Positions 1-64,000 of a stretch of 64,000 bases of DNA are shown here, one piece after another. The DNA lies in contig OZ245843.1 of the NCBI GenBank assembly GCA_965228875.1, positions 3,082,616 through 3,146,615 on the forward strand, written 5' to 3'. The notes under the pieces were generated by a model. The model did not search any database and was not told the DNA's origin. It saw only the letters and a list, made by a program, of their open reading frames with translations. The position numbers were made by a program, and so were the translations under genes. The stretch is from Thalassobaculaceae bacterium. Its GTDB lineage: Bacteria; Pseudomonadota; Alphaproteobacteria; Thalassobaculales; Thalassobaculaceae. Position 1 is the stretch's first letter; each line of letters opens with the position of its first letter.

Positions 1-356
1 CGGTCGGCGTGCTGCTGTCGCTGTACTTCGCCGATCCGCGCATCGCCGCGGCCAGCGGCGGCGCCTTCCTGATCGCGCAACTGCTGGACGTGTGGATCTT
101 CAACCGACTGCGCCGGGGCACCTGGTGGCGCGCGCCCCTGGTCTCCTCCCTGATCGCCTCGGCGGTCGACACCGCGATCTTCTTCTCCGCCGCCTTCGCC
201 ATGACCGGCCTGCCCTGGGTCACCTGGGCGATGGGCGACTACGGCGCGAAGCTGGCCATGGCCGCGCTCCTGCTGGTGCCGTTCCGGCTGCTGGTCGGTC
301 TGCTGCCGGCCGAGTGGCGCGACGTCGAGGCGGAGATGCCGTCCCGGGCCGCCTGA
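1..356 (+). CDS. Queuosine precursor transporter (YhhQ/VUT family), 5' end outside window
   Basis: Hydrophobic ORF with AFLIAQLLDVWIFNRLR and SSLIASAVDTAIFF motifs typical of VUT/YhhQ; directly upstream of queA. Confidence 0.85.
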   Translation, partial: VGVLLSLYFADPRIAAASGGAFLIAQLLDVWIFNRLRRGTWWRAPLVSSLIASAVDTAIFFSAAFAMTGLPWVTWAMGDYGAKLAMAALLLVPFRLLVGLLPAEWRDVEAEMPSRAA

Positions 357-368
357 GGGCGCGCCCGC

Positions 369-2542
<2,174 letters not shown>

Positions 2543-2566
2543 CGCTGGTGAACGGGAGGAGCAGAG

Positions 2567-3691
2567 ATGACAGAGAGCACCTCCCTCGCCGACCGCATCA
2601 GGGCCGAGGCCCAGGCCGCCGGGTTCGATGCCGTCGGCATCACCCGCGCGGAGGTCGGCGCGCGGGAACAGGCACGGCTCGACGCCTTCGTCGCGGCCGG
2701 CGAGTACGGCGAGATGGCGTGGATGGCCGACACGCTGGAGCGGCGGCGCGATCCCCGGACCCTCTGGCCTGAGGCGCGCAGCGTGATCGTCTGCGCCATG
2801 AACTACGGCCCGGAACACGACCCGCTGGAAGAGCTTCAGCACTCCGACCGGGGCGTGATCGCCGGCTATGCCCGCAACCGCGACTACCACGATCTGGTCA
2901 AGAAGCGGCTCAAGCGCGTCGCCCGTTGGATGCACGCGGAACTGGCCTGCGAGGTGAAGGTCTTCGTCGACACCGCCCCGGTCCTGGAGAAACCGCTGGC
3001 GGCGCGCGCCGGGATCGGCTGGCAGGGCAAGCACACCAACCTGGTGAGCCGCACCCACGGCTCCTGGCTGTTCCTGGGCGAGGTGTTCACGACGCTGGAA
3101 CTGCCGGCGGACGAGCCCGAAGACGACCACTGTGGCTCCTGCCGCAAGTGCCTCGACATCTGCCCGACCGACGCATTCCCGACGCCGTACACGCTCGATG
3201 CGAGGCGCTGCATCAGCTACCTGACGATCGAGCACAAAGGGCCGATCCCGCGTGAGTTCCGCGCGGCCATGGGCAACCGGATCTACGGCTGCGACGACTG
3301 CCTGGCGGTCTGCCCCTGGAACAAGTTCGCCGAGACCGCCCGCGAGGCCGCGTTCGTCGCCCGCGACGACCTGACCCTGCCGCACCTCTCCGAGCTCGCA
3401 GCATTGGACGACACGGCGTTCCGCACGCGCTTCTCAGGCTCGCCGATCAAGCGGACGGGCCGCGACCGGTTCGTGCGAAACGTGCTGATTGCGCTCGGCA
3501 ACTCCGGTTCGACGGGCGCGATGGACGCCGTTCTCCCCCTGCTGGACGACGAGAGCCCGCTTGTCCGCGGGGCGGCAGTGTGGGCGTTTCTACGCCTGGG
3601 GGGAGAGCCGGGAGACCGCCCGGCACGGGAAAGCGACCCGGAGGTGCGGGCGGAATGGGGCGCAGCGTATGTGCGGTCGCGCTCGGACTGA
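2567..3691 (+). CDS. queG: Epoxyqueuosine reductase
   Basis: [51 protein letters not shown]e-S motifs. Confidence 0.97.
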
Positions 3692-3777
3692 TCGCAGGAC
3701 GCGGATCGCATTTCGCCCCCTGGACCCTGAGCAGAGGCCCGGTCAGGATGGGTCGGCGCAATCGAAGGCCCGTCCGT

Positions 3778-4587
3778 ATGCTCGACCCTATCGCAGGAAT
3801 CGTAACCGCCGACAGCGTGACCAAGCCGACCGCGGCCTGGCCGGGTGCGGTGCTGATTTCCGGGTCCCATGGCGGCGTCTATGCCGCCTACTGCGCCGCC
3901 AAGGCGGGGGTGCGCGGCGTGATCCTCAACGACGCCGGTCGCGGAAAGGACGATGCCGGGATCGGCGGCGCGGACTGGTGCGACACGCTTGGCCTGCCCT
4001 ATGCCGCGATCGACACCCTGTCGGCGCGGATCGGCAACGCGGAGGATATGGTCGCCCGCGGCGTCATCTCGACGGTCAACGCGGCCGCGGCCGCCCTGGG
4101 CGTCGGCGTCGGCGACCCGGTCCGCGCTGCCGCCCGGAAGATGACGGCGGCGGTGCAGTTCTCGGCCGAGGTTCCCGACTATGCGGAAGCCAGGTTCGAT
4201 CTTCCCGCAGGCCCGAGCGGCCGCCATGTCGTGCTCGCCGACTCGGCGTCGCTGATCGGCCCCCGGGATGTCGGGCAGGTGATCGTCTGCGGCAGCCATG
4301 GCGGCATGCTCGGCAGCGACCCGCGCACGGCGCTGAAGGTCGACGGGTTCGCCGCGTTCTACAACGACGCCGGCGGAGGCGCGGACGGCGCCGGGTTCAC
4401 CCGGCTGCCGGCGCTGGACGACCGTGGAATCGCTGCCGGAACCGTGGCGGCCATGAGTGCCAGGATCGGCGACGGACGCTCGACCTATGAGGACGGGGTG
4501 CTGAGCCGGGTGAACGAGACGGCAAGACGGCTGGGGGGAGAGCCGGGCATGGCGCTGAAGACGTTCTGCGCAGCGCTCACCGGCTGA
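3778..4587 (+). CDS. Conserved hypothetical protein with two tandem copies of a GSHGG/NDAG/SARIG domain
   Basis: Internal duplication visible in the translation; first gene of a tight operon; start at ATG 3778 chosen by eye. Confidence 0.75.
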   Translation: MLDPIAGIVTADSVTKPTAAWPGAVLISGSHGGVYAAYCAAKAGVRGVILNDAGRGKDDAGIGGADWCDTLGLPYAAIDTLSARIGNAEDMVARGVISTVNAAAAALGVGVGDPVRAAARKMTAAVQFSAEVPDYAEARFDLPAGPSGRHVVLADSASLIGPRDVGQVIVCGSHGGMLGSDPRTALKVDGFAAFYNDAGGGADGAGFTRLPALDDRGIAAGTVAAMSARIGDGRSTYEDGVLSRVNETARRLGGEPGMALKTFCAALTG

Positions 4588-4601
4588 GGGGGGAGGAGAG
4601 A

Positions 4602-5480
4602 ATGAAGCTCGCGACATTCACCGAACGGGGCCGTACGCGCATCGGCGTCGTCGAATTCGACCGGATCGCTGACGTCTGCGCCGCCGATCCGGCGCTTCCC
4701 GCCGACATGACCGACTACCTGCTGGCTCGGGAGGAAACAGCCGCGCGTCTGTCGCGCGCGTTGAGCGCCGCGCCCCGGCTGCCCCTCGCCGAGGTCACGC
4801 TCGAAGCCCCTGTCCAGCGGCCCGGCAAGTTCCTGGCGGTCGGCCTGAACTTCGCCGACCACATCGCCGAGGTCGGGGCCAGCACGCCGGAGTTTCCATC
4901 AACCTTCGCCAAGACCGCGAGTTGCATCAACCGGCCCTACGGCGACGTGCACCGGCCAAGAATTTCCGACTCGCTCGACTACGAGGGAGAGTTGGGCGTG
5001 GTGATCGGCCGGCGCTGCCGGCATGTCCCCAGGGAGCGGGCGCTGGAGGTCGTCGCCGGGTACTGCGTGGTCAACGACCTCACCGTCCGCGAATGGGTCA
5101 ATCTGACGCCGCAGGTGGTGATCCCGAAGAGTTTCGACACGACCGGCCCGTTCGGTCCATGGGTCACCACGGCGGACGAGATCGCCGACCCGCAGGATCT
5201 CAGGATCCGTACCCTGGTCAACGGCGAGACCCGACAGGACAGCTCGACCCGGGAAATGATCTTCACCTGCGCCGATCTGATCGCCCTGCTGAGCCAGGGG
5301 CTGACCCTGGAGCCCGGCGACGTGCTGACCACCGGCACACCGCCGGGAGTCGGCGAAGGCATGACGCCGAAGCGGTACCTGCAACCGGGCGACGTCGTGC
5401 GGGTCGAGATCGACGGTCTCGGCCATATCGAGAACCGTGTCGTGGCCGAGCCAGACACAACCGCCTTCATCGATCCCTGA
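4602..5480 (+). CDS. Fumarylacetoacetate hydrolase family protein
   Basis: VGLNFADH, LDYEGELGVVIG, NDLTVR, KSFDT, TLEPGDVLTTGTP; GGAG RBS. Confidence 0.95.
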   Translation: MKLATFTERGRTRIGVVEFDRIADVCAADPALPADMTDYLLAREETAARLSRALSAAPRLPLAEVTLEAPVQRPGKFLAVGLNFADHIAEVGASTPEFPSTFAKTASCINRPYGDVHRPRISDSLDYEGELGVVIGRRCRHVPRERALEVVAGYCVVNDLTVREWVNLTPQVVIPKSFDTTGPFGPWVTTADEIADPQDLRIRTLVNGETRQDSSTREMIFTCADLIALLSQGLTLEPGDVLTTGTPPGVGEGMTPKRYLQPGDVVRVEIDGLGHIENRVVAEPDTTAFIDP

Positions 5481-5491
5481 CGGAGTGAGAC

Positions 5492-6178
5492 ATGCCGCTG
5501 TACGGCAAGGGCATGCTGGTCACCTTCACCGAGGTCGCCAGCGAGCACGAGGAAGAGTTCAACGAGTGGTACAACCGCGAGCACATCGACGAGCGGGTAT
5601 TCATGCCCGGTTTCAAGCGGGCGCGGCGCTATCTCGCCGCCGATGACCGTGCGAAGGTCAAATACTTCGCCACCTACGAGACCGAGACCGTGCAGGACCT
5701 CTGCGCGCCGGAGTACATGAAGCTGCTCGGCGACCAGTCGCCCTGGTCGAAAAAGGTGATGGCGCTGTTCACCCATTTCGACCGGCTGACCGTGGAGTGC
5801 ACGGTCGATCTGACCCACGGCTTCACGGGAGCGGCCGGCCTGGCCCGTTTTTATCCCGCCAGTGCCCGCAAGGCCGAGCTGCGCAAGGCGCTGGCCGAAA
5901 AGGTCCTGCCCGCGGCGATCGGGCGCCCCGGCGTCCTCGGCGCCTGCGTGCTGGAAAACGACCTGGACGTGGTGGCCGAAGGCCTCAAGGCCCAGGGCAA
6001 GCCGGTTCCGGACGACATGAAGCAGGAGTGGCTGGTAATCCTCGACACCGACACGCCGGCGACGGCCAGTGTCGCTCTGGAGACCGCGTTCGGGAACGAC
6101 GCCCTGCTTGCCTGCGACCTGCCGACCTCGGCGGTGGAGACCTCGTCCTACTACATGACTTTCGGCAACCAGCGCTGA
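5492..6178 (+). CDS. Hypothetical protein, dimeric alpha-beta barrel (DUF4286/EthD-like)
   Basis: EEEFNEWYNREHIDERVFMPGFKRARRY motif. Confidence 0.7.
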   Translation: MPLYGKGMLVTFTEVASEHEEEFNEWYNREHIDERVFMPGFKRARRYLAADDRAKVKYFATYETETVQDLCAPEYMKLLGDQSPWSKKVMALFTHFDRLTVECTVDLTHGFTGAAGLARFYPASARKAELRKALAEKVLPAAIGRPGVLGACVLENDLDVVAEGLKAQGKPVPDDMKQEWLVILDTDTPATASVALETAFGNDALLACDLPTSAVETSSYYMTFGNQR

Positions 6179-6188
6179 CGGAGTACGC

Positions 6189-8240
6189 ATGTCCTGGTTC
6201 ATCGGCGTCGACGTCGGCGGCACCTTCACCGATTTCTACGCGGTCGACCGCGAGAGCGCGCGGGTCGTCGTGCACAAGACCCCGTCGACCCCGCACAACC
6301 CGGCGGAGGCGATCCTGGCCGGACTGGACGCGCTCGCCGCGACGAACGACATTCCCGCCGAGGCGATCGCACGACTGGCCCATGGCACGACGGTCGCGAC
6401 CAATGCGCTGATCCAGCGCAGGGGTGCGCCGCTGGCGCTCATCACGACGGAAGGGTTCCGGGACCTGCTGGAGATCGGCCGCCAGATCCGACCGAAGATG
6501 TACGACCTGAAGGCGGACGCGCCGCCGCCGCTGGTGCCGCGCAAGCATCGCTTCGAGGTCCGCGAGCGCATGACGGCGGACGGCACGCCGCGGATCCCGC
6601 TCGACGATGCGGCGATCGACACGGCGATCGACCGGGTCGAAGCTTCCGGAGCCGAGGCGGTCGCCGTCTGCCTGCTGTTCGGTTTCCTCAACCCGGAGCA
6701 CGAACAGCGGATCGGCACGCGGCTGGCGGAACGGCTGCCCGGCGTGGCCGTGTCCCTGTCCAGCGCCGTGCAGCCGGAGTTCCGCGAGTTCGAGCGGTTC
6801 TCGACCACGGCGCTGAATGCCTACCTGCAGCCCCTCATCGGCCGTTACATGCGCCATCTCGGCGAAGAACTGAGAGGACGCGCCCCGAGCGCGCGGCTCG
6901 GCATCAACCAGTCGAGCGGCGGGTTGATGTCCGTCGACCGGGCCGCTGATTTCCCGGTGCGCACCGCCCTGTCCGGTCCCGCCGCCGGAGCGGTGGGCGC
7001 AGCCCATGTCGCGCGTCTCGCCGGCAAGCCCGACGTCATCACGCTGGACATGGGCGGGACCAGTGCCGACGTGGCGCTGATCCGCGATTTCGAGGCCGAG
7101 ATCGGCTTCGGACGGGAGGTCGCCGGATTCCCGGTCCGCATGCCGATCGTCGACGTGCACACGGTCGGCGCCGGCGGTGGCTCGATCGCCTGGTTCGCCC
7201 GCGATGGACTGCTCAAGGTCGGCCCGGCCTCCGCCGGAGCGGTCCCCGGCCCCGCCTGCTACAGCCGCGGCGGTACCGAGCCGACCGTCTCCGACGCCAA
7301 CCTCGTCCTCGGCCGGCTGTCGGGCACGCTCATCGGCGGGGCGATGACCCTTGACCCGGACAAGGCCCGGGCGGCGATCCAACCGGTCGCCGACCGCCTC
7401 GGCTTCACCATCGAGAAGACGGCGGAGGGCATTCTCGGCATCGTCACCGCCAACATGGTCCGCGCCATCCGCACCGTTTCGGTGGAACGCGGGCACGATC
7501 CGCGTGACTTCATGCTGATGCCGTTCGGCGGCGCCGGTGCCCTGCATGCGGGCGACGTGGCCCGCGCCCTGGACATGAAGGAGATCGTCGTGCCGCCGGC
7601 CCCCGGCATCCTCTGCGCCCAGGGCCTAGTCGTCTCCGACCTGAAGGAGGACTTCGTCGCCACCGCCCGAATTCCGCTGACCGAGGACGCGCGAGCGCAG
7701 ATCGACGCGGCGATCGCGCCGCTGGCTGAGGCCGCCGCCGACTGGTTCGCGGCCGAAGAGATCGCGCCGGCGCGCCGACGCCTGCGCCTGGCGGTCGACC
7801 TGCGGTACGTGGGACAGAACTTCGAGCTGCTGGTGCCGGCCGACGAGACCGCCGGCGGCGTGCCTTCTCTCCCCGAACTCGACGAGATCAGGCGCCGGTT
7901 CTTCGCCGCCCACGAGAAGACCTACGGCCACTATACCGCCGACGATCCGATCGAGACGGTGAACTTCCGGCTCACGGCGGTCGGAGACGCGCAGCGGATC
8001 CCACCCCCGGCCATCCCGGACGACGCCGGCCGGCACCCGCATCCGACGGGACGGCGGCCGGTCTGGTTCGACGGCGCCGAGCACGACACGCCGGTCTACG
8101 ACCGCGCGGCACTCGCTCCGGGCCAGTCCTTCGCCGGTCCGGCGATCGTCGATCAGCTCGACGCCACGACCGTCGTACATCCGGGCGACCGCGTGTCGGT
8201 CGACGCAGCCCTCAACCTGATCATCGAGGTGTCGCGATGA
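6189..8240 (+). CDS. Hydantoinase/oxoprolinase subunit A
   Basis: IGVDVGGTFTD, HGTTVATNAL, SGPAAG, DMGGTS, GAGGGSIA, GGAGALH. Confidence 0.96.
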   Translation: MSWFIGVDVGGTFTDFYAVDRESARVVVHKTPSTPHNPAEAILAGLDALAATNDIPAEAIARLAHGTTVATNALIQRRGAPLALITTEGFRDLLEIGRQIRPKMYDLKADAPPPLVPRKHRFEVRERMTADGTPRIPLDDAAIDTAIDRVEASGAEAVAVCLLFGFLNPEHEQRIGTRLAERLPGVAVSLSSAVQPEFREFERFSTTALNAYLQPLIGRYMRHLGEELRGRAPSARLGINQSSGGLMSVDRAADFPVRTALSGPAAGAVGAAHVARLAGKPDVITLDMGGTSADVALIRDFEAEIGFGREVAGFPVRMPIVDVHTVGAGGGSIAWFARDGLLKVGPASAGAVPGPACYSRGGTEPTVSDANLVLGRLSGTLIGGAMTLDPDKARAAIQPVADRLGFTIEKTAEGILGIVTANMVRAIRTVSVERGHDPRDFMLMPFGGAGALHAGDVARALDMKEIVVPPAPGILCAQGLVVSDLKEDFVATARIPLTEDARAQIDAAIAPLAEAAADWFAAEEIAPARRRLRLAVDLRYVGQNFELLVPADETAGGVPSLPELDEIRRRFFAAHEKTYGHYTADDPIETVNFRLTAVGDAQRIPPPAIPDDAGRHPHPTGRRPVWFDGAEHDTPVYDRAALAPGQSFAGPAIVDQLDATTVVHPGDRVSVDAALNLIIEVSR

Positions 8241-9925
8241 GCACTCCTGATCCGATCACCACCGAGATCGTCTTCAACGCGCTGCAGTCGGTCGCCGACG
8301 AGAGCTTCGTCGCGCTGATGAAGAGCGCCTATTCGACCAACATCAAGGAGCGGCATGACCATTCCACCGCCATCGTCGACCGCGACGGGCGGCTGGTGGT
8401 GCAGGCGGCGAACTCGATCCCGATCCACCTCGCCTCGATGCTCGGGCTGATGCAGAAAATCCTGGCGAAGTACCCGGTCTCGGAGATCCACGAGGGCGAC
8501 GTGTTCTGCGCCAACGACCCGCACGTCGCAGGCGGCACGCACCTGCCGGACGTAAATCTGGCCATGCCCGTGTTTGCGGAGGGGGAACTGGTCGGCTTCG
8601 TGTGCAACATCGCGCATCACGCCGATGTCGGGGGCATGTCGCCCGGCTCCATGGCCGGCGGCATGACGTCGATCTACCAGGAGGGACTGCGCATCCCGGT
8701 CATCAAGCTGTTCCGCCGGGGCGAACTCGACCGCGACCTGTTCGACCTGATCCTGTTGAACGTGCGCGTGGTGGAGGAGCGCCGGGGCGATTACAACGCC
8801 CAGTTCGCCGCTCTCCACCTGGCGCACCGCCGTCTGCTGGAGATCGTCGCGCGCAACGGGCGAGAGACGGTGGAAGCGGTGTTCGACGGCATCATCAGCC
8901 GCACCCATGCCCGCATGAAGGAGAGCATCGCCGCCATCCCCGACGGCACCTACGCCTTCGAGGACTTCATGGACAATGACGGGGCGGGTATCGACGACGT
9001 CAAGATCGCCGTGACCATCACCATCAAGGGCGATGACGCGGTCTTCGACTTCACCGGCACCGACGCCCAGGTCCCCGGCAACGTGAACATTCCGCTGAAC
9101 GGCACGCTGGCGGCGGTGTGCTACGTGTTGAAGGCGATGCTGGATCCGGAGATCCCGAACAACCACGGGGTCATCGACGCGGTGACGGTCACGGCCCCGC
9201 CCGGCACGGTGGTGAGCTGTGTGGAGCCGGCCTCGGTCGCCTCCCGGGCCCATACCTCGCAGCGCATCGTCGACGTGGTGATCGGCGCCCTGGCCGACGC
9301 CCTGCCGGACAGGGCGGTGGGGGCGGCGAACGGCGCCAACTCGATGGCGATCTTCGCCGGGACCGACCCGCGCTCGGGCCGGCCCTACGTCTACCTTGAG
9401 ACGCTTGGAGGAGGATTCGGCGGCCGTAACGACCGCGACGGGAAGGACGGGGTGCAGGTTCACATCACCAACACCTCCAACCTGCCGGTGGAAGCGATCG
9501 AGATGGAGTACCCGCTGCTGGTCGAGGCTTACGGCCTGATCGAGGATTCCGGCGGGGCCGGCACCTGGCGCGGCGGGCTGGGCCTGAAACGCGTGGTAAC
9601 GCCGGTCGATCACGACTGCGTCTTCACGGGCATCGGCGAGCGTTTCCGCCACCAGCCCTGGGGCGTATTCGGCGGCCAACCGGGCCAGACCGGCCATTTT
9701 GCCGTCCGGACCAAGGAGGGCGAGACCCGGGACATGCCGACGAAGTTCGGCGACGCGCCGCTGCGCCAGGGCGACAGCGCGATCGTCGAGACCCCGGGGG
9801 CGGGCGGCTACGGTCCGCCGTCAGGGCGTGCCGCCGAAACGCTGGCGGAGGACTGGGACTCGGGCAAGTTCTCCCCGGACTTCATGCGCACGCACTATGA
9901 CTGGGAGCCGCCGGCCAGCGCGTGA
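8237..9925 (+). CDS. Hydantoinase B/oxoprolinase subunit
   Basis: SAYSTNIKERHD, NDPHVAGGTHLPD, HHADVGG, IYQEGLRIP, DSGGAGTWRGG, ETPGAGGYG; ATGA overlap with subunit A. Confidence 0.96.
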   Translation: MSTPDPITTEIVFNALQSVADESFVALMKSAYSTNIKERHDHSTAIVDRDGRLVVQAANSIPIHLASMLGLMQKILAKYPVSEIHEGDVFCANDPHVAGGTHLPDVNLAMPVFAEGELVGFVCNIAHHADVGGMSPGSMAGGMTSIYQEGLRIPVIKLFRRGELDRDLFDLILLNVRVVEERRGDYNAQFAALHLAHRRLLEIVARNGRETVEAVFDGIISRTHARMKESIAAIPDGTYAFEDFMDNDGAGIDDVKIAVTITIKGDDAVFDFTGTDAQVPGNVNIPLNGTLAAVCYVLKAMLDPEIPNNHGVIDAVTVTAPPGTVVSCVEPASVASRAHTSQRIVDVVIGALADALPDRAVGAANGANSMAIFAGTDPRSGRPYVYLETLGGGFGGRNDRDGKDGVQVHITNTSNLPVEAIEMEYPLLVEAYGLIEDSGGAGTWRGGLGLKRVVTPVDHDCVFTGIGERFRHQPWGVFGGQPGQTGHFAVRTKEGETRDMPTKFGDAPLRQGDSAIVETPGAGGYGPPSGRAAETLAEDWDSGKFSPDFMRTHYDWEPPASA

Positions 9926-10104
9926 GTCAGGCGTCGAACCACGGCATCGCGGACAGCGATGACGATGTCGAAGACCGGTGCGATCACGGCACCGATCGCC
10001 GCCGCCACCTCCGCCGGCATGGGTGTCTGCGGAAAGGCGGTGTTCCAGGCCCACGCGACCAGCACCCCGGACCCGACCGTCGCACCCGTGACCGCGCCCC
10101 TCAT
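9895..10104 (-). CDS. Small two-TM protein, holin-like
   Basis: 69 aa with two hydrophobic segments (GSGVLVAWAW; PAEVAAAIGAVIAPVF); last gene of the cluster; overlaps the hydantoinase B 3' end. Confidence 0.5.
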   Translation of the reverse strand: MRGAVTGATVGSGVLVAWAWNTAFPQTPMPAEVAAAIGAVIAPVFDIVIAVRDAVVRRLTHALAGGSQS

Positions 10105-10203
10105 CGCCCCACCGCCCCGACCGTAGCGAGGGACCGGTGAACGGGGCGTGGGCCGGATAGTGTGCAGGTCATGGTCGACCTCCTGGTTGGAAAGGGGGTG
10201 CCG

Positions 10204-10410
10204 TCAGCCCGGGACGGGCAGGTTGAGAAGCGCCACCAGCCCGCCAAGCACGGACAGCGCGATCGCACACAGAACGCCGAGCAGAAACGCCTCGATCCGC
10301 CCGACCCGCCGCTCGAGCTCCCGCAACCTGTAGCCGGACAACGCCCCATCGGCCGACCGCCCGGAGCGAGCCCGCTGAGCGAACCGCGCGATGTCGTAGT
10401 CGTGCTGCAT
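10204..10410 (-). CDS. Small coiled-coil plus single-TM phage membrane protein
   Basis: LRELERRVGRIE then FLLGVLCAIALSVLGGLVALL; GGAGG RBS before ATG 10410. Confidence 0.6.
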   Translation of the reverse strand: MQHDYDIARFAQRARSGRSADGALSGYRLRELERRVGRIEAFLLGVLCAIALSVLGGLVALLNLPVPG

Positions 10411-10448
10411 CGGACTCTGACCTCCAGTCGGAAATGGCCTGATCGGCG

Positions 10449-11429
10449 CTATCCCCATTCAACGACAAGTAGCGCATCCCCACCGAAACCTCGGTGATTG
10501 AAGATGGCTCCTCCACCCCCTCCACCACCACCAAGGCCCCCATCTTCACCACGGCTGTTGAACAGACCACCGCCCCCGCCGCCAAACGTGCCGCCTGCGC
10601 CTCCATCGCCGTGGCCGCCCCCGCCGCCGGCTCCGTATTGCGCGTCGAGAGGGTCGCCGGTGATGCGACCTTCGGACCCGTCGCCGGTGTTGTGGAACGA
10701 TGCGCCGCCGGGTTGCTGGCCCCGTCCGGGAGCGTCGACGATCGCCGGCGTGATCGCGCCGCCACCGCCGCCATGGGCGTCGCCGGCGTCCCCGCCATCC
10801 CCGGCAATACCGCCGCCGCCGGCTCCGTACCGACCGAGTGCATTGCCTCCGTTGCCGCCCGGTCCGAAATACGCGCCCGCTCCGCCGCCGCCACCACCGC
10901 CCCGCTCGTTACCGACCCCGCCGTTGCCGCCGGAGCCGCCGGTCAGGTTGGTGTCGCCGCCTGAAGCCAGCCCTCCCGCGCCGCCCGCCGCCCCGGCCGC
11001 GTTGGCGCCGGCACCCGCCACCATCGCGATCCCGAGGACCGCACAGGACAAGGTGGAGTCCTGACCGCTGCCGCCCGCAGCCAGGTCGATCGCGAAGGAG
11101 ACCGCGTCCAGGCCGCCGGTCCGGTAGACCGTCTTGATACAGGTTCCACCGCCGCCGCCACCGCCCGAACTCGTGCCGCTGCCGGAGACATCGGCATCGC
11201 CGCCGGCGCCCACGAGGTAGAAGCGGATGACTTCGGTACCGGCCGGAATCGCGGCATCCGAGATCCGCCAGGACGGCGTCGACGTCGTGACCTCGGCATG
11301 ATTTCCCCAGGGAGAGGCCGCGAAGACCTTTGCGGGAATCCCGGCGCCACCGGCCCGGGATCGGGCTCGGGAACCGGAGGACAGGCCGCCCGACGGGCCA
11401 GCACCTGACGGTGGATGAATTCCGAACAT
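10449..11429 (-). CDS. Glycine-rich tail fibre/receptor-binding-like protein
   Basis: VGAGG...GGGGGGG...C-terminal GFGGDALLVVEW pattern of phage Gly-rich domains; AAGGAG RBS. Confidence 0.75.
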   Translation of the reverse strand: MFGIHPPSGAGPSGGLSSGSRARSRAGGAGIPAKVFAASPWGNHAEVTTSTPSWRISDAAIPAGTEVIRFYLVGAGGDADVSGSGTSSGGGGGGGTCIKTVYRTGGLDAVSFAIDLAAGGSGQDSTLSCAVLGIAMVAGAGANAAGAAGGAGGLASGGDTNLTGGSGGNGGVGNERGGGGGGGAGAYFGPGGNGGNALGRYGAGGGGIAGDGGDAGDAHGGGGGAITPAIVDAPGRGQQPGGASFHNTGDGSEGRITGDPLDAQYGAGGGGGHGDGGAGGTFGGGGGGLFNSRGEDGGLGGGGGGGGAIFNHRGFGGDALLVVEWG

Positions 11430-11478
11430 TCCGGCGTCTCCTTGTTCAATGTGACAGGGCAGCGGCGCGCGGCGCGGC

Positions 11479-11904
11479 TCAGTAGTCGGCGCCCAGCGCC
11501 TCGACGATCATCTCACCGCCCGACACACCGACGGCGATGGCGAAGCCCAGGCGCGCATCGCCCGGGAGGTCGAGGTAGCGTGCCGGATCGTCCTGATCGA
11601 CGACCGACGTCCGACCGCCGTTCACCGTTGCCGCGTCAAAGGTATGTGCCGGAACCAGCGCATCCAGATGCGGCAGGTAGGTCCAGCTCGCGCCGCCGTC
11701 GGCGGACAGGAAGAATCGGACCGCGGTGTCGGCGACGGTCGCGGTGGCGCCAACATACAGGCCGGTCAGCCGCGTTCCGTTGGGGCCGGCCACGATCGCC
11801 GTCGCGATCGTTCCCGAGCCGTTGGTGTTGAGGTTCGCGACCGACGTGCCGGCGGCCTCGTAGCGCGGCGTCTGCGGCCATGCGGGTGTGTTGGTCAGGG
11901 CCAT
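11479..11904 (-). CDS. Phage tail-associated hypothetical protein
   Basis: 141-aa beta-rich ORF in the tail-tip region. Confidence 0.7.
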   Translation of the reverse strand: MALTNTPAWPQTPRYEAAGTSVANLNTNGSGTIATAIVAGPNGTRLTGLYVGATATVADTAVRFFLSADGGASWTYLPHLDALVPAHTFDAATVNGGRTSVVDQDDPARYLDLPGDARLGFAIAVGVSGGEMIVEALGADY

Positions 11905-11985
11905 GGGAGGTGTCCTTCCGCGGAATATCGATGATGTCGGATCGGTAGGCCGAGCGCCCGGCGACGGCGGTCGGGTGCAGCCGGA

Positions 11986-12501
11986 TCAACCGGAGAGGGC
12001 GTAGGCCGTGCCAAGGGTCACGGCGTAGCTCTGCAGGTTGGCGGTATTGGTGATTGCGTGACCCTGGGCGTCGAGATCGGCGCTCAGACTTGGCGCCGGG
12101 TCCAGTGCGAGCCCCCGCACCGCCATGAACGGGTGTCCCACGACCCACGCATCGGCGGTGCCGCCACTGGCGATCGCAACGTCGAGTTCGAGCGTGGTGC
12201 CGGCGAACGACGTGACGGTCCCGAGCATGTAGACGGTCACGTCCGCGGCAGCCGCGACCCGAACCATCGTGCCGACCGGCAGACTGCTCTCGCCGGACTG
12301 CTGATGGGTGGTCAGGATGCGCGCGCCGGTCTGCGCCACCAGGGTGGAGGTCGATGTCACATAGATCCCGGCGATCGATCCCGCCGCTTCCGCCGTCGCC
12401 TGGAGGATGGCCGGCAGTCCGTTCTCCTCGTCGGCATAGGCGTTCCCTTCGACATTGGCTTGCGTGAAGGTGCGTCCCGCGAGCGTTACGCTCCAGGCCA
12501 T
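11986..12501 (-). CDS. Phage tail-associated hypothetical protein
   Basis: 171-aa Ala/Thr-rich ORF with AGGAG RBS. Confidence 0.7.
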   Translation of the reverse strand: MAWSVTLAGRTFTQANVEGNAYADEENGLPAILQATAEAAGSIAGIYVTSTSTLVAQTGARILTTHQQSGESSLPVGTMVRVAAAADVTVYMLGTVTSFAGTTLELDVAIASGGTADAWVVGHPFMAVRGLALDPAPSLSADLDAQGHAITNTANLQSYAVTLGTAYALSG

Positions 12502-12564
12502 GGCTCACTCCTGTGTTGCGGTGAACGATCCGAGGCTGTTCCGGCGCCGCTCCGGCTGTGTCCG

Positions 12565-13419
12565 TCAGAGAAGCTCCTCGACGACGAACCGCCGTGCGTA
12601 CCGTCCGGGCAGGTTGTTGACGATCGGCGCACTCTCGGCCAGCGCCCCGTAGAGCGTGTGACGATGGGCGTGGGTCAGGTCCTCCGGATCGGCGATGACG
12701 AAGATGTCGCCGCCCTTGCCCTTGAGGCGTTCGAGCTCGTAGGCGTGGCCGAACATCTCGTCCTTCTCGAGATGGTCGATGGTGAACCGCATCCGCCTGT
12801 ACTTCGGGCGGGCGTTCACGTAGGCCTGTCCGCCGCGCGAACGCCGGACCTCGCTCTCGTCGACCTGTTCGATCGACCAGCCGTACTGCAGGTTGATGGT
12901 GGGCTGCCACGCCGGCCCGGCGACGAGCCGGCCCGCCTGCAGGTAACCGGCAACGTTCCCGGCGTCGTCCAGATCGATCCGCAGGTGGCGCGCCCTGACG
13001 GCGGCGTCGATCGGCAGGATCGCCTGGGCGCCGTAGGTCTCGATCTCGCCGGCGCCGAACCGTCCGCCCCAGTTGAACTCGCCCCACTGACCGACACCGA
13101 ACGGCACGGCCGCCGGCCAGATGCCGACGACACCGGAGTCGTAGATCGGCTCGGCCAGGGACGGCTCCGCGCCGAGCCGTACGCGCCAACGCCCGCTCTG
13201 TGTCAGGTTGTGCCGCAGCAGGGCGACGAAGCGGATCGGCATCGTCTCTCCGAAGTCGAGGGAGACGGTCGTTGCCGACGGATCCGTCCCGACCGTACGG
13301 GCCGGCTTGGACGGCTGGGGGTCGGCGAGATTCGCCGCCGGCAACGACCCGCTCCAGACACCGCCGGAGAGCGTCGCCGTGTCCACGTGGTTACGATAGG
13401 CGATCAGGATGCTGGCCAT
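12565..13419 (-). CDS. Putative distal tail/baseplate protein
   Basis: ALLRHNL, RHLRIDLDD, YLQAGRLVAGPAWQP motifs typical of siphovirus tail-tip genes after the tape measure. Confidence 0.65.
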   Translation of the reverse strand: MASILIAYRNHVDTATLSGGVWSGSLPAANLADPQPSKPARTVGTDPSATTVSLDFGETMPIRFVALLRHNLTQSGRWRVRLGAEPSLAEPIYDSGVVGIWPAAVPFGVGQWGEFNWGGRFGAGEIETYGAQAILPIDAAVRARHLRIDLDDAGNVAGYLQAGRLVAGPAWQPTINLQYGWSIEQVDESEVRRSRGGQAYVNARPKYRRMRFTIDHLEKDEMFGHAYELERLKGKGGDIFVIADPEDLTHAHRHTLYGALAESAPIVNNLPGRYARRFVVEELL

Positions 13420-13424
13420 GTCCT

Positions 13425-14942
13425 CTACCCCCATAGATCCAAGGCGATCTCATTCATCGCCGAGTCCTCGACCATGCCGACGATCACCAGATTTCGCCCG
13501 GTCCGCAGCCCGTGCCGGGGGTAGACGAGCGTGACCGTCTGTCCGAGTTCCAGCGCGAAGGGCTGGGTCTTGACCAACACCCGGAAAGCGACGCGGCCGG
13601 CCCCGAACAGGGTCAGCAGCCGATTGGCCTCCGCCGCAGCGTCCGCCGGATCGACGAGCAGGGTGGAGACCACGGCCTCTTCGGCCAACGGGTGGCGCTG
13701 GCGCACCGCCTCGTCCTCCGCCGCCTCCACCCGCACCGGCTCCGCCAGGTCCGCGCGCGCCTCCTCGCCGACGGCGCCGGCGATCGCGCCCGCATCCAGC
13801 GTCCGCCAGTACCGCCGGTACTCGACACCGTGTCGCCAGACCGGTCGCGCCAGCGCCAGACGCTCGATCTCCAGGATCTGGGTTTCGTCGAACCGCGCCG
13901 CACCGACCGCGGCCGGCGGCTCCACGCGCCCGATCGTCAACCGGCCGGACCGGTCGAACCCGTAATGGGCGCCGATGCTGTCGGCCAGCGCGTCGAGAAC
14001 TTCAGCCAAGGAACGCCCCTCGCGCACCCAGACACCGGCGACGGCGCGATGGCTGGCGTCGAACGCGGCGAACCCCGCGGCATCGACGTCCAGGGGAGAC
14101 TGTACCGTCGCCCGCGTCGTCACCAGGCGCCGGATCAGGGCGGCGACCGTCTCGACATAGCCGTCGGCGGTCCGGTCGCCGCGCACGTCCGCGGTCACCG
14201 TGCCGGCGGCCGACGCCCCGAGAGTGAACAGGCCGGCCGCGCTGTCGACCGCGAACTGCCCGGCGGACGGCACTCCGGACACCTTGGTCAGCGCCAGCCC
14301 GGAATCGTACACCGTGTCGACATCCTCGATGGCGCCGTCATGAACCTGGTAGGTCAGCGTCGACGGATCGACCAGGATCGCCGGCACGTGATGCACCCTG
14401 CCGAAGGTCAGGGGTTTCTCCCTGTCCTTCAATCCGCTTCGGCCATCCAGGCCGCCGGTGCCGCCGTAGATGCCGCGCCCTATACCGGCCTCGAACCAGG
14501 ACTGGAGATCGCGCAGCCGGATGGTCACGGTCTCGTCGTCGTACTCGAGCCCGTCGGCGGTACCGTCGAAGATCGTGGCGAACTCCGCGTAGGCAAACCC
14601 TTCGCCGCCAAGCAGGACCCGGACCCGGCGCCCGTCGAAGGCCAGCGCGGTCATCGCGTCGAGCCCGCCATCGGCGTTGTTGAGCATCAGCGTTCCGACC
14701 CCCGGAAAGGAACGACCGGACAGACGTCCGCCGGCGAACAGCTGACGCTCGAAGTTCAGCGCCGAGAGCAGTCGCGCGTCGAAATGGGTGTCCGGCGGCA
14801 CGTCGTCCGGCGCGGTGACGAAACCGTCGTCGCTGAAGTGGAACGTCACCGTCACCCCGACCACGGGGTCGTAGGGTTCGACGATCACAAGATACCGTCG
14901 ACGGGCGTGGGTGTCGGCGATGAGATCGTCGAAGGCGCTCAT
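13425..14942 (-). CDS. Putative tail tip/hub protein
   Basis: KPLTFGRVHHVPAILVD, YQVHDG, VYDSG motifs; ATGA-coupled to the tape measure gene. Confidence 0.7.
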   Translation of the reverse strand: MSAFDDLIADTHARRRYLVIVEPYDPVVGVTVTFHFSDDGFVTAPDDVPPDTHFDARLLSALNFERQLFAGGRLSGRSFPGVGTLMLNNADGGLDAMTALAFDGRRVRVLLGGEGFAYAEFATIFDGTADGLEYDDETVTIRLRDLQSWFEAGIGRGIYGGTGGLDGRSGLKDREKPLTFGRVHHVPAILVDPSTLTYQVHDGAIEDVDTVYDSGLALTKVSGVPSAGQFAVDSAAGLFTLGASAAGTVTADVRGDRTADGYVETVAALIRRLVTTRATVQSPLDVDAAGFAAFDASHRAVAGVWVREGRSLAEVLDALADSIGAHYGFDRSGRLTIGRVEPPAAVGAARFDETQILEIERLALARPVWRHGVEYRRYWRTLDAGAIAGAVGEEARADLAEPVRVEAAEDEAVRQRHPLAEEAVVSTLLVDPADAAAEANRLLTLFGAGRVAFRVLVKTQPFALELGQTVTLVYPRHGLRTGRNLVIVGMVEDSAMNEIALDLWG

Positions 14943-17900
14943 GCCGCCCTCCCCGCGCCACGCGATGCGGCGACCACACGTTCCAGTCCCCGACGCAGGG
15001 CGACGTTGTCCGTCCGCATCGCCGCCAACGACGCGGTCATCCGGCGCACCTCCTCGATCAGTTCCGTCAGGCCCTCGTCGTCGCCGGCACCGAGGCCGCC
15101 GTCGTTGGCCGGCCGTGCGATCGTTACCGGGATCGACCGGCCGTCCGGCAGCGGGACAAAAGCTTCCGGCAGGCGCCCCTCCCCGAACAGGGCAAGCTGC
15201 GGGGTGTCGGCGACGCCGCCTCCGCCGTAGACCGAAAGCGGCAGCGGTCCACGGTCCGTCATGATGCCGCCCGCGGCGAACGGCACGGTCTGTTCCAGCA
15301 GATCGACGGCACGGTTGAGGTCGTCCGAGAGTCCCGCTCGGAAGGCGGAGAACCCACCGCCGCCGAAATCGCCGCTGTAGCCCGTGAGACGGGCGATGAT
15401 GCGGTTGCGGGTCGGCGCGAAACCGAAATCCGCCTCCGGATTCGGCAGCCCGGCCACATCGCCCGACAGGTTGCGGGCGATTGCGCGAAGCTCCTCGAGC
15501 TGGGCGCGGGCGACATCGAGCTGCTGCTCGGCGACCGACTGGGTGCCGCCGAGCGCCGCGTCGACCGTATCGAAGATCCGGGCGTAGTCCTCGGTGCTGG
15601 CGTAGAAACCGCGGGCCAGCTGAAGATAGTCCTCGGCCGCCGCCCCGAGCTCGAGTTGCGCCTCCTGGTCGCCGTCCGCCGACCGCCGTGCCAGGGCCTC
15701 AAAGAAGCGCCACGCCTCGTCGAGCTGCTCGGTCGGCGACAGCGTCGAGAGGCTCTGGTCCAGCGCGATCCGCCGGCGCGTATCGGAAATCGTCGCGACC
15801 ACCCGTTCCGCGATGCCCGCCAGGCTCTCCTGCTCCTTGATCTGACTGGCGAGTTCCTGGGTGGCGAGACGAGTCGCATCGGCCAGGGTCAACTGCGCCG
15901 CCGCGTTGTCGTTGGCCGCCCCCAGGCCGACATCGAGTGCCGCGGTCAGCGCCTCCAGCACGAGGGCGTTGTCGGCGAAGGCCGTCTGCAGGCCGTCGAT
16001 CAGAGCGGGCGTCAGCGCGGACGGATCGAACAGCGCCGTCAGATCCTCCCGCAGCACCGCGTCCAGCCCGGAAAGATCGGTGACGCCGAGCGCGGCGCCG
16101 AGCCGGCGGCGGTCCTCGTGATCGGCGAGCCGGTCGGCGATCTCGTCGATCAGGCCGAACCCCTGGCTCTCGCGAACCTCCCGGTCCAGGTCGCCGGTGA
16201 AGTCCTGACCCAGCTCCGCGAAGACGCCCTGAACCATATCGCCGATGGGCCCGAGCGAGGTGAAGGAGCCGCCGAGGGCGTCGATCAGGCCGGCCAGGTC
16301 GTCGGTCCCTTCCAGCAGCGCACCGATCCTGAGCCGGAAGAGCTCCTCCAGGTCGGAGAAATCGGTGACGCCGATGGCGATGCCGTCGTCCCGACGACCC
16401 TCGTACGCGTCGGCAAGGTCGGCGAGGTCGTTTTCTGCCCCGAACCCTCGCGCCTCGCGCAGCTCGTCCGCGATCTCCTCGCCGTAGTCGGCGCGCAGCT
16501 GCTGGACGAGACGCCCGCTCGCTTCCTCGACCCTGGCGGCGACGTCGATCGCGGCGACACCCAGATCGGGAAACGCCTCGGTCGCCGCGGCGATGTCGTC
16601 ATTGATGCGCTCGAGCTCGGCCTCCATCGCCTCGAGGGCGGCCGTTCCGGCGAGCAGCCGTTCCTCGAACGGTCCGACCGCCTCCGGTTCGAACGCCCCG
16701 GCAACGGCAGCGATCAGTGCGTCGACATCCGCCAGGGCGATCGCGAAGGCGTCGCGCACCCGATCCCGGTTGTCGAGATAGTCCTGGCTCGGCCCGGTCG
16801 CCGCCTCGGCACTCTCGGCCAGGGCGTCGATGCCGGTCACCAGGTCCCGCAGCGCGTCGTTGGCGATGGTCGCCCCCTCCGGCGTCAGCACGATCGTCCC
16901 TTCACCCGCCGGCTCCGGGCGCAGGACCGACCCCTCGTCCTGATAGGCGCTGTTGTCGAACCGAAGCGTCTGCCCGGCGACATCGAGACCGATCAGGGTC
17001 CCTTCCCGCTCGTCGTAGACCGGACCGACGCCGGGCTGGAACGAGCGGACACCCTCGTCCTGATGGAAGAGCAGCGTGCTGTCGGTGCCGGGGACCGGGG
17101 TTCCGATCGCACCGACATCCGCCGTCTCCTGCGGGACCGCCACGTGCGGAGCGGGATCGGCGGGAAACAGCGTGGTCACCCGCTCCAGGAAATCGCGGAT
17201 CGCGCCGATGCCGTCGGCGGCAAGCGACCTTCCGGTCTCCTCGATCTCCCGCCGCTGGCGCTGCAGAGCCACGGTGTAGGCGTCAATTCCGTCGCCGGCC
17301 TGGTTCAGGGCGTCGCGCAGGGCACCGAAACGCTCGGCGAAGGCCAGGTCGTCGAACAGCTCCTCCAGGCTCCCGGCAACCGAATGCCGGGCCGCTTCGG
17401 CCACCTCCGCGACGTCCATATCCTCCAGTACCTCCTGGACGATGAACCGCACGGCCTCGGTGATCAGGTCCGCCTCGCTCAGCCCGCGGAACCGGTCGCT
17501 GTCCTCGGCATGGGCGCCGATTATGGCCTTGAAGTTGTACCCGCCGCCCTGCCCGGACCCGTCCTCCGGCGCCGGGAAGTAGCCGATGTCGAACCCGTTG
17601 CCGTTCAAGGCGCCGCCGAAGCGCGAGCGGAACCGATCGATCTCCTCGAAGATCGTCTCGACGGTGGCAACCAGCGCGGCCGGATCGCCGCCGTTGTCGG
17701 TTGTGTAGACGGCATCTCGCGTCGCCGGCGACACCCGGGCGACGGTGGTCGGTCCGACCGACGGCGAGCGGGCGAACAGGACCGGGCCGAGGACCTGCGC
17801 GACAGCGGACGCCGCCGCCAGATAAGGGTTGGCGGCGGCCAGCAGCCCCGACCCACCACCAAGGATACCGCCAAGCGGACCGCTGCCCGAGACGATATCG

Positions 17901-18430
17901 AGGATCGAGGAGCCGACAGTGAGGATGTCGCCGAGGCCGATGCCCCGGCCGCTCGACACCCGGTCGACGATCCCGCCGATGCCGGCGGCCAGTCCCGAAA
18001 TGTCGATCCCCGCGATCTCCCGGAACAGGTCCGTCACCAGCGGGGCGACGGTCTTGAACACCGACGCCAGGCTGATCTCGCCGTCCTGGGCCACCTGGTC
18101 GAACAACTCGGCGAAGGTATCGACGATCCGGTCGCCGAACGCCTCCCAGATCTCCAGGGAGCGGTCGGCGGCAACCGCGTTGCCGGCCACGGCATCCTCC
18201 ACCAGGTCGGTGGCGGTGTCTCCCCCCGGCGGCAGGTCCGGCGCGTCCGGGACCAGGTCGAGCGGCGCCTCGATGCCCGAGGCTACCGTGGCGACACGCG
18301 CCACCAGCCGGCCGAATGCGCCCTCCGCCCGCCCCGTCGCGTCGGCCAGCCGCCTGAGGGCGTTGGCGGCCCTGTCGGCCGCGTCGCTGTCGGCGAGGAC
18401 GAAGGGTCCGTTCGCGATATCCAGTGCCAT
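14939..18430 (-). CDS. Tail tape measure protein
   Basis: 1163 aa, largely helical and Ala-rich; follows tail chaperones; C-terminal FAAGG...LFGEGRLPEAFVPLPDGRSIPV motif. Confidence 0.85.
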   Translation of the reverse strand: MALDIANGPFVLADSDAADRAANALRRLADATGRAEGAFGRLVARVATVASGIEAPLDLVPDAPDLPPGGDTATDLVEDAVAGNAVAADRSLEIWEAFGDRIVDTFAELFDQVAQDGEISLASVFKTVAPLVTDLFREIAGIDISGLAAGIGGIVDRVSSGRGIGLGDILTVGSSILDIVSGSGPLGGILGGGSGLLAAANPYLAAASAVAQVLGPVLFARSPSVGPTTVARVSPATRDAVYTTDNGGDPAALVATVETIFEEIDRFRSRFGGALNGNGFDIGYFPAPEDGSGQGGGYNFKAIIGAHAEDSDRFRGLSEADLITEAVRFIVQEVLEDMDVAEVAEAARHSVAGSLEELFDDLAFAERFGALRDALNQAGDGIDAYTVALQRQRREIEETGRSLAADGIGAIRDFLERVTTLFPADPAPHVAVPQETADVGAIGTPVPGTDSTLLFHQDEGVRSFQPGVGPVYDEREGTLIGLDVAGQTLRFDNSAYQDEGSVLRPEPAGEGTIVLTPEGATIANDALRDLVTGIDALAESAEAATGPSQDYLDNRDRVRDAFAIALADVDALIAAVAGAFEPEAVGPFEERLLAGTAALEAMEAELERINDDIAAATEAFPDLGVAAIDVAARVEEASGRLVQQLRADYGEEIADELREARGFGAENDLADLADAYEGRRDDGIAIGVTDFSDLEELFRLRIGALLEGTDDLAGLIDALGGSFTSLGPIGDMVQGVFAELGQDFTGDLDREVRESQGFGLIDEIADRLADHEDRRRLGAALGVTDLSGLDAVLREDLTALFDPSALTPALIDGLQTAFADNALVLEALTAALDVGLGAANDNAAAQLTLADATRLATQELASQIKEQESLAGIAERVVATISDTRRRIALDQSLSTLSPTEQLDEAWRFFEALARRSADGDQEAQLELGAAAEDYLQLARGFYASTEDYARIFDTVDAALGGTQSVAEQQLDVARAQLEELRAIARNLSGDVAGLPNPEADFGFAPTRNRIIARLTGYSGDFGGGGFSAFRAGLSDDLNRAVDLLEQTVPFAAGGIMTDRGPLPLSVYGGGGVADTPQLALFGEGRLPEAFVPLPDGRSIPVTIARPANDGGLGAGDDEGLTELIEEVRRMTASLAAMRTDNVALRRGLERVVAASRGAGRAA

Positions 18431-18445
18431 GGCGCGCTCCAGGTC

Positions 18446-18811
18446 TCAGGATCGATGCAGGGTCGGTGACTCGGCGGCGCGGCGATGCCGCACACGTTCC
18501 AGGTAGGCGCCGTCCATCGCCCGGATCAGCCGACAGAACTCGGCCGCGTCGGCGATGCCGTGTATCCGGCAGTAGGCTTCCGTCTCCGCCAGGGCGATCG
18601 GGTTCACGATCGATCCGCCAAGGCCGACCGAAACCGACCGGCCGGCCGACAGGACGGCGAAGGCCTCGGCCACGCCCTGCAGATCACCGAACAGCTCCGG
18701 CCGGTCCGTCAGGGCCGCCGGCGCGCGGCCGGTCCGGGCCTCGAGGGTCTTCAGGAATCCGATCCGGTCGCCCCAGTCGAACTCCCACCGCACGACGTCG
18801 CGGAGTTTTTT
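18446..18811 (-). CDS. Tail assembly chaperone -1 frameshift extension (lambda gpT-like)
   Basis: -1 frame KKLRDVVRWEFDWG...FCRLIRAMDGAYL opens at the slippery A-AAA-AAC (18811-18805). Confidence 0.8.
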   Translation of the reverse strand, partial: KKLRDVVRWEFDWGDRIGFLKTLEARTGRAPAALTDRPELFGDLQGVAEAFAVLSAGRSVSVGLGGSIVNPIALAETEAYCRIHGIADAAEFCRLIRAMDGAYLERVRHRRAAESPTLHRS

Positions 18812-19206
18812 TCCGCCGCCTCCAGATCGCGCTCGCGGTAGAGATCGAGCTCGCCCGCCAGTTCGACCACCAGGTCGCGGAAATCGCGGTAGGCCGGATC
18901 GAGCAGCAGGTCGCGGGCGGTCTCGCGGCCGTAGGGCAGCGGCGCACCCGCGTTGGTCAGGCCGCGCCAATCCAGCAGGACGGTCTCGGCCAGGACCTCG
19001 GCGGTGATCCGTTCGGTGACCGAGTCGTCCAGCGTGCCGGCCCGCAGCGCCCGACGGTAGGGCTTGAGCCGCCGCGCCATGGCCTCGCGGTACCGGCGGT
19101 TGCCAATGCGCGCGATCCGGATCTCGGCGCCGGAACCGGCGTCGATGGTGGTCCACACGCCGTCGTCTTCCAATGCGGTGTCGGTCTTGAAACGGCCAAG
19201 GTCCAT
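18751..19206 (-). CDS. Tail assembly chaperone (lambda gpG-like)
   Basis: TDTALEDDGVW, IARIGNRRY, ETVLLDWRGL, ends ...AAEKNS; lies between tail tube and tape measure. Confidence 0.85.
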   Translation of the reverse strand: MDLGRFKTDTALEDDGVWTTIDAGSGAEIRIARIGNRRYREAMARRLKPYRRALRAGTLDDSVTERITAEVLAETVLLDWRGLTNAGAPLPYGRETARDLLLDPAYRDFRDLVVELAGELDLYRERDLEAAEKNSATSCGGSSTGATGSDS

Positions 19207-19312
19207 GTCGGATCCCTCCCGGGGTTCGGTGAGCGGTCGGTTGTGAGGCAGGGGCCGGCGGGCGGACGCGAGGAGATCCGCCCGCCGACCGTCGTCCGGT
19301 CGCGGCCGAAGG

Positions 19313-20482
19313 TCAGGCGGCGAACCGGTCGATCTGAAGCGTGCAGCCCGTCGCGCTGTCGCGCAGGGCCTGGAAGTCGAAATCGGCCATGACGTCGCGG
19401 TCGTTGCCGCCGGCCAGCACGCGGCCGCCGGTGAGCTTCACCTTCGGCAGGGTCACGACATAGGCGTTGCCGTCGCCGTCCTGGACCCGGAACGACAGGG
19501 ACGTCGCGCTCCCCGCCAGGTACTTCTGGTACCAGGCGCCGTCCGAGAAATAGACCGACACGCTGCCGGTGACGGAACAGCGTCCGGCCCCGATGTCCAC
19601 GTTGCCGAGAGCTCCGACGGCCTGGATACCGCGCAGCCCGTTGGCGACCTGCACGGAGAGCGAGCGCAAGGCGGTCCCGGCCAGGACCGCGCCGGCCTCG
19701 CGGACCTCGCCGATGTTGTCGACCGCGTTCATCACGTCGTGGGTCGGCGCCGCGATCGGCGCGCCGCTGCCGACGGAGGCGTCCGCGATCGCCGCCGACC
19801 GCCCGAGGAAGGAGACCGACCCGCGCAGCACCTGGCCGGTCTGGATATCGAGACTGAGTGTGTTCGCCACCATGCCGGTGAAGGCGATGTGCTTGCCGAT
19901 ATCGGTGAACGCCTTCTCCAGGGTGAAGGAACTCTCCGTCACCCCGTTCCGCAGGACCGTTCCGTCGATCGCGACGGTCAGGCCGGATGCGGCTTCGTCG
20001 GTGACGGGCGACGGCGACACGGCAACGCTGTTCGCAGTCACGCCGGTCACCTGGTAGAAGCCGTTGTTGGCGCCACCCGCGGCGGCGAAGCCCGTGACCC
20101 GCAGCCACTGTCCCGCGACGATCCCGGCCGCCACGAAGTCGGTGACCGTACTGGTGAAGGTGCCGCCGGCATTGGAGGCGGCGATGTCGTCGGCCACCGA
20201 GATGGCCACCGGCGTGCCCCATTCCGAGAACAGCGCGCCGGCGAGGAACGGGTCGTGGGCGCCGTAGCTCAACTCGAAGTCGACGTTGCCCGACGCCTCG
20301 GCGCCGACCTGGATCAGGTCCATGACCTGCCGGTCGGAGCGGACCTCGTTGCTGGTCACGTTGCTGATGTTGTAGCCGAGGGTCTCGGCGGTATAGCGCT
20401 GCTGGGTCATCGCCGAGACCGGCGTCGTCCCCCAGACCGTCTCTTTCAGGCTGTAGAGCTGTGCGCGACTGCTGTCGGCCAT
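19313..20482 (-). CDS. Major tail tube protein
   Basis: ETVWGTTP, SNEVRSDRQ, SFTLEK, GRCSVTGSVSVYF, DGNAYVVTLPKVK; AAGGAG RBS. Confidence 0.88.
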   Translation of the reverse strand: MADSSRAQLYSLKETVWGTTPVSAMTQQRYTAETLGYNISNVTSNEVRSDRQVMDLIQVGAEASGNVDFELSYGAHDPFLAGALFSEWGTPVAISVADDIAASNAGGTFTSTVTDFVAAGIVAGQWLRVTGFAAAGGANNGFYQVTGVTANSVAVSPSPVTDEAASGLTVAIDGTVLRNGVTESSFTLEKAFTDIGKHIAFTGMVANTLSLDIQTGQVLRGSVSFLGRSAAIADASVGSGAPIAAPTHDVMNAVDNIGEVREAGAVLAGTALRSLSVQVANGLRGIQAVGALGNVDIGAGRCSVTGSVSVYFSDGAWYQKYLAGSATSLSFRVQDGDGNAYVVTLPKVKLTGGRVLAGGNDRDVMADFDFQALRDSATGCTLQIDRFAA

Positions 20483-20605
20483 GGTGCCGTCTCCTTCGTC
20501 AGTGTGATGGCATTGCGCCCGGTGCTCCGAGGCTTCGGCCACGGAACTGCCCGGTGGGGCTGCCCGGCGGGGCTGATTGGTGGGCGGGTTGGCGGGGCGG
20601 GTCGA

Positions 20606-20965
20606 TCAGCGGCGGACCTGCAGACGGAAGACCGCCGGCCGGTCGCCGGCATAGGTCGCCGTCACCGAGACCACCCGGTAGACGGTGCCGGCGACGATCA
20701 GGCCGTCGCCGGGCGCGGGTTCGATCGCAAGGTGCCGGGCGGCGACCGTGACCATCATGTCGCCGCGGCGCACGGTCCCATCCGGCAAGCCGGATTCGAC
20801 CGCGTCGACGACGCCGTTCAGGTTCGTGTCGACCGTCGTCGCGGTCACAAGCCCGGTCTGCGGATCGTAGCTCGGCACGCCGTCGCGCCTGAGCGTGAGC
20901 GCGGTTCCTGACCGTCCGATCACGCCGGCGGCCATCGCCAGCAGGGTCTCGAGCGGGCGACTCAC
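20606..20965 (-). CDS. Head closure/head-tail joining protein
   Basis: GTG start overlapping upstream TGA; YDPQTG, VRRGD, GDGLIV, FRLQVRR pattern. Confidence 0.7.
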   Translation of the reverse strand: MSRPLETLLAMAAGVIGRSGTALTLRRDGVPSYDPQTGLVTATTVDTNLNGVVDAVESGLPDGTVRRGDMMVTVAARHLAIEPAPGDGLIVAGTVYRVVSVTATYAGDRPAVFRLQVRR

Positions 20966-21432
20966 GCGCGCCTCACGTCGGCGGAGCTGCGGCGGCGGAC
21001 GAGGCCCGAGAGCAGCAGGTCGACATAGGGGTAGATCCGACCGCCGGGCGCGTCGTCGGCGTAGCGGATCTCGATCGAGCCCACGCGCTCCGCCACGATC
21101 CGCCCGCCGCGCTCCGCTTGCGGCGCGAGATCCTGGGACAGGGCGATCCAGGCGAGCTCGGCGCAGGCATGCCGGACGGACGCGGGGATGCCGCCATGGG
21201 TTCGGCCCTCGCCGTCGACCGCGCCTCGGCGCGGCCAGCCGAGCGGCTGATCGGTGGCGGCCAGGCCCCCGATCCAGCGATGGTTGCCGTCGAGATAGAC
21301 GGTCGCCTTCAGCAGGGCGGCCTCGCGTTCGGCGGCGGAGGCCTCGGCCCAGGACGCCACGTTGCGCGCGGCGAAATAGGCATCGGCCTCGGCCAGATCG
21401 ATATAGACGTCGATGCCGGCGGTCACGGTCAT
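20962..21432 (-). CDS. Head-tail adaptor (DnaT-like phage family)
   Basis: YIDLAEADAYF, EAALLKATVYLD, QPLGWPR, IPASVRHACAELA, VGSIEIRY. Confidence 0.8.
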   Translation of the reverse strand: MTVTAGIDVYIDLAEADAYFAARNVASWAEASAAEREAALLKATVYLDGNHRWIGGLAATDQPLGWPRRGAVDGEGRTHGGIPASVRHACAELAWIALSQDLAPQAERGGRIVAERVGSIEIRYADDAPGGRIYPYVDLLLSGLVRRRSSADVRRA

Positions 21433-21452
21433 GGTTGCCTCCGGTGTGTGGG

Positions 21453-21755
21453 TCAGCCGCGCGAACGCCGGCGGCGTCCCCGTTTCGATCGGGCAGGCCT
21501 CGAGCTGGCAGGCTTCCAGCAGGCTGGCTCCGGTCCGGCCGATTTCGGCGGCGGGGCGTCGCCGGCGGACAGGTCCGGGTCCGGGCTCTGGCTCGGCAGC
21601 GGCGGCGGGGCGATGAAGTCGCCATGGCCCAGAAGGCGCCAGTTGGCGTAGCGGGTTTCCTTGCGCGCCAGGTAGTCGTCCTTGTCGACCACGATGGGCT
21701 GGCCGGTCCGGGCATGCTCGAGCACGACCGTCGGCAGGAGTTCGGGATCGGCCAC
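21453..21755 (-). CDS. Small hypothetical protein after capsid with Pro/Arg-rich tail
   Basis: GTG start with GGAGGT RBS; LPTVVLEH...IVVDKDDY. Confidence 0.55.
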   Translation of the reverse strand: MADPELLPTVVLEHARTGQPIVVDKDDYLARKETRYANWRLLGHGDFIAPPPLPSQSPDPDLSAGDAPPPKSAGPEPACWKPASSRPARSKRGRRRRSRG

Positions 21756-21882
21756 GCGGCACCTCCGCAATGATCGGAAAAAGGATCGGGGCCGATCCGC
21801 ACGGGCGGACCGGCCCCGACCAGGGGCCCGGCGGCGGGGAGACCGGCCGGGCGGGAGGGACCTCGGATCGCGACCAGGCGCG

Positions 21883-23037
21883 TCAGCCGGCGATGCGTAC
21901 GGCAAGCTCCGGGCGGACCAGCTTGACGCCCCACAGGACGTCGAACTCCCAGACCGTCTGCTTGTACTGGCGACTGACCTCCAGACGCAGGGACAGGCCG
22001 GTCTGGGCGTCTGTCATCGCCAGGATCCGGTTGCCGAGCGACAGGTCGGCGAGCCCGGCGGACAGCGGCCGCATCGCCAGCGCGAAGGCGTCGCGGTGGA
22101 AGGCGAGGTTGACCACATGGCTCTTGCGGACGGTGACGGCGACGCCGCCCGCGACATCCGTCCTCAGCGCCGGCGTCAGGCCGACGCTGGTGCTTCCGGT
22201 CGACAGGCTCACGCCCGCGGTGACCGCGTAGGTCTGGTCGTGACCGGCGAAGGAAAGCACGTCTCCGGCGACCAGGGTCGGGGTGCCGGTATCCGCCGTC
22301 AGCGGGACCGCCGCGCTCCCGCTCGAGATCCCGGCGGTCGTGGTCACGGTGTAGCTGGCGTCGTCGGCGGCACTGCCGGCGGTGTGGACCGGCACGCCGT
22401 CATCGGCGAACCAGTCAATGCCGAACTTGCGGCCGATCTCGCCGTCGATCTTGACCGCGGCCGATCCGGCCTTCTCGGCGTCGGAGAACTGGGCCAGAGC
22501 GAGGGCGTTGGTCTCGGCGTCGAAGTCGAGGACGCCGCGACGGTCCGCCCGCGGGGCGAGCTGCCGGTTCAACAGCTTGCGGGCGAGCGTCGCATCGGCC
22601 ACGTCGGCGGCGAACGGCGTGGCGCCCGCGGTCCCGACATAACCATAGATGCCGACATATTCGGCATGGACGCTGGCGTTCACCGCATTGGCCAGGGCCC
22701 GGATCGCCTCCGACATCTGCATCGGCACGAAGGCCGCGTCATGGTCGATCTCCATGACCTCGCGGTCGGTCAGGTGGAAGCCGGCGCGCTTCCAGTTGTC
22801 GAGCCGAACCTGGACGACATTCGCGGCCAGCGAGGTCGGCACCGGCGGCGTGTTCGACGGGGTCACGTCGGTCGCCGCGATCGCGCTGGGCAACGGAACG
22901 TCGATCGTGTCGCCCTTCTTGGCGGCATCGGACGAGTAGTCCGAGTTGACGAGGCGGGGCATCACCGCCTGCTCGCGCAGCGCCATGAGGCCGCGCGCCA
23001 GGATCTTCGGCATGATGTCGGTTAGCGTGTTCGCCAT
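21883..23037 (-). CDS. Major capsid protein, P22 gp5 coat-like
   Basis: MANTL, LVNSDY, KKGDTIDVP, IGRKFGIDW, NLAFHRDAFALAMRPL, FDVLWGVKLVRPELAVR; AAGGAG RBS. Confidence 0.9.
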   Translation of the reverse strand: MANTLTDIMPKILARGLMALREQAVMPRLVNSDYSSDAAKKGDTIDVPLPSAIAATDVTPSNTPPVPTSLAANVVQVRLDNWKRAGFHLTDREVMEIDHDAAFVPMQMSEAIRALANAVNASVHAEYVGIYGYVGTAGATPFAADVADATLARKLLNRQLAPRADRRGVLDFDAETNALALAQFSDAEKAGSAAVKIDGEIGRKFGIDWFADDGVPVHTAGSAADDASYTVTTTAGISSGSAAVPLTADTGTPTLVAGDVLSFAGHDQTYAVTAGVSLSTGSTSVGLTPALRTDVAGGVAVTVRKSHVVNLAFHRDAFALAMRPLSAGLADLSLGNRILAMTDAQTGLSLRLEVSRQYKQTVWEFDVLWGVKLVRPELAVRIAG

Positions 23038-23241
23038 GGCGAACTCCTTTTTGCGTCTGGAGACTGAGGAGACGCGCCGGCATCCCGCCTGGCGTCGGAG
23101 ACGATGCGCGCGGCCACCCGGACCGGCGCCTACGGTCACGGCGCGGCGGGCGTCCCACCCCTGCCGCCAGGGGAGGAAACGTCCGCCCCTGACCATGTGA
23201 GCTTTATTGTTTCTGGTGACTTAGAGAGATCGGGTCGGCGG

Positions 23242-23817
23242 TCACGCCACCCGAACCCGGCCGGCGGCGATGTCGGCGACGTGGCGGGCGACGGCGCGGG
23301 GGTCGGAGGCGGAGACGGTGACAGGCGCCGCCTCGCCCCGGCCCGCCACCGGCGCGCCGCTCCCTGACTTCCCGGACGCCTCGAAGGCACGGCCGTAGAC
23401 GGGGTCGGCGCGGATCGCCTCGACGACCTGGGACACGGCAAGGGCGGTCCCGTCCTCGCTCCGCGCGGCGACGGAGCCGTCCTCGGCCACCGACAGGCGC
23501 GCAGTCACCGCCGGCAGCAGCAGCTCCGGAACGCCGTGGGCGGCCCGGATCGCCGCGCGGGCCTCGGCTTCGATCAGGCGGGTCTCCAGCGTTCCGGCGC
23601 GGTCCGTGCCGGCTCCGCTTGCCTCCTCGCGCGCCGACAGTTCGGCCTTCAGCGCCTTGCGTTCGGCCCGCTCCTTCTCCAGCGCCGATTTGAGGCCGGA
23701 AACGTCCTCCACCCCGTCGGCGTCGAGCCGCCAGCGTCCGTCCTCCGTCTCCACGTAATGGGCGCGTACCGGCTCGGGCAGGTCGTCCAGGGCGTCGGCG
23801 ATCGCGGGAAGCGGCAT
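23242..23817 (-). CDS. Capsid scaffolding protein
   Basis: LDDLPEPVRAHYVETEDGRWRLD, DVSGLKSALEKER, FEASGKSGSGA; lies between portal and capsid. Confidence 0.8.
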   Translation of the reverse strand: MPLPAIADALDDLPEPVRAHYVETEDGRWRLDADGVEDVSGLKSALEKERAERKALKAELSAREEASGAGTDRAGTLETRLIEAEARAAIRAAHGVPELLLPAVTARLSVAEDGSVAARSEDGTALAVSQVVEAIRADPVYGRAFEASGKSGSGAPVAGRGEAAPVTVSASDPRAVARHVADIAAGRVRVA

Positions 23818-23849
23818 GGTCTTTCTCCCTTGTCTCGGTCTCGGTCAGG

Positions 23850-25205
23850 TCATCGGGGCATGTCGGCGAGGATGCCGCGGCGGCGGATCTCGGCGAGGAA
23901 AGTCTGACGGTCGATCTCCCCGGCCAGGCGGGTCCTGAGCAGGAGGTCGATCTCCTCCGCCTCGCGGGCGTCGAGACCGACATCGGCATCCAGGGTCACC
24001 CGACCGGCGGCGGTCGGGTCGAGGTCCATCCACCGGGCGGCCAGGCCGAGGGCTCGACTCAGACACTCCTCGACCTCGCGGACCAGCCCGGCGAGCGCGC
24101 TGTCGGCCCGGGCGGCGTCGATCGCCCGCTCGGTCGCCGTCACGCCGCCGGAGCGTCCGACCAGAAGATCGAGTCCCATCACCGCCATCCGGTCCTCCAG
24201 ATCCGCGAGGTCCTGACGGCCGGCCGCGATGGCCGCGCCGGAATGCTCGACATACCGCAGGTCCGCCCCGTCACCCTCGCCCAGGATCAATCGGTTCGGG
24301 CCGATCTCTACCCCGTCCTCGCCGACCTTCAGGTTGCGGGCGAACAGGATCGGCACCCGGGCGACATGCAGGATGTGGCGCTGATCGGAACTGGACTGCC
24401 AGTGCGCCAGGTTGAGCCAGGCGAGATCGAGCAGCGGCGGTCGGGCGGTCAGAAACCCGGTGCGCCCGGCATAGATCGTGACCAGCGGAATCTCCGCCAG
24501 GCTGGTCTCGCCGCCGGCGACGCGACGCCACGGCAGGTCGTCGCCGTCTCCAGGCCGGCGCCAGACCGACCAGCGGCCGGGTTCGAGCACGCGGATCTGC
24601 GCCACCGCCTTCTCGCCCCAGGCCCCGTCGCGTTCGACCACGGTCTCGCGGATACGGACCCGCTCCAGGGCACCGTCGCCGCCGATCCGCCAACCGATCA
24701 GATCGCGCGCCGGCACATGAACGAGATAGGGCCGGGCGCCGCGCTCGCGCTCGTCGTGCAGGGTATCGAGGTCGCCACCGGCCGGCGGGAAATCGACGAG
24801 AAGATGGGTCACGCCATCGCTCAGCGCCGCCCGAAGGATATCGCGGGCCAGCGTCGTCAGGTCGCGACCGCCCATGTCGAGGTCGCGGCAGAGGGCACGG
24901 ACCCGCGGGTCCGCGTCGTCGGACAGGCTGGCCGGGCGGGCGAAGGGTTTGCCGGACAGCGTCTGGACCGCCCGGCCGAGACCGTTGAACAGCACCGTCC
25001 GCGACAACCGGATGCGGTAGGCCTCCAGGCTCTCCTTCGGCTCGCGCGGCAGCCAGCGTTCGCCGGCCGCCCGCATCGCCCGGGTGCCGCCCAGCAGGTC
25101 GTGCACCAGTTCCCAGTCGGGGGCCATGGCGTGCCAGGCGGCGCCGGGCGTGGCGACGTCGGCCGCGCCGGCGGCCGAGGCGGATGGGTTCGCGCGGTGT
25201 CTCAT
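23850..25205 (-). CDS. Portal protein (DUF4055 type)
   Basis: LLGGTRAMRAAGERWLP, AYRIRLSR, PPLLDLAWLNLAHWQSSSD, YVEHSG, TATE. Confidence 0.88.
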   Translation of the reverse strand: MRHRANPSASAAGAADVATPGAAWHAMAPDWELVHDLLGGTRAMRAAGERWLPREPKESLEAYRIRLSRTVLFNGLGRAVQTLSGKPFARPASLSDDADPRVRALCRDLDMGGRDLTTLARDILRAALSDGVTHLLVDFPPAGGDLDTLHDERERGARPYLVHVPARDLIGWRIGGDGALERVRIRETVVERDGAWGEKAVAQIRVLEPGRWSVWRRPGDGDDLPWRRVAGGETSLAEIPLVTIYAGRTGFLTARPPLLDLAWLNLAHWQSSSDQRHILHVARVPILFARNLKVGEDGVEIGPNRLILGEGDGADLRYVEHSGAAIAAGRQDLADLEDRMAVMGLDLLVGRSGGVTATERAIDAARADSALAGLVREVEECLSRALGLAARWMDLDPTAAGRVTLDADVGLDAREAEEIDLLLRTRLAGEIDRQTFLAEIRRRGILADMPR

Positions 25206-25221
25206 GGTCCGTCCTCTCGGA

Positions 25222-25587
25222 TCAGGGATGGTCGGGTCCGGCGTCCCACTCGACCGGGATGCGGACGGACGCGATCAGGCTGGCGCCGTCGGAGCGCAGG
25301 TCGGTCACCGGCGGCCGAACCGCGAGCCGGGGGCCGCCGGCGCGGCGCAGAGCACCGATCAGCCGTTCCGCGCCGCCGAACGCCAGGTCGGCGCTGTCGG
25401 CCGTCAGTCCGATCAGCAGCTCGGTCCGCCGGCGCACCATCAGTCGGTCGCCGGACCGCAGCAGCAGGGTCGCCGACGCGCTCAGGACCCCGCGGCCGGC
25501 TCCCCAGACCATGCTTCCGACGGCCGGGCTTTCGACGGCCGGGCTTCCGACGGCCGGGACCTCGACATCCAAGGCCCGAAAGCTCAC
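25222..25587 (-). CDS. Hypothetical protein
   Basis: 121-aa ORF overlapping the upstream stop (GTGA); contains a 5-aa tandem repeat. Confidence 0.55.
   Translation of the reverse strand: MSFRALDVEVPAVGSPAVESPAVGSMVWGAGRGVLSASATLLLRSGDRLMVRRRTELLIGLTADSADLAFGGAERLIGALRRAGGPRLAVRPPVTDLRSDGASLIASVRIPVEWDAGPDHP
25513..25557. repeat. Three tandem 15-bp units GCTT(C/T)CGACGGCCGG
   Basis: Read directly; encodes PAVGS-PAVES-PAVGS on the minus strand. Confidence 0.9.
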
Positions 25588-25982
25588 CGGAACGCGTCGT
25601 GCCAGAACGGCGCGGCGACCCGCAGGCAGAAATAGGCCGGGTCCTCGGGACCCGGATAGGTGCTCGCCGCCTCGAACGTCAGGCCGGGGACACCGGCGCC
25701 GGCGAACAGGCCGGCGACATCATCCGCCAGGCGCAGGGCGCCGGCGGTCCCGCTGCCGGCGGCGACGCGGACCTCCACCAGCGCGACACCGGTGCAGCGA
25801 AACCGCCGCAGGTCGCCGCCGAACGACGCCTGGGTCGCCCCCGTCGGCTCGACCGCAAGGCGCACCCAGGGACCGCCATGGGCCGGCGGCGTGAAATCGA
25901 CATTCGGGTAGGCGACCGCCGTCGCCGACCAGCCGGCGGCGAACAGGCTCTCGATCGCCGCGCGCGCCTCGTCCAGGGTCAT
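25584..25982 (-). CDS. Tail terminator-like protein (DUF4128)
   Basis: VAYPNVDFTPP, PWVRL, GSGTAGALRLAD; AGGAGG RBS. Confidence 0.78.
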   Translation of the reverse strand: MTLDEARAAIESLFAAGWSATAVAYPNVDFTPPAHGGPWVRLAVEPTGATQASFGGDLRRFRCTGVALVEVRVAAGSGTAGALRLADDVAGLFAGAGVPGLTFEAASTYPGPEDPAYFCLRVAAPFWHDAFR

Positions 25983-26010
25983 TGTCGCCTCCTCGGCATG
26001 TTGGCCGGCC

Positions 26011-27357
26011 TCAGATCAGAAACTCGCGGCTTTCCGCCGGCGCCGGGTCGGTCATCAGGGCGGTCACCGCCCAGACCAGCGCGTCCAGCCGGTCCGGTGA
26101 GGCCTCGCCCGAAGCGCCGGTGAAGCCGGTCATCTGATCCTCCAGCGCCTCGAAGGTGCCGGCGTGGCGCACGCGGCCCTGCTCGTAGAGCGCGGCGACG
26201 GGCTCGGCGCGCACCCGCTTGCCCCGCGTCGCCCGCACGCCGCGGACCGGCAGGGCGGGATCGACGGTGCGCAGGGTCGCCGCCACCAGATCGCCGCCCT
26301 GGTTGACCTCGCAGATCACGCAGTCGGCGCGGTGGCGGGCATGGGCTGTCGCCGCCCGCCGGGCCCACAGATCGGGACTGAGCCTGGCCGACAGATCCTC
26401 CAGCACCCAGAATCTGCCATCGCCGTCGCGGCCGGCGACCACGATCCCGGTCTCGTCGGCCGTCTCGCCGCTGGTCACCGCCGGGTCGACGGCGACCACG
26501 ATCCGGGCAAGATCGGGCACCGCCGCCGGCGCGACCCAACACCGCTCGACCGCGGCCCTCGTCCACAGCGCGCCCGGCATGTCGACCAGGTATTCGCCTT
26601 CGATCTCCTGTCGCCCGAGCCGCGTGCCGTCGTAACGGGCCAGAATCTGCGCCAGGAAGGCCGGCGCCAGGTTGGCGGCGTTCTCCCGCGTACCGCCGCG
26701 GGTGACGACGGTGCGCGGATCGGCCATCAGCCGCGACAGCCAGGCGCGCGGCTTCGGCGTCGTCGTCGCGACGCAGCGCGGGTCGGAGCCGAGGCGCAGG
26801 CCGAGCATCAGGTTGTCCCACGCCGCCTCGCGGCGCCATTTGGCGATCTCGTCGGCCCACGCGGCATCGAACTGCGGACCGCGCAGCTGATCCGGATCGT
26901 CGGCCGAGAAACAGGTCGCGACCGCGCCGCCGGGCCAGGTCACCCGCCGCTTCGACGGCTCGTAGCGCGGCCGGGCCCAGGGCGGACAGCAGGACAGCAG
27001 GCCGCTCTCCCCCTCGACCATGACGTCGCGGACATCGGCTGCGGTCTCCCCGACCAGCGCGATCCGCCCGGCCCGACCGGTCTCGGCCAGGTGGCGGACC
27101 CATTCAGCCCCGGTCCGGGTCTTGCCGAAACCGCGGCCGGCCAGGATCAGCCAGATCCGCCAGTCGCCGGCCGGAGGCAACTGCTTGTCCCGAGCCCAGA
27201 GCGGCCAGTCGTGCAGCAGATGGGCGGCGTCGCGGTCACTCATCCCCTCCAGCAGGGTCCGGGTCGTCGCCGGGGTCGTCGCCCTCTCCCGGATCAACCT
27301 GCGCAAGGCGCTCGGCGAGCGCGTCGCGGGCTCCGGCATAGTCTTCGGCGGTGTCAT
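26011..27357 (-). CDS. terL: Terminase large subunit (RcGTA/Terminase_6-like); true start may be 27339 or 27243
   Basis: QLPPAGDWRIWLILAGRGFGKTRTGAEW, LRGPQFDAAWADE, TTTPKP, VVAVDP, EVNQGG, SPDRLDALVWA. Confidence 0.93.
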   Translation of the reverse strand: MTPPKTMPEPATRSPSALRRLIRERATTPATTRTLLEGMSDRDAAHLLHDWPLWARDKQLPPAGDWRIWLILAGRGFGKTRTGAEWVRHLAETGRAGRIALVGETAADVRDVMVEGESGLLSCCPPWARPRYEPSKRRVTWPGGAVATCFSADDPDQLRGPQFDAAWADEIAKWRREAAWDNLMLGLRLGSDPRCVATTTPKPRAWLSRLMADPRTVVTRGGTRENAANLAPAFLAQILARYDGTRLGRQEIEGEYLVDMPGALWTRAAVERCWVAPAAVPDLARIVVAVDPAVTSGETADETGIVVAGRDGDGRFWVLEDLSARLSPDLWARRAATAHARHRADCVICEVNQGGDLVAATLRTVDPALPVRGVRATRGKRVRAEPVAALYEQGRVRHAGTFEALEDQMTGFTGASGEASPDRLDALVWAVTALMTDPAPAESREFLI

Positions 27358-27724
27358 CGCTCTCCCCGGTGCTGGGATTCAGCCCGGCGCGCTCGCGGTA
27401 GAGGTCCGGACGGTGGGCGCGCAGCAGAAACATGAGCAGGGTGTCGGAGTACTTGCGGACCGTGCCCGCCACCCTGCCCTGGTGGAAATGCGGAACCTCG
27501 ACCCCGTCGATGGCGCGGCGGCGGGCCTCGGCCGCCAACGCGTCGGTCGCTGTCTCCAGGGCCTCCGCCCATTCGGCGGCGAAGTCCGGATCCTCGGCCC
27601 TGAGCTGGTAGGCGCGGGACCGCGAGGCCTTGGCGGCGCGGGCGGCATGCGCGACGTTGCCCGAGGTCGCGAGCGCGGTCAGGAAGGTCGCGCGCCGCCG
27701 CGACGTCCAACGGTGAACGGGCAT
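27236..27724 (-). CDS. Terminase small subunit
   Basis: FLTALATSGNVAHAARAA HTH, DPDFAAEW, EARRRAIDG, KYSDTLLMFLL; GGAGGAG RBS before ATG 27724. Confidence 0.82.
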   Translation of the reverse strand: MPVHRWTSRRRATFLTALATSGNVAHAARAAKASRSRAYQLRAEDPDFAAEWAEALETATDALAAEARRRAIDGVEVPHFHQGRVAGTVRKYSDTLLMFLLRAHRPDLYRERAGLNPSTGESDDTAEDYAGARDALAERLAQVDPGEGDDPGDDPDPAGGDE

Positions 27725-27749
27725 CGGCTCCTCCGGGTCTGGAACGCGA

Positions 27750-27775
27750 ACAGGCCGCCCGGAGGGGCGGCCTGT
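27750..27775 (-). terminator. Perfect 11-bp hairpin in the terS leader (terminator/attenuator-like)
   Basis: ACAGGCCGCCC-GGAG-GGGCGGCCTGT. Confidence 0.55.
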
Positions 27776-27847
27776 CGATGGTGCAAGGTGCGCGGGGCTT
27801 TCCGGATCCGATTCGACCGCCACCCGTGGGCGCCGGCGATGCAGTGA

Positions 27848-27992
27848 TGTCGGCTGCCAGTATTCCCGTCTCCCGTTATTCAGATAACTAATTGATTTTA
27901 TTGAAGCTCAAATTTCGCAGATGACACATAAAAGATGCCTGACTGCCAAAATTCATGAATTGCGAACAACTTTTGCCAGATTTCGTGAATTG
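27848..27992 (+). repeat. Putative Tn7-like transposon end with TnsB-site-like repeats
   Basis: TGT at 27848, TGCCAGTATTC at 27855, TGCCAAAATTCATGAATTG at 27944, TGCCAGATTTCGTGAATTG at 27974; GC drops at this point. Confidence 0.7.
27885..27897 (-). promoter_or_regulatory. IHF consensus site
   Basis: Minus strand AATCAATTAGTTA matches WATCAANNNNTTR. Confidence 0.55.
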
Positions 27993-28037
27993 GGCATTCC
28001 AGGGCGATTCCTGAGAGGCTCCTGAGCCCCAATTAGG

Positions 28038-28982
28038 CTATCTCCGTTCAGCAGGATATCGTTCCAGCACTTTCCTAAGAGCCGTACCAAGCGGCGCATG
28101 GCTTACACCTGCGTGCACCAAGGACTCCTCGAGTTTCCAAAGCGATCGGACGTACTTCTTGAGCGGCCCATACCGCCCAACAGGGATCAATGATGAAACC
28201 TGGTTATCGAACATTGCCGGATCGATTTTGAGCAGCCTCATGCCCCGCGATAGCAACAGACCGACCTCTGGGGTCAGACGATCGTCCAATTTGAAGCTGG
28301 CGTTCGGCTCAGCACCAAGGAGCCCCAGTACTTGGCTCGCCTTCAGGAGCTCTGAAAATCGCAGCCCCTTCATAAGCGGATACGTCTTTCGCTCCTCGCC
28401 CATCAACATTCGGAGCAGGTAACTCGGGCCGATGAGTTCATCGGTATCCACAGGGGTCGGGACGGATACGTCGGTCGTGGAAACGAGCGAGGATCCGCAA
28501 CGACATTTGTCGGGCGCCTCCGTCCGCCAATAAAGCTGCATTCTGCATACCGGGCATCGGTCCACGAGGCGGATCTTGTGCAACATGCATGCACCGGCGA
28601 ACCGCAGGGTCCAAGCAATGCGATGGTATCCTGGGCCCATAGCCACGCAAACTGGGCAGAACCGCCGAAGGTGCAATACGATTGCCTTGGTCGGCACATC
28701 CTGTCCGAGCAATGCCGACATTGACTGGTTAGGTCCCATGATCCTGCGTATCGGCGCAATTCGTCGAAGCTCATCAAACGGTCGTCCTGTGACGGACGCC
28801 AAGCGCGAAATCTCGTCATCTTTGTAGAAGTTTTGGGGAAACTTGACGCTCGCCGCCTCCGCAACCCACGCGGCAAACTTGAAGTGGTTCAATTGCGCGA
28901 TCCGGGCAATGAAACCGTTGATCGATTCGTCCGCATACGGCACGGTTCGAAGCGGCAGTTCAATAATGTCAGTATTTTCCAT
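28038..28982 (-). CDS. tniQ: TniQ family target-selector protein (copy 1)
   Basis: PYADESINGFIARIAQLN, RFCPVC, W...CMLHKIRLVDRCPVC, CRCG. Confidence 0.88.
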   Translation of the reverse strand: MENTDIIELPLRTVPYADESINGFIARIAQLNHFKFAAWVAEAASVKFPQNFYKDDEISRLASVTGRPFDELRRIAPIRRIMGPNQSMSALLGQDVPTKAIVLHLRRFCPVCVAMGPGYHRIAWTLRFAGACMLHKIRLVDRCPVCRMQLYWRTEAPDKCRCGSSLVSTTDVSVPTPVDTDELIGPSYLLRMLMGEERKTYPLMKGLRFSELLKASQVLGLLGAEPNASFKLDDRLTPEVGLLLSRGMRLLKIDPAMFDNQVSSLIPVGRYGPLKKYVRSLWKLEESLVHAGVSHAPLGTALRKVLERYPAERR

Positions 28983-29057
28983 AATTTCGAGGATTCGACC
29001 GGGGCACAATGACCGTCTATAGCGCCAACGTGCGCGACGCTAGGTTGGCCAAACCTC

Positions 29058-29166
29058 TGCCACACTTAGCGGACCAGATGCAATGTTTGCCAGAATTACT
29101 GCCTTCTGGACCGTGAAATGCCACAATTGCTGAATTCGGTTCAGGTTTGACACAATTACCGAATTT
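29058..29166 (+). repeat. Four ~30-bp-spaced copies of the end-type motif (consensus TGCCACAATTNCTGAATT)
   Basis: Starts at 29058, 29088, 29119 and 29148. Confidence 0.7.
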
Positions 29167-29461
29167 TGAGGGAACCTGTAGTTCGCGCTTTGAGAGACCA
29201 CATTTCAGTTGCGGTCGGTAGTCGTGGGAAGGCGAGTTGCTGGTTGAGGTATCCGGGGAGTGTGGCTTAACCACGGCCCTCCACTTGAGCTTTGCGAAGC
29301 GGCTTATACCCTCGAGATCTTGCGTACGTAGCCCAGAAGCTGTCTCGACTGAGATGGTGCCACCCTCGATCATGATCTGGTTCCGAAGGTTCAGGACACC
29401 TTGATCAAGTTCGCCCGCGCCGCAAGGATGTCCAGATCGCTTCGCCGCACTAAGAGCATCA

Positions 29462-29490
29462 AGAGGCCGACGAAGGAATCGTCGGCCTCT
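29462..29490 (-). terminator. 12-bp perfect hairpin downstream of tnsC
   Basis: AGAGGCCGACGA-AGGAA-TCGTCGGCCTCT. Confidence 0.55.
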
Positions 29491-29571
29491 CGTCTATTCT
29501 GGAATAGCATGGGCTCCCAGCGAGTATTCTGTCGATGCGCACCACCGACAGCCAGAAGGCCCGGACGCAGG

Positions 29572-30537
29572 TTACGCAGCCCGCGGGAGCGCTTCGAAGG
29601 GATTGGCCCAGTCGGGCGACTCCCGAAAATCCTCAGCGGTCTCCCAAAGAATCTCTTTCGTCAGGCACTCCGCGCCATCTACCAGCCCCCTGATGCATGC
29701 CGCGTAAAGGAAATCGACCGCACGGCCAACTACGCCCTCGGAAAACTGCCAAATCCCGTACGCCGCATCCACATCCATGCTGAGATTTGACGGATTGGAG
29801 AATGGCAGGTGCTTCTCACAAGCGGCCAAGATGGCAGCAAAGTACGTTTGGTGTTCCTCGTTGCTCCAGTCGAACCTTCCAAGCACAAACCGACCGAGTG
29901 CGCGACGAGCGAGTTGTTCATTCACCTCGAAGATGACGCTGGCCTCTGGCATTCCTGCCAACACGATAGGGCAGGCGTTTGAGTTCAGCAGGGTCTTCAC
30001 GAAGTCCGCCGCGCTGGAGATGACCCGCCTGCTCTTCGTGTCAACCAGATGCTGCACTTCATCTAAAACGACTACCTGAACCTCTTGTTCACGCAGGTGA
30101 TGCTTGACCCGCCCGGTCAGCGCTGCCTCGCTGCCTCGAGAGGCCAACCCGTCTGGCAGACCCATTGCCCGAAGCATGTTCTCCGCCAGACTCTTTGTCG
30201 TGCATTTGGGTGGGACCTCGATGTAGAGCACAGGACGCTTGTCACCTTCCGGTGTCTCCTCCACTGCGAACTGCCTGCACCAACGTTCGACGGTCGTTGT
30301 CTTACCACTGCCGGATTCCCCCGTGATGAGGAGACAACGAGCCGGGCTTGGGCGGCCCGCGTTGATATTCCCGTAGAGCATCAGCCTTTCCAGCGCCGCA
30401 ACAATCCTAGTCGCGTCCCTGTGCGGCACATACACCTGTTTAAGGGGGCGCAACTGCTGCTGAAGCCGCTCCGCAGCTTTGCTAAGGCCATTCTCACTCG
30501 AATCGATTTCTTGTTTGTTCGTAGCTTTCTTTCCCAT
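29572..30537 (-). CDS. tnsC: TnsC/TniB AAA+ transposition ATPase
   Basis: Walker A GESGSGKT, Walker B VVVLDEVQH, PIVLAG, QLARR. Confidence 0.92.
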   Translation of the reverse strand: MGKKATNKQEIDSSENGLSKAAERLQQQLRPLKQVYVPHRDATRIVAALERLMLYGNINAGRPSPARCLLITGESGSGKTTTVERWCRQFAVEETPEGDKRPVLYIEVPPKCTTKSLAENMLRAMGLPDGLASRGSEAALTGRVKHHLREQEVQVVVLDEVQHLVDTKSRRVISSAADFVKTLLNSNACPIVLAGMPEASVIFEVNEQLARRALGRFVLGRFDWSNEEHQTYFAAILAACEKHLPFSNPSNLSMDVDAAYGIWQFSEGVVGRAVDFLYAACIRGLVDGAECLTKEILWETAEDFRESPDWANPFEALPRAA

Positions 30538-30553
30538 GGTTGTTTCTCCTCTC

Positions 30554-32659
30554 TCAATCCATGATTTCTGCTTCAAGACCAATCTCGGCGACCCGTTTGT
30601 CAAACGACTTACGAGTAGCTTCTGTTTCTTCGGAAACGACCTGTTCGTGCTTCAACTGGCCGCCTTCCGAACCCCGACGCCGCTGTTTTGAGACCACCCC
30701 AGGGCTTTGCGTCACCGTATTTCTTGTTCTGGTTTTCGCGTTTGTCTTCGCACTTACGTCATCCGTAGCCGTTAAGCCAAGCCGGTCGTTCTCTTCCTTG
30801 ACAGCTTTCTTTTTACGGCTCCCGACTTGTTTCTTCTTCTCGAGCTCGCTCACCCTGTCACGGAAGAACTCACGAATTTTTGCCCTATGCTCGGCACTAT
30901 CTCGCTTGTATTTTCCGAGAATTCTCCGAGATTCTCTGCCAAGCATTCTGTGTTCACCCAACGTTAAACCGGCGGTATATTCTGGATTAGTCGATGGAAC
31001 GACAATTAGATCTCCGGTAACCCAGTCCTCCACGGTGATGTGGCTCAAGTCATTCGGATTAACCCGTACTTTCACGGTATTGGGTAGATCTGGACGATTG
31101 ACTAAACGACGGAGCGCTGGACTCTGCGTGCAGTAACGAATTTTTTCGAACTCGATTCCTTTTCGTGTCAGCTTCCTGTCAAAAACCAAGTTCAGCAACG
31201 CATCGAGTTGGTCTACCCGTGCTGGAATATTTACAGGGTAAGCAGCGACCCCTTCCTTCCATTTCACTACAGGCGGGCATCCAATTTCCTTGTGCGGATT
31301 TTGTGCGTAGTCGTCAACAATCCACTTGACAATCAGCAAATGCAAATCCTCAAGTGTTACCACCGCCTCTTTTGCGGATTTATAGAATCCTCTCTCCTTC
31401 GAGTTCGACATTGTCGTTCCTGGCAGAGTATGGATGAGACAAGTCGCCAGGGTGCGGAACCATCTCTCGATCTTTGCCTTGTAGTTTGGCATGTATACCG
31501 GACAGTACTGAATATCGATTCCCAGGGCTTGGCAGGCTTCTCGTAACGCCCGACTGTGATAGTCTCGCCCATTATCTACGACGATGGTCTCCGGTCGTCC
31601 GAAACAAGGCCATTCTTTTACTACGTCAGGATAATCGCGCTTTACCCAATCCTTAGTTTGGATAACGCTCTTCAAGCATTGCATGACGCTGTATGCGCCC
31701 GGTGGGATGAAGCTGACGTACACACCCACTACCATCCGCGAGTAACGGTCAACAGCCGACGTAATCCATGGCCTACCGAGCGGAACCTTTCGTTTAGTGT
31801 CAAGGACGATGATGTCGAGTTCTGTATGGTCAATCTCAATGACCTGCAGCGGATACTCGGCTTCTGGAGCGCGCAAGACAGGTTCGCATTGTCTTTTAGC
31901 TGCGATTGGTCCTTTCTGACTCTTGATGACAACCTCGTTGTCAAGCTTGCCGACCATTCTATAGACAGTCCGCAGACTCGGGGTCAGGAGTTGACCATCT
32001 TTACCAACGAAGCGCTGATCACGGCCTCTGGTGTCGAGTTCAGCAACTCGGCGCGAGATTTCGAGGTGGATGTTCTCCACACTTTCTTTCGTCGGCTTGA
32101 GCCTAAGTCTTTGAATGGTTTCGTCGACGATTTGAAATACGTCTGGGTCAAAGCGCTTGTTCGAATTGCCCCGCAGATGAAAGAGAGGCGCCAAGCACCG
32201 CACTTCGCGGACATTTGGTGAGCCGATGTTTCTCCACTCCCGAATCCAACGCTGCAACAGGTGTACTGAGGGAGGGTTCGAGTCATCCGCTTCGCTCGCG
32301 ACCTTCTGGATGAGCGGCTCCAATAATGCCCCGCTGTTACTTTTCACTTTGAGGTCCGCGAACGCCCGCATATACGGATACCGGCGTTCAATCTGTTGCC
32401 GCGTTGCTTCTGACAAGTACCGCAGGGGTTCCTGGAGGTGCTTCGTCTTGTTCGGCGGAAGGCGCTCTTCGGCGGTTGTGATTCGCTCTAGCTCGCCATT
32501 CGACCACAGCGTCGCCAGATGCCCGTCCGTCATCGTCACGAACCGACCGTCTTGTACATGCTCAAGATTGAGCTCTCCGGTCCGAGCGCGGCTACGAATT
32601 CGATAGGGGACGCCGGAAATCTCGATGAGTTCGTCGGGGCTCCAGTTGATTGCTCCCAT
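30554..32659 (-). CDS. tnsB: TnsB DDE transposase (Mu-like C-terminal domain)
   Basis: TPSLRTVYR HTH, EIDHT, VDRYSRMVVG, VDNG, KIERWF; GGAGG RBS before ATG 32659. Confidence 0.93.
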   Translation of the reverse strand: MGAINWSPDELIEISGVPYRIRSRARTGELNLEHVQDGRFVTMTDGHLATLWSNGELERITTAEERLPPNKTKHLQEPLRYLSEATRQQIERRYPYMRAFADLKVKSNSGALLEPLIQKVASEADDSNPPSVHLLQRWIREWRNIGSPNVREVRCLAPLFHLRGNSNKRFDPDVFQIVDETIQRLRLKPTKESVENIHLEISRRVAELDTRGRDQRFVGKDGQLLTPSLRTVYRMVGKLDNEVVIKSQKGPIAAKRQCEPVLRAPEAEYPLQVIEIDHTELDIIVLDTKRKVPLGRPWITSAVDRYSRMVVGVYVSFIPPGAYSVMQCLKSVIQTKDWVKRDYPDVVKEWPCFGRPETIVVDNGRDYHSRALREACQALGIDIQYCPVYMPNYKAKIERWFRTLATCLIHTLPGTTMSNSKERGFYKSAKEAVVTLEDLHLLIVKWIVDDYAQNPHKEIGCPPVVKWKEGVAAYPVNIPARVDQLDALLNLVFDRKLTRKGIEFEKIRYCTQSPALRRLVNRPDLPNTVKVRVNPNDLSHITVEDWVTGDLIVVPSTNPEYTAGLTLGEHRMLGRESRRILGKYKRDSAEHRAKIREFFRDRVSELEKKKQVGSRKKKAVKEENDRLGLTATDDVSAKTNAKTRTRNTVTQSPGVVSKQRRRGSEGGQLKHEQVVSEETEATRKSFDKRVAEIGLEAEIMD

Positions 32660-32660
32660 G

Positions 32661-33389
32661 TCAGCCTCCGACCTTGCTGTAGTCGAACACACCAACAATT
32701 CTGGTGTTCCCAGACAGTGGAGCCGCTCGCAGGTCGAGGTCGAACAGACCGAGGTTGGCCATGGCGAGAAGCTCGCGGCGGCGAGATGGACCGAATCCCA
32801 GAACTTCCTCGAGTTCGCCCAGTGTGTGGCACCGATGAACGTTGAAGGTCCGCGCGACAAGCATTTGCAGCTGGCTGCTCGGAGTGATATCGCGGGCCTT
32901 CAGCACGACCTTCGCGTTCGAGAGAAGCGGCTCCTGTCGGATGTCCTTCTCTGTCATCACCCGGAATCCGTAGCCGCGGGCCGCGTAGACCGCCTGGACC
33001 GCCTCAAACAAAACCTGGTACTTCGGCAAAGATGCCGTCGCCTGGAACTTGACCTCGATGAATTCGGTCCGCCGGTCGCGGTACTCGACCCTGATATCCG
33101 GGTAGTATCGACGAGTGCGACCATCGACTTCGTATTCGGTCACCTCTGGCTGCACCGCGTAGAACTCAACAGCGTTGTCGACCTCAAGAAGCCGCAAGCA
33201 GTCAAACTCAAGCTGGGATTCCCACGGCCATTGAGCTTTGGTCTTCGCGCTGCTGAAGTAGCCGACGACCCGATGCGGTGCCCGGGTAACAACCTTCCGG
33301 GCCCGAGGCGGGGTCACGGTCGCGTAGGCAGTATCGAGTCCGAACGCACGTCGGACGTCTGCGCGTTTCCGCGCGTGGCGATGGTTCAT
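32661..33389 (-). CDS. tnsA: TnsA endonuclease
   Basis: WESQLE, QP, YYPD, FIEVK PD-(D/E)xK motif, VMTEKDIR. Confidence 0.9.
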   Translation of the reverse strand: MNHRHARKRADVRRAFGLDTAYATVTPPRARKVVTRAPHRVVGYFSSAKTKAQWPWESQLEFDCLRLLEVDNAVEFYAVQPEVTEYEVDGRTRRYYPDIRVEYRDRRTEFIEVKFQATASLPKYQVLFEAVQAVYAARGYGFRVMTEKDIRQEPLLSNAKVVLKARDITPSSQLQMLVARTFNVHRCHTLGELEEVLGFGPSRRRELLAMANLGLFDLDLRAAPLSGNTRIVGVFDYSKVGG

Positions 33390-33846
33390 GGATATGTCTC
33401 CTGATGTAGCAGTTCACCTGGCCAGGCCACCGGGCCCGGGCGACTTCATGGGTGGACGGCTACGCTATTCGTTGGCCCCGGAGACCGAGGGCGAACGCGC
33501 CTGTTCGCGAGCGGGACGCGATAGCTGCATTCAGAGGATTGTCGATGCCAACGACAGCCCGCGGTCGTAGCGAGAGAACGCCAGCGTTAGCCAGCGGCAC
33601 GCTCACACGACTACCATTTTCAGTTGAGCAAAAGGTGCTGCCCGACGCAGCAACGGCTGGCGCCGAACATGAACCAGCGATGGGTCGCACGAGCGACGGT
33701 TGGACCGATTTCGACATGGGAAACTCCCAGGGCACGCAATCTGGAAGCCACGCTAAACTAACGCAGCTGGCTAAGCTTCAGTGGGGCTCAGCGTATGATG
33801 CCGTGGGAAAAAGCAGCAGCGGCCGGAAGGGACCGGACGCTTTGAA

Positions 33847-33865
33847 TGTCACAATTGCTGACTTC
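33847..33865 (+). repeat. Isolated copy of the TnsB-site-like motif upstream of tnsA
   Basis: TGTCACAATTGCTGACTTC vs TGCCACAATTGCTGAATTC at 29119 (2 mismatches). Confidence 0.55.
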
Positions 33866-34095
33866 GCGCTGCATGAGGATCGATCTACCAGGAGGCGAGG
33901 AGCCGGTCAAGCACTATCGATCGAGACCGCGGTCGAAAGCCGCCGAGATCGCACCACCGCTCGCCTGCAAACATCCGCCATTATGGAGCAACGTCCACCA
34001 GCAGTTCGTAGCTGACATGCGATCATTCGGTCGACAGCTTTAGCTTATGAACTGCCTGTCAGCAGCACACAGGATGATTGCTCCCCTTGCGTCAT

Positions 34096-34137
34096 GTCTA
34101 AATTTGGACCATATATCAATCCTGGTACAAATATGGA
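34096..34137 (+). promoter_or_regulatory. Putative TA operator/promoter
   Basis: Near-palindromes GTCTAAATTTGGAC and TACAAATATGGA just upstream of the antitoxin. Confidence 0.4.
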
Positions 34138-34144
34138 TAAAGCC

Positions 34145-34549
34145 ATGCCCACGCTGCCTCGTACCGCTCCAGCAAGGAGCCGCAAAGAGCTTTCTGGTCC
34201 GGCTCTGCGCACGTATTTCCGGATCGCTGATCTGTGGAAGCTGACACCTGACGATCAGATGACGTTGCTCGGTGTCACCACGCGGTCGACCTTCTACAAT
34301 TGGAAACGCGATACCGACACCACGCTCCCTAAAGACACCCTTGAACGCATCTCGTACATTGTCGGCATCTATAAGGCCCTTCAGATCCTGCTGCCGAAAG
34401 AAGAAGCTGCTGACGAATGGGTCAAGCGGCCGAATGCGAGTCCGCTCTTCGGCGGCGCATCCGCTCTATCACGCATGCTCTCGGGACAGGTCGCTGACCT
34501 GTTCGTCGTGCGCCAGTATCTCGACGCCCAGCGGGGCGGCTGGGCGTGA
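34145..34549 (+). CDS. Xre/MbcA/ParS-type antitoxin (start could be 34133)
   Basis: HTH LLGVTTRSTFYNW, ERISYIVGIYKALQIL, WVKRPN, VRQYLDAQRG. Confidence 0.9.
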   Translation: MPTLPRTAPARSRKELSGPALRTYFRIADLWKLTPDDQMTLLGVTTRSTFYNWKRDTDTTLPKDTLERISYIVGIYKALQILLPKEEAADEWVKRPNASPLFGGASALSRMLSGQVADLFVVRQYLDAQRGGWA

Positions 34550-35226
34550 CGCTGCCCGTCTCCCGCATCGAATGGAGGCCGTCCTGGCGCATCATCCCGA
34601 GCCGCTTCCCGCCAATCTCGCTGTTCGAGCGCGTCACCGAACCAGATGACCTAGAGGCGATCTTCGAACTGGAGGCGATGACCAATCCTCGCCTTCGTGA
34701 CGAGGTCGGAGACATCTCTATGGTGCCGCCAGAAGACCGGGTCAGCGGCCCGGGCTCCAGCATCATCATGGCGGCGTTTACACACCTGAATCCCGAAGGC
34801 AGCCGGTTCACAGATGGTACTTCCGGCGTCTTCTATGCCGCGGTTGATCTCGAAACGGCCATTGCAGAGACGAAGTACCATCGCGAGCGATTCATGCGCG
34901 CAACCGCCCAAGAGCGTCTGGAGCTCGACATGCGGGTCTACCTGGTCGACCTCGTAGGTGACCTGCACGACCTAAGAGGCCAGCGAGAGGCCTACCCTCT
35001 CGTTTATCACGACACCAATTATTCGGCCGCCCAGCATCTCGCGAGAGACCTCCGACAGAGCGGGGGCAATGGCATCGCGTATGACAGCGTGCGACGGAAA
35101 GGCGGCGAATGCGCTGCGGTGTTCCGCCCCCCTCTACTCGTGAACCCGCGACAGGAGAAGCATCTCTGCTATGTCTGGGACGGCGAAGCGATCTCGAATG
35201 TCTATGAGAAACGTGAAATCAGATGA
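34546..35226 (+). CDS. RES domain toxin (MbcT/ParT-like NAD+-consuming)
   Basis: RIIPSRFPPI, GSRF, VFYAA, TAIAET, YDSVR; GTGA coupling. Confidence 0.92.
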   Translation: MTLPVSRIEWRPSWRIIPSRFPPISLFERVTEPDDLEAIFELEAMTNPRLRDEVGDISMVPPEDRVSGPGSSIIMAAFTHLNPEGSRFTDGTSGVFYAAVDLETAIAETKYHRERFMRATAQERLELDMRVYLVDLVGDLHDLRGQREAYPLVYHDTNYSAAQHLARDLRQSGGNGIAYDSVRRKGGECAAVFRPPLLVNPRQEKHLCYVWDGEAISNVYEKREIR

Positions 35227-35566
35227 TTCGCGATTAGAAAGAATTCCGGCTCGTAAAGACAACGTCGAGCGGGGCGGGCAGCAGAAATTAGGAAATGATC
35301 GTAAATCAATTATCTTTTTCGGACACAATAAACTCGAACGGAATCCGTTGATTCTTATCCAGGATGTTAATTCTGAGTAATTCTATAGTAAATACTCGAA
35401 ATATATATTATTATTTAACATCTCAGTGTACGTTGGCACAAACATCGACTGAACTGGTTTGCAGCTGCGTGATTCGCCGAGCCCACCATTACGACGCTCC
35501 CGTCGATCTGCTTCAGATCCGGCCGCAGAAGCGGCTCTCCATTAGCGGGGCCCTCGTCACGATTTC

Positions 35567-36541
35567 TCATGACAATCGGGATAGGAATATCCGCTCGAGA
35601 TGATATCCCGCCCTGGGGACGGTTTCGCGGTCCAAGAAAGCCTCCAAAGCCGGGAGCAATAGTCTCTGAAGAGGCACAGATCTCCCGGGTTCGCAGACCC
35701 ATTGAGCCAAGAGGCGCAGCCGGGTCGCGCGCCAGTAGGGCACCGAAGCTCGCTCGCACAGAGCATCGAGATATCGGTGAAAGGAGACTGGCCAATCCGT
35801 GCAAGCCTCGATGCCGATCTGCAGGTACCGGTGCGGCGCGACGCCTCGCCTCGACAGCAAGACCGGCGCAAAGCGCTGACGGACTCCCGAGCCAAACCAG
35901 CCGAGGTGCAGCAACAGAGATAGGGCGTCTGAGAAGGACAGCTTCGAGAGAGGCCAGGTTTTCGGGACGGGGAAGCCATCGAGATGGAGCTTCCCGTGAA
36001 CGAACGACAAGCCACTGAGCTCTGCCGTCGGCACCGGTTCCGCGCCCATCTTACGGATGTCGGCCCCGCATGCGCACCGGACGATGGACGAGGTTTGCCA
36101 CCCAAAGTGACGACCACACTCCTGGCAACAATCAATCAGGCGGACTTCGTGGCGAGGACACGCCGAAACCAGCCGGAGGTCCCAGACGGCCCGGTGATAT
36201 GGCTCCTCGGCTAAGCACTCCGGACAGACCTTCCGGCGCTTGAGCGAGACCAGCCGGTGGTCGACGGTTGCGCTTAGGAAGCGAACCTTGGGGCCGCGAC
36301 CGATCGGCCAGTAGGTCATATGAAGCAGCGCCGTTGTCTCGACGCCGATGGCTTCTGACATCGGTTCCAGATCAAAGGGACTGAACGCCATCGCCTGCGG
36401 GGTCGTGAACGGGTTGCCGATCGAACTGGCGAGCAGTTGGGGCTTGTCGACACCGTTTCGCTCAGCGAGCCGGATCATGAAACCGGTGAGAGACTCTCCT
36501 GGAACAGGCATGTTCCGCAGAGGAAGTCGCCCAACCGACAT
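35567..36541 (-). CDS. tniQ: TniQ family protein (copy 2)
   Basis: PVPGESLTGFMIRLAERN, KVCPECL, W...CPRHEVRLIDCCQEC, CACG. Confidence 0.88.
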   Translation of the reverse strand: MSVGRLPLRNMPVPGESLTGFMIRLAERNGVDKPQLLASSIGNPFTTPQAMAFSPFDLEPMSEAIGVETTALLHMTYWPIGRGPKVRFLSATVDHRLVSLKRRKVCPECLAEEPYHRAVWDLRLVSACPRHEVRLIDCCQECGRHFGWQTSSIVRCACGADIRKMGAEPVPTAELSGLSFVHGKLHLDGFPVPKTWPLSKLSFSDALSLLLHLGWFGSGVRQRFAPVLLSRRGVAPHRYLQIGIEACTDWPVSFHRYLDALCERASVPYWRATRLRLLAQWVCEPGRSVPLQRLLLPALEAFLDRETVPRAGYHLERIFLSRLS

Positions 36542-36796
36542 CAGATGCCCCCCTCGATTACGATCTCAACTTCAGTACGCCCCGTCTTCGAAACAGCATG
36601 CTGGCGGTGACGGTTGGACCCTCTGATCACCTGAAACCGCGGTTGACGATCATAATTCGGGCTCGGACCTGATTGGTAAATAATTTTAGTTAACAGAGTC
36701 GCTTTCGGCGCCGAGTTCTGGGTTGAAACTGCTCAAACCACATCGCTTCAGGGCGAGGAGACTACGAGGCATCTCTAGATTAATGACGGGATTCGA

Positions 36797-37624
36797 TTAA
36801 CACCGACGGATGCGGCTACGCTTCCCACAAGCGCTTTGGCACATTGGCTCTTCCAAATCGTTCAGCAAGCCAACGCGAGATATCTCCATCATAATCTTGT
36901 CGATATAGCGGAGGTGTACTGGTTCTAGCCTACCATACCTCTGTTTTGTCAGATCACAAACCGCCTCGTTGATTCGTAAACTGTCGGGCACACTCGGAAC
37001 GGATCTATCGGACCATTTCAAATCGAAGCCTAGGGCGCGCGCAGTCCTGACCACGTGGCGGTCGGGCTTACAGGCCAATCCAAAATCCGTCAGCGCATGA
37101 AGAATGGTTATGTGCCCCCAATAAAGCCCCATTTCATTGCGAAGCTTCTTCACGATACACCGCAATGGTTGGCCGTAGAGATCTGAAAATGGATATGCGC
37201 TGAAGGCGACGACGCGCTCTCGTAACGCCGCCGCTGCACCTTGAATGGCATACAGCCTATACATTGCTACGTTGGATCTTTCCCGAATCTGGAATACTCG
37301 ATCCCCAGAGAATGTAAAAGCGTCGTTTACTATTCCAAGTTCTCGACAGTGCTCTATGTTAAAATCGTCTTTTTTCACTCCAATATAGACCCACGCACCA
37401 CGCATCGAGGGAGCGATTTCTTTCTCAGTACGGGTGCCATTTTCCTCCCTTTGGTTTGCATACAGAGGTTTATTCCAAAGCACTCGCCAACAATCGTCCG
37501 GGCCTGCTCTCCGGGGGTCTACAACAGCTTCAGCAAGTTCTTTTGCGCGCTCAACCGATTGCGGATACTCAGTTCTCAGAAGCTCCTCGTAGTTTGAGAA
37601 GCGCTCTAAAACGCTGGGATCCAT
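36797..37624 (-). CDS. Hypothetical protein with HhH-glycosylase-like C-terminal motif
   Basis: WGHITILHALTDFGLACKPDRHVVR resembles HhH plus conserved Asp. Confidence 0.5.
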   Translation of the reverse strand: MDPSVLERFSNYEELLRTEYPQSVERAKELAEAVVDPRRAGPDDCWRVLWNKPLYANQREENGTRTEKEIAPSMRGAWVYIGVKKDDFNIEHCRELGIVNDAFTFSGDRVFQIRERSNVAMYRLYAIQGAAAALRERVVAFSAYPFSDLYGQPLRCIVKKLRNEMGLYWGHITILHALTDFGLACKPDRHVVRTARALGFDLKWSDRSVPSVPDSLRINEAVCDLTKQRYGRLEPVHLRYIDKIMMEISRVGLLNDLEEPMCQSACGKRSRIRRC

Positions 37625-37907
37625 AGAGAAGCTCCCGAGTGTGTAACGGCCCCTTCCGTCTCATTTCCGGTCATTAAGCTGGGCCGGTCAACTGAGATGG
37701 CGGCTAGCTCATCAATTTTGATTGACAGCAACGACGATGTTCTCTATTCGTTCTGACACTATGCAGCAGACCTGTCCCCCTCTTACCCCCGTATCTGGCC
37801 TCCTAGCCAGAGCAGGCGGAGTCCGCTGCTCGATACGCTGATCCCATCCTGAGCCGCCGCTTTCCAAGCGCGTGATCCGGGCATGAAATGCCCGCCAGGA
37901 GGTCAGC

Positions 37908-38585
37908 ATGATGTCCTCGACAGACAGGCGAACGACGCCACCCGCATACTCGAACACCGCCGACACAGATCCGCTCGTAAAGCGCGCTATGAACGAGGCA
38001 CGCGAGTTCGGAGCCGGTAGTCCAGCCACCGTTCGCTGCCAGGGGACGCCACTGTTCCGCAGCGGTCTCGTGCGTGATCTGAGTTGTTTGCTCGAAGTGG
38101 ATCCGGGCGTCGAGACCTGGGAGTGCTTACCCTTCGCCATCATGCTGGAGAGCACTTCCGGCGAGCGGCGGCGCCACGTCCCTGACTTCCGGGTGTTGCG
38201 ATCCGACGGGTCCACAATGCTGATTGACGCTCTCCCGGCGGCTGGCTTCAAGAACCGTATGGCCGGTCTTCAGGCCATCGACCTAGCAGACCAGCGATAT
38301 GAGCAGGTGCCGGAACACAGCATCCGCATCGAGCCCCGATTGTCCAACGCCAAGGAACTCCTCCGCTACGCCGGAGTTCAAGTCTCTCTGAGCGACCGCG
38401 TCCGGTTCCTAGCCATGCTCGACGAGTATGGTCCCACACCGATTTCCGAGTGCCTGCGAGGCAGCCGCAGCGCAATAGATCCGATCACCATGATCGCGGT
38501 CCTGACGCTGCGGCGCTTCATAGACATGGACCTCGACGAGGCTCCGATCGGCCCAGAGACGGTCATCCGGCGCCTCCACGACTGA
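37908..38585 (+). CDS. Degenerate TnsA-like protein
   Basis: LLEVDPGV, HVPDF, IRIEPRLSNAK, IDMDLDEAPIGPET align with tnsA; ExK replaced by DAL. Confidence 0.7.
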   Translation: MMSSTDRRTTPPAYSNTADTDPLVKRAMNEAREFGAGSPATVRCQGTPLFRSGLVRDLSCLLEVDPGVETWECLPFAIMLESTSGERRRHVPDFRVLRSDGSTMLIDALPAAGFKNRMAGLQAIDLADQRYEQVPEHSIRIEPRLSNAKELLRYAGVQVSLSDRVRFLAMLDEYGPTPISECLRGSRSAIDPITMIAVLTLRRFIDMDLDEAPIGPETVIRRLHD

Positions 38586-38650
38586 TTTGCTACATCGAGA
38601 GAAGACATCTCCGCCGCGCACCACGCGCCTGGCGAACGGGAGATAATGCC

Positions 38651-38992
38651 ATGATCACGTCGAATAGAGCCCTTAGCGGACCCGGTAGCATCGAGTTCAA
38701 GATTGAGGTTCTTGAGCGGCTGCTGATTGACCTGAAGCGCATCCGCGATGGCCAAAGACCGACCGCGGACGAACTGGCTGAGGCGCCCATCATCCATGGC
38801 TACGAGATCGAGCACCGGCTGGCTCCAGCCCTTCGAGGATTGATCTTCGACCACCCACTTTTGGGCACGACGATCGGTACAACATCCGACCTGTGGTTCA
38901 TCGCACCAGACAAGCGCTGGGTCCGAACTCTCTCCCGCTTCTATCGCCTCGGCGACGAGAAGCATTCAGGAGGAGACGACCATGTCCACTGA
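38651..38992 (+). CDS. DUF6634-like protein
   Basis: PTADELAEAP, LRGLIFDHPLLG, TSDLW, WVRTLSRFYRLG. Confidence 0.75.
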   Translation: MITSNRALSGPGSIEFKIEVLERLLIDLKRIRDGQRPTADELAEAPIIHGYEIEHRLAPALRGLIFDHPLLGTTIGTTSDLWFIAPDKRWVRTLSRFYRLGDEKHSGGDDHVH

Positions 38993-40535
38993 AGCCGTCA
39001 ACCGGAAGCACGACGATACTGAATTCCAGCGCCGGTATCGGGCCGCAGTGGATGGTCAGCACTTCCCGAGCTATCCAGAACTCCTCCAGGGCATGCCGTT
39101 CTTCGGCAACACGCTACGGCAAGATATCGACGAGTTCGTTCGGCGGGCGCTCGCCTCTCTCATCGGGGGCGAAACGACCTCATCGCTGCGCGACAAGCTT
39201 GATGCCCTGATCTGTCGCCCGTCCCTGGATGCCATCAAGGGTGCAGCTGACGAATGTCGATCCAAGGTCGTCTTACTAGGCGCCGATTGCGAAGAATGGA
39301 CTTCGCGTTTGCAACTCTACGCCGCCGCTCTGGGATGCAACGAAAGCTCTGTTCAAACCGCACTCGACGCGATCTGCCTTTCAAATTCTCGAGGCCTTGG
39401 AGAACGCGGCTCTCCAGGAAAACTAATTCGCCAGGCATTAGGTTGGATCGCCACGGTCGAAGAACACTTCGATAGCGCTGAGGAACGGGCAATCGCGGTC
39501 AGCACCGAGGGTGCAACATTGGCTATCAGGATGGTCGAAGACAGTGCCGCCGGTAGCCTCGCTCCTCCCGACGATGCCGCTACGGGACCTAGCGCACCGC
39601 GGCTGCGGTTGCCCCGTAATGCTACACCGCAGCAAGAGTTGGATCACTCGGCAGAGCAGTCAGGGCGCAACGTGGATCGTGTCGTCGTGATCACCGGCGT
39701 TGGTAACCGGCAGACCCAGGACGGCAAACGGGCGGCACTCGAATGGCGATCGCTGATCGACCAACCACTGCCTCTCGTCCCCACCCGCGATCTCGTCGGT
39801 GTTCGCAGCGCTTTGCTAGCGGAGTTCCCGTTCGCCGCCGCGGTGATCGATAAGCTGCTGAGCGATCTCTCGGGGCGAGCCTGCGTCGTGCTCAGACCCA
39901 CAATTCTCACTGGGGAGCCAGGGATCGGGAAGAATCGCTTTGCCGAATCTCTGCTTCGAGAGCTCGGTGTTCCATCCTGGACCTATCCGTGCGGCGGCGT
40001 ATCAGACTCGTCTTTGGCCGGGACGTCTCGCAGGTGGTCATCGGGAGAGCCCTCTCTCATCACCAGCTTGATCCGTCAGCACACCTGCGCATCACCGGGC
40101 GTCATCCTAGATGAGATCGAGAAGGTCGGCTCGAGCAAGAATGGAGGCAATCTTCTCGATGCGCTGCTCGCTATGTTGGAGCCGCAGACTGCTAGGGCCT
40201 GGGTAGACCCCTATCTCCAGGCGCCGGTCGACTTGTCTCACGTAATCTGGTTCGGAACCGCGAACGACGTATCCGAACTACCGGCTCCCCTGCGAGACCG
40301 ATTCCGAATCCTCCGGTTCCCGCAGCCGGGCCCGGAGCATCTACAGGCCCTCGCAAGTAGTCTGTTGGCAATGGCGATCCGCGACCAGGGTCATGATCCC
40401 CGCTGGGCGACGCCGTTGACGGCCGAAGAGCTCGAATGCCTGGGACGAGCATGGACCGGCGGCTCTCTCAGACGTCTGAAACGGCTGATTGAAGGGGTGC
40501 TCGCGGTGCGGGATCACGATTTCACCCTGCAATAG
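38982..40535 (+). CDS. Lon-type AAA+ ATPase lacking a protease domain
   Basis: GEPGIGKN, ILDEIEK, DPYLQAPVDLSHV, TAND, PLRDR. Confidence 0.82.
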   Translation: MSTEAVNRKHDDTEFQRRYRAAVDGQHFPSYPELLQGMPFFGNTLRQDIDEFVRRALASLIGGETTSSLRDKLDALICRPSLDAIKGAADECRSKVVLLGADCEEWTSRLQLYAAALGCNESSVQTALDAICLSNSRGLGERGSPGKLIRQALGWIATVEEHFDSAEERAIAVSTEGATLAIRMVEDSAAGSLAPPDDAATGPSAPRLRLPRNATPQQELDHSAEQSGRNVDRVVVITGVGNRQTQDGKRAALEWRSLIDQPLPLVPTRDLVGVRSALLAEFPFAAAVIDKLLSDLSGRACVVLRPTILTGEPGIGKNRFAESLLRELGVPSWTYPCGGVSDSSLAGTSRRWSSGEPSLITSLIRQHTCASPGVILDEIEKVGSSKNGGNLLDALLAMLEPQTARAWVDPYLQAPVDLSHVIWFGTANDVSELPAPLRDRFRILRFPQPGPEHLQALASSLLAMAIRDQGHDPRWATPLTAEELECLGRAWTGGSLRRLKRLIEGVLAVRDHDFTLQ

Positions 40536-40598
40536 ACAGGCTGCGACGAACAGATCGCTGGGCAACCTGAATGCGTAGCACGCCACTGACGTGCTTTA

Positions 40599-41555
40599 GT
40601 GGTGGATCCAGAACACCAGAGGCGCTGCGTCGTGATCGATCCCGCTGACTACGAAGCCCTAGCCACTGCCCTAGAATGCAATCCGGACTACCGCGTCCTA
40701 CGGCGGGTGGTCAGCCACGACGAGTTCGCCAAACCCGTGGGCGAGACAAAGATCGGCATCATCCTGGACACCGAAACTACCGGCCTGGATCCGCGGACCG
40801 ACCAGGTCATCGAGTTGGCCATGCTTGCCTTCGAGTACGACGGCCGGGATCAGGCCTGCCGCGTGGTCGACAGGTTTCAATCATTCGCAGACCCTGGGCG
40901 GCCAATTCTACCTGAGATCACTCATCTAACCGGCATTACGGACGAGATGGTGGCGGAGCAGTCCATCGACTTGGAAGTCGTGAAGCGCTTACTCGAACCT
41001 GCGGTCATCGTCATTGCCCATAATGCAGCATTCGATCGACAGTTCGCGGAACGTCTCCATCCCAACTTCGCCAACAAGGGCTGGGCGTGCTCCTTGGCCG
41101 AGATCCCATGGGCCGGGGCGGGTATCGGCAGCGCAAAGCTCGACTACCTCGCCATGTGCTTCGGGATGTTTCACGACGGCCACCGAGCGATAGCCGATTG
41201 CGAAACGCTGCTCGAGATCTTAGCTCAGCCGTTCCCGACAACACAGGAGCCAACGCTCAAAGTGCTTCTCGACGCCGCTCGGCAGCCGACCTATCGGGTG
41301 TGGGCGCTCGATAGCCCATTTGACCTCAAGGACCAGCTGAAGACCCGCGGATATCGGTGGAACGACGGATCCGACGGAAATCCGAAAGCCTGGCACCGGG
41401 ACGTCCCCGAAGCCGATCTCGACGCAGAAAAGGCCTACCTCCAGACAGAGATCTACTCAGGTCCGTTCAAACCCCACTGCGTGCGGATCACGGCCCTAAC
41501 ACGCTTCTCGGACAGGACCGGAGAGGCCGACCGATCAGAGTCAGCCTTCTCCTGA
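40599..41555 (+). CDS. DEDDh 3'-5' exonuclease (DnaQ-like)
   Basis: LDTETTG, AHNAAFD, HRAIADC; C-terminal KDQLKTRGYRW. Confidence 0.92.
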   Translation: MVDPEHQRRCVVIDPADYEALATALECNPDYRVLRRVVSHDEFAKPVGETKIGIILDTETTGLDPRTDQVIELAMLAFEYDGRDQACRVVDRFQSFADPGRPILPEITHLTGITDEMVAEQSIDLEVVKRLLEPAVIVIAHNAAFDRQFAERLHPNFANKGWACSLAEIPWAGAGIGSAKLDYLAMCFGMFHDGHRAIADCETLLEILAQPFPTTQEPTLKVLLDAARQPTYRVWALDSPFDLKDQLKTRGYRWNDGSDGNPKAWHRDVPEADLDAEKAYLQTEIYSGPFKPHCVRITALTRFSDRTGEADRSESAFS

Positions 41556-41876
41556 TCAATGCCAGCCGGTTCCTGGCAACCGATATTCGACCCCTACGGT
41601 CTGGCCTCGATAAACGGCGCTTGCCCGGACCTGACACCCCGTAAGGTGCTTCATATTTAACGACCGCTAGGCGCTCGAGCGGTCGATTGGAGCGGAAACT
41701 CCATTATCATGGTACCCCTTTCCCGAGATAGTTCAACTGCTCCTGCAAGACGAGCCCTGCACCAGCCCGAACGCTCACCCCAGACGATCTGGCCGAACAA
41801 TCTGTTGGCCAGCCACCGTAAGAGCGCTGGCGACACAGACGACGAGAAGCCATCTCATCTGGACACCTGATGCGAG

Positions 41877-42233
41877 ATGCGAACCATGCCGACTGGACCG
41901 CGCTATCTGATCGACGAACCGAGCGCGTTCGCTTCCCAGGAGGAGTGGGTCGACTTCGAGTCAGGGCTGGCGCATCTCGACCAGGATGATGTCGCGGTCC
42001 ATTGGGCTTACCAAAGCGTCGCCGATTTCTGGGCCGACGAATGGAACCCCGACACGATAGACTTCCAGCGTCGAGCCCGCGAGGAACAGCCGTCTGGACG
42101 TCATCACATTCAATGGCGGCCATTGACGGCTTATGCTCCTTTCGGGTTCGAGGACACCCTGAACTGTAAGGTGACGCGCAACTGGTCGCCTGGAACGACA
42201 AGGCCATTCGTCCTGACTAGCGATGCAGCCTAG
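41877..42233 (+). CDS. Hypothetical protein
   Basis: 118-aa acidic ORF; no family recognised. Confidence 0.45.
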   Translation: MRTMPTGPRYLIDEPSAFASQEEWVDFESGLAHLDQDDVAVHWAYQSVADFWADEWNPDTIDFQRRAREEQPSGRHHIQWRPLTAYAPFGFEDTLNCKVTRNWSPGTTRPFVLTSDAA

Positions 42234-42331
42234 ATGTCGAACGGAGCTCGACTGCTAAATTTTCGTTGAGCAAGGGGCGGTATCCGGGCCATTGGGAGGG
42301 CTTCTTGGCTGGTTTTGTATCGGGCACCTGG

Positions 42332-42733
42332 GTGCGGTACGCTGTTGTCGCGGTTTTGCTCGCGGCATTGCTTCGGCCGGACTCTTCCCTCGCCAACGTC
42401 TATCGTTGCAACGTCATAGCAGTGCAGCAGCTTACAGAAGCTGGCGTGCTGGGTGAGACGGGTTGGGCCAAAAAACTCCTGCAAAGGTACCGGTCTATTA
42501 TCTGGGACGATGTGACGGGTCTGCTTCGAGGCGGCCCGACCGAAGCTCCGACGACGTTTGATTTCATTCAGCGAGGGAACCGGGATAATTCAACCATCGC
42601 CATTTTCATCAAACGCGGTTCGGCCTCGACGTATGTCTCCTTGTTCAGGTTAGAGACCTATGACCCGGCCTTGCCTTTCATGCTGACGGAGAACAACACC
42701 GTCTTTTCAGGGAACTGCGAACAGCTGGGCTAG
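42332..42733 (+). CDS. Putative secreted hypothetical protein
   Basis: Signal-peptide-like start MRYAVVAVLLAALL; N- and C-terminal Cys. Confidence 0.5.
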   Translation: MRYAVVAVLLAALLRPDSSLANVYRCNVIAVQQLTEAGVLGETGWAKKLLQRYRSIIWDDVTGLLRGGPTEAPTTFDFIQRGNRDNSTIAIFIKRGSASTYVSLFRLETYDPALPFMLTENNTVFSGNCEQLG

Positions 42734-42899
42734 GGCCGAGCGAGCAACCGCAAGGCGAGCAATCAGTTCGATAGCGGGGATCGCGAAATGCGCATTCATT
42801 AATGAGGAAAAATACAATTATTTATAACGATCCGGTGGTACTCTCGGCCGAGGGTGAATTTTGGATCCTCCGAGAACCGAACGCCATGGAGGCCACACC

Positions 42900-43862
42900 A
42901 TGCGTATCGTGATGATGGTATTGGCGCTTACAACGTTGGCATTTACCTCCGCCAACGCCGAGCGCATCCGGATCGCCACCTGGAACATTGAACATCTCAG
43001 AGCCGAGAACGGCAGCGGCAGCGTCCCACGCGAAGACGCTGATTATCAGGCCCTGGCAGCACTCGCGTCCGAACTCGATGCGGATGTGATCGCGCTGCAG
43101 GAGGTCGATGGTCCCGAAGCTGCTGCCAGGGTCTTCGACCCGACGCAGTATGAGTTCTTCTTCTCCGATCGCCCCCACGTCCAGCGAACCGGCTTCGCCG
43201 TACGTCGAGGCATCCCCGTAACATCCGACCTGGATTACGTTGCATTGGAACTCGATGGCTCTGTGCGCCGCGGGACCGACATCACAATCGAAGTCGCCGG
43301 AAACGCGCTGCGCCTGATGTCTGTTCACTTGAAGAGCAGTTGCTTTCACGGAGATCTGGACCGCAACCATGACTGCCGCAAGCTGAAGCAGCAGATACCC
43401 GTGGTCGAGACCTGGATCGACGAGCGGACGGCCGAGGAAGTGCCCTTCGTTTTGCTGGGCGACTTCAACTGGCGGTTTGACACCGACGGCGACGTCATTA
43501 TGCCGGACTGGAATGATAGCGGACCCGAGGGCTTGATGCTGTCTCGGATGACACAGGGACGCCGGAGCGGGTGCCTCGGAGGGCGGTACCCTGACTATAT
43601 CGACCACATCATCCTGGATGAGCAGGCTGCGGTTTGGTTGGTGCCGGACAGCTTCCTCCAGGTCGATATCACCGAGGCTGACGAGGACCGCTTCAAGCTA
43701 TCCGACCACTGCCCGATTGCAGTCGATCTGGAGATCACCGCGTCGAATGAGGATCCCGCATTGCGAGTCCGCACCCTGTTCGACGAGATTCGCGAGTTGG
43801 TGAAGCAGACGAACAACAAGATGGACGAGCTCGAAAAGCTAATTCCGCTGCTGCCGCGCTAA
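42900..43862 (+). CDS. Secreted endonuclease/exonuclease/phosphatase (EEP) protein
   Basis: Signal peptide, ATWNIE, LQEV, VHLKS, GDFN, IDHI, SDHCP. Confidence 0.92.
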   Translation: MRIVMMVLALTTLAFTSANAERIRIATWNIEHLRAENGSGSVPREDADYQALAALASELDADVIALQEVDGPEAAARVFDPTQYEFFFSDRPHVQRTGFAVRRGIPVTSDLDYVALELDGSVRRGTDITIEVAGNALRLMSVHLKSSCFHGDLDRNHDCRKLKQQIPVVETWIDERTAEEVPFVLLGDFNWRFDTDGDVIMPDWNDSGPEGLMLSRMTQGRRSGCLGGRYPDYIDHIILDEQAAVWLVPDSFLQVDITEADEDRFKLSDHCPIAVDLEITASNEDPALRVRTLFDEIRELVKQTNNKMDELEKLIPLLPR

Positions 43863-44171
43863 GACATTTCAGTGACTGCATACGCCATCAGAGCCGAGGT
43901 TCCCTCGGAGACTGATGGCATAAGCAGTCCTGCAATCAAGAATGATGATAAAATGAAACCGCCGCCATCCGGAGACCGTCAGTGATTCTGGTCGCTCGAG
44001 ACCTATATTCTGACAGGTCGAGCGAAGGCGGTTCGCTCATCCCACAGACCCCGCGCAAAAGTCGGGGCCATGACCCCGAACGCAACCAAGGGGCTCCGGG
44101 AGGCTGCGCCCTACAGGGATTAAAGAATCTAGTGAGTTGCCGCTCTAACCCCTCCCGCAGGCGTTCACGCA

Positions 44172-44763
44172 ATGGGTAGGTACATCGGAATTGATGTCTC
44201 CACGGGCCGCCTTGACGTTTGCGTCTGGCCAACAAATGAGCTCAGGACCTTCAACAACGCTTCCTCCGGCGTCGCGGCGTTCGCAGGCTTCGCTCGGAGC
44301 ATATCCCCCGACCTTGTAGTGTTTAAGCATACCGGGCGGCTGTGTCGTGATCTGATCGAAAGCCTGATCGACCAAGACATTCCTGCAGTCTTGGTCGATT
44401 CCCATAAGGTGCGAGTGCTCGCAACTGTCATCGGGAGAGAAGCGAAAACAGACTCGCTCGATTTGCCTCTCTGATCCGTCCGGCCTTGTCTCGATCCACG
44501 ACCGCGGCCGAGTACGAGTCGAGAGACCTAGTCAATAGGCGGATGCAGTTGGTGGGAGAGCGCCGAAGGGAAGCTACCCGAAGTACACAGCTTCAGGGCG
44601 TGTTCTTTTGGACGGGATCGAGCGCCACATTGCTTGGCTGAAAGCAGAAATCGCGCGAACAGATGCAGAGACAGATAATCGGATATCCGGGCAAATTGTA
44701 AAGGCGTGGAGGGTCTCGCCGAACGTTAACTCGAGCCGGTATCGCACGATGCTACGGCGGTGA
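44172..44763 (+). pseudogene. IS110-family recombinase remnant
   Basis: IGIDVS...AKTDSLD then a stop; shifted frames continue DLVNRRMQLV and IERHIAWLKAEI. Confidence 0.8.
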
Positions 44764-44905
44764 AACGGCTGGCAACGCGTCGCTCGACTTTGGTGTGGCA
44801 CCGAACTGTGTACTCGCGCTTGAGATTGGTCCTGGCTAGGTTTCACTAGTCACCCGAACATCTGACGGTAAAAGATTATCGTTCGCGCCAGGAAGGTTAC
44901 CCGCC

Positions 44906-45619
44906 ATGGAAACGAATGAATTAATCACGATAATAACAGACTATATTGAATTCTATATATCCATTCTGACGGTCAACAATCCCTCTATATCAATATTACA
45001 AAATGAAATATCAAATGAACTTGTGTCATATTTTATTGTTGGTTTATTAATATCATATTTTATCAAAAAGGGCCTATCGCGGACAAACGAATCAAATTGG
45101 CACCTCCATGCAGATAACAAGGACACTTACCTCGCAAAAGCTAGCATAGGGTCGTTTTACATATTACCACTATTTTACGTTATTATAATTATAATTGACA
45201 AAAACAGAACTTTTGATCGTATTAATTTTATTGCTTTGGTGAATTCATTCTTAATGTTAGCAGCATTTTCACTACCTATTGATCCTATTTTTTCACGATC
45301 ACTTGTAAACTTCAGGCGTATGTTGCCTTATGTATCTCGACTCTCGAAAGTCGGCTCGCGGAGATCAATCAATGGCAACCCAATGAAAATATGGATCCAG
45401 ATTCACGCCGTTATTGTCACACTAAAAATTTTACAATTGTTCATTTTACAAGGTGTTTTAGCAATTATGATTATCTTATATCAATTTTATATTATTAATA
45501 TAGTTCTTTTAGATAGCTACATTAATATAGTTCTTGCATACTTTATTTCAATACTAATTTTAGCGATACTAGGAAGCAAAGATTTTGGATTCAAACAGAT
45601 AAGGCGTATATTTAATTAG
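44906..45619 (+). CDS. Very AT-rich multi-pass membrane protein
   Basis: 237 aa, Ile/Leu/Phe-rich with several TM segments; AT content far above surroundings. Confidence 0.65.
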   Translation: METNELITIITDYIEFYISILTVNNPSISILQNEISNELVSYFIVGLLISYFIKKGLSRTNESNWHLHADNKDTYLAKASIGSFYILPLFYVIIIIIDKNRTFDRINFIALVNSFLMLAAFSLPIDPIFSRSLVNFRRMLPYVSRLSKVGSRRSINGNPMKIWIQIHAVIVTLKILQLFILQGVLAIMIILYQFYIINIVLLDSYINIVLAYFISILILAILGSKDFGFKQIRRIFN

Positions 45620-45711
45620 ATATTATTTTAAAATCGCATAAAATTCATGAAATCATGTATCTCCGCTTTAATGAGGATCTGAAGTTATTCTCGATATCAA
45701 TTCTCGCGACG

Positions 45712-45834
45712 CCGCCAGCAGACTAACCGGTGGCCGCGCCTGACTACGCTCAGCAGCGCAGCGAGGCTGCCAAGCGGATCCGGCTTGGGCGGGTAGCTAC
45801 GAGGAAGCGGTCGCGCAGGAAAGCATCTTCGTAG
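45712..45834 (+). pseudogene. mucR: MucR/Ros C-terminal fragment with in-frame stop
   Basis: Translates PPAD*PVAAPDYAQQRSEAAKRIRLGR, matching the MucR tail LPADYPMVAPNYAxxRSxLAKxxGLG. Confidence 0.7.
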
Positions 45835-45876
45835 AAGACCTCCGAGGGCTCGGGAACGCTATCCATCCGGCTACTT

Positions 45877-46620
45877 CTACCACCTCGGCTCAGGCCGGTA
45901 GGCCACCTGAGCCACGATCTTGGTCGCATCGCCTCGACCGCCGTAGGTCCCGATCTCCTCCCCCGGTTCGTCGTCTGAAACCAATTGCACCCGATCCAGG
46001 CGCCATCTCTTCTCCGGCGTCGGCGTTAGACGATAGGTCCGTCCGTTGCTGCAACAGTACCAGTTCGGCGACTTGCGGATCTGAGTCCACTTGCAGTCCG
46101 CACCGGATAGCAGGCGCTGCTCCTTCGCGTTCTGCTCCTCAGCCCGCATTCGCTCGTACCGCTCCCGCTGCTCACGGCGCAGCCGATCTTCCTCGGCCTC
46201 GACGAACTCCTGTAAAGCTCCAACGATCGCGGGAAGCTCTGTGCCCTCCGCCTTCTCCCGTTGATATAGTGCCAGACATCCGGCCTTGAGCTCTTCCCGG
46301 GGGAAGCTAAAGCTGTCTTCTTCCTCCAGTGCCCTGAGACGCTGGGCAACGTCGGTAGACGTCAGAACCGGTCCCGGCATTGTATTCAGGAAATCACGCA
46401 GATCCTCGTTCGGCACCCAGCACCCAATCGCCGACTTGATCAGAAGCTCGCGCTGACCGTCCCACTTCTGCCAGATCGCATTCGCCCGATCGATCCGAGC
46501 GACAATGTTCCGCGCGAGGACCGAGACGGAATTCGGATCGCGGATATGACGGAGCGAAGGGCTCTTCACATAGTCGAACAGCAGGTCTTTGACTGCCCAA
46601 ACGCGTTCATCTTCTCGCAT
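45877..46620 (-). CDS. Hypothetical protein
   Basis: 247-aa ORF with protein-like composition. Confidence 0.7.
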   Translation of the reverse strand: MREDERVWAVKDLLFDYVKSPSLRHIRDPNSVSVLARNIVARIDRANAIWQKWDGQRELLIKSAIGCWVPNEDLRDFLNTMPGPVLTSTDVAQRLRALEEEDSFSFPREELKAGCLALYQREKAEGTELPAIVGALQEFVEAEEDRLRREQRERYERMRAEEQNAKEQRLLSGADCKWTQIRKSPNWYCCSNGRTYRLTPTPEKRWRLDRVQLVSDDEPGEEIGTYGGRGDATKIVAQVAYRPEPRW

Positions 46621-46702
46621 ATTGATTGCCCGATTATATGACTATGATATGGACACCTCGTGGCTATAGCCCATTTCCGGTATTTGCTGCCACGAGAAGA
46701 CC

Positions 46703-47350
46703 ATGAAAGATGCTCTAGACAAAGCTGAAGCTTATCTGAACAGAGTTGGGCTGCTCGATGCTCCGGGCGCGGTTTTGTACTCGTCGGAAGCGACTCTGCG
46801 GTCCGGCCCCGTATATCTTCTGGGCCTCAACCCTGGCGGTACTGAAGATTTAACGCTGCGGGCTTCAATTATTCGATCTCGCGCAGGGCACAACGCATAC
46901 CTGGATGAGGAGTGGGCGCCGGGCGGCCATCCGCAACCTCGTGGGCAAGCGACACTTCAGAGACGCGTGCAGGATTTATGCGCATTGATGAAGCTGCCCA
47001 CGCGAGACGTACCAGCCTCCAATCTCGTCTTCACGCGATCAGTTCGGTTGGATACGCACTTCGACTTCTCGTCGCATCTTCGGCTCTGTTTGCCGGTTCA
47101 TCAGATCTTTCTCAACGCGATCCGGCCCACTTTTCTTATGACGTTTGGCTCAATCGACAGGTTTCGGGAAGCCTCCACAATTGAAGCCATGGAGAGCCGT
47201 TCAGCTAACCACGGAGCATGGAAGGCACATCGAGGAAAAGCAACGATCGGCGATAGGGAACTTGCGTTTGGCAACGTGCCTCATCTCTCGCTTTGGGCAA
47301 GCGACAAGCGGCATGATGTCCTTCAATGGGTCCTCAAGGATCTCTGGTAA
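46703..47350 (+). CDS. Uracil-DNA-glycosylase-superfamily-like protein
   Basis: YLLGLNPGG (motif A-like), SNLVFTRS, VPHLS (motif B-like). Confidence 0.6.
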   Translation: MKDALDKAEAYLNRVGLLDAPGAVLYSSEATLRSGPVYLLGLNPGGTEDLTLRASIIRSRAGHNAYLDEEWAPGGHPQPRGQATLQRRVQDLCALMKLPTRDVPASNLVFTRSVRLDTHFDFSSHLRLCLPVHQIFLNAIRPTFLMTFGSIDRFREASTIEAMESRSANHGAWKAHRGKATIGDRELAFGNVPHLSLWASDKRHDVLQWVLKDLW

Positions 47351-47406
47351 CCAAGACACAGCACATGGCTAATCAGACCGACATCCTCGCCGGATGATCT
47401 GACAAG

Positions 47407-49785
47407 TTAGCGACGGACAGAGGTTGAGTGGACAAACCTGCTCCAAATTGGGAGCGCGATTTCAGAGAGACCGGGTCGCGCTTCGGCCGTCTCAACAAGC
47501 CTTTGAAGTTCTCCATGCACCGCCGCGGGATGTACCGCCCAATCGTGCATAGCCCGAATAGCAGCCCGAGTGCGCTCCTCCGCGTCTCGGATCGAGCTAA
47601 GCTCTCGGATCTGCACCAAGCCTTCGGCGATGAATACACGATCATCCAGCATTCGCTGATGAACCCACCGCACCTCTTCCTGCTCCGAGGCCGACAAGGC
47701 GTCCAATTTGGCATCGAGCAACCGAAGCTTTCGCAGCAATGCTTCCTCGGCCGCTGAAATGAATGCGACTGAAACCTGGTCAAGGCGTGAGATCCATTCC
47801 TGACCAAACATCTGGGTCAGTTTGCCTCGCACCGTACCGGTGCCGAAAAGAGCGAGCACACCACCAACGCCACCGAATACGACGGCACCGGCTGGACCGA
47901 ACAAGACAAGGCCAAGAGCTTTTCCAGACAGCCCCCCAGCAACCGAGAGCGATCCTCGGATCGCACCATCGAGGGCAATCTCGAATGGCAGATCCGTCAA
48001 TTCAATGGAGCCCTTCCACCAGCCATGCAGGTGTCGCGCAGCCGAGACCGCCACGGCGAAAATCGGGACATCCAGGTCCATTACCTCGGCGCCACCATCA
48101 AGACTTCGATCCAGCAACGTGTCCACGGTGCGGTAGTCAAAGCCATCAACAAAGTGGACCTTGCCCGCCCAAAGAGCACCAGACGATGCTACTTCCTCCG
48201 CCAGATCTCGATTGGCGTATACAGAGATATCTGGGTACCTTTCGAAGTGCTCGGCCAAGCCATCAATATCAAGCAGGCATTTGACCTGAAAGTGCTGGTC
48301 ATCGACTAGGAGGTCGAATCCCGGGTTATTGGCAGCCTCGGGTGTGGAGACGATATGCCCCTTCTCAAGCAAGCGAGCAGCAACGATTTGCTCAGCAATG
48401 TATCCCCGAAGATTGTTCTCCGCGCCGGTCAGCGCATGCCCCGCAAGGTCACCTACGTCTTCAGCAAATGCACCAAACCGGAACACGTCCCCTATATCAG
48501 CTGTCCGCGCGAAATCCGCCGCCACGACTACCTGTGGGTCGATCGATGCCGCCGAGTAGATGACTTCCCCCAAAGTCAAAGCACCGACGGCACCAACCTC
48601 AGCAGCGCTACCACCGTGGTAGGGAAAAAGCAGACCCTCCAAATTGGATCGCTCGATCCCGGTTGCGCCTTTCGCAAGTTCTCCAGGGGGTAGACCGGCC
48701 AATTCGGGTAACGAAGAACCGAACTCGGCCCTGATTGCCTGGATGCGAGATTGCAAGGTCGCTGATGACGTGTCCGGCCACGGCACATCGAGGGATCGAA
48801 AATCACTCATGACCGCTCCCAGTGCCTCCCGGTCACCGGAGAGCCCACGCAATGCAAGCATCACGGCCAGACCGGCCGCTAACCTTCCTCGCACACCCTG
48901 TTCGAGCTTTCTTTTCGCGAACCACCCGCCTCCCAAGATCGCCGGAACGGCAAACAGCGGGTTGGCGAGGACAAAAAGCGCCGATACCGCGGCCTTACCG
49001 CCTATGAGAGGCAGGAAGGCAGATGCCTGGGCCGCCAAGATGTAGGCACCGAACCCCGCGAGTTCCACGGCGACGCCAATTCCGGCCAAAGCGCCGCTTC
49101 CAGCAAGAAGGCTGATAATGGCAGCGTCGCCTTGCTTAACAGCCTGGGACTCGGCCTCCGTCCGCACTTCTGGAGACAGTTCGCTGACTCTCGCTTTGAA
49201 TTGCTTGGTGACGAGGGCGCGTTGCTCTTCGTCGAGTTCGCCTTTCTGCAATGCTTGAGCGATCAGACGACCTGCCTGCGCGGCCACTACGGCTGAGAAC
49301 TGAGGCCTATCTCCAAGGCCAAACGCTCGCTGGGCAACATCAGACGCTTGTCTAACTTGGTCGCGCCAGTCCTGAGCAGGTGCGATCTCGCGTTCCACCG
49401 TACCAGCCAAGCGGTCAGCAACTGCCGCGGCCAACTCAGCAGTCCCAACCGAGGCAGAACGGAACGACAATGGGACAGGTGGTGAACAACCAAGCCCTTT
49501 GCACAATTCAGCCCAAAGCATTAGCCGGAGCGCGGCAGTTCCGATTCCCGAAGCGTCCAAAGCCGTAGCCGTAGCTTCCAGTCGGCGCTGGTATGCCGAC
49601 TTCGCGGTGTCAGTTTGCTGCGATGTAAAGGGGGTCAGGTCCTGAAACCGATCGACTGCCAACTTAAGCAAACTGGCGTCGCGGAAGTTTGCCAGGAATG
49701 AACACAATTCAGAACGGTCTATAGATCCAAGACCAGCCAGCATATGCCACGGATGCACAGAGGAATTACTGGAAGTTTCTGACAT
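47407..49785 (-). CDS. Large hypothetical protein with two Gly-zipper membrane regions and a PD-(D/E)xK-like segment
   Basis: GYIAEQIVA...NPGFDLLVD...QVK; hydrophobic GALAGIGVAV and LFGPAGAVVFGGVGG segments. Confidence 0.7.
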   Translation of the reverse strand: MSETSSNSSVHPWHMLAGLGSIDRSELCSFLANFRDASLLKLAVDRFQDLTPFTSQQTDTAKSAYQRRLEATATALDASGIGTAALRLMLWAELCKGLGCSPPVPLSFRSASVGTAELAAAVADRLAGTVEREIAPAQDWRDQVRQASDVAQRAFGLGDRPQFSAVVAAQAGRLIAQALQKGELDEEQRALVTKQFKARVSELSPEVRTEAESQAVKQGDAAIISLLAGSGALAGIGVAVELAGFGAYILAAQASAFLPLIGGKAAVSALFVLANPLFAVPAILGGGWFAKRKLEQGVRGRLAAGLAVMLALRGLSGDREALGAVMSDFRSLDVPWPDTSSATLQSRIQAIRAEFGSSLPELAGLPPGELAKGATGIERSNLEGLLFPYHGGSAAEVGAVGALTLGEVIYSAASIDPQVVVAADFARTADIGDVFRFGAFAEDVGDLAGHALTGAENNLRGYIAEQIVAARLLEKGHIVSTPEAANNPGFDLLVDDQHFQVKCLLDIDGLAEHFERYPDISVYANRDLAEEVASSGALWAGKVHFVDGFDYRTVDTLLDRSLDGGAEVMDLDVPIFAVAVSAARHLHGWWKGSIELTDLPFEIALDGAIRGSLSVAGGLSGKALGLVLFGPAGAVVFGGVGGVLALFGTGTVRGKLTQMFGQEWISRLDQVSVAFISAAEEALLRKLRLLDAKLDALSASEQEEVRWVHQRMLDDRVFIAEGLVQIRELSSIRDAEERTRAAIRAMHDWAVHPAAVHGELQRLVETAEARPGLSEIALPIWSRFVHSTSVRR

Positions 49786-49822
49786 CGGGAACCTTTTTAT
49801 TTATACTATATTTTATGCTCCA

Positions 49823-50749
49823 CTAGGCTTCGACGAAACGCTCGAACCGCTCGGCGAGCCGGTTCCTGTCCGGGTAGTCCCGATCGCGCTTCGGGAACCT
49901 GATCAGCTGACCCGCAAGCGCCTTGACTCCGTACTCGAACATCGGGCCGTCGTTCATTGTGAGTAGAGCGTCACTGACATGGATACGGAAGTCTGGATCG
50001 ACGCCAATGAGGTTCGCATCGAAAGCTGCATGATGGATCTTTGAGAGTGGGAGGCCATTTGGGACGATCGGTTGGCCAAGGCCTTCGTCCTTGTCCGCAA
50101 TGATATGAGCAGCATCGAGCAATCGCGGCTCGGGGAGCCCGGAAATGGCGCAACGGTTGCCGTAGGCGGACAGAACGGCCTCACGGAACATTGCCTGGTG
50201 CAAACGCTGCCGTACCAGCCTCAATCCGTATCGGCGCTCCGGCGCATCCGGCATCGCCCATTCCTTGGCAGCAGTCGCGGGCGCCCCAAAGGCCAAACGG
50301 ACCTTCAGGTCGGCGGCTGACCAGTCGGCCACATACGTCGGCCAGACCAGCGTGTACCGCTGAGGCGCGACCCCAAGGAAGTAAAGGATCGGGATCTGCG
50401 CTTCATAGGCCTCACGAAGCCAGCGGTTGTCTGCGGCGTTTGGGTCGTCGCCCATGAAGGCATAGTCCACGAGCTCGTCACCGCGCTCTATCTGTGTGTG
50501 CACAGTCCGCTGATCGTCGTACCAAACCCGGGCGCCGGTTCGTGGGAACACCGTCCGAACACTGAGCAGGTGCTGCATCGAAGCGGGCTTAAAGATACCA
50601 CGCTGCGGATTGATCAGCGGGACACGAACCCCGTCGATGTGGAAGCCAACCCGAAGATCGTTCCCCGTGATCACGCCGCCTGATGCGATCCGCCTCAGGT
50701 GCTCCACTGCAGCCAGTCTGATGCGCGACTCAGCGAAATTCTTGCTCAT
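49823..50749 (-). CDS. HNH endonuclease with SRA-like N-terminus (type IV restriction-like)
   Basis: QRLHQAMFREAVLSAYGNRCAIS, LDAAHI, NGLPLSKIHHAAFD; N-terminal DNRWLREAYEAQIPILYF. Confidence 0.85.
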   Translation of the reverse strand: MSKNFAESRIRLAAVEHLRRIASGGVITGNDLRVGFHIDGVRVPLINPQRGIFKPASMQHLLSVRTVFPRTGARVWYDDQRTVHTQIERGDELVDYAFMGDDPNAADNRWLREAYEAQIPILYFLGVAPQRYTLVWPTYVADWSAADLKVRLAFGAPATAAKEWAMPDAPERRYGLRLVRQRLHQAMFREAVLSAYGNRCAISGLPEPRLLDAAHIIADKDEGLGQPIVPNGLPLSKIHHAAFDANLIGVDPDFRIHVSDALLTMNDGPMFEYGVKALAGQLIRFPKRDRDYPDRNRLAERFERFVEA

Positions 50750-50791
50750 CTCACACCATCGAGCAGGTCGACACCCGCATGATCAAGCCGG

Positions 50792-51724
50792 TCAGCCAAG
50801 ATACCTGTTCTCCCGATGCCACTCGAGTGCCTCAGGCGCAGGCATCGCCTCCTTTCGCCGCGGAGGGCGTATCGTCGTTCCCTGGAGCTCGTAGTAGTGC
50901 CTGCCGTTATCAAAATCCGCACGCAACCTGCTACTCACCTCGAAGCGGTTATCCGGCGCCACAGTCACATATCCCAGATCGAACAGCCGATGAATGTCCG
51001 TCCGCAATAGGAGCCCGTTCGACACCGCGTGCTCGCCACCGGCCTCGTACGCCTGGATATGTGCAGCGTCGAGTATAGGTAGTGTCTTCTCACCCGACAC
51101 CGCGCATCGGCGATCATAGCTGTCCGTGATTGCGAGCCTGAAGGCGCCCTGGCCCAACCGCGGCTTTATAAGGGTTGGGGTACCAAACCGTGCCACCGGC
51201 GTCTCGATGGCCGGTGCCGCGGGCATTGAGGCCAGCATCCGCTCCGACACTGCGTCCCAGATGTACTTCCCATCGCCCTCGGCGGTGCTGAAGCCTTTTC
51301 CCTGGACAATGTTCGGCGCCCAGCTATCCGGTACCGGTGCCCATAGCTCCCGAGGCCAGAAGAACGGCTGCGTCAGGATCCGGCATCCAACCAGCGGATC
51401 CTGGCGCACGTTCAGGATCGTGGGGTCTTTTCGGTACTTCGCGATGCGGGCTCGCATTTCGGCGCTGGTGGCCGCGCCGTTCTTCTCGCCGAAGGCTTCC
51501 CATGCCAACGACATTGGGACGATCGTCGAGTGCCCGAAAACGCCTCCGCCAACGATGAAATTGTCGGGAGCATGCAGCTTGAACAGGAAGAGCTCACCGG
51601 GTTTCAAAGTACGGAACTGCGTGCTGCCGCTCGGCTGCCAGAAGTTCACCTCGTCATGCGGAGCAGATGCTCCGAGCGTTTCAAACCAGGCTCGGTCCGT
51701 GACCCCGACGAATAAGCGGATCAT
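50792..51724 (-). CDS. HNH endonuclease with EVE/PUA-like N-terminus
   Basis: RLGQGAFR, YDRRCAVSG, LDAAHI, NGLLLRTDIHRLFD; N-terminal NFWQP..LKPGELFLF..IVGGG. Confidence 0.85.
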   Translation of the reverse strand: MIRLFVGVTDRAWFETLGASAPHDEVNFWQPSGSTQFRTLKPGELFLFKLHAPDNFIVGGGVFGHSTIVPMSLAWEAFGEKNGAATSAEMRARIAKYRKDPTILNVRQDPLVGCRILTQPFFWPRELWAPVPDSWAPNIVQGKGFSTAEGDGKYIWDAVSERMLASMPAAPAIETPVARFGTPTLIKPRLGQGAFRLAITDSYDRRCAVSGEKTLPILDAAHIQAYEAGGEHAVSNGLLLRTDIHRLFDLGYVTVAPDNRFEVSSRLRADFDNGRHYYELQGTTIRPPRRKEAMPAPEALEWHRENRYLG

Positions 51725-51831
51725 GTCTCACCGCTCGATGTGTAAGGCGGCGAGACGGTGAAGTTGACGAGCCACACTGTGTTTTCACCCATCCCAATGA
51801 ATTTGCAGGATGGCACCGCGATTTACTGCTC

Positions 51832-54423
51832 TCAACCAGAAGCTGATAGGTGGTCATCTTCCATTTCGTCGATCTTCCGGATGATGTTCGGGTCGGACCC
51901 TTCGCCATGGATCATGGCGATGAGTTCATGAAGGATATCGGCATTGCGCTCGAAACGGCGCGCGGCGGCATTATGCTTGGCCGCGACGGGACCGCGCGCT
52001 CGATCGCGCAACCGCTCCGCATCCATTTTGAATTGCTCGTTTCGACCCTGTGCGTCTACGAGTAGATTGATCAGGGTCCTGCCCGCAATCCCACCCTCTG
52101 GATCAATGAAGTTTGGGCGCACTCGGCGATGGCGAAGCAACGCGGCAAGCATTAGCAGCGATGCTTTGAACCTGCGCTTGTAGGCATCCTCTCTAGGGAC
52201 ATTGTTCTCGTCGTCTAGCTGCTCGCAGGTTTCCTGAAGGATCATGTTGGCCGTAGGTGTGCGTAGGACTTCAGCTGCCTCGTGGCACGTGCCTAAAACT
52301 CGACCAATCGCCGAAAACTCCGCCGCAACCAGCTTCCCAGCCCCCTCGAGCCTTCTGTCGACCGAATCAAAATACTCGACAAGTTCCTCAGCCGAATGCA
52401 CGACCCGACCTAACCCCTCGCGGTACAAGGTATGGTGCACAGGGAACTCAGAACGCCCACCGTACTTCGCGAGTAGGAGTTCTGTGACAGAAGCGGGGCT
52501 CCGCCAGAAGCACCAAGAGGCGAACCCGACGATGTCCCCCAGCAATTTCTCGTTGTTCCGAAGTCGCCGGTGCGCAAGCACCTCTTTAAGCTCATTACCG
52601 ACCTTCTTCAGGGCGGCGTTCAAGAGATTTTCAGCGCCCTCGGGAACGCGGAACTCGCCATTCGTCTCAGGCAAATAACCATCGCTGTCGAGAGCTCGGA
52701 AACTTCCAAGGTCATTGCAATCCAGACCCATCCTACGAGCCACATAGGAAGGAGTCTCTGGCTTGCTGAAACGTTCGCGGAGCGCTTGGAGTGCCTTGCG
52801 CCCACGATGGTCCACGTCTCCTGAACGTATCAGCGGGATGTCTATGTACGCCTGCAGCTGTCCTAGCAGATCGCCCTTCGGATGGCCTGAGTACCAGAGG
52901 AAAGGGTGCCCCGGCGTAGAAACGGCATCTGGGTAAGACAGGCCTCGCTGACCGCTTAGGCTCTCGAGGATCTCTTCCTTGGTTTGGTCGACCAACTCCA
53001 TCGTGGACCAATCGAGTTCGATCGGGCGTCGACGGAGAGCCTCGAAGGTGTCCGATGCAACCCGAACCTGCGCGAAACCCTGCCCAGGAGATTGCTCGAC
53101 GCTGACGAAGATCCGATGATCCTTGTCCGCCTCTTCCGGCAGATTGACTTCAGCTTTACGCCCGGTTGGAAAATCCTCCTTGAAGAGGAAGAAGACCGGC
53201 CGGACCGCGCCTTTTCCAATGGAGAAATCTCCTGGCGCCGCCCCCCTGTACACCATGCCCCCCGGCAAGCGCTTATGCTTGGGAATAAGCTCAACGAACC
53301 GGGGCTCACCGCCCACCAAGGCATTGATCTCCAACTGAGGCAGAAAGTCGTAGTAGACCGGTGCTCCGGCCGCGGCTCTGAGCGCAGCCGACAGGCATCC
53401 GCTGGCCACGAGGCCTCCGCCGCCTTGAAAAGCCGGGACATCGGGGACACCGATCGCCTGCAACACTGTCTGGGCCCATGTCTCGTTTCCCGCCATCGGT
53501 CCTTCAATGATCAGGGCTTCAGTTGCCGCGACACGCTCGAGGAACTCCTCTGGAATATCGGTCCGAGAAATGGCGACACGCGGCATCGCTCCGTCCGGAA
53601 CGCGTCGCCAGGAACGGTTTGGCAGACGAATGAGCTCGAAGCCCGGCCGTTCTCCGACCGAAAAACGCCACGGTGTATTGGCGGTCGAAAGTGTCTCCTC
53701 ATCGACAGCCTGCATTCGCGTAGCGAGTTCCAATATCCCCCGCTCGACCACCACTTCACCGGCACACGCCTGTCGGACCTCAAGACCGGCCTCACTGCGC
53801 TCGGGAACCCACAGATCGGTTTCCCTCCAGCGTTCCCTGACCAGTTTGGCGTCCGCGAATTGGATACCGCCACTCATCAACGAGAGCACTCCAATCCGCA
53901 TGTCGGGTTCCGGCTGAAAACCGCGATGATCGATCGGTTCCTCTAGCCACCCCAAAATCGCCGCGATCGGACGCCACAATAATGTGGAGCGAAGCCGACG
54001 GGTCTGAGATAACAACCGGAGCAGCCGATCTCTGGCGGGTTCATCAAAACTCGCGGCATCCGGGACCGCCACATGTACTGAACTTGGTTCTTCGACAAGG
54101 CCGTCAAGAAACATGGTGACGGCCTCTGCTTGCTCTTGCGTCAAGCAGTCTGAGGCGATCGCTTTTAGTACATCAGCCCAGAAAATGCGGTTCTCTGCGC
54201 CTCCGATCTCTCTTCCCCAACCCGGACCGCGACCGTGGGGAGCGAGAGCCGCCTGTAGACCGCCAATCCACCGGTAAGTCCCGACCTCGACATTCTGACC
54301 GGCCACCAGCCGAACGATTGAACCGCGAATTCCTAAATCCTTCAGGATCGGCTCGTTCTCGCCGTCACCTTCGGTAGCGAAATCCCAGAGTCCGTTCAGA
54401 TCAAAGCCGAGTGCGTTCCTCAT
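51832..54423 (-). CDS. Divergent Hsp70/actin-fold protein with helical C-terminus (CoCoNuT type III component)
   Basis: LGFDLNG start; VAVPDAASFDEPARDRL...LLWRPIAAILGW parallels Hsp70 ITVPAYFND.QRQ...IINEPTAAALAY. Confidence 0.65.
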   Translation of the reverse strand: MRNALGFDLNGLWDFATEGDGENEPILKDLGIRGSIVRLVAGQNVEVGTYRWIGGLQAALAPHGRGPGWGREIGGAENRIFWADVLKAIASDCLTQEQAEAVTMFLDGLVEEPSSVHVAVPDAASFDEPARDRLLRLLSQTRRLRSTLLWRPIAAILGWLEEPIDHRGFQPEPDMRIGVLSLMSGGIQFADAKLVRERWRETDLWVPERSEAGLEVRQACAGEVVVERGILELATRMQAVDEETLSTANTPWRFSVGERPGFELIRLPNRSWRRVPDGAMPRVAISRTDIPEEFLERVAATEALIIEGPMAGNETWAQTVLQAIGVPDVPAFQGGGGLVASGCLSAALRAAAGAPVYYDFLPQLEINALVGGEPRFVELIPKHKRLPGGMVYRGAAPGDFSIGKGAVRPVFFLFKEDFPTGRKAEVNLPEEADKDHRIFVSVEQSPGQGFAQVRVASDTFEALRRRPIELDWSTMELVDQTKEEILESLSGQRGLSYPDAVSTPGHPFLWYSGHPKGDLLGQLQAYIDIPLIRSGDVDHRGRKALQALRERFSKPETPSYVARRMGLDCNDLGSFRALDSDGYLPETNGEFRVPEGAENLLNAALKKVGNELKEVLAHRRLRNNEKLLGDIVGFASWCFWRSPASVTELLLAKYGGRSEFPVHHTLYREGLGRVVHSAEELVEYFDSVDRRLEGAGKLVAAEFSAIGRVLGTCHEAAEVLRTPTANMILQETCEQLDDENNVPREDAYKRRFKASLLMLAALLRHRRVRPNFIDPEGGIAGRTLINLLVDAQGRNEQFKMDAERLRDRARGPVAAKHNAAARRFERNADILHELIAMIHGEGSDPNIIRKIDEMEDDHLSASG

Positions 54424-56039
54424 GGGGAAAGAGCCTGCTCAATCACGGCAGCGAGCTCTTCGCCCAGAAGGCCCAGCGCATCCGCCAAATGGGAGTACCA
54501 GGGGCCGAACTCGACCCCCGTAACGTGTTCCGCACTCTGCAATCTGACGCTGGACTCCGGATCCAAGGCGGCCAAAAGAACAACGCCACCTGCCAGCATT
54601 GACCTATCCCGAAACAGCCGAATTGCTTCGTTCGCCGACTCGACCAACTCAGCGAGGTCAACGCCCTCGCTTGCGCTGTGCAGCGTCCAGACTGGCAAGT
54701 ACTTGAAGTCACCTCCATCATAGTCGGATATCCGCAGCCAAGCGGACGCACCTAGCTCCTTCATTACGTCGCGAACATCCTCGGAATCCCCACTCAGTAC
54801 CTCTGCGACCCATCGGTTCTCCTCGTCAGCGACCGCAACCAGAGGGTCGTCGTGGAGGAGCCACTCACCTCGGCGATGCTCCAACCTTACAAAGACGGGG
54901 GATGCGGCAGCCAAATGCGTCTTGCCCAGTGCGAGCAGGGCATGTGCCAGGCTAACTTTGCAGAACTCTGCCCAAGATCTGCGTTGCCAACGCCATAGGT
55001 CGTCCATCACGCGTTCGCGATGAATTATCTCCTGCCAGGCTGTCCAGACATGTTGATACCGGTTGTCGTGCAATAGGACATAGTTCGGCTGGACGACCTC
55101 GGGTGCCCGCATGACGCCCTGATCCTCGAGCTCAAGGGAGAGCCGCCGACACTCGCGCTGATACTGCTGCACGAGGGCATACCGCATAGTACGGCGCGTA
55201 GCCCGACCACGAGCTCGCTCGGCGTTAAGAGTGAGGTACTCGCGCGCTCCGCTCACCGTACGATCCAGGAGGTCCCGAAACACCCGGTTCTCAAGCGTAT
55301 TCCGGTTCTCGTAGCGGGATAGAGCCAGGATGCGTTGCCGTCCCCCTGCACGTTGTACAAGGCTGTTCCCCGGCTGCCTCGATAGCCATTGCATGCACTG
55401 TGTGTCGAGTTCCTGCACCCGGGACAAAGGGACGAGCTCGCGCTGGCGGTTAAGGACGCGACGTGGGTGCTCCGCGATCTCTGACCATCGGGCTCTGTGC
55501 TCCCGAGCATGCCGAACCAACACATCCATGGTCGGGTCACTTTGAGGCTCGGGATCGAGCCACCTATCCAGCACAAAGTCCCAGGGCTCGCGAGCGTCAG
55601 ACTGTGCGGCCTCAAAGTCGTGCATCCGCGACAGGATCGCGAGCATGAAGTCGAATGCTGGTTGGCCTGCGGCTACCTGGCCGTCGTCTGCTGCTCGAAG
55701 AACCGGCCGATCGACACCGCCATCCCACCGGAATTCTAGCTCTGAGGTCCACGATGCGTGACGCAATCGCTGCGGTTCAGATGCGTGGATCGGCACAGGG
55801 AGATCATAGACGATCTGCCGCTCGTGGAGTCGCGTTCTGATGCCGACAAAACTCTCTACCGTGTCCGCGCGGCCATTCAGGAAAACCTGTTGAGCATCAT
55901 CACAGAACAGCAGAGGTGAAACGGTCGCTGTCGTGTCCACTGACGCCGTGGAATCGGCAATCGCAGCCCGCGTCTTAGAGAGACCTACCAGCCCCCAAGG
56001 AACATGCAGGATTAGGAAGCCGGACATACTTGCGCTCAC
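54420..56039 (-). CDS. McrC-like DUF2357 protein (CnuC-like)
   Basis: NTLENRVF and PNYVLLHDNRYQHVW motifs; coupled to the McrB-like gene. Confidence 0.8.
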   Translation of the reverse strand: MSASMSGFLILHVPWGLVGLSKTRAAIADSTASVDTTATVSPLLFCDDAQQVFLNGRADTVESFVGIRTRLHERQIVYDLPVPIHASEPQRLRHASWTSELEFRWDGGVDRPVLRAADDGQVAAGQPAFDFMLAILSRMHDFEAAQSDAREPWDFVLDRWLDPEPQSDPTMDVLVRHAREHRARWSEIAEHPRRVLNRQRELVPLSRVQELDTQCMQWLSRQPGNSLVQRAGGRQRILALSRYENRNTLENRVFRDLLDRTVSGAREYLTLNAERARGRATRRTMRYALVQQYQRECRRLSLELEDQGVMRAPEVVQPNYVLLHDNRYQHVWTAWQEIIHRERVMDDLWRWQRRSWAEFCKVSLAHALLALGKTHLAAASPVFVRLEHRRGEWLLHDDPLVAVADEENRWVAEVLSGDSEDVRDVMKELGASAWLRISDYDGGDFKYLPVWTLHSASEGVDLAELVESANEAIRLFRDRSMLAGGVVLLAALDPESSVRLQSAEHVTGVEFGPWYSHLADALGLLGEELAAVIEQALSP

Positions 56040-58168
56040 TAGGACTGACGTGTGAAGCCACGCCAGACAAACAGGCCGTTCGACTCTCGTGATCGCAACA
56101 CCGCATCGTTGATCTCGTTGGCCAGCGTTCCATCCTGGAGCTCATTGCTGGCGATATCGGCCAGATCACGAAGAGGTCGGCTGTGCTCTTCAGCAACCAA
56201 ACCCCTTAACCTCGGCAGGATCCGCTGTTCGATCTGATCAGCAAGCGCAAAGTTCACCTGACCTATGTTATCGGTTCGGTTGGTTGCTGCCGGGTAATTC
56301 GCAACATAGTGCATCATCGCCTGGCCCATGCGATGACCGAACGGTCGGCCTAGCTCATTCATGACATCATTGATCTGCCCGACCACCTTCGAGGCTCGGG
56401 CTTGCTGAGATCCATCGAGTTTGTCGGCGCCGCGGATCCACGACCGTGCCCAGCGTGATTTCGGGAGAAAGCCCTTGGCAACGTACCTACTATCACTGGT
56501 GGGTAATGCCTCTTCGAGCTTTACTGGCTTGGGGAACCGCAGCACGTTGGCGCGGTCCAACACCTTGTCGGAGAGCGCGAGGGTCGACTCATCCTCGTTC
56601 ATAGTACCGACGAACAGAACGTTCTGCCCCACATAGACTCGCTTGCCTTGTCCGGCCTGGCTGACGTCGATGTCGATCTCTGAAGGGCGCCTATCATCGG
56701 CGGTCATCGAACTCTCGTCGAACGGCCGCCCCTCTAAACGACTTAAGAATTCTGAAAAGTAGTACTCGACACGAGCCAAGTTCATTTCATCGAGAAGAAC
56801 AAGCAACATTCTATCTTTATAATCTTCCGCCAATTCTTCCCAGTTCTCGGCATCAAGGTGGACAAGCGCACGAGCCAAGTCTGTCGCCTTGTACTTCTTC
56901 TCAATGTAGTTATAGAAACCGAATAGGTCCTGCGGACCATCCCATCTAGGCTGGACGGGAACCTTCAGAAAATGCACGCCCATCGCATCAGCGTAGTAGC
57001 GAGGAAGTTGGCTCTTTCCGGTGCCGCTGATGCCAGCCAGCACGGTAAGTGGCGAGATCACAGCTGTCTTCAGGCAGGTGTGGAAGGCGTTGACAGTGCG
57101 CTGTGGGAACTCGAGACCACTTTCGCGAAGGTGCTTCATCACCCGCTGAAGCGCATCGACTTCCTGCTCAGCTGCCATCTGATCGGGCAGAACGATATCG
57201 AACTGCCCGTCGTCTATCTCGCGGGCAAGACATGCGGGCGGCTTCGTCAGGTCGGCGAGAGCCTTATCATCAGTCTGTTTCCCGGTTTCCGAACCGTCGA
57301 TGTCGCTGAGCTCCTCGCGTAGGCGCTCGATGCGGGCCATCAGGCGGCCCTCGGTCGCCTCTTTCTCATCCAGAGAACGCAAGAGTTCATCGCGGCGAGA
57401 GGTCAATCCGGATAGCTCGCCTTCAACCTGCTTAACCTCAGCTTTAAGAGGGTCAAGCTGGGCCAGAGCATCCCTGGCATCTTCGACTGCAGTCTCTGCT
57501 TCCAACTTCTCTCGGGACAGCCGAGCAACCGCAGCCTCAAGCTCGTCAGCCTCTTCATGAAGTGCACGGGTACGCTCCCGAGCTCGCTCAACCTCAACTC
57601 CCAGTTCGCCCTTTTCGTGTTTCAAACTGGCTATGCGGTTCTCCAACTCCTCAACCGCGTCCCGAAGTTCAGCCTGCTGAGCATCAAGCCTCTCCTCTTC
57701 TGCTGCGATATTCTTGAGGCGTTCGTCTGCGGCCATAACACGCGCGCTAGCCTCGTCAGCCGCAGCTGTTTGCTCGCGCAGTTGTCCTTCCGCGATGGTC
57801 AGTTCCTCAAGCGCCTGCCGGTATTCCTCGCGGACCTCCTCGATTTCACGACGCTGGTCCGACAGGGCATCGTACTCCGCTCTCGCGGTCTCAGCGGCCG
57901 TGCGCCAATACTCCGCCTCGAGTTCGGCTTTCTCTCGTTCAGCAAGGGCGACCTCCTTGCGCTTCAGCTGCTCATCCAGTTCCTGGAGTCGCGCCTCCTG
58001 ACCACCAATCAAGACCTCGAGTTCTCCCAGGCGAGCCGCAGCCGGGAGGCGGTCGAATGCAATTTGATGTTGAACTCCAGCGCCAAACGAGAAGGCTAGA
58101 GTTAGTGCGACACAGAGTGCCGCCACGACGAGTGCGATCACGTCCGGCTCAAATAACCAATCCATCAC
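56039..58168 (-). CDS. TM plus coiled-coil McrB-family AAA+ GTPase (CnuB-like)
   Basis: N-terminal TM, long coiled coil, GISGTGKS, LLDEMNLARVEYYFSEFLS, GTMNED (NxD), KVLDRA. Confidence 0.9.
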   Translation of the reverse strand: MMDWLFEPDVIALVVAALCVALTLAFSFGAGVQHQIAFDRLPAAARLGELEVLIGGQEARLQELDEQLKRKEVALAEREKAELEAEYWRTAAETARAEYDALSDQRREIEEVREEYRQALEELTIAEGQLREQTAAADEASARVMAADERLKNIAAEEERLDAQQAELRDAVEELENRIASLKHEKGELGVEVERARERTRALHEEADELEAAVARLSREKLEAETAVEDARDALAQLDPLKAEVKQVEGELSGLTSRRDELLRSLDEKEATEGRLMARIERLREELSDIDGSETGKQTDDKALADLTKPPACLAREIDDGQFDIVLPDQMAAEQEVDALQRVMKHLRESGLEFPQRTVNAFHTCLKTAVISPLTVLAGISGTGKSQLPRYYADAMGVHFLKVPVQPRWDGPQDLFGFYNYIEKKYKATDLARALVHLDAENWEELAEDYKDRMLLVLLDEMNLARVEYYFSEFLSRLEGRPFDESSMTADDRRPSEIDIDVSQAGQGKRVYVGQNVLFVGTMNEDESTLALSDKVLDRANVLRFPKPVKLEEALPTSDSRYVAKGFLPKSRWARSWIRGADKLDGSQQARASKVVGQINDVMNELGRPFGHRMGQAMMHYVANYPAATNRTDNIGQVNFALADQIEQRILPRLRGLVAEEHSRPLRDLADIASNELQDGTLANEINDAVLRSRESNGLFVWRGFTRQS

Positions 58169-58194
58169 TCGTTTCCTCGTTCCTGGCGTAGTAT

Positions 58195-59811
58195 TTACTG
58201 CTGCACGGGTTTATCTGTTTGCTCAGCCGTTGGTGGCGCTGGGATTGTCGCCTCGAGCATCTGGCGCCTTACTTCGAGTTCTGAGATTGTTGTACTGAGA
58301 GCTTGAAGCTCGCCTCTCCGGCTCGCTACCCGGGCGAGAAGTTGGGTGACTTCAGCCTCGTGTTTCGATACCTTTGTCAGTAATTGCTGTTGCTGATTCC
58401 GAAGCTCCTGGACGCTTTCCTCGAGAGCTTGTTTTGCGCCACTCAGCGAGGATTCCTCGCCCTTCAGCGTCGCCACCTGCTCTTGTAACGCTTGCGCCTC
58501 CACCACAGACGCCTGAATTACCTGCAGATCTTGTTCTGCGCGCGTCAGCTGTTCACGCGTGCTTGCCAATGCTTGTTGCGCTTCGGTTCGCTCAGCCTCT
58601 ACCGCGTCTAGGGTCTTGCGCTGAGCTCTCAGGTCAGCGATCTCGCGTTCGAGTTTGGCCTTTTGCTCCGTCTCGGCGACGATGTGAGCTAGCGATTCAC
58701 GGGCTACGGAGAGCGCCTGCTCAACTTCAATGCGCTTCTGTTCGACGTCCTTCAACGTCCCTTGCTTGGCGATGAGATTGGCAATTTCGCGAACCAACAC
58801 CGCCTTCTCCGACCTCGCAACATCGGCTTGGTCAGACGCTTCCCGAACGTCAGCGGCAGCCTTCGTAAGCAATGCCTCCGCAGTCTTTAGCTCTGCAGAT
58901 GTGGATTCGAGGTCAGCCCGTTCCGTCTTTAAGCCTGCAATATCCGTCTCTAGACCCCGCTTGCTGGCTTCAAGGACGGCGACCTCTGCTGCCAACCTTT
59001 CTCGCTGCAGCACCACTTCGGCCAATATCTGCTGCTCGCTCGCAAGGTTGGTCCGAGCTTCGCGCGCTCGCGCAGAGGCGTCCTCCATCGACGTTTGTAG
59101 CGACGCCAGTCGGTCTTCTCTGTCACGTACCTGCGCATCGAGCTCGTCTCGACGCTGCTCAATCGACGCCATGGCGATCTTCAACGTGGAACGCTGCTCC
59201 AATACCTCGTCGGCTTCGGTGCGCGCTGAGACCCGTTGCTTATCAAGATCGGCCACGTCCGCACGCAGATCATTTAAGCGCTTCTGCTCAGCAGAGGCGG
59301 CTGAGCGTGCCTCGTCAGCCTCTCGCCGCGCGCCATCTCGTTCACGCTTCTGAGCCAATATGTCGTTCTGAAGGTCGTCTCTTTCCTTCCGTCGGTCCTG
59401 AATTTCACTACTTAGACCGGTTAGCTTGGCGCGCTCAGTTGCGCCTTCTTCGATAATTTTCTGAGCATCGTCAGCACGTTGCTCCAGAGATTCCTGTTGC
59501 TGCTCTAGAGTCTGAACGGTCATGGCAAGTTCCTGTCGTCTCGTCGTCAGGTCTGCCAACTGGGTCTCAAGCTCAAAAGCCTGGGATTTCGAAGAGTCGA
59601 CCCTCTGTAAGAGAAGCGCGAGTTCCTGCCTCAGAGACGCTCGTTCAGTCACCGACTTCAGCACCGTGATCCCAAGCACGGCGATCGCTAACAGCCCGAT
59701 GGCTGCCAACGAGGCAAGTAGAACAAGCCGAGGACGGCCAGCCTGCCTCCCAGAATCTCTGGCAAGCCTTTCGGAGATGCTAGGCTCTGTACTCGGCTTC
59801 AATTCGCTCAA
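58195..59811 (-). CDS. Membrane-anchored long coiled-coil protein (CnuA-like)
   Basis: TTG start with GGAG RBS; TM LVLLASLAAIGLLAIAVLGITVL followed by a very long heptad-rich region. Confidence 0.82.
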   Translation of the reverse strand: MSELKPSTEPSISERLARDSGRQAGRPRLVLLASLAAIGLLAIAVLGITVLKSVTERASLRQELALLLQRVDSSKSQAFELETQLADLTTRRQELAMTVQTLEQQQESLEQRADDAQKIIEEGATERAKLTGLSSEIQDRRKERDDLQNDILAQKRERDGARREADEARSAASAEQKRLNDLRADVADLDKQRVSARTEADEVLEQRSTLKIAMASIEQRRDELDAQVRDREDRLASLQTSMEDASARAREARTNLASEQQILAEVVLQRERLAAEVAVLEASKRGLETDIAGLKTERADLESTSAELKTAEALLTKAAADVREASDQADVARSEKAVLVREIANLIAKQGTLKDVEQKRIEVEQALSVARESLAHIVAETEQKAKLEREIADLRAQRKTLDAVEAERTEAQQALASTREQLTRAEQDLQVIQASVVEAQALQEQVATLKGEESSLSGAKQALEESVQELRNQQQQLLTKVSKHEAEVTQLLARVASRRGELQALSTTISELEVRRQMLEATIPAPPTAEQTDKPVQQ

Positions 59812-62800
59812 GACACGTCTCCATATCATCGCGCAGTTCGTAGACCCAGAAGCGCAGCACTTTCCAACCCAGGCCACGCAGCTGGTGATCTCGCCAGAGA
59901 TCTGTTGCAAGGCGATTACCGTCGACATCGGTGTGGAACGTTACCCCATCGACCTCGATATCGATCCGGACAGGCGGACTCCGCGTTTCGTCTACGAGGG
60001 CCAGATCCAGGAACCGTCCTCCGACGGGATGCTGAGCAATAGGCGAAAGTCCTCGCTTCACCAGCGCATCGTAGAGCCTTCGCTCCCACGGACTGTCGAA
60101 ACGATCGTCCCCGCTATCTTCGATTCGAGCCGCAGCTTGGCTTACTTTCCGGGCGAGCAGTTCCACATGAGAAATTCCACAGGACCTCGCAAAGTCGAGA
60201 TCCCCAAAGACGTGGCATACGGCTCGAGCGCGGCTAACCGCCACGTTCAGCAGGCGGCGCTCTTTCTGGATGAAGCTGCGAGCTCCTGCAGGCATTGTGG
60301 GGCCGAGGCACAGCGACAATAACATCACGTCGCGCTCGTCGCCCTGAAACTTGTTCGCTGTGAAAACCTTCACCGCATGTTTGTTCAGTTCCGCGGCTCC
60401 GATCTGACGCGCCGCCATCTCATTGATCGTGCGCGCTTGGAAGTCGAAGAACGTTACAACGCCGATCGTACCTTCGAAGCCTTGTTCGATAAGGACCTTC
60501 AGATGTTCGACGATTGCCTTGGCTTCGGCTTCGGATGACGCTGACCCGGTCGCTCCGCCGGTTCGCGACACAACAGGGCCGGTTACACTCGTCCAGTGCA
60601 ACCCCGATCGAAAACCACGTGGAACTCGGAGGCGGGAGACATCGGTTAATGCCGCCAGCCGCCGACCGTAAAATGCCTCATTGAAGTAGGCTGCTATCTC
60701 TGGATGGCACCGATAGTGCTCAGTGAGCATGAAACGGGCGTCGCCTGCGTAGGCCGAGGCGAGGTCAAAAAGTGTAGTTCGGCCTTGTGCATAGCGGCCG
60801 ATGCCCTCTCGAAGAAGGTCGTGACGCTGGAGGAGGTCTCGCTCTTCTCGAGGATCGAGGTTTGAAATCATCGCCAGTTGCATCGGATCACCGACGATCA
60901 CCGCGGCTCGAGCCCGGTACAACAAGGGCACCGCCGAAGCGATGTCCGTCTGCGCCGCCTCGTCGAAGATTACGTAGTCGAACATTCCGGCCTCGGCCGG
61001 AATTCGGCTGCCCGCCGCTAGCGTCGTGACGGCCCAAAGCGGAAAGTGCTTTAGGATAAGGTTCCGGGCTGGCGCCGAGAGGGTTCCGGAACCCATGAGG
61101 CTAGAATCGCCAGCTAAGTCGGTGAGGGCCTGGCGCGCCTCTGTCGTCACCGTGTCTAGGTTGTCGAGCAATGGCTCCACAAGCTTCGCGGCTTCGTCTG
61201 CTAGTTGTTGCGACACCTCGATAGGCGTCTCAGTAGCACCTTCCAATGTCTTTCTGAGTTCATCGATATGCAGTTCCACCGCTTCAAGCTCGTCTCGAAG
61301 GCTGGCCAGTTCCTTTGCCCCCTGGGCACGCGCCCAAGATTGCCCAAACGCGATTGGCCCAGGTCTTCCCCAAATCTTCGATATGAACCAACGGGAGAGC
61401 CGCGCCCAGAAGCCAGAGCTCGGTGCCGCACTCAAGACGCCTGCCTGCGAGACCTCTAGCTCCCGAAGTCTGCGCTCGGCGGCCTCCACCTTCGCTAGGA
61501 GTTCTGCGGACCTGATGGTCTCGATGCGTAATGACTGCCATTTTTCAAGCAGCGCCCACCGTCTTCGATCCAGGTCGGCTATCCGGTCATACCTTCCGCC
61601 AAATAGTCGCGCTGATTCGACATCGCCTACTCGGGTTTGCAGCGACTTAAGAGCATCGGAGAACCGAAAACCACCGAAGCCCTCTGCTTCGTTCGCTCGA
61701 ATTAGCAGCACGCGATCGCCGGTCAAATCATGCAAGCGCTCTTGCACAGCATCGAGAGCCCGATGCTGGCGGGCCGCGAACAGAACAGATTTTCCGGCCA
61801 CTGCCGCGCTCAGCATGATCGCCGCGATAACCTGCGACTTACCTGTACCCGGTGGCCCGGTGATGACCGTCAGCGGTCCCTGCAAGGCCGTCCGTGCAGA
61901 AAGAAGTTGGGATTCCCCCATGGGAAATGGATGCACTACTGGCGGCGGCGGAGCCACTTGTCCTGCCCCCCCGAAAAAGACGTCGAGTGCAGTACCGGTG
62001 AATCGCTCTTCACCTTGGGCTTGCAACACGTCGTAGTCGCCGATTGCCGAACGTGTGTAGCGGCTACCGCCGTCGACCATCAGCGTGATCGCATTGTAGT
62101 ACCCTGTCTTCGGATCGGCTGTGACGGTCGCGGGGATCGCATCGGGATCCAGTCGCTGCTGTACGCTCTTCCCAGCGGCGATCGCGAGCCGACTTGCAAA
62201 GGTTGGAATTTCAACGAAGTCAGGCGCCGCGACATCATCATCTTCCTCAAGGCCTGCCTGCTCATCTTCTAGCAGCAGCCAGCTTTTCAATCGGGCTACG
62301 TCCCAACCGCCGTACTTCTTCTGATCCCGCAACCAATCTTGAACGATCGCAGGTGGCATAGATGGAATTCGGATCTCGAGGTGGGTTTGGGTCACCAGAT
62401 ATTGGCAGCGGAACGTCGTAACCGGCCTCAGGAACGCCTGCCTCTCGGCTCCCGACGGATTGATGACATGGACCGGGTAGCCTAGAAGCAGCTTGCGTCC
62501 AACGTTCTTGGCCAGCAAAGGCTTGAAGGCCTCTGGAAGCCGTGACAGCGGGACCCGCAGTACTCGTCCGTGACTTGCGGTAGGCCACCAGGGACCATCC
62601 GGCTGCAGCAGAACAAAAGACTCGCCATTCCGCGGAATGAATTCGACTGGGGAGCCTCCATCCCCCGCCCGGAGAGCTTCCTGGTAATATGGCAACAGAC
62701 GCTTCAGCAGCGCGTGGTTGGGGGCGATCTTGCCATCGGGCACCGCATCGAGCGGATCTGAGCTTTCCCCGATATGCGCCAAGCACGGGACGGCTGCTAG

Positions 62801-63067
62801 CGTCTCGATCCCCGGTAAATCAGTTCCCGCAATTGGCGACGACGAACCAAAAGGATCGTTTCTGCGGATACGCCACTTCCTCGAGGTTCCGATCTGAACG
62901 TGACCTCGTTCGCTCAGTGAACGCAGTACGCGGACGATGTCATCCTTTCGGGCTTGGGCTCCTGCCGCCATTAGATGAGAACGTAGACGTTCAACCGTCA
63001 GACCGCGGGGCGCACCGTCGAGCAGTCGAAGCAGCTGGTCCTCTAAGGATGTGTCTAGCATCACCAT
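59780..63067 (-). CDS. SF1 (UPF1/Dna2-like) helicase with N-terminal wHTH and C-terminal Vsr/DUF559-like nuclease (CnuH-like)
   Basis: GPPGTGKS, DEAAQ, VGDPMQL, EHYRCHPEI, FQGDERD, LNVAVSRAR; FDSPWE...IEVDG..FH...RD..L..LGWKVLRFW. Confidence 0.92.
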   Translation of the reverse strand: MVMLDTSLEDQLLRLLDGAPRGLTVERLRSHLMAAGAQARKDDIVRVLRSLSERGHVQIGTSRKWRIRRNDPFGSSSPIAGTDLPGIETLAAVPCLAHIGESSDPLDAVPDGKIAPNHALLKRLLPYYQEALRAGDGGSPVEFIPRNGESFVLLQPDGPWWPTASHGRVLRVPLSRLPEAFKPLLAKNVGRKLLLGYPVHVINPSGAERQAFLRPVTTFRCQYLVTQTHLEIRIPSMPPAIVQDWLRDQKKYGGWDVARLKSWLLLEDEQAGLEEDDDVAAPDFVEIPTFASRLAIAAGKSVQQRLDPDAIPATVTADPKTGYYNAITLMVDGGSRYTRSAIGDYDVLQAQGEERFTGTALDVFFGGAGQVAPPPPVVHPFPMGESQLLSARTALQGPLTVITGPPGTGKSQVIAAIMLSAAVAGKSVLFAARQHRALDAVQERLHDLTGDRVLLIRANEAEGFGGFRFSDALKSLQTRVGDVESARLFGGRYDRIADLDRRRWALLEKWQSLRIETIRSAELLAKVEAAERRLRELEVSQAGVLSAAPSSGFWARLSRWFISKIWGRPGPIAFGQSWARAQGAKELASLRDELEAVELHIDELRKTLEGATETPIEVSQQLADEAAKLVEPLLDNLDTVTTEARQALTDLAGDSSLMGSGTLSAPARNLILKHFPLWAVTTLAAGSRIPAEAGMFDYVIFDEAAQTDIASAVPLLYRARAAVIVGDPMQLAMISNLDPREERDLLQRHDLLREGIGRYAQGRTTLFDLASAYAGDARFMLTEHYRCHPEIAAYFNEAFYGRRLAALTDVSRLRVPRGFRSGLHWTSVTGPVVSRTGGATGSASSEAEAKAIVEHLKVLIEQGFEGTIGVVTFFDFQARTINEMAARQIGAAELNKHAVKVFTANKFQGDERDVMLLSLCLGPTMPAGARSFIQKERRLLNVAVSRARAVCHVFGDLDFARSCGISHVELLARKVSQAAARIEDSGDDRFDSPWERRLYDALVKRGLSPIAQHPVGGRFLDLALVDETRSPPVRIDIEVDGVTFHTDVDGNRLATDLWRDHQLRGLGWKVLRFWVYELRDDMETCLERIEAEYRA

Positions 63068-63457
63068 CAGACTGAATCAGTCTGGGCACCCATGAATATA
63101 GGGTTCATCTAGCCCCCCCCAGGCTTGTATGAACTAGCATCAATTGCATGCCCTTCGAGAAATGGCTCTACGCGTCGCCATTTTTCGGTTTTATCGGATT
63201 TAATCAGTGTACAACCTAACCCATGTCGATTGTCGTCGGGAGAGGGTAAGTGACTCGAGCATGTGACAGTACGCACATCAACTGATTGGGGTTGAGATCA
63301 GATCGAGCAGGCTCAGACCACTCGCAGATATTTTCTGGAATTGCTACGGGCAGCGCCCTGAACGAACCGAAGGGACCAAGGTCCATATTTGGCCGCAGCA
63401 ACACACCTGCAAGTTGAGAGGTCTTTCCTCGCGTGCTTCAATCCAACCCTCAGGGGT

Positions 63458-64000
63458 ATGGGAAGTTTCATGATCAGCGCAGGTAGGCGATACGCGAACC
63501 TTCGAAGGCAGGCCTATTTGGCATTGTCACCGCGATCAATCTGCGGCGAGAGGCTATCCTGGGTAAATCGTGTCATCGCCAGTCTGATACTCTTCTCGAT
63601 CCTCATTGCCATCTTCGAAAGTGAGCCATCGATCGATCATGAGTTCGGCTACGGCTTCTTCCTGTTGGAAGTCGGGATAACGAGCGCGTTCGCGATTGAA
63701 TACGCCGCCCGGGTCTGGGCGAGCGTCGAAGATCCCAAGTTTGGGCCAGGCCTCAATGGGCGGTTGCGATACTGCATCTCTCCTGCAGCATTGCTCGATC
63801 TGCTGGCCATCACACCACTGTTCTTGAGCATGGCAGGCAGCGAAGCCTTTATGTTTCGTCTTCTCAGGTTGCTCAGAATCCTGCGGTTGGCGAAGCTTGG
63901 CCGATATTCCACTGCGATGTCTGCGATCGTGGACGCGATCCGCTCCCGACGGTACGAACTCGCGGCCAGTGTTGCATGTGCTGCCGTCCTCCTGCTGATT
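63458..64000 (+). CDS. Voltage-gated potassium channel/ion transporter, runs off the window (absent from ORF track)
   Basis: Manual translation: FAIEYAARVW, LLDLLAI, S4-like FRLLRLLRILRLAKLGRY. Confidence 0.88.
   Translation, partial: MGSFMISAGRRYANLRRQAYLALSPRSICGERLSWVNRVIASLILFSILIAIFESEPSIDHEFGYGFFLLEVGITSAFAIEYAARVWASVEDPKFGPGLNGRLRYCISPAALLDLLAITPLFLSMAGSEAFMFRLLRLLRILRLAKLGRYSTAMSAIVDAIRSRRYELAASVACAAVLLLI

Follow-up and report, generated by a model that had tools for sequence, protein, structure and literature searches.

We identified an intact siphovirus-type head-tail operon in a Thalassobaculaceae bacterium that, judged on comparative sequence data, is very probably a domesticated, vertically inherited particle cluster kept by selection. 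A preliminary description of this DNA had proposed a domesticated DNA-packaging particle, and synteny, congruence with RpoB and dN/dS now lend that interpretation support. We give roughly even chances to the fuller reading, a GTA-like "viriform" of the Thalassobaculaceae whose whole mechanism, including control, packaging and delivery, is in place. Phage-like head-tail genes inherited intact in a marine bacterial family would make a strong candidate for a new gene-transfer particle, and we found no description of the cluster in the literature searched. The window, i.e. the whole stretch analyzed, comprises 64,000 nt of contig OZ245843.1 (assembly GCA_965228875.1, forward strand, 3,082,616–3,146,615); positions below refer to it.

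The operon occupies 9895–27724 on the minus strand. According to the ORF list and profile searches, its 18 ORFs are all phage structural or packaging genes, with no others, and include every head-tail part listed previously. The element measures ∼19.5 kb with the island set aside. The metabolic operon noted beside it is a hydantoinase operon (HyuA, 6189–8240; HyuB, 8237–9925). The start of the cluster, formerly drawn at 27775, needed correction, as TerS begins at the ATG at 27724. The features, from the HyuA/HyuB side, are as follows.

9895–10104, minus strand: sm69, small membrane protein of 69 aa, the last operon gene
10204–10410, minus strand: sm84, small protein, membrane helix at its C terminus (KD19 2.61)
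10449–11429, minus strand: Gly-rich ORF of 326 aa, a variable accessory gene
11479–11904, minus strand: u141, conserved tail-end protein (59–68% identity in same-genus genomes)
11986–12501, minus strand: u171, conserved tail-end protein of no known family (7 genera, 35–67% identity)
12565–13434, minus strand: tail-tip protein (phrog_8610, E 1.3e-60), present in all full loci
13425–14942, minus strand: tail-tip protein of 505 aa (phrog_8917, E 1.1e-108)
14939–18430, minus strand: tape measure protein of 1163 aa (phrog_1292, phrog_16823)
18446–19206, minus strand: tail assembly chaperone pair (G-like ORF, 18751–19206; T-like frame ending at 18446)
19313–20482, minus strand: tail tube (Phage_tube_2, E 3.1e-48; phrog_290)
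20606–20965, minus strand: head closure Hc1 (phrog_161, E 3.3e-17), GTG start at 20965
20962–21432, minus strand: head-tail adaptor Ad1 (DnaT_2, E 2.9e-32; phrog_477)
21883–23037, minus strand: major capsid protein, P22-coat type (P22_CoatProtein; phrog_283, E 3.7e-80)
23242–23817, minus strand: scaffolding protein (phrog_206, E 2.3e-21)
23850–25205, minus strand: portal (DUF4055, E 1.6e-40; phrog_145, E 1e-116)
25584–25982, minus strand: tail terminator (phrog_179), displaced, between TerL and portal
26011–27357, minus strand: large terminase TerL (Terminase_6N/6C)
27236–27724, minus strand: small terminase TerS, 162 aa (phrog_4044, E 1.3e-39; weak Sf6_terminase match)
27725–27847, minus strand: operon 5' leader with a perfect 12-bp GC hairpin; island insertion point at its upstream end
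27848–64000 and on to 93296 outside the window, no strand: Tn7-like island, 65,449 bp, GC 0.582

The open frames, ribosome sites and frameshift signal of the earlier account were all recovered. GC3 frame plots back the reading frames, and the starts checked have GGAG-type ribosome sites upstream, among them the tube start (ATG at 20482, with GAAGGAG upstream). The −1 slippery site A_AAA_AAC lies at 18805–18811, with the Phage_TAC_18 domain in the −1 frame.

Gene order is retained across related genomes, as the cluster occurs as a same-order ∼19.5-kb element in seven genera of the Thalassobaculaceae. The order is identical in G001, G005, G006, G009, G012, G015, and G019, in G098, G105, G121, and G091, and in 13 of the 27 genome_contigs loci, all 13 of which are Thalassobaculaceae. 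In G019, G098, G105, and G121, the tail terminator instead has its usual position, flanked by Hc1 and tube. The same host flanks (the 5492/HyuAB side and the S24-HyuA_R side) were found in three genera (g1, g3, and g10), and genera g2 and g6 have different ones. In 15 of the 17 loci from relatives, all frames within contig coverage are open at full length; the tape measure of G001 may be broken, and G008 has an internal deletion. The element is dispensable: it is cleanly absent from G013, and G003 and G007 retain S24-DUF6362 only. Mobile elements lie at the cluster promoter in G000 and G006.

Carriers amounted to 13 of 41 relatives and none of 16 genomes of other families. Within the family, 22 of 61 genomes carry the element, in single copy, a distribution that follows the clade and not the strain. 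The RpoB tree (40 rows) places all 20 placed carriers within one clade of 31 rows (SH-aLRT 88), with basal genera lacking the cluster, and requires ∼8 losses. A tree of six cluster genes (18 loci) showed the same genus nesting as RpoB, in support of vertical descent at the genus level.

Selection was estimated by NG86 against four same-genus genomes. The dS of the core genes (coat, TerL, portal, tube, and scaffold) was 0.5–0.8, on a par with the 0.4–0.9 of most flanks; tail-end genes reached 0.7–1.9. The low dN/dS anticipated for the cluster was observed (0.1–0.5), with values of 0.12–0.18 for coat, 0.17–0.21 for TerL, 0.16–0.19 for portal, and 0.16–0.23 for tube. The highest was that of Hc1 (0.25–0.52), and host flanks gave 0.07–0.24. 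RpoB identity between carrier genera is only 83–90%. The slippery heptamer is retained in 16 of 16 relatives, an A7 run thus persisting in 16 of 16 genomes of ∼70% GC. These data indicate purifying selection on every structural gene and on the programmed frameshift. The comparisons further show a cluster that co-diverges with its hosts from one chromosomal place and carries no integration or replication genes.

The terminase had been described as RcGTA-like. The quoted motifs are indeed present, and TerL is 51–59% identical to TerLs beside verified RcGTA-type genes in four genomes, with true phage TerLs equally close. The motifs also occur in the phages Mae-JY09, CRP-6, and Polewnik and therefore mark a TerL subfamily, not GTAs. 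In the TerL tree, no specific grouping with RcGTA-type TerLs was found. The label is true only as membership of a subfamily common to real phages. TerS is partly similar in one RcGTA-type genome (40% over 99 residues). RcGTA-type GTAs (Rhodogtaviriformidae; Rhodobacter, Dinoroseobacter, and Caulobacter) are likewise head-tail-only alphaproteobacterial chromosomal clusters and are vertically inherited with occasional loss. Unlike them, the present cluster combines a DUF4055 portal, a scaffold and a P22-type coat in place of the HK97 portal, S78 protease, and HK97 capsid, and a Phage_tube_2 tube and 1163-aa tape measure in place of Phage_tail_2 and a ∼200-aa tape measure; it lacks the DUF2460/BR0599 tail module, and its regulators are encoded beside it. 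An RcGTA-type cluster is absent from the same genome (zero matches to PF05065 and PF09343, Caulobacter control positive).

Relatives of individual parts were found among P22-coat/DUF4055-portal siphoviruses (Vibrio phage SSP002 group), whose coat is 47–49% identical. The sole phage matches of the phrog_8917 tail-tip protein were Azospirillum phage Cd (32%) and EBPR siphovirus 2 (29%). The SSP002 group and phage Cd are, however, replicating phages of 49–77 kb, none with the whole module or the cluster's TerL. The nearest phages by coat have genomes of 56–77 kb. The capacity of the head may therefore exceed the 19.5-kb element, and this would violate the classic rule for GTAs, by which no particle is able to carry the genes that encode it. 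The whole module was not found above 62% coat identity in any phage or viral contig searched; the corresponding region of one genome is entered in IMG/VR as a 19,850-bp viral contig.

The description of morphogenesis genes only holds inside the window, but beyond the island the element has two more genes, one for DUF6362 and a divergent one for an S24 repressor. The island has TGT..ACA termini, a 5-bp duplication (AGTGA), and TnsB, TniB, and TniQ at 28038–32860. It is strain-specific, being missing from near-identical metagenome contigs of four studies, with divergence exactly at 27848. Past it and the two regulator genes lie hydantoinase, M20 peptidase, and other host genes, with no sign of an integrase or of a replication or lysis module. 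The sole conserved intergenic block, GGAAAAAA..GCTTTACA-N17/18-TAnAAc, lies between DUF6362 and TerS (13 genomes, 7 genera), amid surroundings that are not conserved. A promoter scan recovered this block among five promoter-like sites in the scanned region, versus a shuffle mean of 0.2. Because the island sits between promoter and leader, the operon is cut off from its conserved promoter in this genome, and native control is probably lost.

Unlike RcGTA, which is controlled by host regulators, this element appears to be controlled by the phage-type regulators that it encodes itself (S24 and DUF6362). The AF2 model of DUF6362 is a small helical protein (pLDDT 88). Over its whole length, the structure that it matches best is Q21 (Z 10.0, rmsd 3.0 Å, 115 residues), although a Z of 10 for an all-helical protein is in the range where chance matches can arise. 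Sigma region 4 was the next match (Z ∼8), and Foldseek returned no match at E ≤ 0.001. In lambdoid phages, the late-gene switch runs from the Q antiterminator through PR' and tR' to the late operon. The layout here is similar: a small regulator gene is immediately followed by a conserved promoter, then a leader hairpin and the terminase/structural operon, and the modeled DUF6362 fold would fit a Q-like role. Unlike the lambdoid switch, no canonical terminator was detected by scan (the hairpin does not satisfy the consensus terminator rule, and the leader as a whole has a z-score of only −1.09), and DUF6362 shares 6–9% identity with Q in structural alignment and no sequence similarity. CcGTA is reportedly under anti-termination control (10.1101/2023.11.12.565669).

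In the mechanism that we propose, the CI/LexA-type S24 repressor would hold DUF6362 off until DNA damage led to S24 self-cleavage. DUF6362, similar to the Q antiterminator of phage 21 and to sigma region 4, would then act at the conserved promoter lying just beyond its own gene, after which RNA polymerase would pass the leader hairpin and transcribe the 18-kb operon. TerS and TerL, of a headful-type terminase subfamily, would load P22-type capsids with chromosomal DNA, and long tails (1163-aa tape measure) would be attached. Two small membrane proteins, together with unlinked lysis functions, would release particles that bring host DNA to related cells.

Among the alternatives, the strongest, although unlikely, is a PBSX-type killer or altruistic-lysis particle, kept for killing, competition, or another host function, with DNA transfer incidental. 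PBSX-like Bacillus prophages are also chromosomally fixed, repressor-controlled, non-replicating tailed-particle clusters with terminase genes, and the SOS-type repressor control and long-tailed particle predicted here resemble such defective prophages. PBSX itself is a contractile-tailed particle. The present cluster differs in its siphovirus-type tube and tape measure, and profile searches found no sheath gene and no PBSX gene family in it; the two come from different phyla with no detectable sequence relation. Passages of PMC12946183 treat PBSX as GTA-like and report that it packages 13.4-kb chromosomal fragments. The tail-end genes evolve fastest and the Gly-rich gene is variable, as in receptor arms races, and the comparative data do not tell whether selection acts on gene transfer or on killing. 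Against this, TerS, TerL, and portal are selected as strongly as tail genes, whereas killing alone has no need of packaging. Somewhat less likely still is anchored packaging, resembling the lateral transduction described in the introduction of PMC12946183, in which the terminase would start on the unexcised element, from a pac site within or close to terS, and fill successive heads one way; the particle contents would be the element plus adjacent chromosome, not random DNA. The absence of excision and replication genes, a TerS in a recognizable DNA-binding-type small-terminase fold family, and coat relatives from phages large enough for one headful to exceed the element are consistent with it. 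However, no pac site was identified; RcGTA-type clusters, which reportedly package without sequence specificity, have a TerL of the same subfamily; and, with no replication in situ, each chromosome would yield a single series of headfuls.

Two further readings are already disfavored. A functionless cryptic remnant, simply undecayed so far, is improbable. It would accommodate the repeated losses, the partial deletion in G008, and the promoter invasions in G000 and G006, but neutral decay cannot produce ∼18 open ORFs (at the dN/dS and dS given above, across genera), the A7 run, and the conserved promoter block; recent transfer is likewise unsupported, as orthologue dS is not far below host dS. 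A working temperate phage, with its integration, replication, and lysis modules elsewhere or removed by the island, is the least probable of all. The phage-type repressor, the late-regulator-like gene, and the IMG/VR contig speak for it; against it, island-free G001, G005, G009, G012, and G019 have host genes directly on both sides, the trees agree, the element has a fixed locus and one copy per genome, and no phage or viral contig searched shares the whole module above 62% coat identity.

At the end nearest HyuB, profile searches assigned no family to u141 or sm69 and found no endolysin among the cluster ORFs. With one strong hydrophobic segment (KD19 2.48) and identities of 74–81% in the four same-genus genomes and 69% in G012, sm69 is, we infer, a holin-like candidate. 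The likely start of sm84, kept in genus g1 and G012, is the ATG at 10410, preceded by GGAGG. The Gly-rich ORF, possibly a fibre, is missing at the same place in G001, G005, G006, and G009 and has just a 65-aa match in G012; its frame is less certain because the GC3 signal is ambiguous there. Finally, although the GC of the cluster had been described as host-like, its 0.711 exceeds the genome mean of 0.678 and, among 2474 windows of the same size, ranks at the 99.2nd percentile; raised GC has reportedly been seen in GTAs.

The genome under study (G000, genus g1) is a single contig of 4.96 Mb with a GC content of 0.678, and the window corresponds to G000:C1:3082616-3146615. GC3 frame plots and ORF lists revealed one unbroken series of genes on its minus strand, from w27724 to w9895 (w, window position), with a hydantoinase operon as the left neighbor. 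Gene names were assigned from Pfam and PHROGs as follows.

Genes of the head-tail cluster, w27724 to w9895
TerS, minus strand, phrog_4044
TerL, minus strand, Terminase_6N/6C
25584-25982, minus strand, tail terminator, in an unusual place
Portal, minus strand, DUF4055 (phrog_145, E 1e-116)
Scaffold, minus strand, from Pfam/PHROGs
Coat of the P22 type, minus strand, phrog_283 (E 3.7e-80)
Adaptor Ad1, minus strand, DnaT_2
Head closure Hc1, minus strand, from Pfam/PHROGs
Tube, minus strand, Phage_tube_2
Tail chaperone pair, minus strand, with A_AAA_AAC at w18805-18811, the -1 frame running into a Phage_TAC_18 domain
Tape measure, minus strand, 1163 aa
Two tail-tip proteins, minus strand, phrog_8917 and phrog_8610
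Three family-less proteins, minus strand, one Gly-rich, from ORFs
Two small proteins, minus strand, with one strong membrane helix apiece

Ribosome sites of the GGAG type precede the cluster gene starts that were checked. Together, the gene series, the families, the ribosome sites, the frameshift signal, and the hydantoinase neighbor confirm the cluster as noted in the preliminary description. As in GTAs, the host chromosome encodes phage-derived head, tail, and packaging genes. NCBIfam named nothing in the cluster except a sub-threshold TerL domain, in addition to a weak S24 regulator match. Portal and tail terminator are separated by 378 nt (window 25206-25583), a stretch that holds a putative 121-aa ORF (25222-25587) with a PAVGS-type repeat inside, and in-frame deletions of 15 and 30 nt in this region distinguish metagenome strains. 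A possible 90-aa ORF with a GTG start at 21725 lies in the coat/Ad1 interval (window 21453-21725); it has no family match in Pfam or PHROGs, and GC3 supports its frame only near w21800.

Clusters of the RcGTA type have an HK97-type portal, an S78 prohead protease, and an HK97 capsid, whereas the cluster encodes a DUF4055 portal and a P22-type coat. They also have a DUF2460/BR0599-type tail tip and a short tape measure, whereas the cluster is without DUF2460 and its tape measure reaches 1163 aa. These differences in the defining features indicate that the cluster is not of the RcGTA type. Searches of the whole G000 genome returned no match to the HK97 capsid (PF05065) or to DUF2460 (PF09343; Caulobacter control positive), indicating that G000 contains no RcGTA-type cluster.

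The terminase had been described as RcGTA-like on the basis of its motifs. DUF2460 genes were located in 9 of 61 class-level genomes, and five of those loci were examined. Four of the five carry a TerL 51–59% identical to the cluster TerL over ~93% of its length, and Pfam confirmed two of these four (L066 and L069) to be of the RcGTA type (TerL, Phage_portal, S78, Phage_capsid, Phage_tail_2, a short tape measure, and DUF2460). Phage TerLs are equally near, namely those of Microcystis phage Mae-JY09 (59.7%), a Desulfofustis phage (53%), and Brevundimonas phages (52%). The motifs in question were found in L066 and also in Mae-JY09, CRP-6, and Polewnik. In a 17-row TerL tree, the Thalassobaculaceae formed one clade (93/96) within an unresolved radiation of RcGTA-type and phage sequences. 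Judged by these identities, the cluster TerL is a member of the subfamily used by RcGTA, which also holds true phages. Membership in the subfamily therefore stands, but the likeness is not specific to GTAs, and a grouping with RcGTA-type TerLs in particular was not recovered. We rejected an RcGTA origin of TerL as unproven, since the tree leaves it in a polytomy that includes phages.

One locus of an unrelated alphaproteobacterium (L068, G071:C3:33000-49000) combines a DUF2460 gene with a portal and an Ad1 that are 29 and 45% identical, respectively, to those of the cluster; mixed architectures therefore exist. A second Terminase_6N gene elsewhere in G000 (L055, G000:C1:2237688-2241356; E 8e-11, open frame of 547 aa) is possibly part of a prophage.

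The nearest phage coats are 47–49% identical to that of the cluster, and the genomes of those phages measure 56–77 kb. For phrog_8917, the only phage matches were Azospirillum phage Cd and EBPR siphovirus 2 (29–32%). Two further sets of relatives were rejected as different elements. Sneathiella and other loci with 52–58% coat identity have only coat, portal, Ad1, and tube in common with the cluster, and IMG/VR viral contigs with coat identities of ≤62% have few head genes in common with it. No replicating phage carrying the whole module was found in the phage and viral-contig collections searched. GTAs are viriforms, and their particles package mostly random host DNA; these particles fall below typical phage particles in size and are too small for the whole encoding locus (PMC9953437). 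The kinship of the coat to phages of 56–77 kb hints that the small-head feature may fail here, which calls for caution in applying the classic small-head definition (PMC9953437) to a coat akin to those of large-genome phages.

The coat gene was present in 13 of 41 relatives, G000 included. Within the genus it was found in 6 of 10 other species (85–88% identity), within the family in 6 of 14 other genera (70–78%), and in none of 16 genomes from other families. A wider sample of the family yielded 22 of 61 genomes, corresponding to 22 of the 43 of good quality. The carriers are all Thalassobaculaceae (Thalassobaculum, Nisaea, strain BAL199, and MAGs) and include the named, culturable marine bacteria Thalassobaculum sp. 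OXR-137, T. fulvum KCTC 42651, T. litoreum, and Nisaea acidiphila. The gene order S24, DUF6362, TerS, TerL, and onward to tape measure and tail tip was constant in all carriers compared, and one IMG/VR record of 19,850 bp represents essentially the whole element, that is, the cluster with DUF6362 and S24. Identical host genes lie on both sides of the element in g1, g3, and g10 (g followed by a number denotes a genus); the flanks differ in g2 and g6.

The tail terminator adjoins TerL, in the TerL/portal interval, in g1, g3, g6, g9, and g11 and occupies the Hc1/tube interval in g2 and g10 (L023, L111, L113, and L115 among the loci examined). Gene order points to this shift being an internal rearrangement that became fixed. 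The operon also contains lineage-specific inserts. A PhyH-like gene on the opposite strand occupies the scaffold/coat interval in G001 (L019/L027) and G004 (L031), and the tail terminator/portal interval (L025, L032-L034) is enlarged by ~3 kb in genus g3 and by up to 5 kb at one locus.

To place these data on the host phylogeny, we used an RpoB tree with g79 as the root; it covers 40 of the 61 genomes in the sample, the remainder being those with no RpoB locus retrieved or with fragments only. All 20 carriers in this tree fell inside one 31-row clade (SH-aLRT 88), and g79, g12, g13, g14, and g5, which are without the element, fell outside it. The minimum number of changes on the tree was 9, e.g. 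one gain and about eight losses; a number this small arose in only 4 of 500 shuffles. A cluster tree built from TerL, portal, coat, tube, phrog_8917, and chaperone at 18 loci, with seven carriers left out, was (g6, g10, g2, (g11, ((g9, g3), g1))). The nesting of genera in the RpoB tree is identical, and G000 is basal within g1 in both trees.

Nei-Gojobori estimates against four same-genus genomes (G015 and G019 left out) gave a dS of 0.5–0.8 in the core cluster genes coat, TerL, portal, tube, and scaffold, compared with 0.4–0.9 in most host flanks; tail-end genes had values up to 0.7–1.9. The dN/dS ratio was 0.12–0.18 for coat, 0.17–0.21 for TerL, 0.16–0.19 for portal, 0.16–0.23 for tube, 0.25–0.42 for tape measure, 0.25–0.52 for Hc1, and 0.07–0.24 for host flanks, figures that are rough because dS is partly saturated. 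Values for G012 are near saturation. In 15 of 17 loci from relatives, those of the fourteen core genes that lie on the contig have uninterrupted frames of full length. The exceptions are G008, which has lost Ad1 through phrog_8917, and G001, where the tape measure frame spans only 683 aa, possibly through an assembly error, as this genome is a MAG. All 16 chaperone genes compared carry the slippery heptamer at an identical codon position.

Together, the trees, the substitution rates, the intact frames, and the slippery site exclude neutral decay and recent infectious spread. The preliminary description had proposed synteny, vertical phylogeny, and low dN/dS as tests of a domesticated particle, and each supported it: the order of the cluster genes is kept across related genomes with the same flanks in three genera, the nesting of genera matches RpoB, dS equals that of the host flanks, and dN/dS is well below 1. 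In keeping with a GTA, the locus is not self-transmissible but vertically inherited, as seen from the lack of integrase and replication genes and from its shared position in those three genera, and it is maintained by selection, with G008 and G001 as exceptions. From this comparative sequence evidence, we conclude that the cluster is a real, intact, vertically inherited, selected, phage-derived particle locus. Its particles may transfer host DNA, kill competing cells, or package the DNA around the locus itself.

The sole conserved block between DUF6362 and TerS, detected in 13 genomes of 7 genera, consists of GGAAAAAA..GCTTTACA, a 17–18-nt spacer, and TAnAAc, and a promoter scan reported the same site in G000 as a predicted promoter. 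In genus g1, a GC hairpin, a ribosome site, and TerS follow downstream in that order. A consensus scan of the leader found no terminator, the hairpin fails the canonical-terminator rule, and the leader fold has a z-score of -1.09. The lambdoid Q switch is laid out as a regulator gene, a promoter, and a leader hairpin, followed by terminase and the late genes. The layout at the cluster resembles it, with DUF6362 as the regulator gene, but by the scan rule the hairpin here is not a canonical terminator.

The DUF6362 model comprises seven helices (pLDDT 88). Foldseek found no match to it in the PDB at E ≤ 0.001 (Q21 antiterminator, E 0.75). VIA-align ranked the Q21 antiterminator first over the whole length, with a Z of 10.0 and an rmsd of 3.0 Å for 115 of 150 residues, a Z that helical models can reach by chance; sigma region 4 came next (Z ~8, C-terminal half). 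Pfam at E ≤ 5 gave nothing further for DUF6362 or S24, the single matching phage record for DUF6362 was a 25-kb Ralstonia phage, and no publication on DUF6362 was found in the literature searched. We put the odds that DUF6362 is a Q-like antiterminator at about even.

In GTAs, the genes are scattered among multiple loci, and host regulators induce them under stress or starvation (PMC9953437). The adjacency of S24 and DUF6362 suggests element-encoded control. Taken with the S24 repressor, the layout suggests that DNA damage would lift repression and that DUF6362-dependent transcription of the operon would follow. The S24-DUF6362 intergenic region of g1, g2, and g3 has in common the motif AATAA(A/T)TTTCCTATTG near the S24 start (L001:5822-5874 and relatives), which is a possible operator.

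In G000, the GC content drops to 0.58 at w27848, over 65,449 bp, delimiting an island (G000:C1:3110463-3175911) that continues to w93296. The island starts with TniQ, TniB, and a TnsB-type transposase. It is Tn7-like in having this transposase (rve + Mu-transpos_C), a TniB ATPase, and a pair of TniQ genes; no TnsA was identified in the island. Its termini are TGT..ACA, flanked by a 5-bp target duplication, AGTGA. The cargo is defense-like, with a RES/Xre toxin-antitoxin pair, two HNH_2 genes, AAA ATPases, a DUF2357 protein, and an SF1 helicase fused to an MTES_1575/DUF559 nuclease.

Past the island, w93363-94663 holds the DUF6362 gene, which has the orientation of the cluster, and, divergent from it, an S24-peptidase repressor. 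Beyond S24 are hydantoinase, M20 peptidase, GNAT, and other host genes. The preliminary description had regarded integrase, replication, or lysis modules just past the island as the main argument against domestication; inspection of the region beyond w93296 found none of them, only DUF6362 and S24 and then host genes.

Near-identical contigs from four metagenome studies span w22000-27848 and then continue into unlike sequence. None contains the island, indicating that the insertion is strain-specific. It falls between the predicted promoter, ~20 nt downstream of its -10 element, and the leader hairpin, so that 65 kb separates the operon from its promoter. The tnsB-tniB-tniQ genes are oriented toward TerS, and read-through from them into the operon is possible. 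At the same point, G006 carries a different but related element (TniQ 38%, TniB 55%, and TnsB 46% identical). The use of the same base position by related elements indicates that the promoter-leader junction is a dedicated attachment site.

In two genomes of the same genus in which the coat was not found, G003 (L213, G003:C22) and G007 (L212, G007:C34), the right-hand hydantoinase gene HyuA_R, S24, and DUF6362 are retained. The regulators thus outlive the structural operon. These contigs stop 0.6–1.9 kb past DUF6362, and the L213 end is transposase-like by eye. In G013 of the sister genus g4 (L214, G013:C1:4856000-4871000), the left-hand HyuB_L lies ~120 bp from HyuA_R, and the element is missing cleanly and in full, down to S24 and DUF6362. 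The losses in G003, G007, and G013 show that the element is dispensable. Insertion at the island site may precede loss of the element.

The GTA lineages described so far are few, comprising the RcGTA type, BaGTA, those of Brachyspira, Desulfovibrio, and Methanococcus, PBSX-like elements, and a gut element reported recently, and sequence-based discovery of new ones is described as hard (PMC12946183 and PMC9953437). No counterpart of the element was described in the literature searched, where thin coverage of subscription journals means that this is not proof of absence, and GTA together with DUF4055 retrieved only unrelated phage work. We tentatively propose, as a reading rather unlikely to hold in all its parts, that a large-headed, long-tailed siphovirus was domesticated independently, across the family, as a gene-transfer particle. 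A minimal two-gene switch would govern it, consisting of an SOS-cleavable S24 and a Q-like DUF6362 acting at one conserved promoter. The promoter-leader junction would in addition have become the dedicated attachment site of a Tn7-like island family whose members can silence these genes before the genes are lost.

This candidate has a full comparative signature (fixed locus, co-phylogeny, host-equal dS, and purifying selection) with a head and tail unrelated to RcGTA, and its presence in named culturable marine bacteria makes it testable now. It could reveal whether a small head is required for GTA-like domestication, S24 and DUF6362 offer a simple regulatory model, and mobile islands here target a domesticated virus. 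Within the same GTDB genus, G002 and G010 have reduced genomes of 1.5 Mb from which the element is absent; G006, a 4.99-Mb MAG labeled Candidatus Endolissoclinum, carries it.

Follow-up and report, generated by a model that had tools for sequence, protein, structure and literature searches.

A Type III-B CoCoNuT followed by three probably independent genes in an alphaproteobacterial defence island

The 64,000-nt stretch of DNA analysed here (the window) carries at positions 51832-63067 a complete Type III-B CoCoNuT, which matches every defining feature of this subtype that could be tested. The three genes that follow at 47407-51724 are probably single-gene modules that were acquired independently, so that the cluster forms two layers of a defence island. 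An earlier note on this DNA had instead described one defence operon at 47407..63067, in which a membrane-anchored type III core is extended by three extra effectors. All eight co-oriented genes are indeed present as minus-strand ORFs at these positions, and they are real genes rather than chance ORFs, since full-length homologues are many for each. The spacing is also as tight as had been claimed (gaps of at most about 110 bp), with a widest gap of 107 nt and all other junctions either overlapping or 26-42 nt wide.

The five-gene core

According to the available text of Bell et al. (2024, eLife, PMC11090510), III-B CoCoNuTs occur mostly in Alphaproteobacteria and are recognised by a helicase-Vsr fusion, a separate coiled-coil CnuA, a separate Hsp70-like CnuD and the lack of TerY-P. 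The core in the window fits this subtype in its domains, motifs, CnuD fold and gene order, in line with the type III assignment of the earlier note. CnuH has a fused Vsr-like nuclease and a separate CnuE is absent; CnuA is a separate coiled-coil protein; CnuB combines a coiled coil with the NxD(E) GTPase motif; CnuC is a DUF2357 protein without catalytic nuclease residues; CnuD is separate, with Hsp70-like domains and a helical-repeat tail; and TerY-P is missing. Relatives of the locus are likewise mostly from Alphaproteobacteria, and 57 of the 59 related loci that extend at least 8.8 kb upstream have the same order, CnuH-CnuA-CnuB-CnuC-CnuD.

The first gene, cnuH (59780-63067, minus strand), encodes a 1095-aa protein with Pfam matches to AAA_11 and AAA_12, followed at the C-terminus by the Vsr-like MTES_1575 (4.3e-13) and DUF559, as expected for the proposed helicase-Vsr protein. 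The AAA_11 match spans aa 385-732 against 248 profile positions, indicating a large insertion of ~100 aa after Walker A, and the PADLOC profiles PDC-S37, MkoA/C and Hhe match the helicase/Vsr part. CnuH is therefore predicted to be an SF1 (UPF1-like) helicase fused to a C-terminal Vsr-like (MTES_1575/DUF559) nuclease, and this Vsr-like domain is the sole predicted active nuclease within the five-gene core.

The product of cnuC (54420-56039, minus strand, 539 aa) matches DUF2357 in Pfam (3.2e-6), in agreement with the earlier reading. In a 66-sequence alignment, D and K stay below 85% in every column of its aa 360-539; CnuC is predicted to be an McrC-like DUF2357 protein whose C-terminal part is without a conserved catalytic Asp/Lys. 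For CnuD (51832-54423, minus strand, 863 aa) there was no match in Pfam, PADLOC or NCBIfam. Its AlphaFold2 model is confident (mean pLDDT 89.1) and every top Foldseek row is a DnaK, BiP or Hsp110 (E 1.6e-12 to ~1e-9 over ~590 columns), which supports the claimed Hsp70-like protein. The model predicts a nucleotide-binding and a substrate-binding domain, both Hsp70-like, ahead of a C-terminal half built of helical repeats; binding of RNA by CnuD has been proposed by Bell et al. (PMC11090510, available text). The CnuD family is rare, with 67 clusters, a Pfam domain in none of them and members in 4 of the 401 sampled genomes of the class.

The core genes are tightly packed. Judged from the coordinates, cnuH and cnuA overlap by 149 nt if cnuA is counted as the longest ORF, cnuA and cnuB are separated by 26 nt, and the cnuB/cnuC and cnuC/cnuD junctions are overlaps of 1 nt and 4 nt, respectively. 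The core genes are probably translationally coupled, and the conserved system ends with cnuD.

Membrane helices in CnuA and CnuB

Hydropathy analysis revealed one N-terminal transmembrane (TM) segment in each of the two coiled-coil proteins. In CnuA (58195-59928, minus strand, 577 aa as the longest ORF) it lies at aa 69-87, giving a layout of a single-pass membrane anchor followed by a coiled coil of ~480 aa. The TM segment is found in 57 of 60 homologues, 10-40 aa past the cnuH stop, and the cnuA start probably lies near this stop (candidates ~59829 or 59811) rather than at 59928. In CnuB (56039-58168, minus strand, 709 aa) the TM helix at aa 10-28 is followed by a ~300-aa coiled coil and an McrB-type AAA+ GTPase, with matches to Pfam AAA_5 and PADLOC PDC-M26A (1.3e-45). 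The helix is present in 63/63 homologues, and in all 63 the flank N-terminal of it has fewer Lys/Arg than the C-terminal one. The constant helix together with this flank bias in every homologue argues for membrane anchoring of CnuB.

Both proteins match coiled-coil families, CnuA those of SMC/Rad50 type below cut-offs. The CnuB motif GTMNEDE corresponds to NxD followed by E, and Walker A, DEMN and N[ED]DE are each kept in 63/63 homologues. Hydropathy, coiled-coil matches and the GTMNEDE motif agree with the TM coiled-coil protein and the TM coiled-coil McrB GTPase with NxD that the earlier note had described. Its membrane-anchored form of the core is borne out as far as the anchors are concerned, but they are not special to this locus, since the TM segments are family-wide.

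Three genes downstream of cnuD

The gaps 3' of cnuD measure, in order, 107, 42 and 37 nt. A scan of the minus strand detected neither a terminator-like site nor a sigma-70-like promoter in these three gaps, so that co-transcription of all eight genes is plausible. Two observations count in favour of the two-layer reading: no spacer within the core exceeds 26 nt, the other junctions being overlaps, versus spacers of 37-107 nt ahead of the three extra genes, and GC3 of the core genes scored (all four but cnuA) is 0.62-0.65 versus 0.73, 0.72 and 0.58 in the three downstream genes.

Both proteins of ~310 aa that had been called HNH match HNH_2 in Pfam. HNH_2 endonuclease 1 (HNH1; 50792-51724, minus strand, 310 aa) has a C-terminal match (2.6e-9) after an N-terminal domain of ~170 aa; HNH_2 endonuclease 2 (HNH2; 49823-50749, minus strand, 308 aa) matches HNH_2 at 1.6e-9 and the PADLOC HNH profile PDLC04132 at 1.5e-25. 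Their families are very large and consist of stand-alone ~300-aa proteins. For HNH1, at least 7997 of 8000 candidates scored are relatives at E≤1e-10, the best 120 being 62-91% identical over 95-100% of the length, and the HNH2 family comprises 421 representative clusters at E≤1e-30. HNH1 occurs in 16 of the 401 sampled genomes of the class, and four homologue loci in other genomes are without CoCoNuT, 792-aa protein or full-length HNH2 homologue; HNH1 is probably a stand-alone restriction-type gene.

By analogy with PUA-HNH enzymes such as VcaM4I (PDB 6YEX; PMC7897488, PMC6765204, available text), we think that HNH1 and HNH2 may be modification-dependent or sequence-reading restriction-type enzymes. 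They share with them a length of ~300 aa, an N-terminal domain of ~170 aa, a C-terminal homologous HNH part and the lack of a methyltransferase domain, none being found among the Pfam matches to the window ORFs scanned. The match of the HNH1 family profile to VcaM4I (6yex; 6.6e-11) is confined to the HNH part of that enzyme, and the HNH2 profile matches this part at 7.7e-4. In contrast to the PUA-HNH enzymes, sequence searches with the N-terminal domains yielded neither a Pfam family nor a solved structure. The two domains are also unlike one another, since hhalign pairs the two families over just the C-terminal 127 columns. From motif patterns, our guess is that these domains could be PUA/EVE/SRA-like.

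The last gene (47407-49785, minus strand) encodes a 792-aa protein predicted to be a membrane-embedded PD-(D/E)xK nuclease-like member of a rare, unannotated family. A helical N-terminal domain is followed by a glycine-zipper hydrophobic region (aa ~222-284, hydropathy), a PD-(D/E)xK nuclease-like core (aa ~450-560), a second glycine-zipper region (aa ~619-652) and a C-terminal helical bundle. E465, D491, Q500 and K502 as well as FGPAGA at 629-634 are invariant in 41 sequences, and the nuclease is predicted to be active because its E...D...QxK motif is invariant. Aa 430-560 match PDDEXK_5 at E 0.0014, and the AF2 model (pLDDT 68.2, pTM 0.72) has CdiA-CT (4g6v) as best structural match (Z 6.7 over 102 residues), with a local Foldseek match too; there was no RmuC and no PADLOC Shield match. 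Full-length members are found in 2 of the 401 sampled genomes and are scattered among defence islands, next to type I RM, Hhe, Gabija-like genes, AbiU2, Schlafen/AlbA_2 or integrases, and on a Paracoccus plasmid one stands alone beside IS110.

This protein could be a facultative III-B partner, a membrane-resident effector or sensor acting with CnuA/CnuB, with both HNH genes independent; we regard this as unlikely, although the repeated closeness of its family to III-B loci is the one remaining lead. Of the 56 related loci whose sequence extends 3 kb or more past CnuD, three have a family member within 10 kb of CnuD, as does the window, in differing geometries (L033, opposite strand; L039, same strand; L066, 7.5 kb away), and in the metagenome contig L084 a member lies just upstream of a CnuH-like gene. 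Members also follow a large helicase gene plus a coiled-coil gene in L124 and L145 and an Hhe-type helicase in L146, the helicases of L124 and L146 carrying a Vsr-like DUF559/MTES_1575 domain. As both the CnuD and the 792-aa family are so rare, this closeness is far above random placement, and core and 792-aa protein are both predicted membrane proteins (hydropathy).

A functional tie is also possible because extended III-A systems come, according to Bell et al., with an attached protein that has a glycine zipper and a PD-(D/E)xK fold (PMC11090510, available text; supplementary file 1, rows 83-84). The 792-aa protein is like it by description, and Shield ShdA, named in the same paper (TM helix, coiled coil and RmuC nuclease), likewise joins a restriction-endonuclease fold to a membrane element; all three are encoded beside CoCoNuT systems. 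However, the III-A fold is inactivated, whereas the E...D...QxK motif is invariant here, and the protein of ~790 aa has two glycine-zipper regions flanking its nuclease core. Against a partnership, the family is missing from 53 of the 56 III-B loci, and no CoCoNuT gene was detectable in 62 of 64 metagenome loci with a member, the exceptions being CnuH-like helicase matches in L084 and L146. No shared neighbour emerged across 71 loci and 364 neighbouring ORFs. Moreover, islands gather defence genes that do not work jointly, and the loci are phylogenetically non-independent.

An eight-gene system, with the two HNH nucleases and the 792-aa protein as added effectors of the core, is very improbable. 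The single strand, the narrow gaps and the absence of terminator-like sites in them would fit, HNH_2 genes also abut CnuD in L072 and L002, and extra nucleases could be useful because CnuC is catalytically dead. Yet an HNH_2 gene follows CnuD in only 1/56 related loci and the 792-aa family in 3/56, counts that leave out the closest CnuD relatives (63-89% identical), and L001 (67%) ends 140 nt after CnuD; the layout could be conserved within this nearest clade. The last three genes, whose linkage to the core the earlier note had proposed to count, are thus rarely linked to it, and the claimed extension by three effectors is not supported as a conserved system. The genes after CnuD in the 56 loci are heterogeneous, and visual inspection of their list places them more frequently on the opposite strand. 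All three families turn up in numerous unrelated settings. The stand-alone HNH families found elsewhere without the core, the deviating GC3 and the Vsr-like nuclease already present in CnuH also speak against eight genes acting as one. HNH genes have 0 occurrences in the available text of Bell et al. (PMC11090510).

Island context, proposed mechanism and known systems

The operon sits in a low-GC island, with an Xre-RES toxin-antitoxin pair upstream and Shango just beyond the window end (SngA 1.1e-95, SngB 1.5e-174, SngC 1.9e-269). As to the Tn7-like element suggested in the earlier note, TnsB-like, TniB and TniQ genes at 28038-32860 are 14.5 kb from the operon and transcribed away from it; no TnsA was found and no terminal repeats bracket the operon. 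That the core is a membrane-associated nucleic-acid or protein quality-control machine on a mobile island, and not an immune system, is scarcely credible: its Hsp70-like protein and UPF1-like helicase would fit and a literature search on the Cnu gene names found no III-B phenotype, but the island neighbours (Shango, toxin-antitoxin pair, restriction-type genes), the patchy distribution (4/401 genomes) and the anti-phage activity of a type II CoCoNuT argue against it.

Starting from the domain content, conserved motifs, gene order and family-wide TM helices that were directly observed, we infer target, order of events and every protein contact of the core mechanism. The N-terminal helix would tether CnuB to the inner membrane while its coiled coil and GTPase face the cytoplasm; CnuB would form an McrB-like ring, whose GTPase the catalytically dead, McrC-like CnuC would stimulate. 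The Hsp70-like CnuD might act as target sensor or clamp, CnuH would bring the only intact nuclease to foreign nucleic acid, and the membrane-anchored coiled coil of CnuA could scaffold the assembly. The three downstream genes would not be components of the system and may be expressed in this strain by read-through from the CoCoNuT promoter.

The system is derived from McrBC type IV restriction. As in E. coli McrBC (summarised in the available text of PMC11090510), an AAA+ GTPase is paired with a DUF2357 partner, McrC, that stimulates GTP hydrolysis there; in contrast to it, the motif is NxD instead of NxxD, the McrC-like protein is without nuclease motif, and the locus additionally encodes a helicase-nuclease, an Hsp70-like protein and a coiled-coil protein. 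A literature search on the Cnu gene names returned only Bell et al., its preprint and one YprA preprint; protection has been shown for a type II CoCoNuT only, and no III-B experiments were found in the literature. The protective system, Obs of Pseudomonas aeruginosa, belongs to the same superfamily as the core and protects against phages, but has seven genes and is type II, not III-B (bioRxiv 10.64898/2026.04.06.716636, available text); type II systems have a HEPN CnuE and TerY-P according to Bell et al. (PMC11090510). CoCoPALM, described in the same paper, also has a TM helix and coiled coil, FtsB-like there, N-terminal of an NxD GTPase. CoCoPALM is associated with signal-peptidase/pilus genes, and its McrC homologue bears coiled coils too, whereas the window locus is without peptidase and carries CnuH, CnuA and CnuD instead. 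From published III-B CoCoNuTs the core shows no architectural difference. The TM helices of CnuA and CnuB find no mention in the available text and supplements of PMC11090510. The word "transmembrane" has six occurrences in the main text, none of them referring to III-B, and zero in four supplementary files. The core is an already described system type rather than a new one.

The five core genes and subtype III-B

The ORF calls of the window fill positions 47407–63067 without a break with eight minus-strand ORFs, confirming the eight co-oriented genes of the earlier note, with a largest gap of 107 nt. The first five, either overlapping or separated by no more than 26 nt, are cnuH (59780–63067), cnuA (58195–59928), cnuB (56039–58168), cnuC (54420–56039) and cnuD (51832–54423). 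They are followed by the genes for two HNH_2 proteins, HNH1 (50792–51724) and HNH2 (49823–50749), and for a 792-aa protein (47407–49785), with spacers of 107, 42 and 37 nt. A consensus scan of the minus strand of these three gaps found no terminator-like and no promoter-like site. A search for RNA evidence of co-transcription over 47300–55300 gave none, the data listed being contig-level only (two runs, one study).

Bell et al. (PMC11090510) describe CnuH of CoCoNuT subtype III-B as a UPF1-like helicase that bears a helical insertion after Walker A and has a Vsr-like nuclease fused directly to it, CnuA as a separate coiled coil, CnuB as a coiled coil plus NxD GTPase, CnuC as DUF2357 plus an inactivated nuclease, and CnuD as a separate Hsp70-like/HEAT protein; in the same description the subtype is without TerY-P and mainly alphaproteobacterial in range. 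The window genes at 51832–63067 agree in the helicase-Vsr fusion, CnuA, the NxD CnuB, DUF2357, the Hsp70-like CnuD and the absence of TerY-P. The type III CoCoNuT-like core postulated earlier thus matches the published III-B architecture point by point, and it is an ordinary, complete member of this subtype.

CnuH was correctly recognized as a helicase-Vsr protein: it is an SF1 helicase, in which Pfam AAA_11 spans aa 385–732 for 248 profile positions and AAA_12 matches as well, with a C-terminal Vsr-like domain at aa 995–1091 (MTES_1575 at 4.3e-13, and DUF559). Residues 1–356, the site of the Sul7s-like wHTH and OB fold in III-B, gave no usable Pfam match. The cnuH gene directly precedes cnuA, with no separate CnuE between them. 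Both coiled-coil proteins have, as the earlier note saw, a single N-terminal hydrophobic helix followed by a coiled coil. CnuA has coiled-coil type matches alone, every one below cut-off, in addition to its one TM helix; in CnuB, coiled-coil models (SMC, Rad50, JetC) match aa ∼37–330, and an AAA_5/McrB-type GTPase module starts at about aa 376 and ends the protein. This module reads GTMNEDE, in agreement with the proposed NxD (rather than NxxD) variant, to which III-B usually adds an E or D; Walker A, DEMN and N[ED]DE without an inserted residue are each present in 63 of 63 homologues.

The DUF2357 call for CnuC (Pfam) holds, as do those for the two HNH_2 proteins and the 792-aa protein. Across 66 aligned sequences, not one D or K position in the C-terminal 180 residues of CnuC (aa 360–539) is conserved to 85%, which fits a dead nuclease. 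The protein has no coiled-coil matches; on this ground, and given that no signal-peptidase or pilus-assembly gene lies in or beside the operon, assignment to CoCoPALM was rejected. CnuD matches nothing in Pfam, PADLOC or NCBIfam. Since the sequence profiles were silent on its claimed Hsp70 likeness, we modelled its fold with AlphaFold2 from a 46-sequence alignment. The model (mean pLDDT 89.1) has strands and helices in aa 1–480 and is all-helical in aa 480–860; the top of its Foldseek list consists entirely of DnaK, BiP and Hsp110 (E from 1.6e-12, ∼590 columns), bearing out the Hsp70 likeness. No TerY-P triad (VWA, PP2C phosphatase, kinase) was found among the island ORFs scanned, and the five core genes are contiguous.

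A scan with the CnuD alignment against one genome per prokaryote species detected 76 loci, chiefly in Rhodobacterales and Rhizobiales, with some in Binatia and other MAGs. Where the upstream sequence extends for at least 8.8 kb (59 loci, mostly alphaproteobacterial), 57 keep CnuH, CnuB and CnuC in order and strand, the exceptions being loci L065 and L074. The III-B system is rare: among 401 genomes sampled from the class, 4 encode CnuD, and the genome of the window is one of these.

Membrane anchors and a working model

The earlier note described the core as membrane-anchored. Using a hydropathy window with a threshold of 1.6 over 19 residues, we find that the anchors are a family trait, and hence the window system is no special membrane-anchored variant. 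An N-terminal TM helix is present in all 62 full-length CnuB ORFs (63 of 63 with the window) and in 57 of 60 CnuA homologues, lacking in those of loci L012, L046 and L062; this second tally omits loci L024 and L072, where the ORFs are helicase frames. CnuC, CnuD, HNH1 and HNH2 have no TM segment by the same measure, and the single hydropathy segment of CnuH is buried at the Walker A strand.

The flanking charges of CnuB are strongly asymmetric, with on average 0.14 Lys/Arg before the TM helix vs 2.44 after it, and the N-terminal flank is lower in 63 of 63 sequences. This poverty in Lys/Arg predicts an N-out/C-in topology, the orientation that a cytoplasmic GTPase would need. For CnuA, the N flank averages 3.14 vs 2.39 and is higher in 32, equal in 15 and lower in 10 homologues, so that the charges lean towards N-in and the topology is ambiguous. 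With an N-in CnuA, the ∼480-aa coiled coil would lie outside the cytoplasm, the reverse of the arrangement in CnuB. The longest cnuA ORF overlaps cnuH by 149 nt; as the conserved TM segment begins 10–40 aa past the cnuH stop in relatives, the real start of cnuA is probably later.

The main text of PMC11090510 uses the word “transmembrane” six times, never about III-B, and four of its supplementary files do not contain it. The family-wide anchors thus add, modestly but genuinely, to what is described of III-B. They alter the likely working model to one of a McrBC-like motor fixed at the membrane, the site of phage genome entry and of the work of some ribosomes. By analogy with McrBC, and following the hypothesis put forward by Bell et al. 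(PMC11090510), CnuC would activate membrane-tethered CnuB rings, target recognition might be supplied by CnuD, CnuH would unwind and then cut via its Vsr-like domain, and CnuA could scaffold the assembly by contacts of its coiled coil or TM helix. Our analysis establishes no more of this than the parts list, the motifs and the anchors; what the system targets, be it RNA, DNA or both, and every contact we infer.

The only experimental footing comes from a type II CoCoNuT, which is described as protecting Pseudomonas from three phages, two with RNA and one with DNA genomes (bioRxiv 10.64898/2026.04.06.716636). III-B CoCoNuTs are known from one computational study only, and our literature searches found no paper testing a III-B system. 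Because the window holds a complete, compact III-B copy in a closed genome of 4.96 Mb, the locus is a usable starting point for experiments.

The genes after CnuD and the defence island

Where the system ends was analyzed at 56 loci with at least 3 kb of sequence past the CnuD stop. The genes after CnuD are heterogeneous, and in the locus list, judged by eye, the next gene is more often on the opposite strand. Among the 35 co-oriented ORFs scanned are a TerB-N protein, transposases, a cystathionine-type enzyme and an Omp85 protein, while many belong to no family. An HNH_2 homologue follows CnuD at one of the 56 loci (L072) and also in L002, a locus with just 567 nt of downstream sequence. A 792-aa homologue is found downstream at three of the 56: adjacent on the opposite strand in L033, adjacent on the same strand in L039, and 7.5 kb away in L066. 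These context counts come from loci other than those of the nearest relatives of the window genes (CnuD 63–89%, HNH1 85–91% and the 792-aa protein 71% identical). In addition, GC3 is 0.62–0.65 in four core genes (cnuA unscored) vs 0.73, 0.72 and 0.58 in the three extra genes. The varied downstream genes, the rare HNH_2 and 792-aa linkage and the GC3 contrast indicate that CnuD is the last conserved gene. The idea of three extra effectors is not supported by this count; the three genes are best read as neighbours within a defence island, and the eight-gene super-operon as ordinary gene stacking of the kind found in such islands.

The surroundings are indeed a dense defence island. G+C content is ∼70% up to about position 28000 and 52–61% from there to the window end, and the low-GC island extends at least 16 kb further. 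Exactly at the GC break, the left edge of the island, lie genes for TniQ, TniB and a 768-aa TnsB-like transposase (rve plus Mu C-terminal) at 28038–32860, reading leftwards, away from the operon; a second TniQ gene is located 3 kb further in (35567–36541). No TnsA ORF was found with the transposase genes. A search for inverted or direct repeats as transposon ends around the operon gave only short weak pairs, along with a 22-nt repeat at positions 27942, 29117 and 33845, and no convincing inverted terminal repeats. The genes at 28038–32860 and 35567–36541 may be stacked or decayed Tn7/Tn5053-like elements. Cargo of a Tn7-like transposon would be enclosed by terminal repeats, with TnsA, TnsB, TnsC and TniQ/TnsD genes at one end; the CoCoNuT is a possible cargo.

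Further in, an Xre-like antitoxin (Xre-like-HTH plus MbcA/ParS C-terminal domain) and a RES-domain toxin form a typical toxin-antitoxin pair (34094–35226). A 517-aa AAA ATPase and a 318-aa DEDDh (RNase_T) exonuclease, matched by the PADLOC DEDDh and PDC-S48 models (38982–41555), precede an endonuclease/exonuclease/phosphatase-family ORF (42861–43862), and the region 38982–43862 may be another defence module. At 44172–45619, in the window's lowest-GC 2-kb bin (0.476), a 100-aa fragment of an IS110-type transposase sits beside a 237-aa ORF whose GC3 is very low (0.30) and which matches no family.

On the other side of the operon, an ion-transport channel gene diverges from cnuH. It is followed just past the window end, in L148 (the stretch of the contig at 3146000–3165999), by a complete Shango system (SngA, a TerB-N protein, 1.1e-95; SngB 1.5e-174; SngC 1.9e-269) and then by a PD-(D/E)xK/RNase H-like ORF and a fragment of a Mokosh-like helicase ORF, the row from channel gene to helicase occupying 63389–64000 of the window and 5–7475 of L148. 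Arginase-family, radical-SAM and JmjC/cupin hydroxylase genes lie in a row at 11990–15225 of L148, towards the island's far end and before an IS3-type integrase, and the radical-SAM gene has a weak likeness to prokaryotic viperins (1.9e-14). In L016, a locus from a Rhodospirillaceae MAG, a TerB-N/TerB/TerB-C plus peptidoglycan-binding protein is encoded directly after CnuD on the same strand (12747–15755), with the architecture of the SngA-like gene beside the window's system. Shango-type genes thus occur beside III-B CoCoNuT in two distant loci. Rfam gave nothing at gathering score in 27000–64000, and a tRNA scan of the window and the next 20 kb found none.

The HNH and 792-aa proteins compared with known systems

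The HNH1 family is very large, with 7997 of 8000 scored candidates at E≤1e-10; the best 120 matches are 62–91% identical over essentially the whole length, and relatives are titled “HNH endonuclease” or “putative restriction endonuclease” by their sources. It occurs in 16 of 401 sampled genomes, and at four genomic HNH1 loci no full-length HNH2, CoCoNuT gene or 792-aa homologue was found nearby. For HNH2, 421 representative clusters reach E≤1e-30, and ESM Atlas look-ups with the whole HNH1 and HNH2 proteins returned HNH_2 clusters. In a profile-profile comparison of HNH1 with HNH2 only the C-terminal 127 columns align, indicating a common nuclease with different ∼170-aa N-terminal domains. Profile comparison with PDB entry 6yex, which is VcaM4I (PMC7897488), gave 6.6e-11 for HNH1 and 7.7e-4 for HNH2, the matched region being the HNH part only; TagI (6ghs) reached 0.11. 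HNH1 and HNH2 therefore have an HNH nuclease homologous to that of the PUA-HNH enzymes of the VcaM4I/TagI type. Pfam searches of the N-terminal domains detected no family, whether in the first 175 aa of the two window proteins or in further members of their families (18 and 28 sequences). As described by Lutz et al. for PUA-HNH modification-dependent enzymes (PMC6765204), the N-terminal domains there are similar in size and position, and by this analogy those of HNH1 and HNH2 are putative readers of the PUA-superfamily (EVE/SRA/ASCH) type.

None of Pfam, PADLOC and NCBIfam assigns the 792-aa protein to a family above threshold, and the protein's own family is small (71 clusters, ∼790 aa, all “hypothetical” and none with a Pfam domain). 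An alignment of 41 sequences, the most distant at 28% identity, has among its invariant columns G461, E465, G489, D491, D495, Q500, K502, H513 and F514, of which E465, D491, Q500 and K502 make up a PD-(D/E)xK pattern; FGPAGA at 629–634, in a glycine-rich hydrophobic stretch, is invariant in the same sequences. Hydropathy marks two hydrophobic regions, aa 222–284 and aa 619–652, and PDDEXK_5 matches aa 430–560 with an E of 0.0014, under the Pfam cut-off. On our reading the protein is a nuclease core, probably active, that is flanked by two membrane-inserting regions.

With a pLDDT of 68.2 and a pTM of 0.72 its AlphaFold2 model is middling, and the hydrophobic parts are modelled weakly. Foldseek against the PDB gave nothing at E≤0.001, with local matches only to a CdiA-CT nuclease domain, MspJI and the R2 endonuclease; the sequence matched no PDB chain at E≤1. 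In a whole-bank structure search CdiA-CT (4g6v) came top with Z 6.7 over 102 residues (model 414–548) and YaeQ scored Z 5.6, among matches (Z≤6.7) that are mostly helical-bundle noise on aa 648–770, so that the CdiA-CT likeness of the model is suggestive only. Shield ShdA, in which an RmuC-type nuclease domain comes after a TM helix and a coiled coil, was rejected as its identity, there being no RmuC match in Pfam and no Shield model in PADLOC at E≤0.01.

Around members of the family, surveyed at 64 metagenome loci as well as a few from genomes and plasmids, the genes vary and are of defence-island type: type I RM subunits, T5orf172, Schlafen/AlbA_2, an Hhe-type helicase, a Gabija-like pair, AbiU2, NYN, integrases and a relaxase. 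Among 71 loci with 364 ORFs no neighbour family is shared beyond near-identical contig sets. An HNH_2 gene lies immediately upstream of the 792-aa homologue in loci L125 and L128, and a CnuH-like gene downstream of it in L084; on a Paracoccus plasmid the homologue stands alone beside IS110. Full-length members turned up in 2 of the 401 genomes sampled, in addition to a single fragment.

Several metagenome contigs show another layout. In L124 (5621–11644) a DUF559-bearing DEAD helicase, a small coiled-coil protein and the 792-aa homologue follow one another on the same strand, as do a DEAD helicase, a small coiled-coil protein and the homologue in L145 (4723–10507), and in L146 (4286–11836) it comes after an Hhe-type DUF4011/MTES_1575 helicase, also on the same strand. 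This very-large-helicase layout is reminiscent of CnuH plus CnuA.

Because the CnuD and 792-aa families are both rare, their closeness, seen four to five times, is far above random placement; island clustering and shared ancestry of loci weaken this argument. We consider it unlikely, though worth stating, that III-B is a membrane-tethered surveillance machine, with CnuB N-out/C-in and CnuA maybe reversed, and that the 792-aa family, its PD-(D/E)xK nuclease lying between two glycine-zipper membrane regions, is a hitherto unrecognised membrane effector repeatedly teaming with it. The three extra genes remain best read as island neighbours, and this unannotated membrane nuclease-like family, unusually often beside III-B, is a candidate new defence gene.

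Two points thus go beyond what Bell et al. describe of III-B: the family-wide anchors on CnuA and CnuB, and the membrane nuclease-like 792-aa family. In our literature search the sole account of anything resembling the latter was one passage of that paper (PMC11090510), on extended III-A operons that encode a “bacteriocin-like glycine zipper” protein whose PD-(D/E)xK fold is inactivated. Set side by side by description, this protein is the nearest described analogue of the 792-aa protein. If the III-B/792-aa partnership were true, the nuclease-fold protein of extended III-A would be its parallel.
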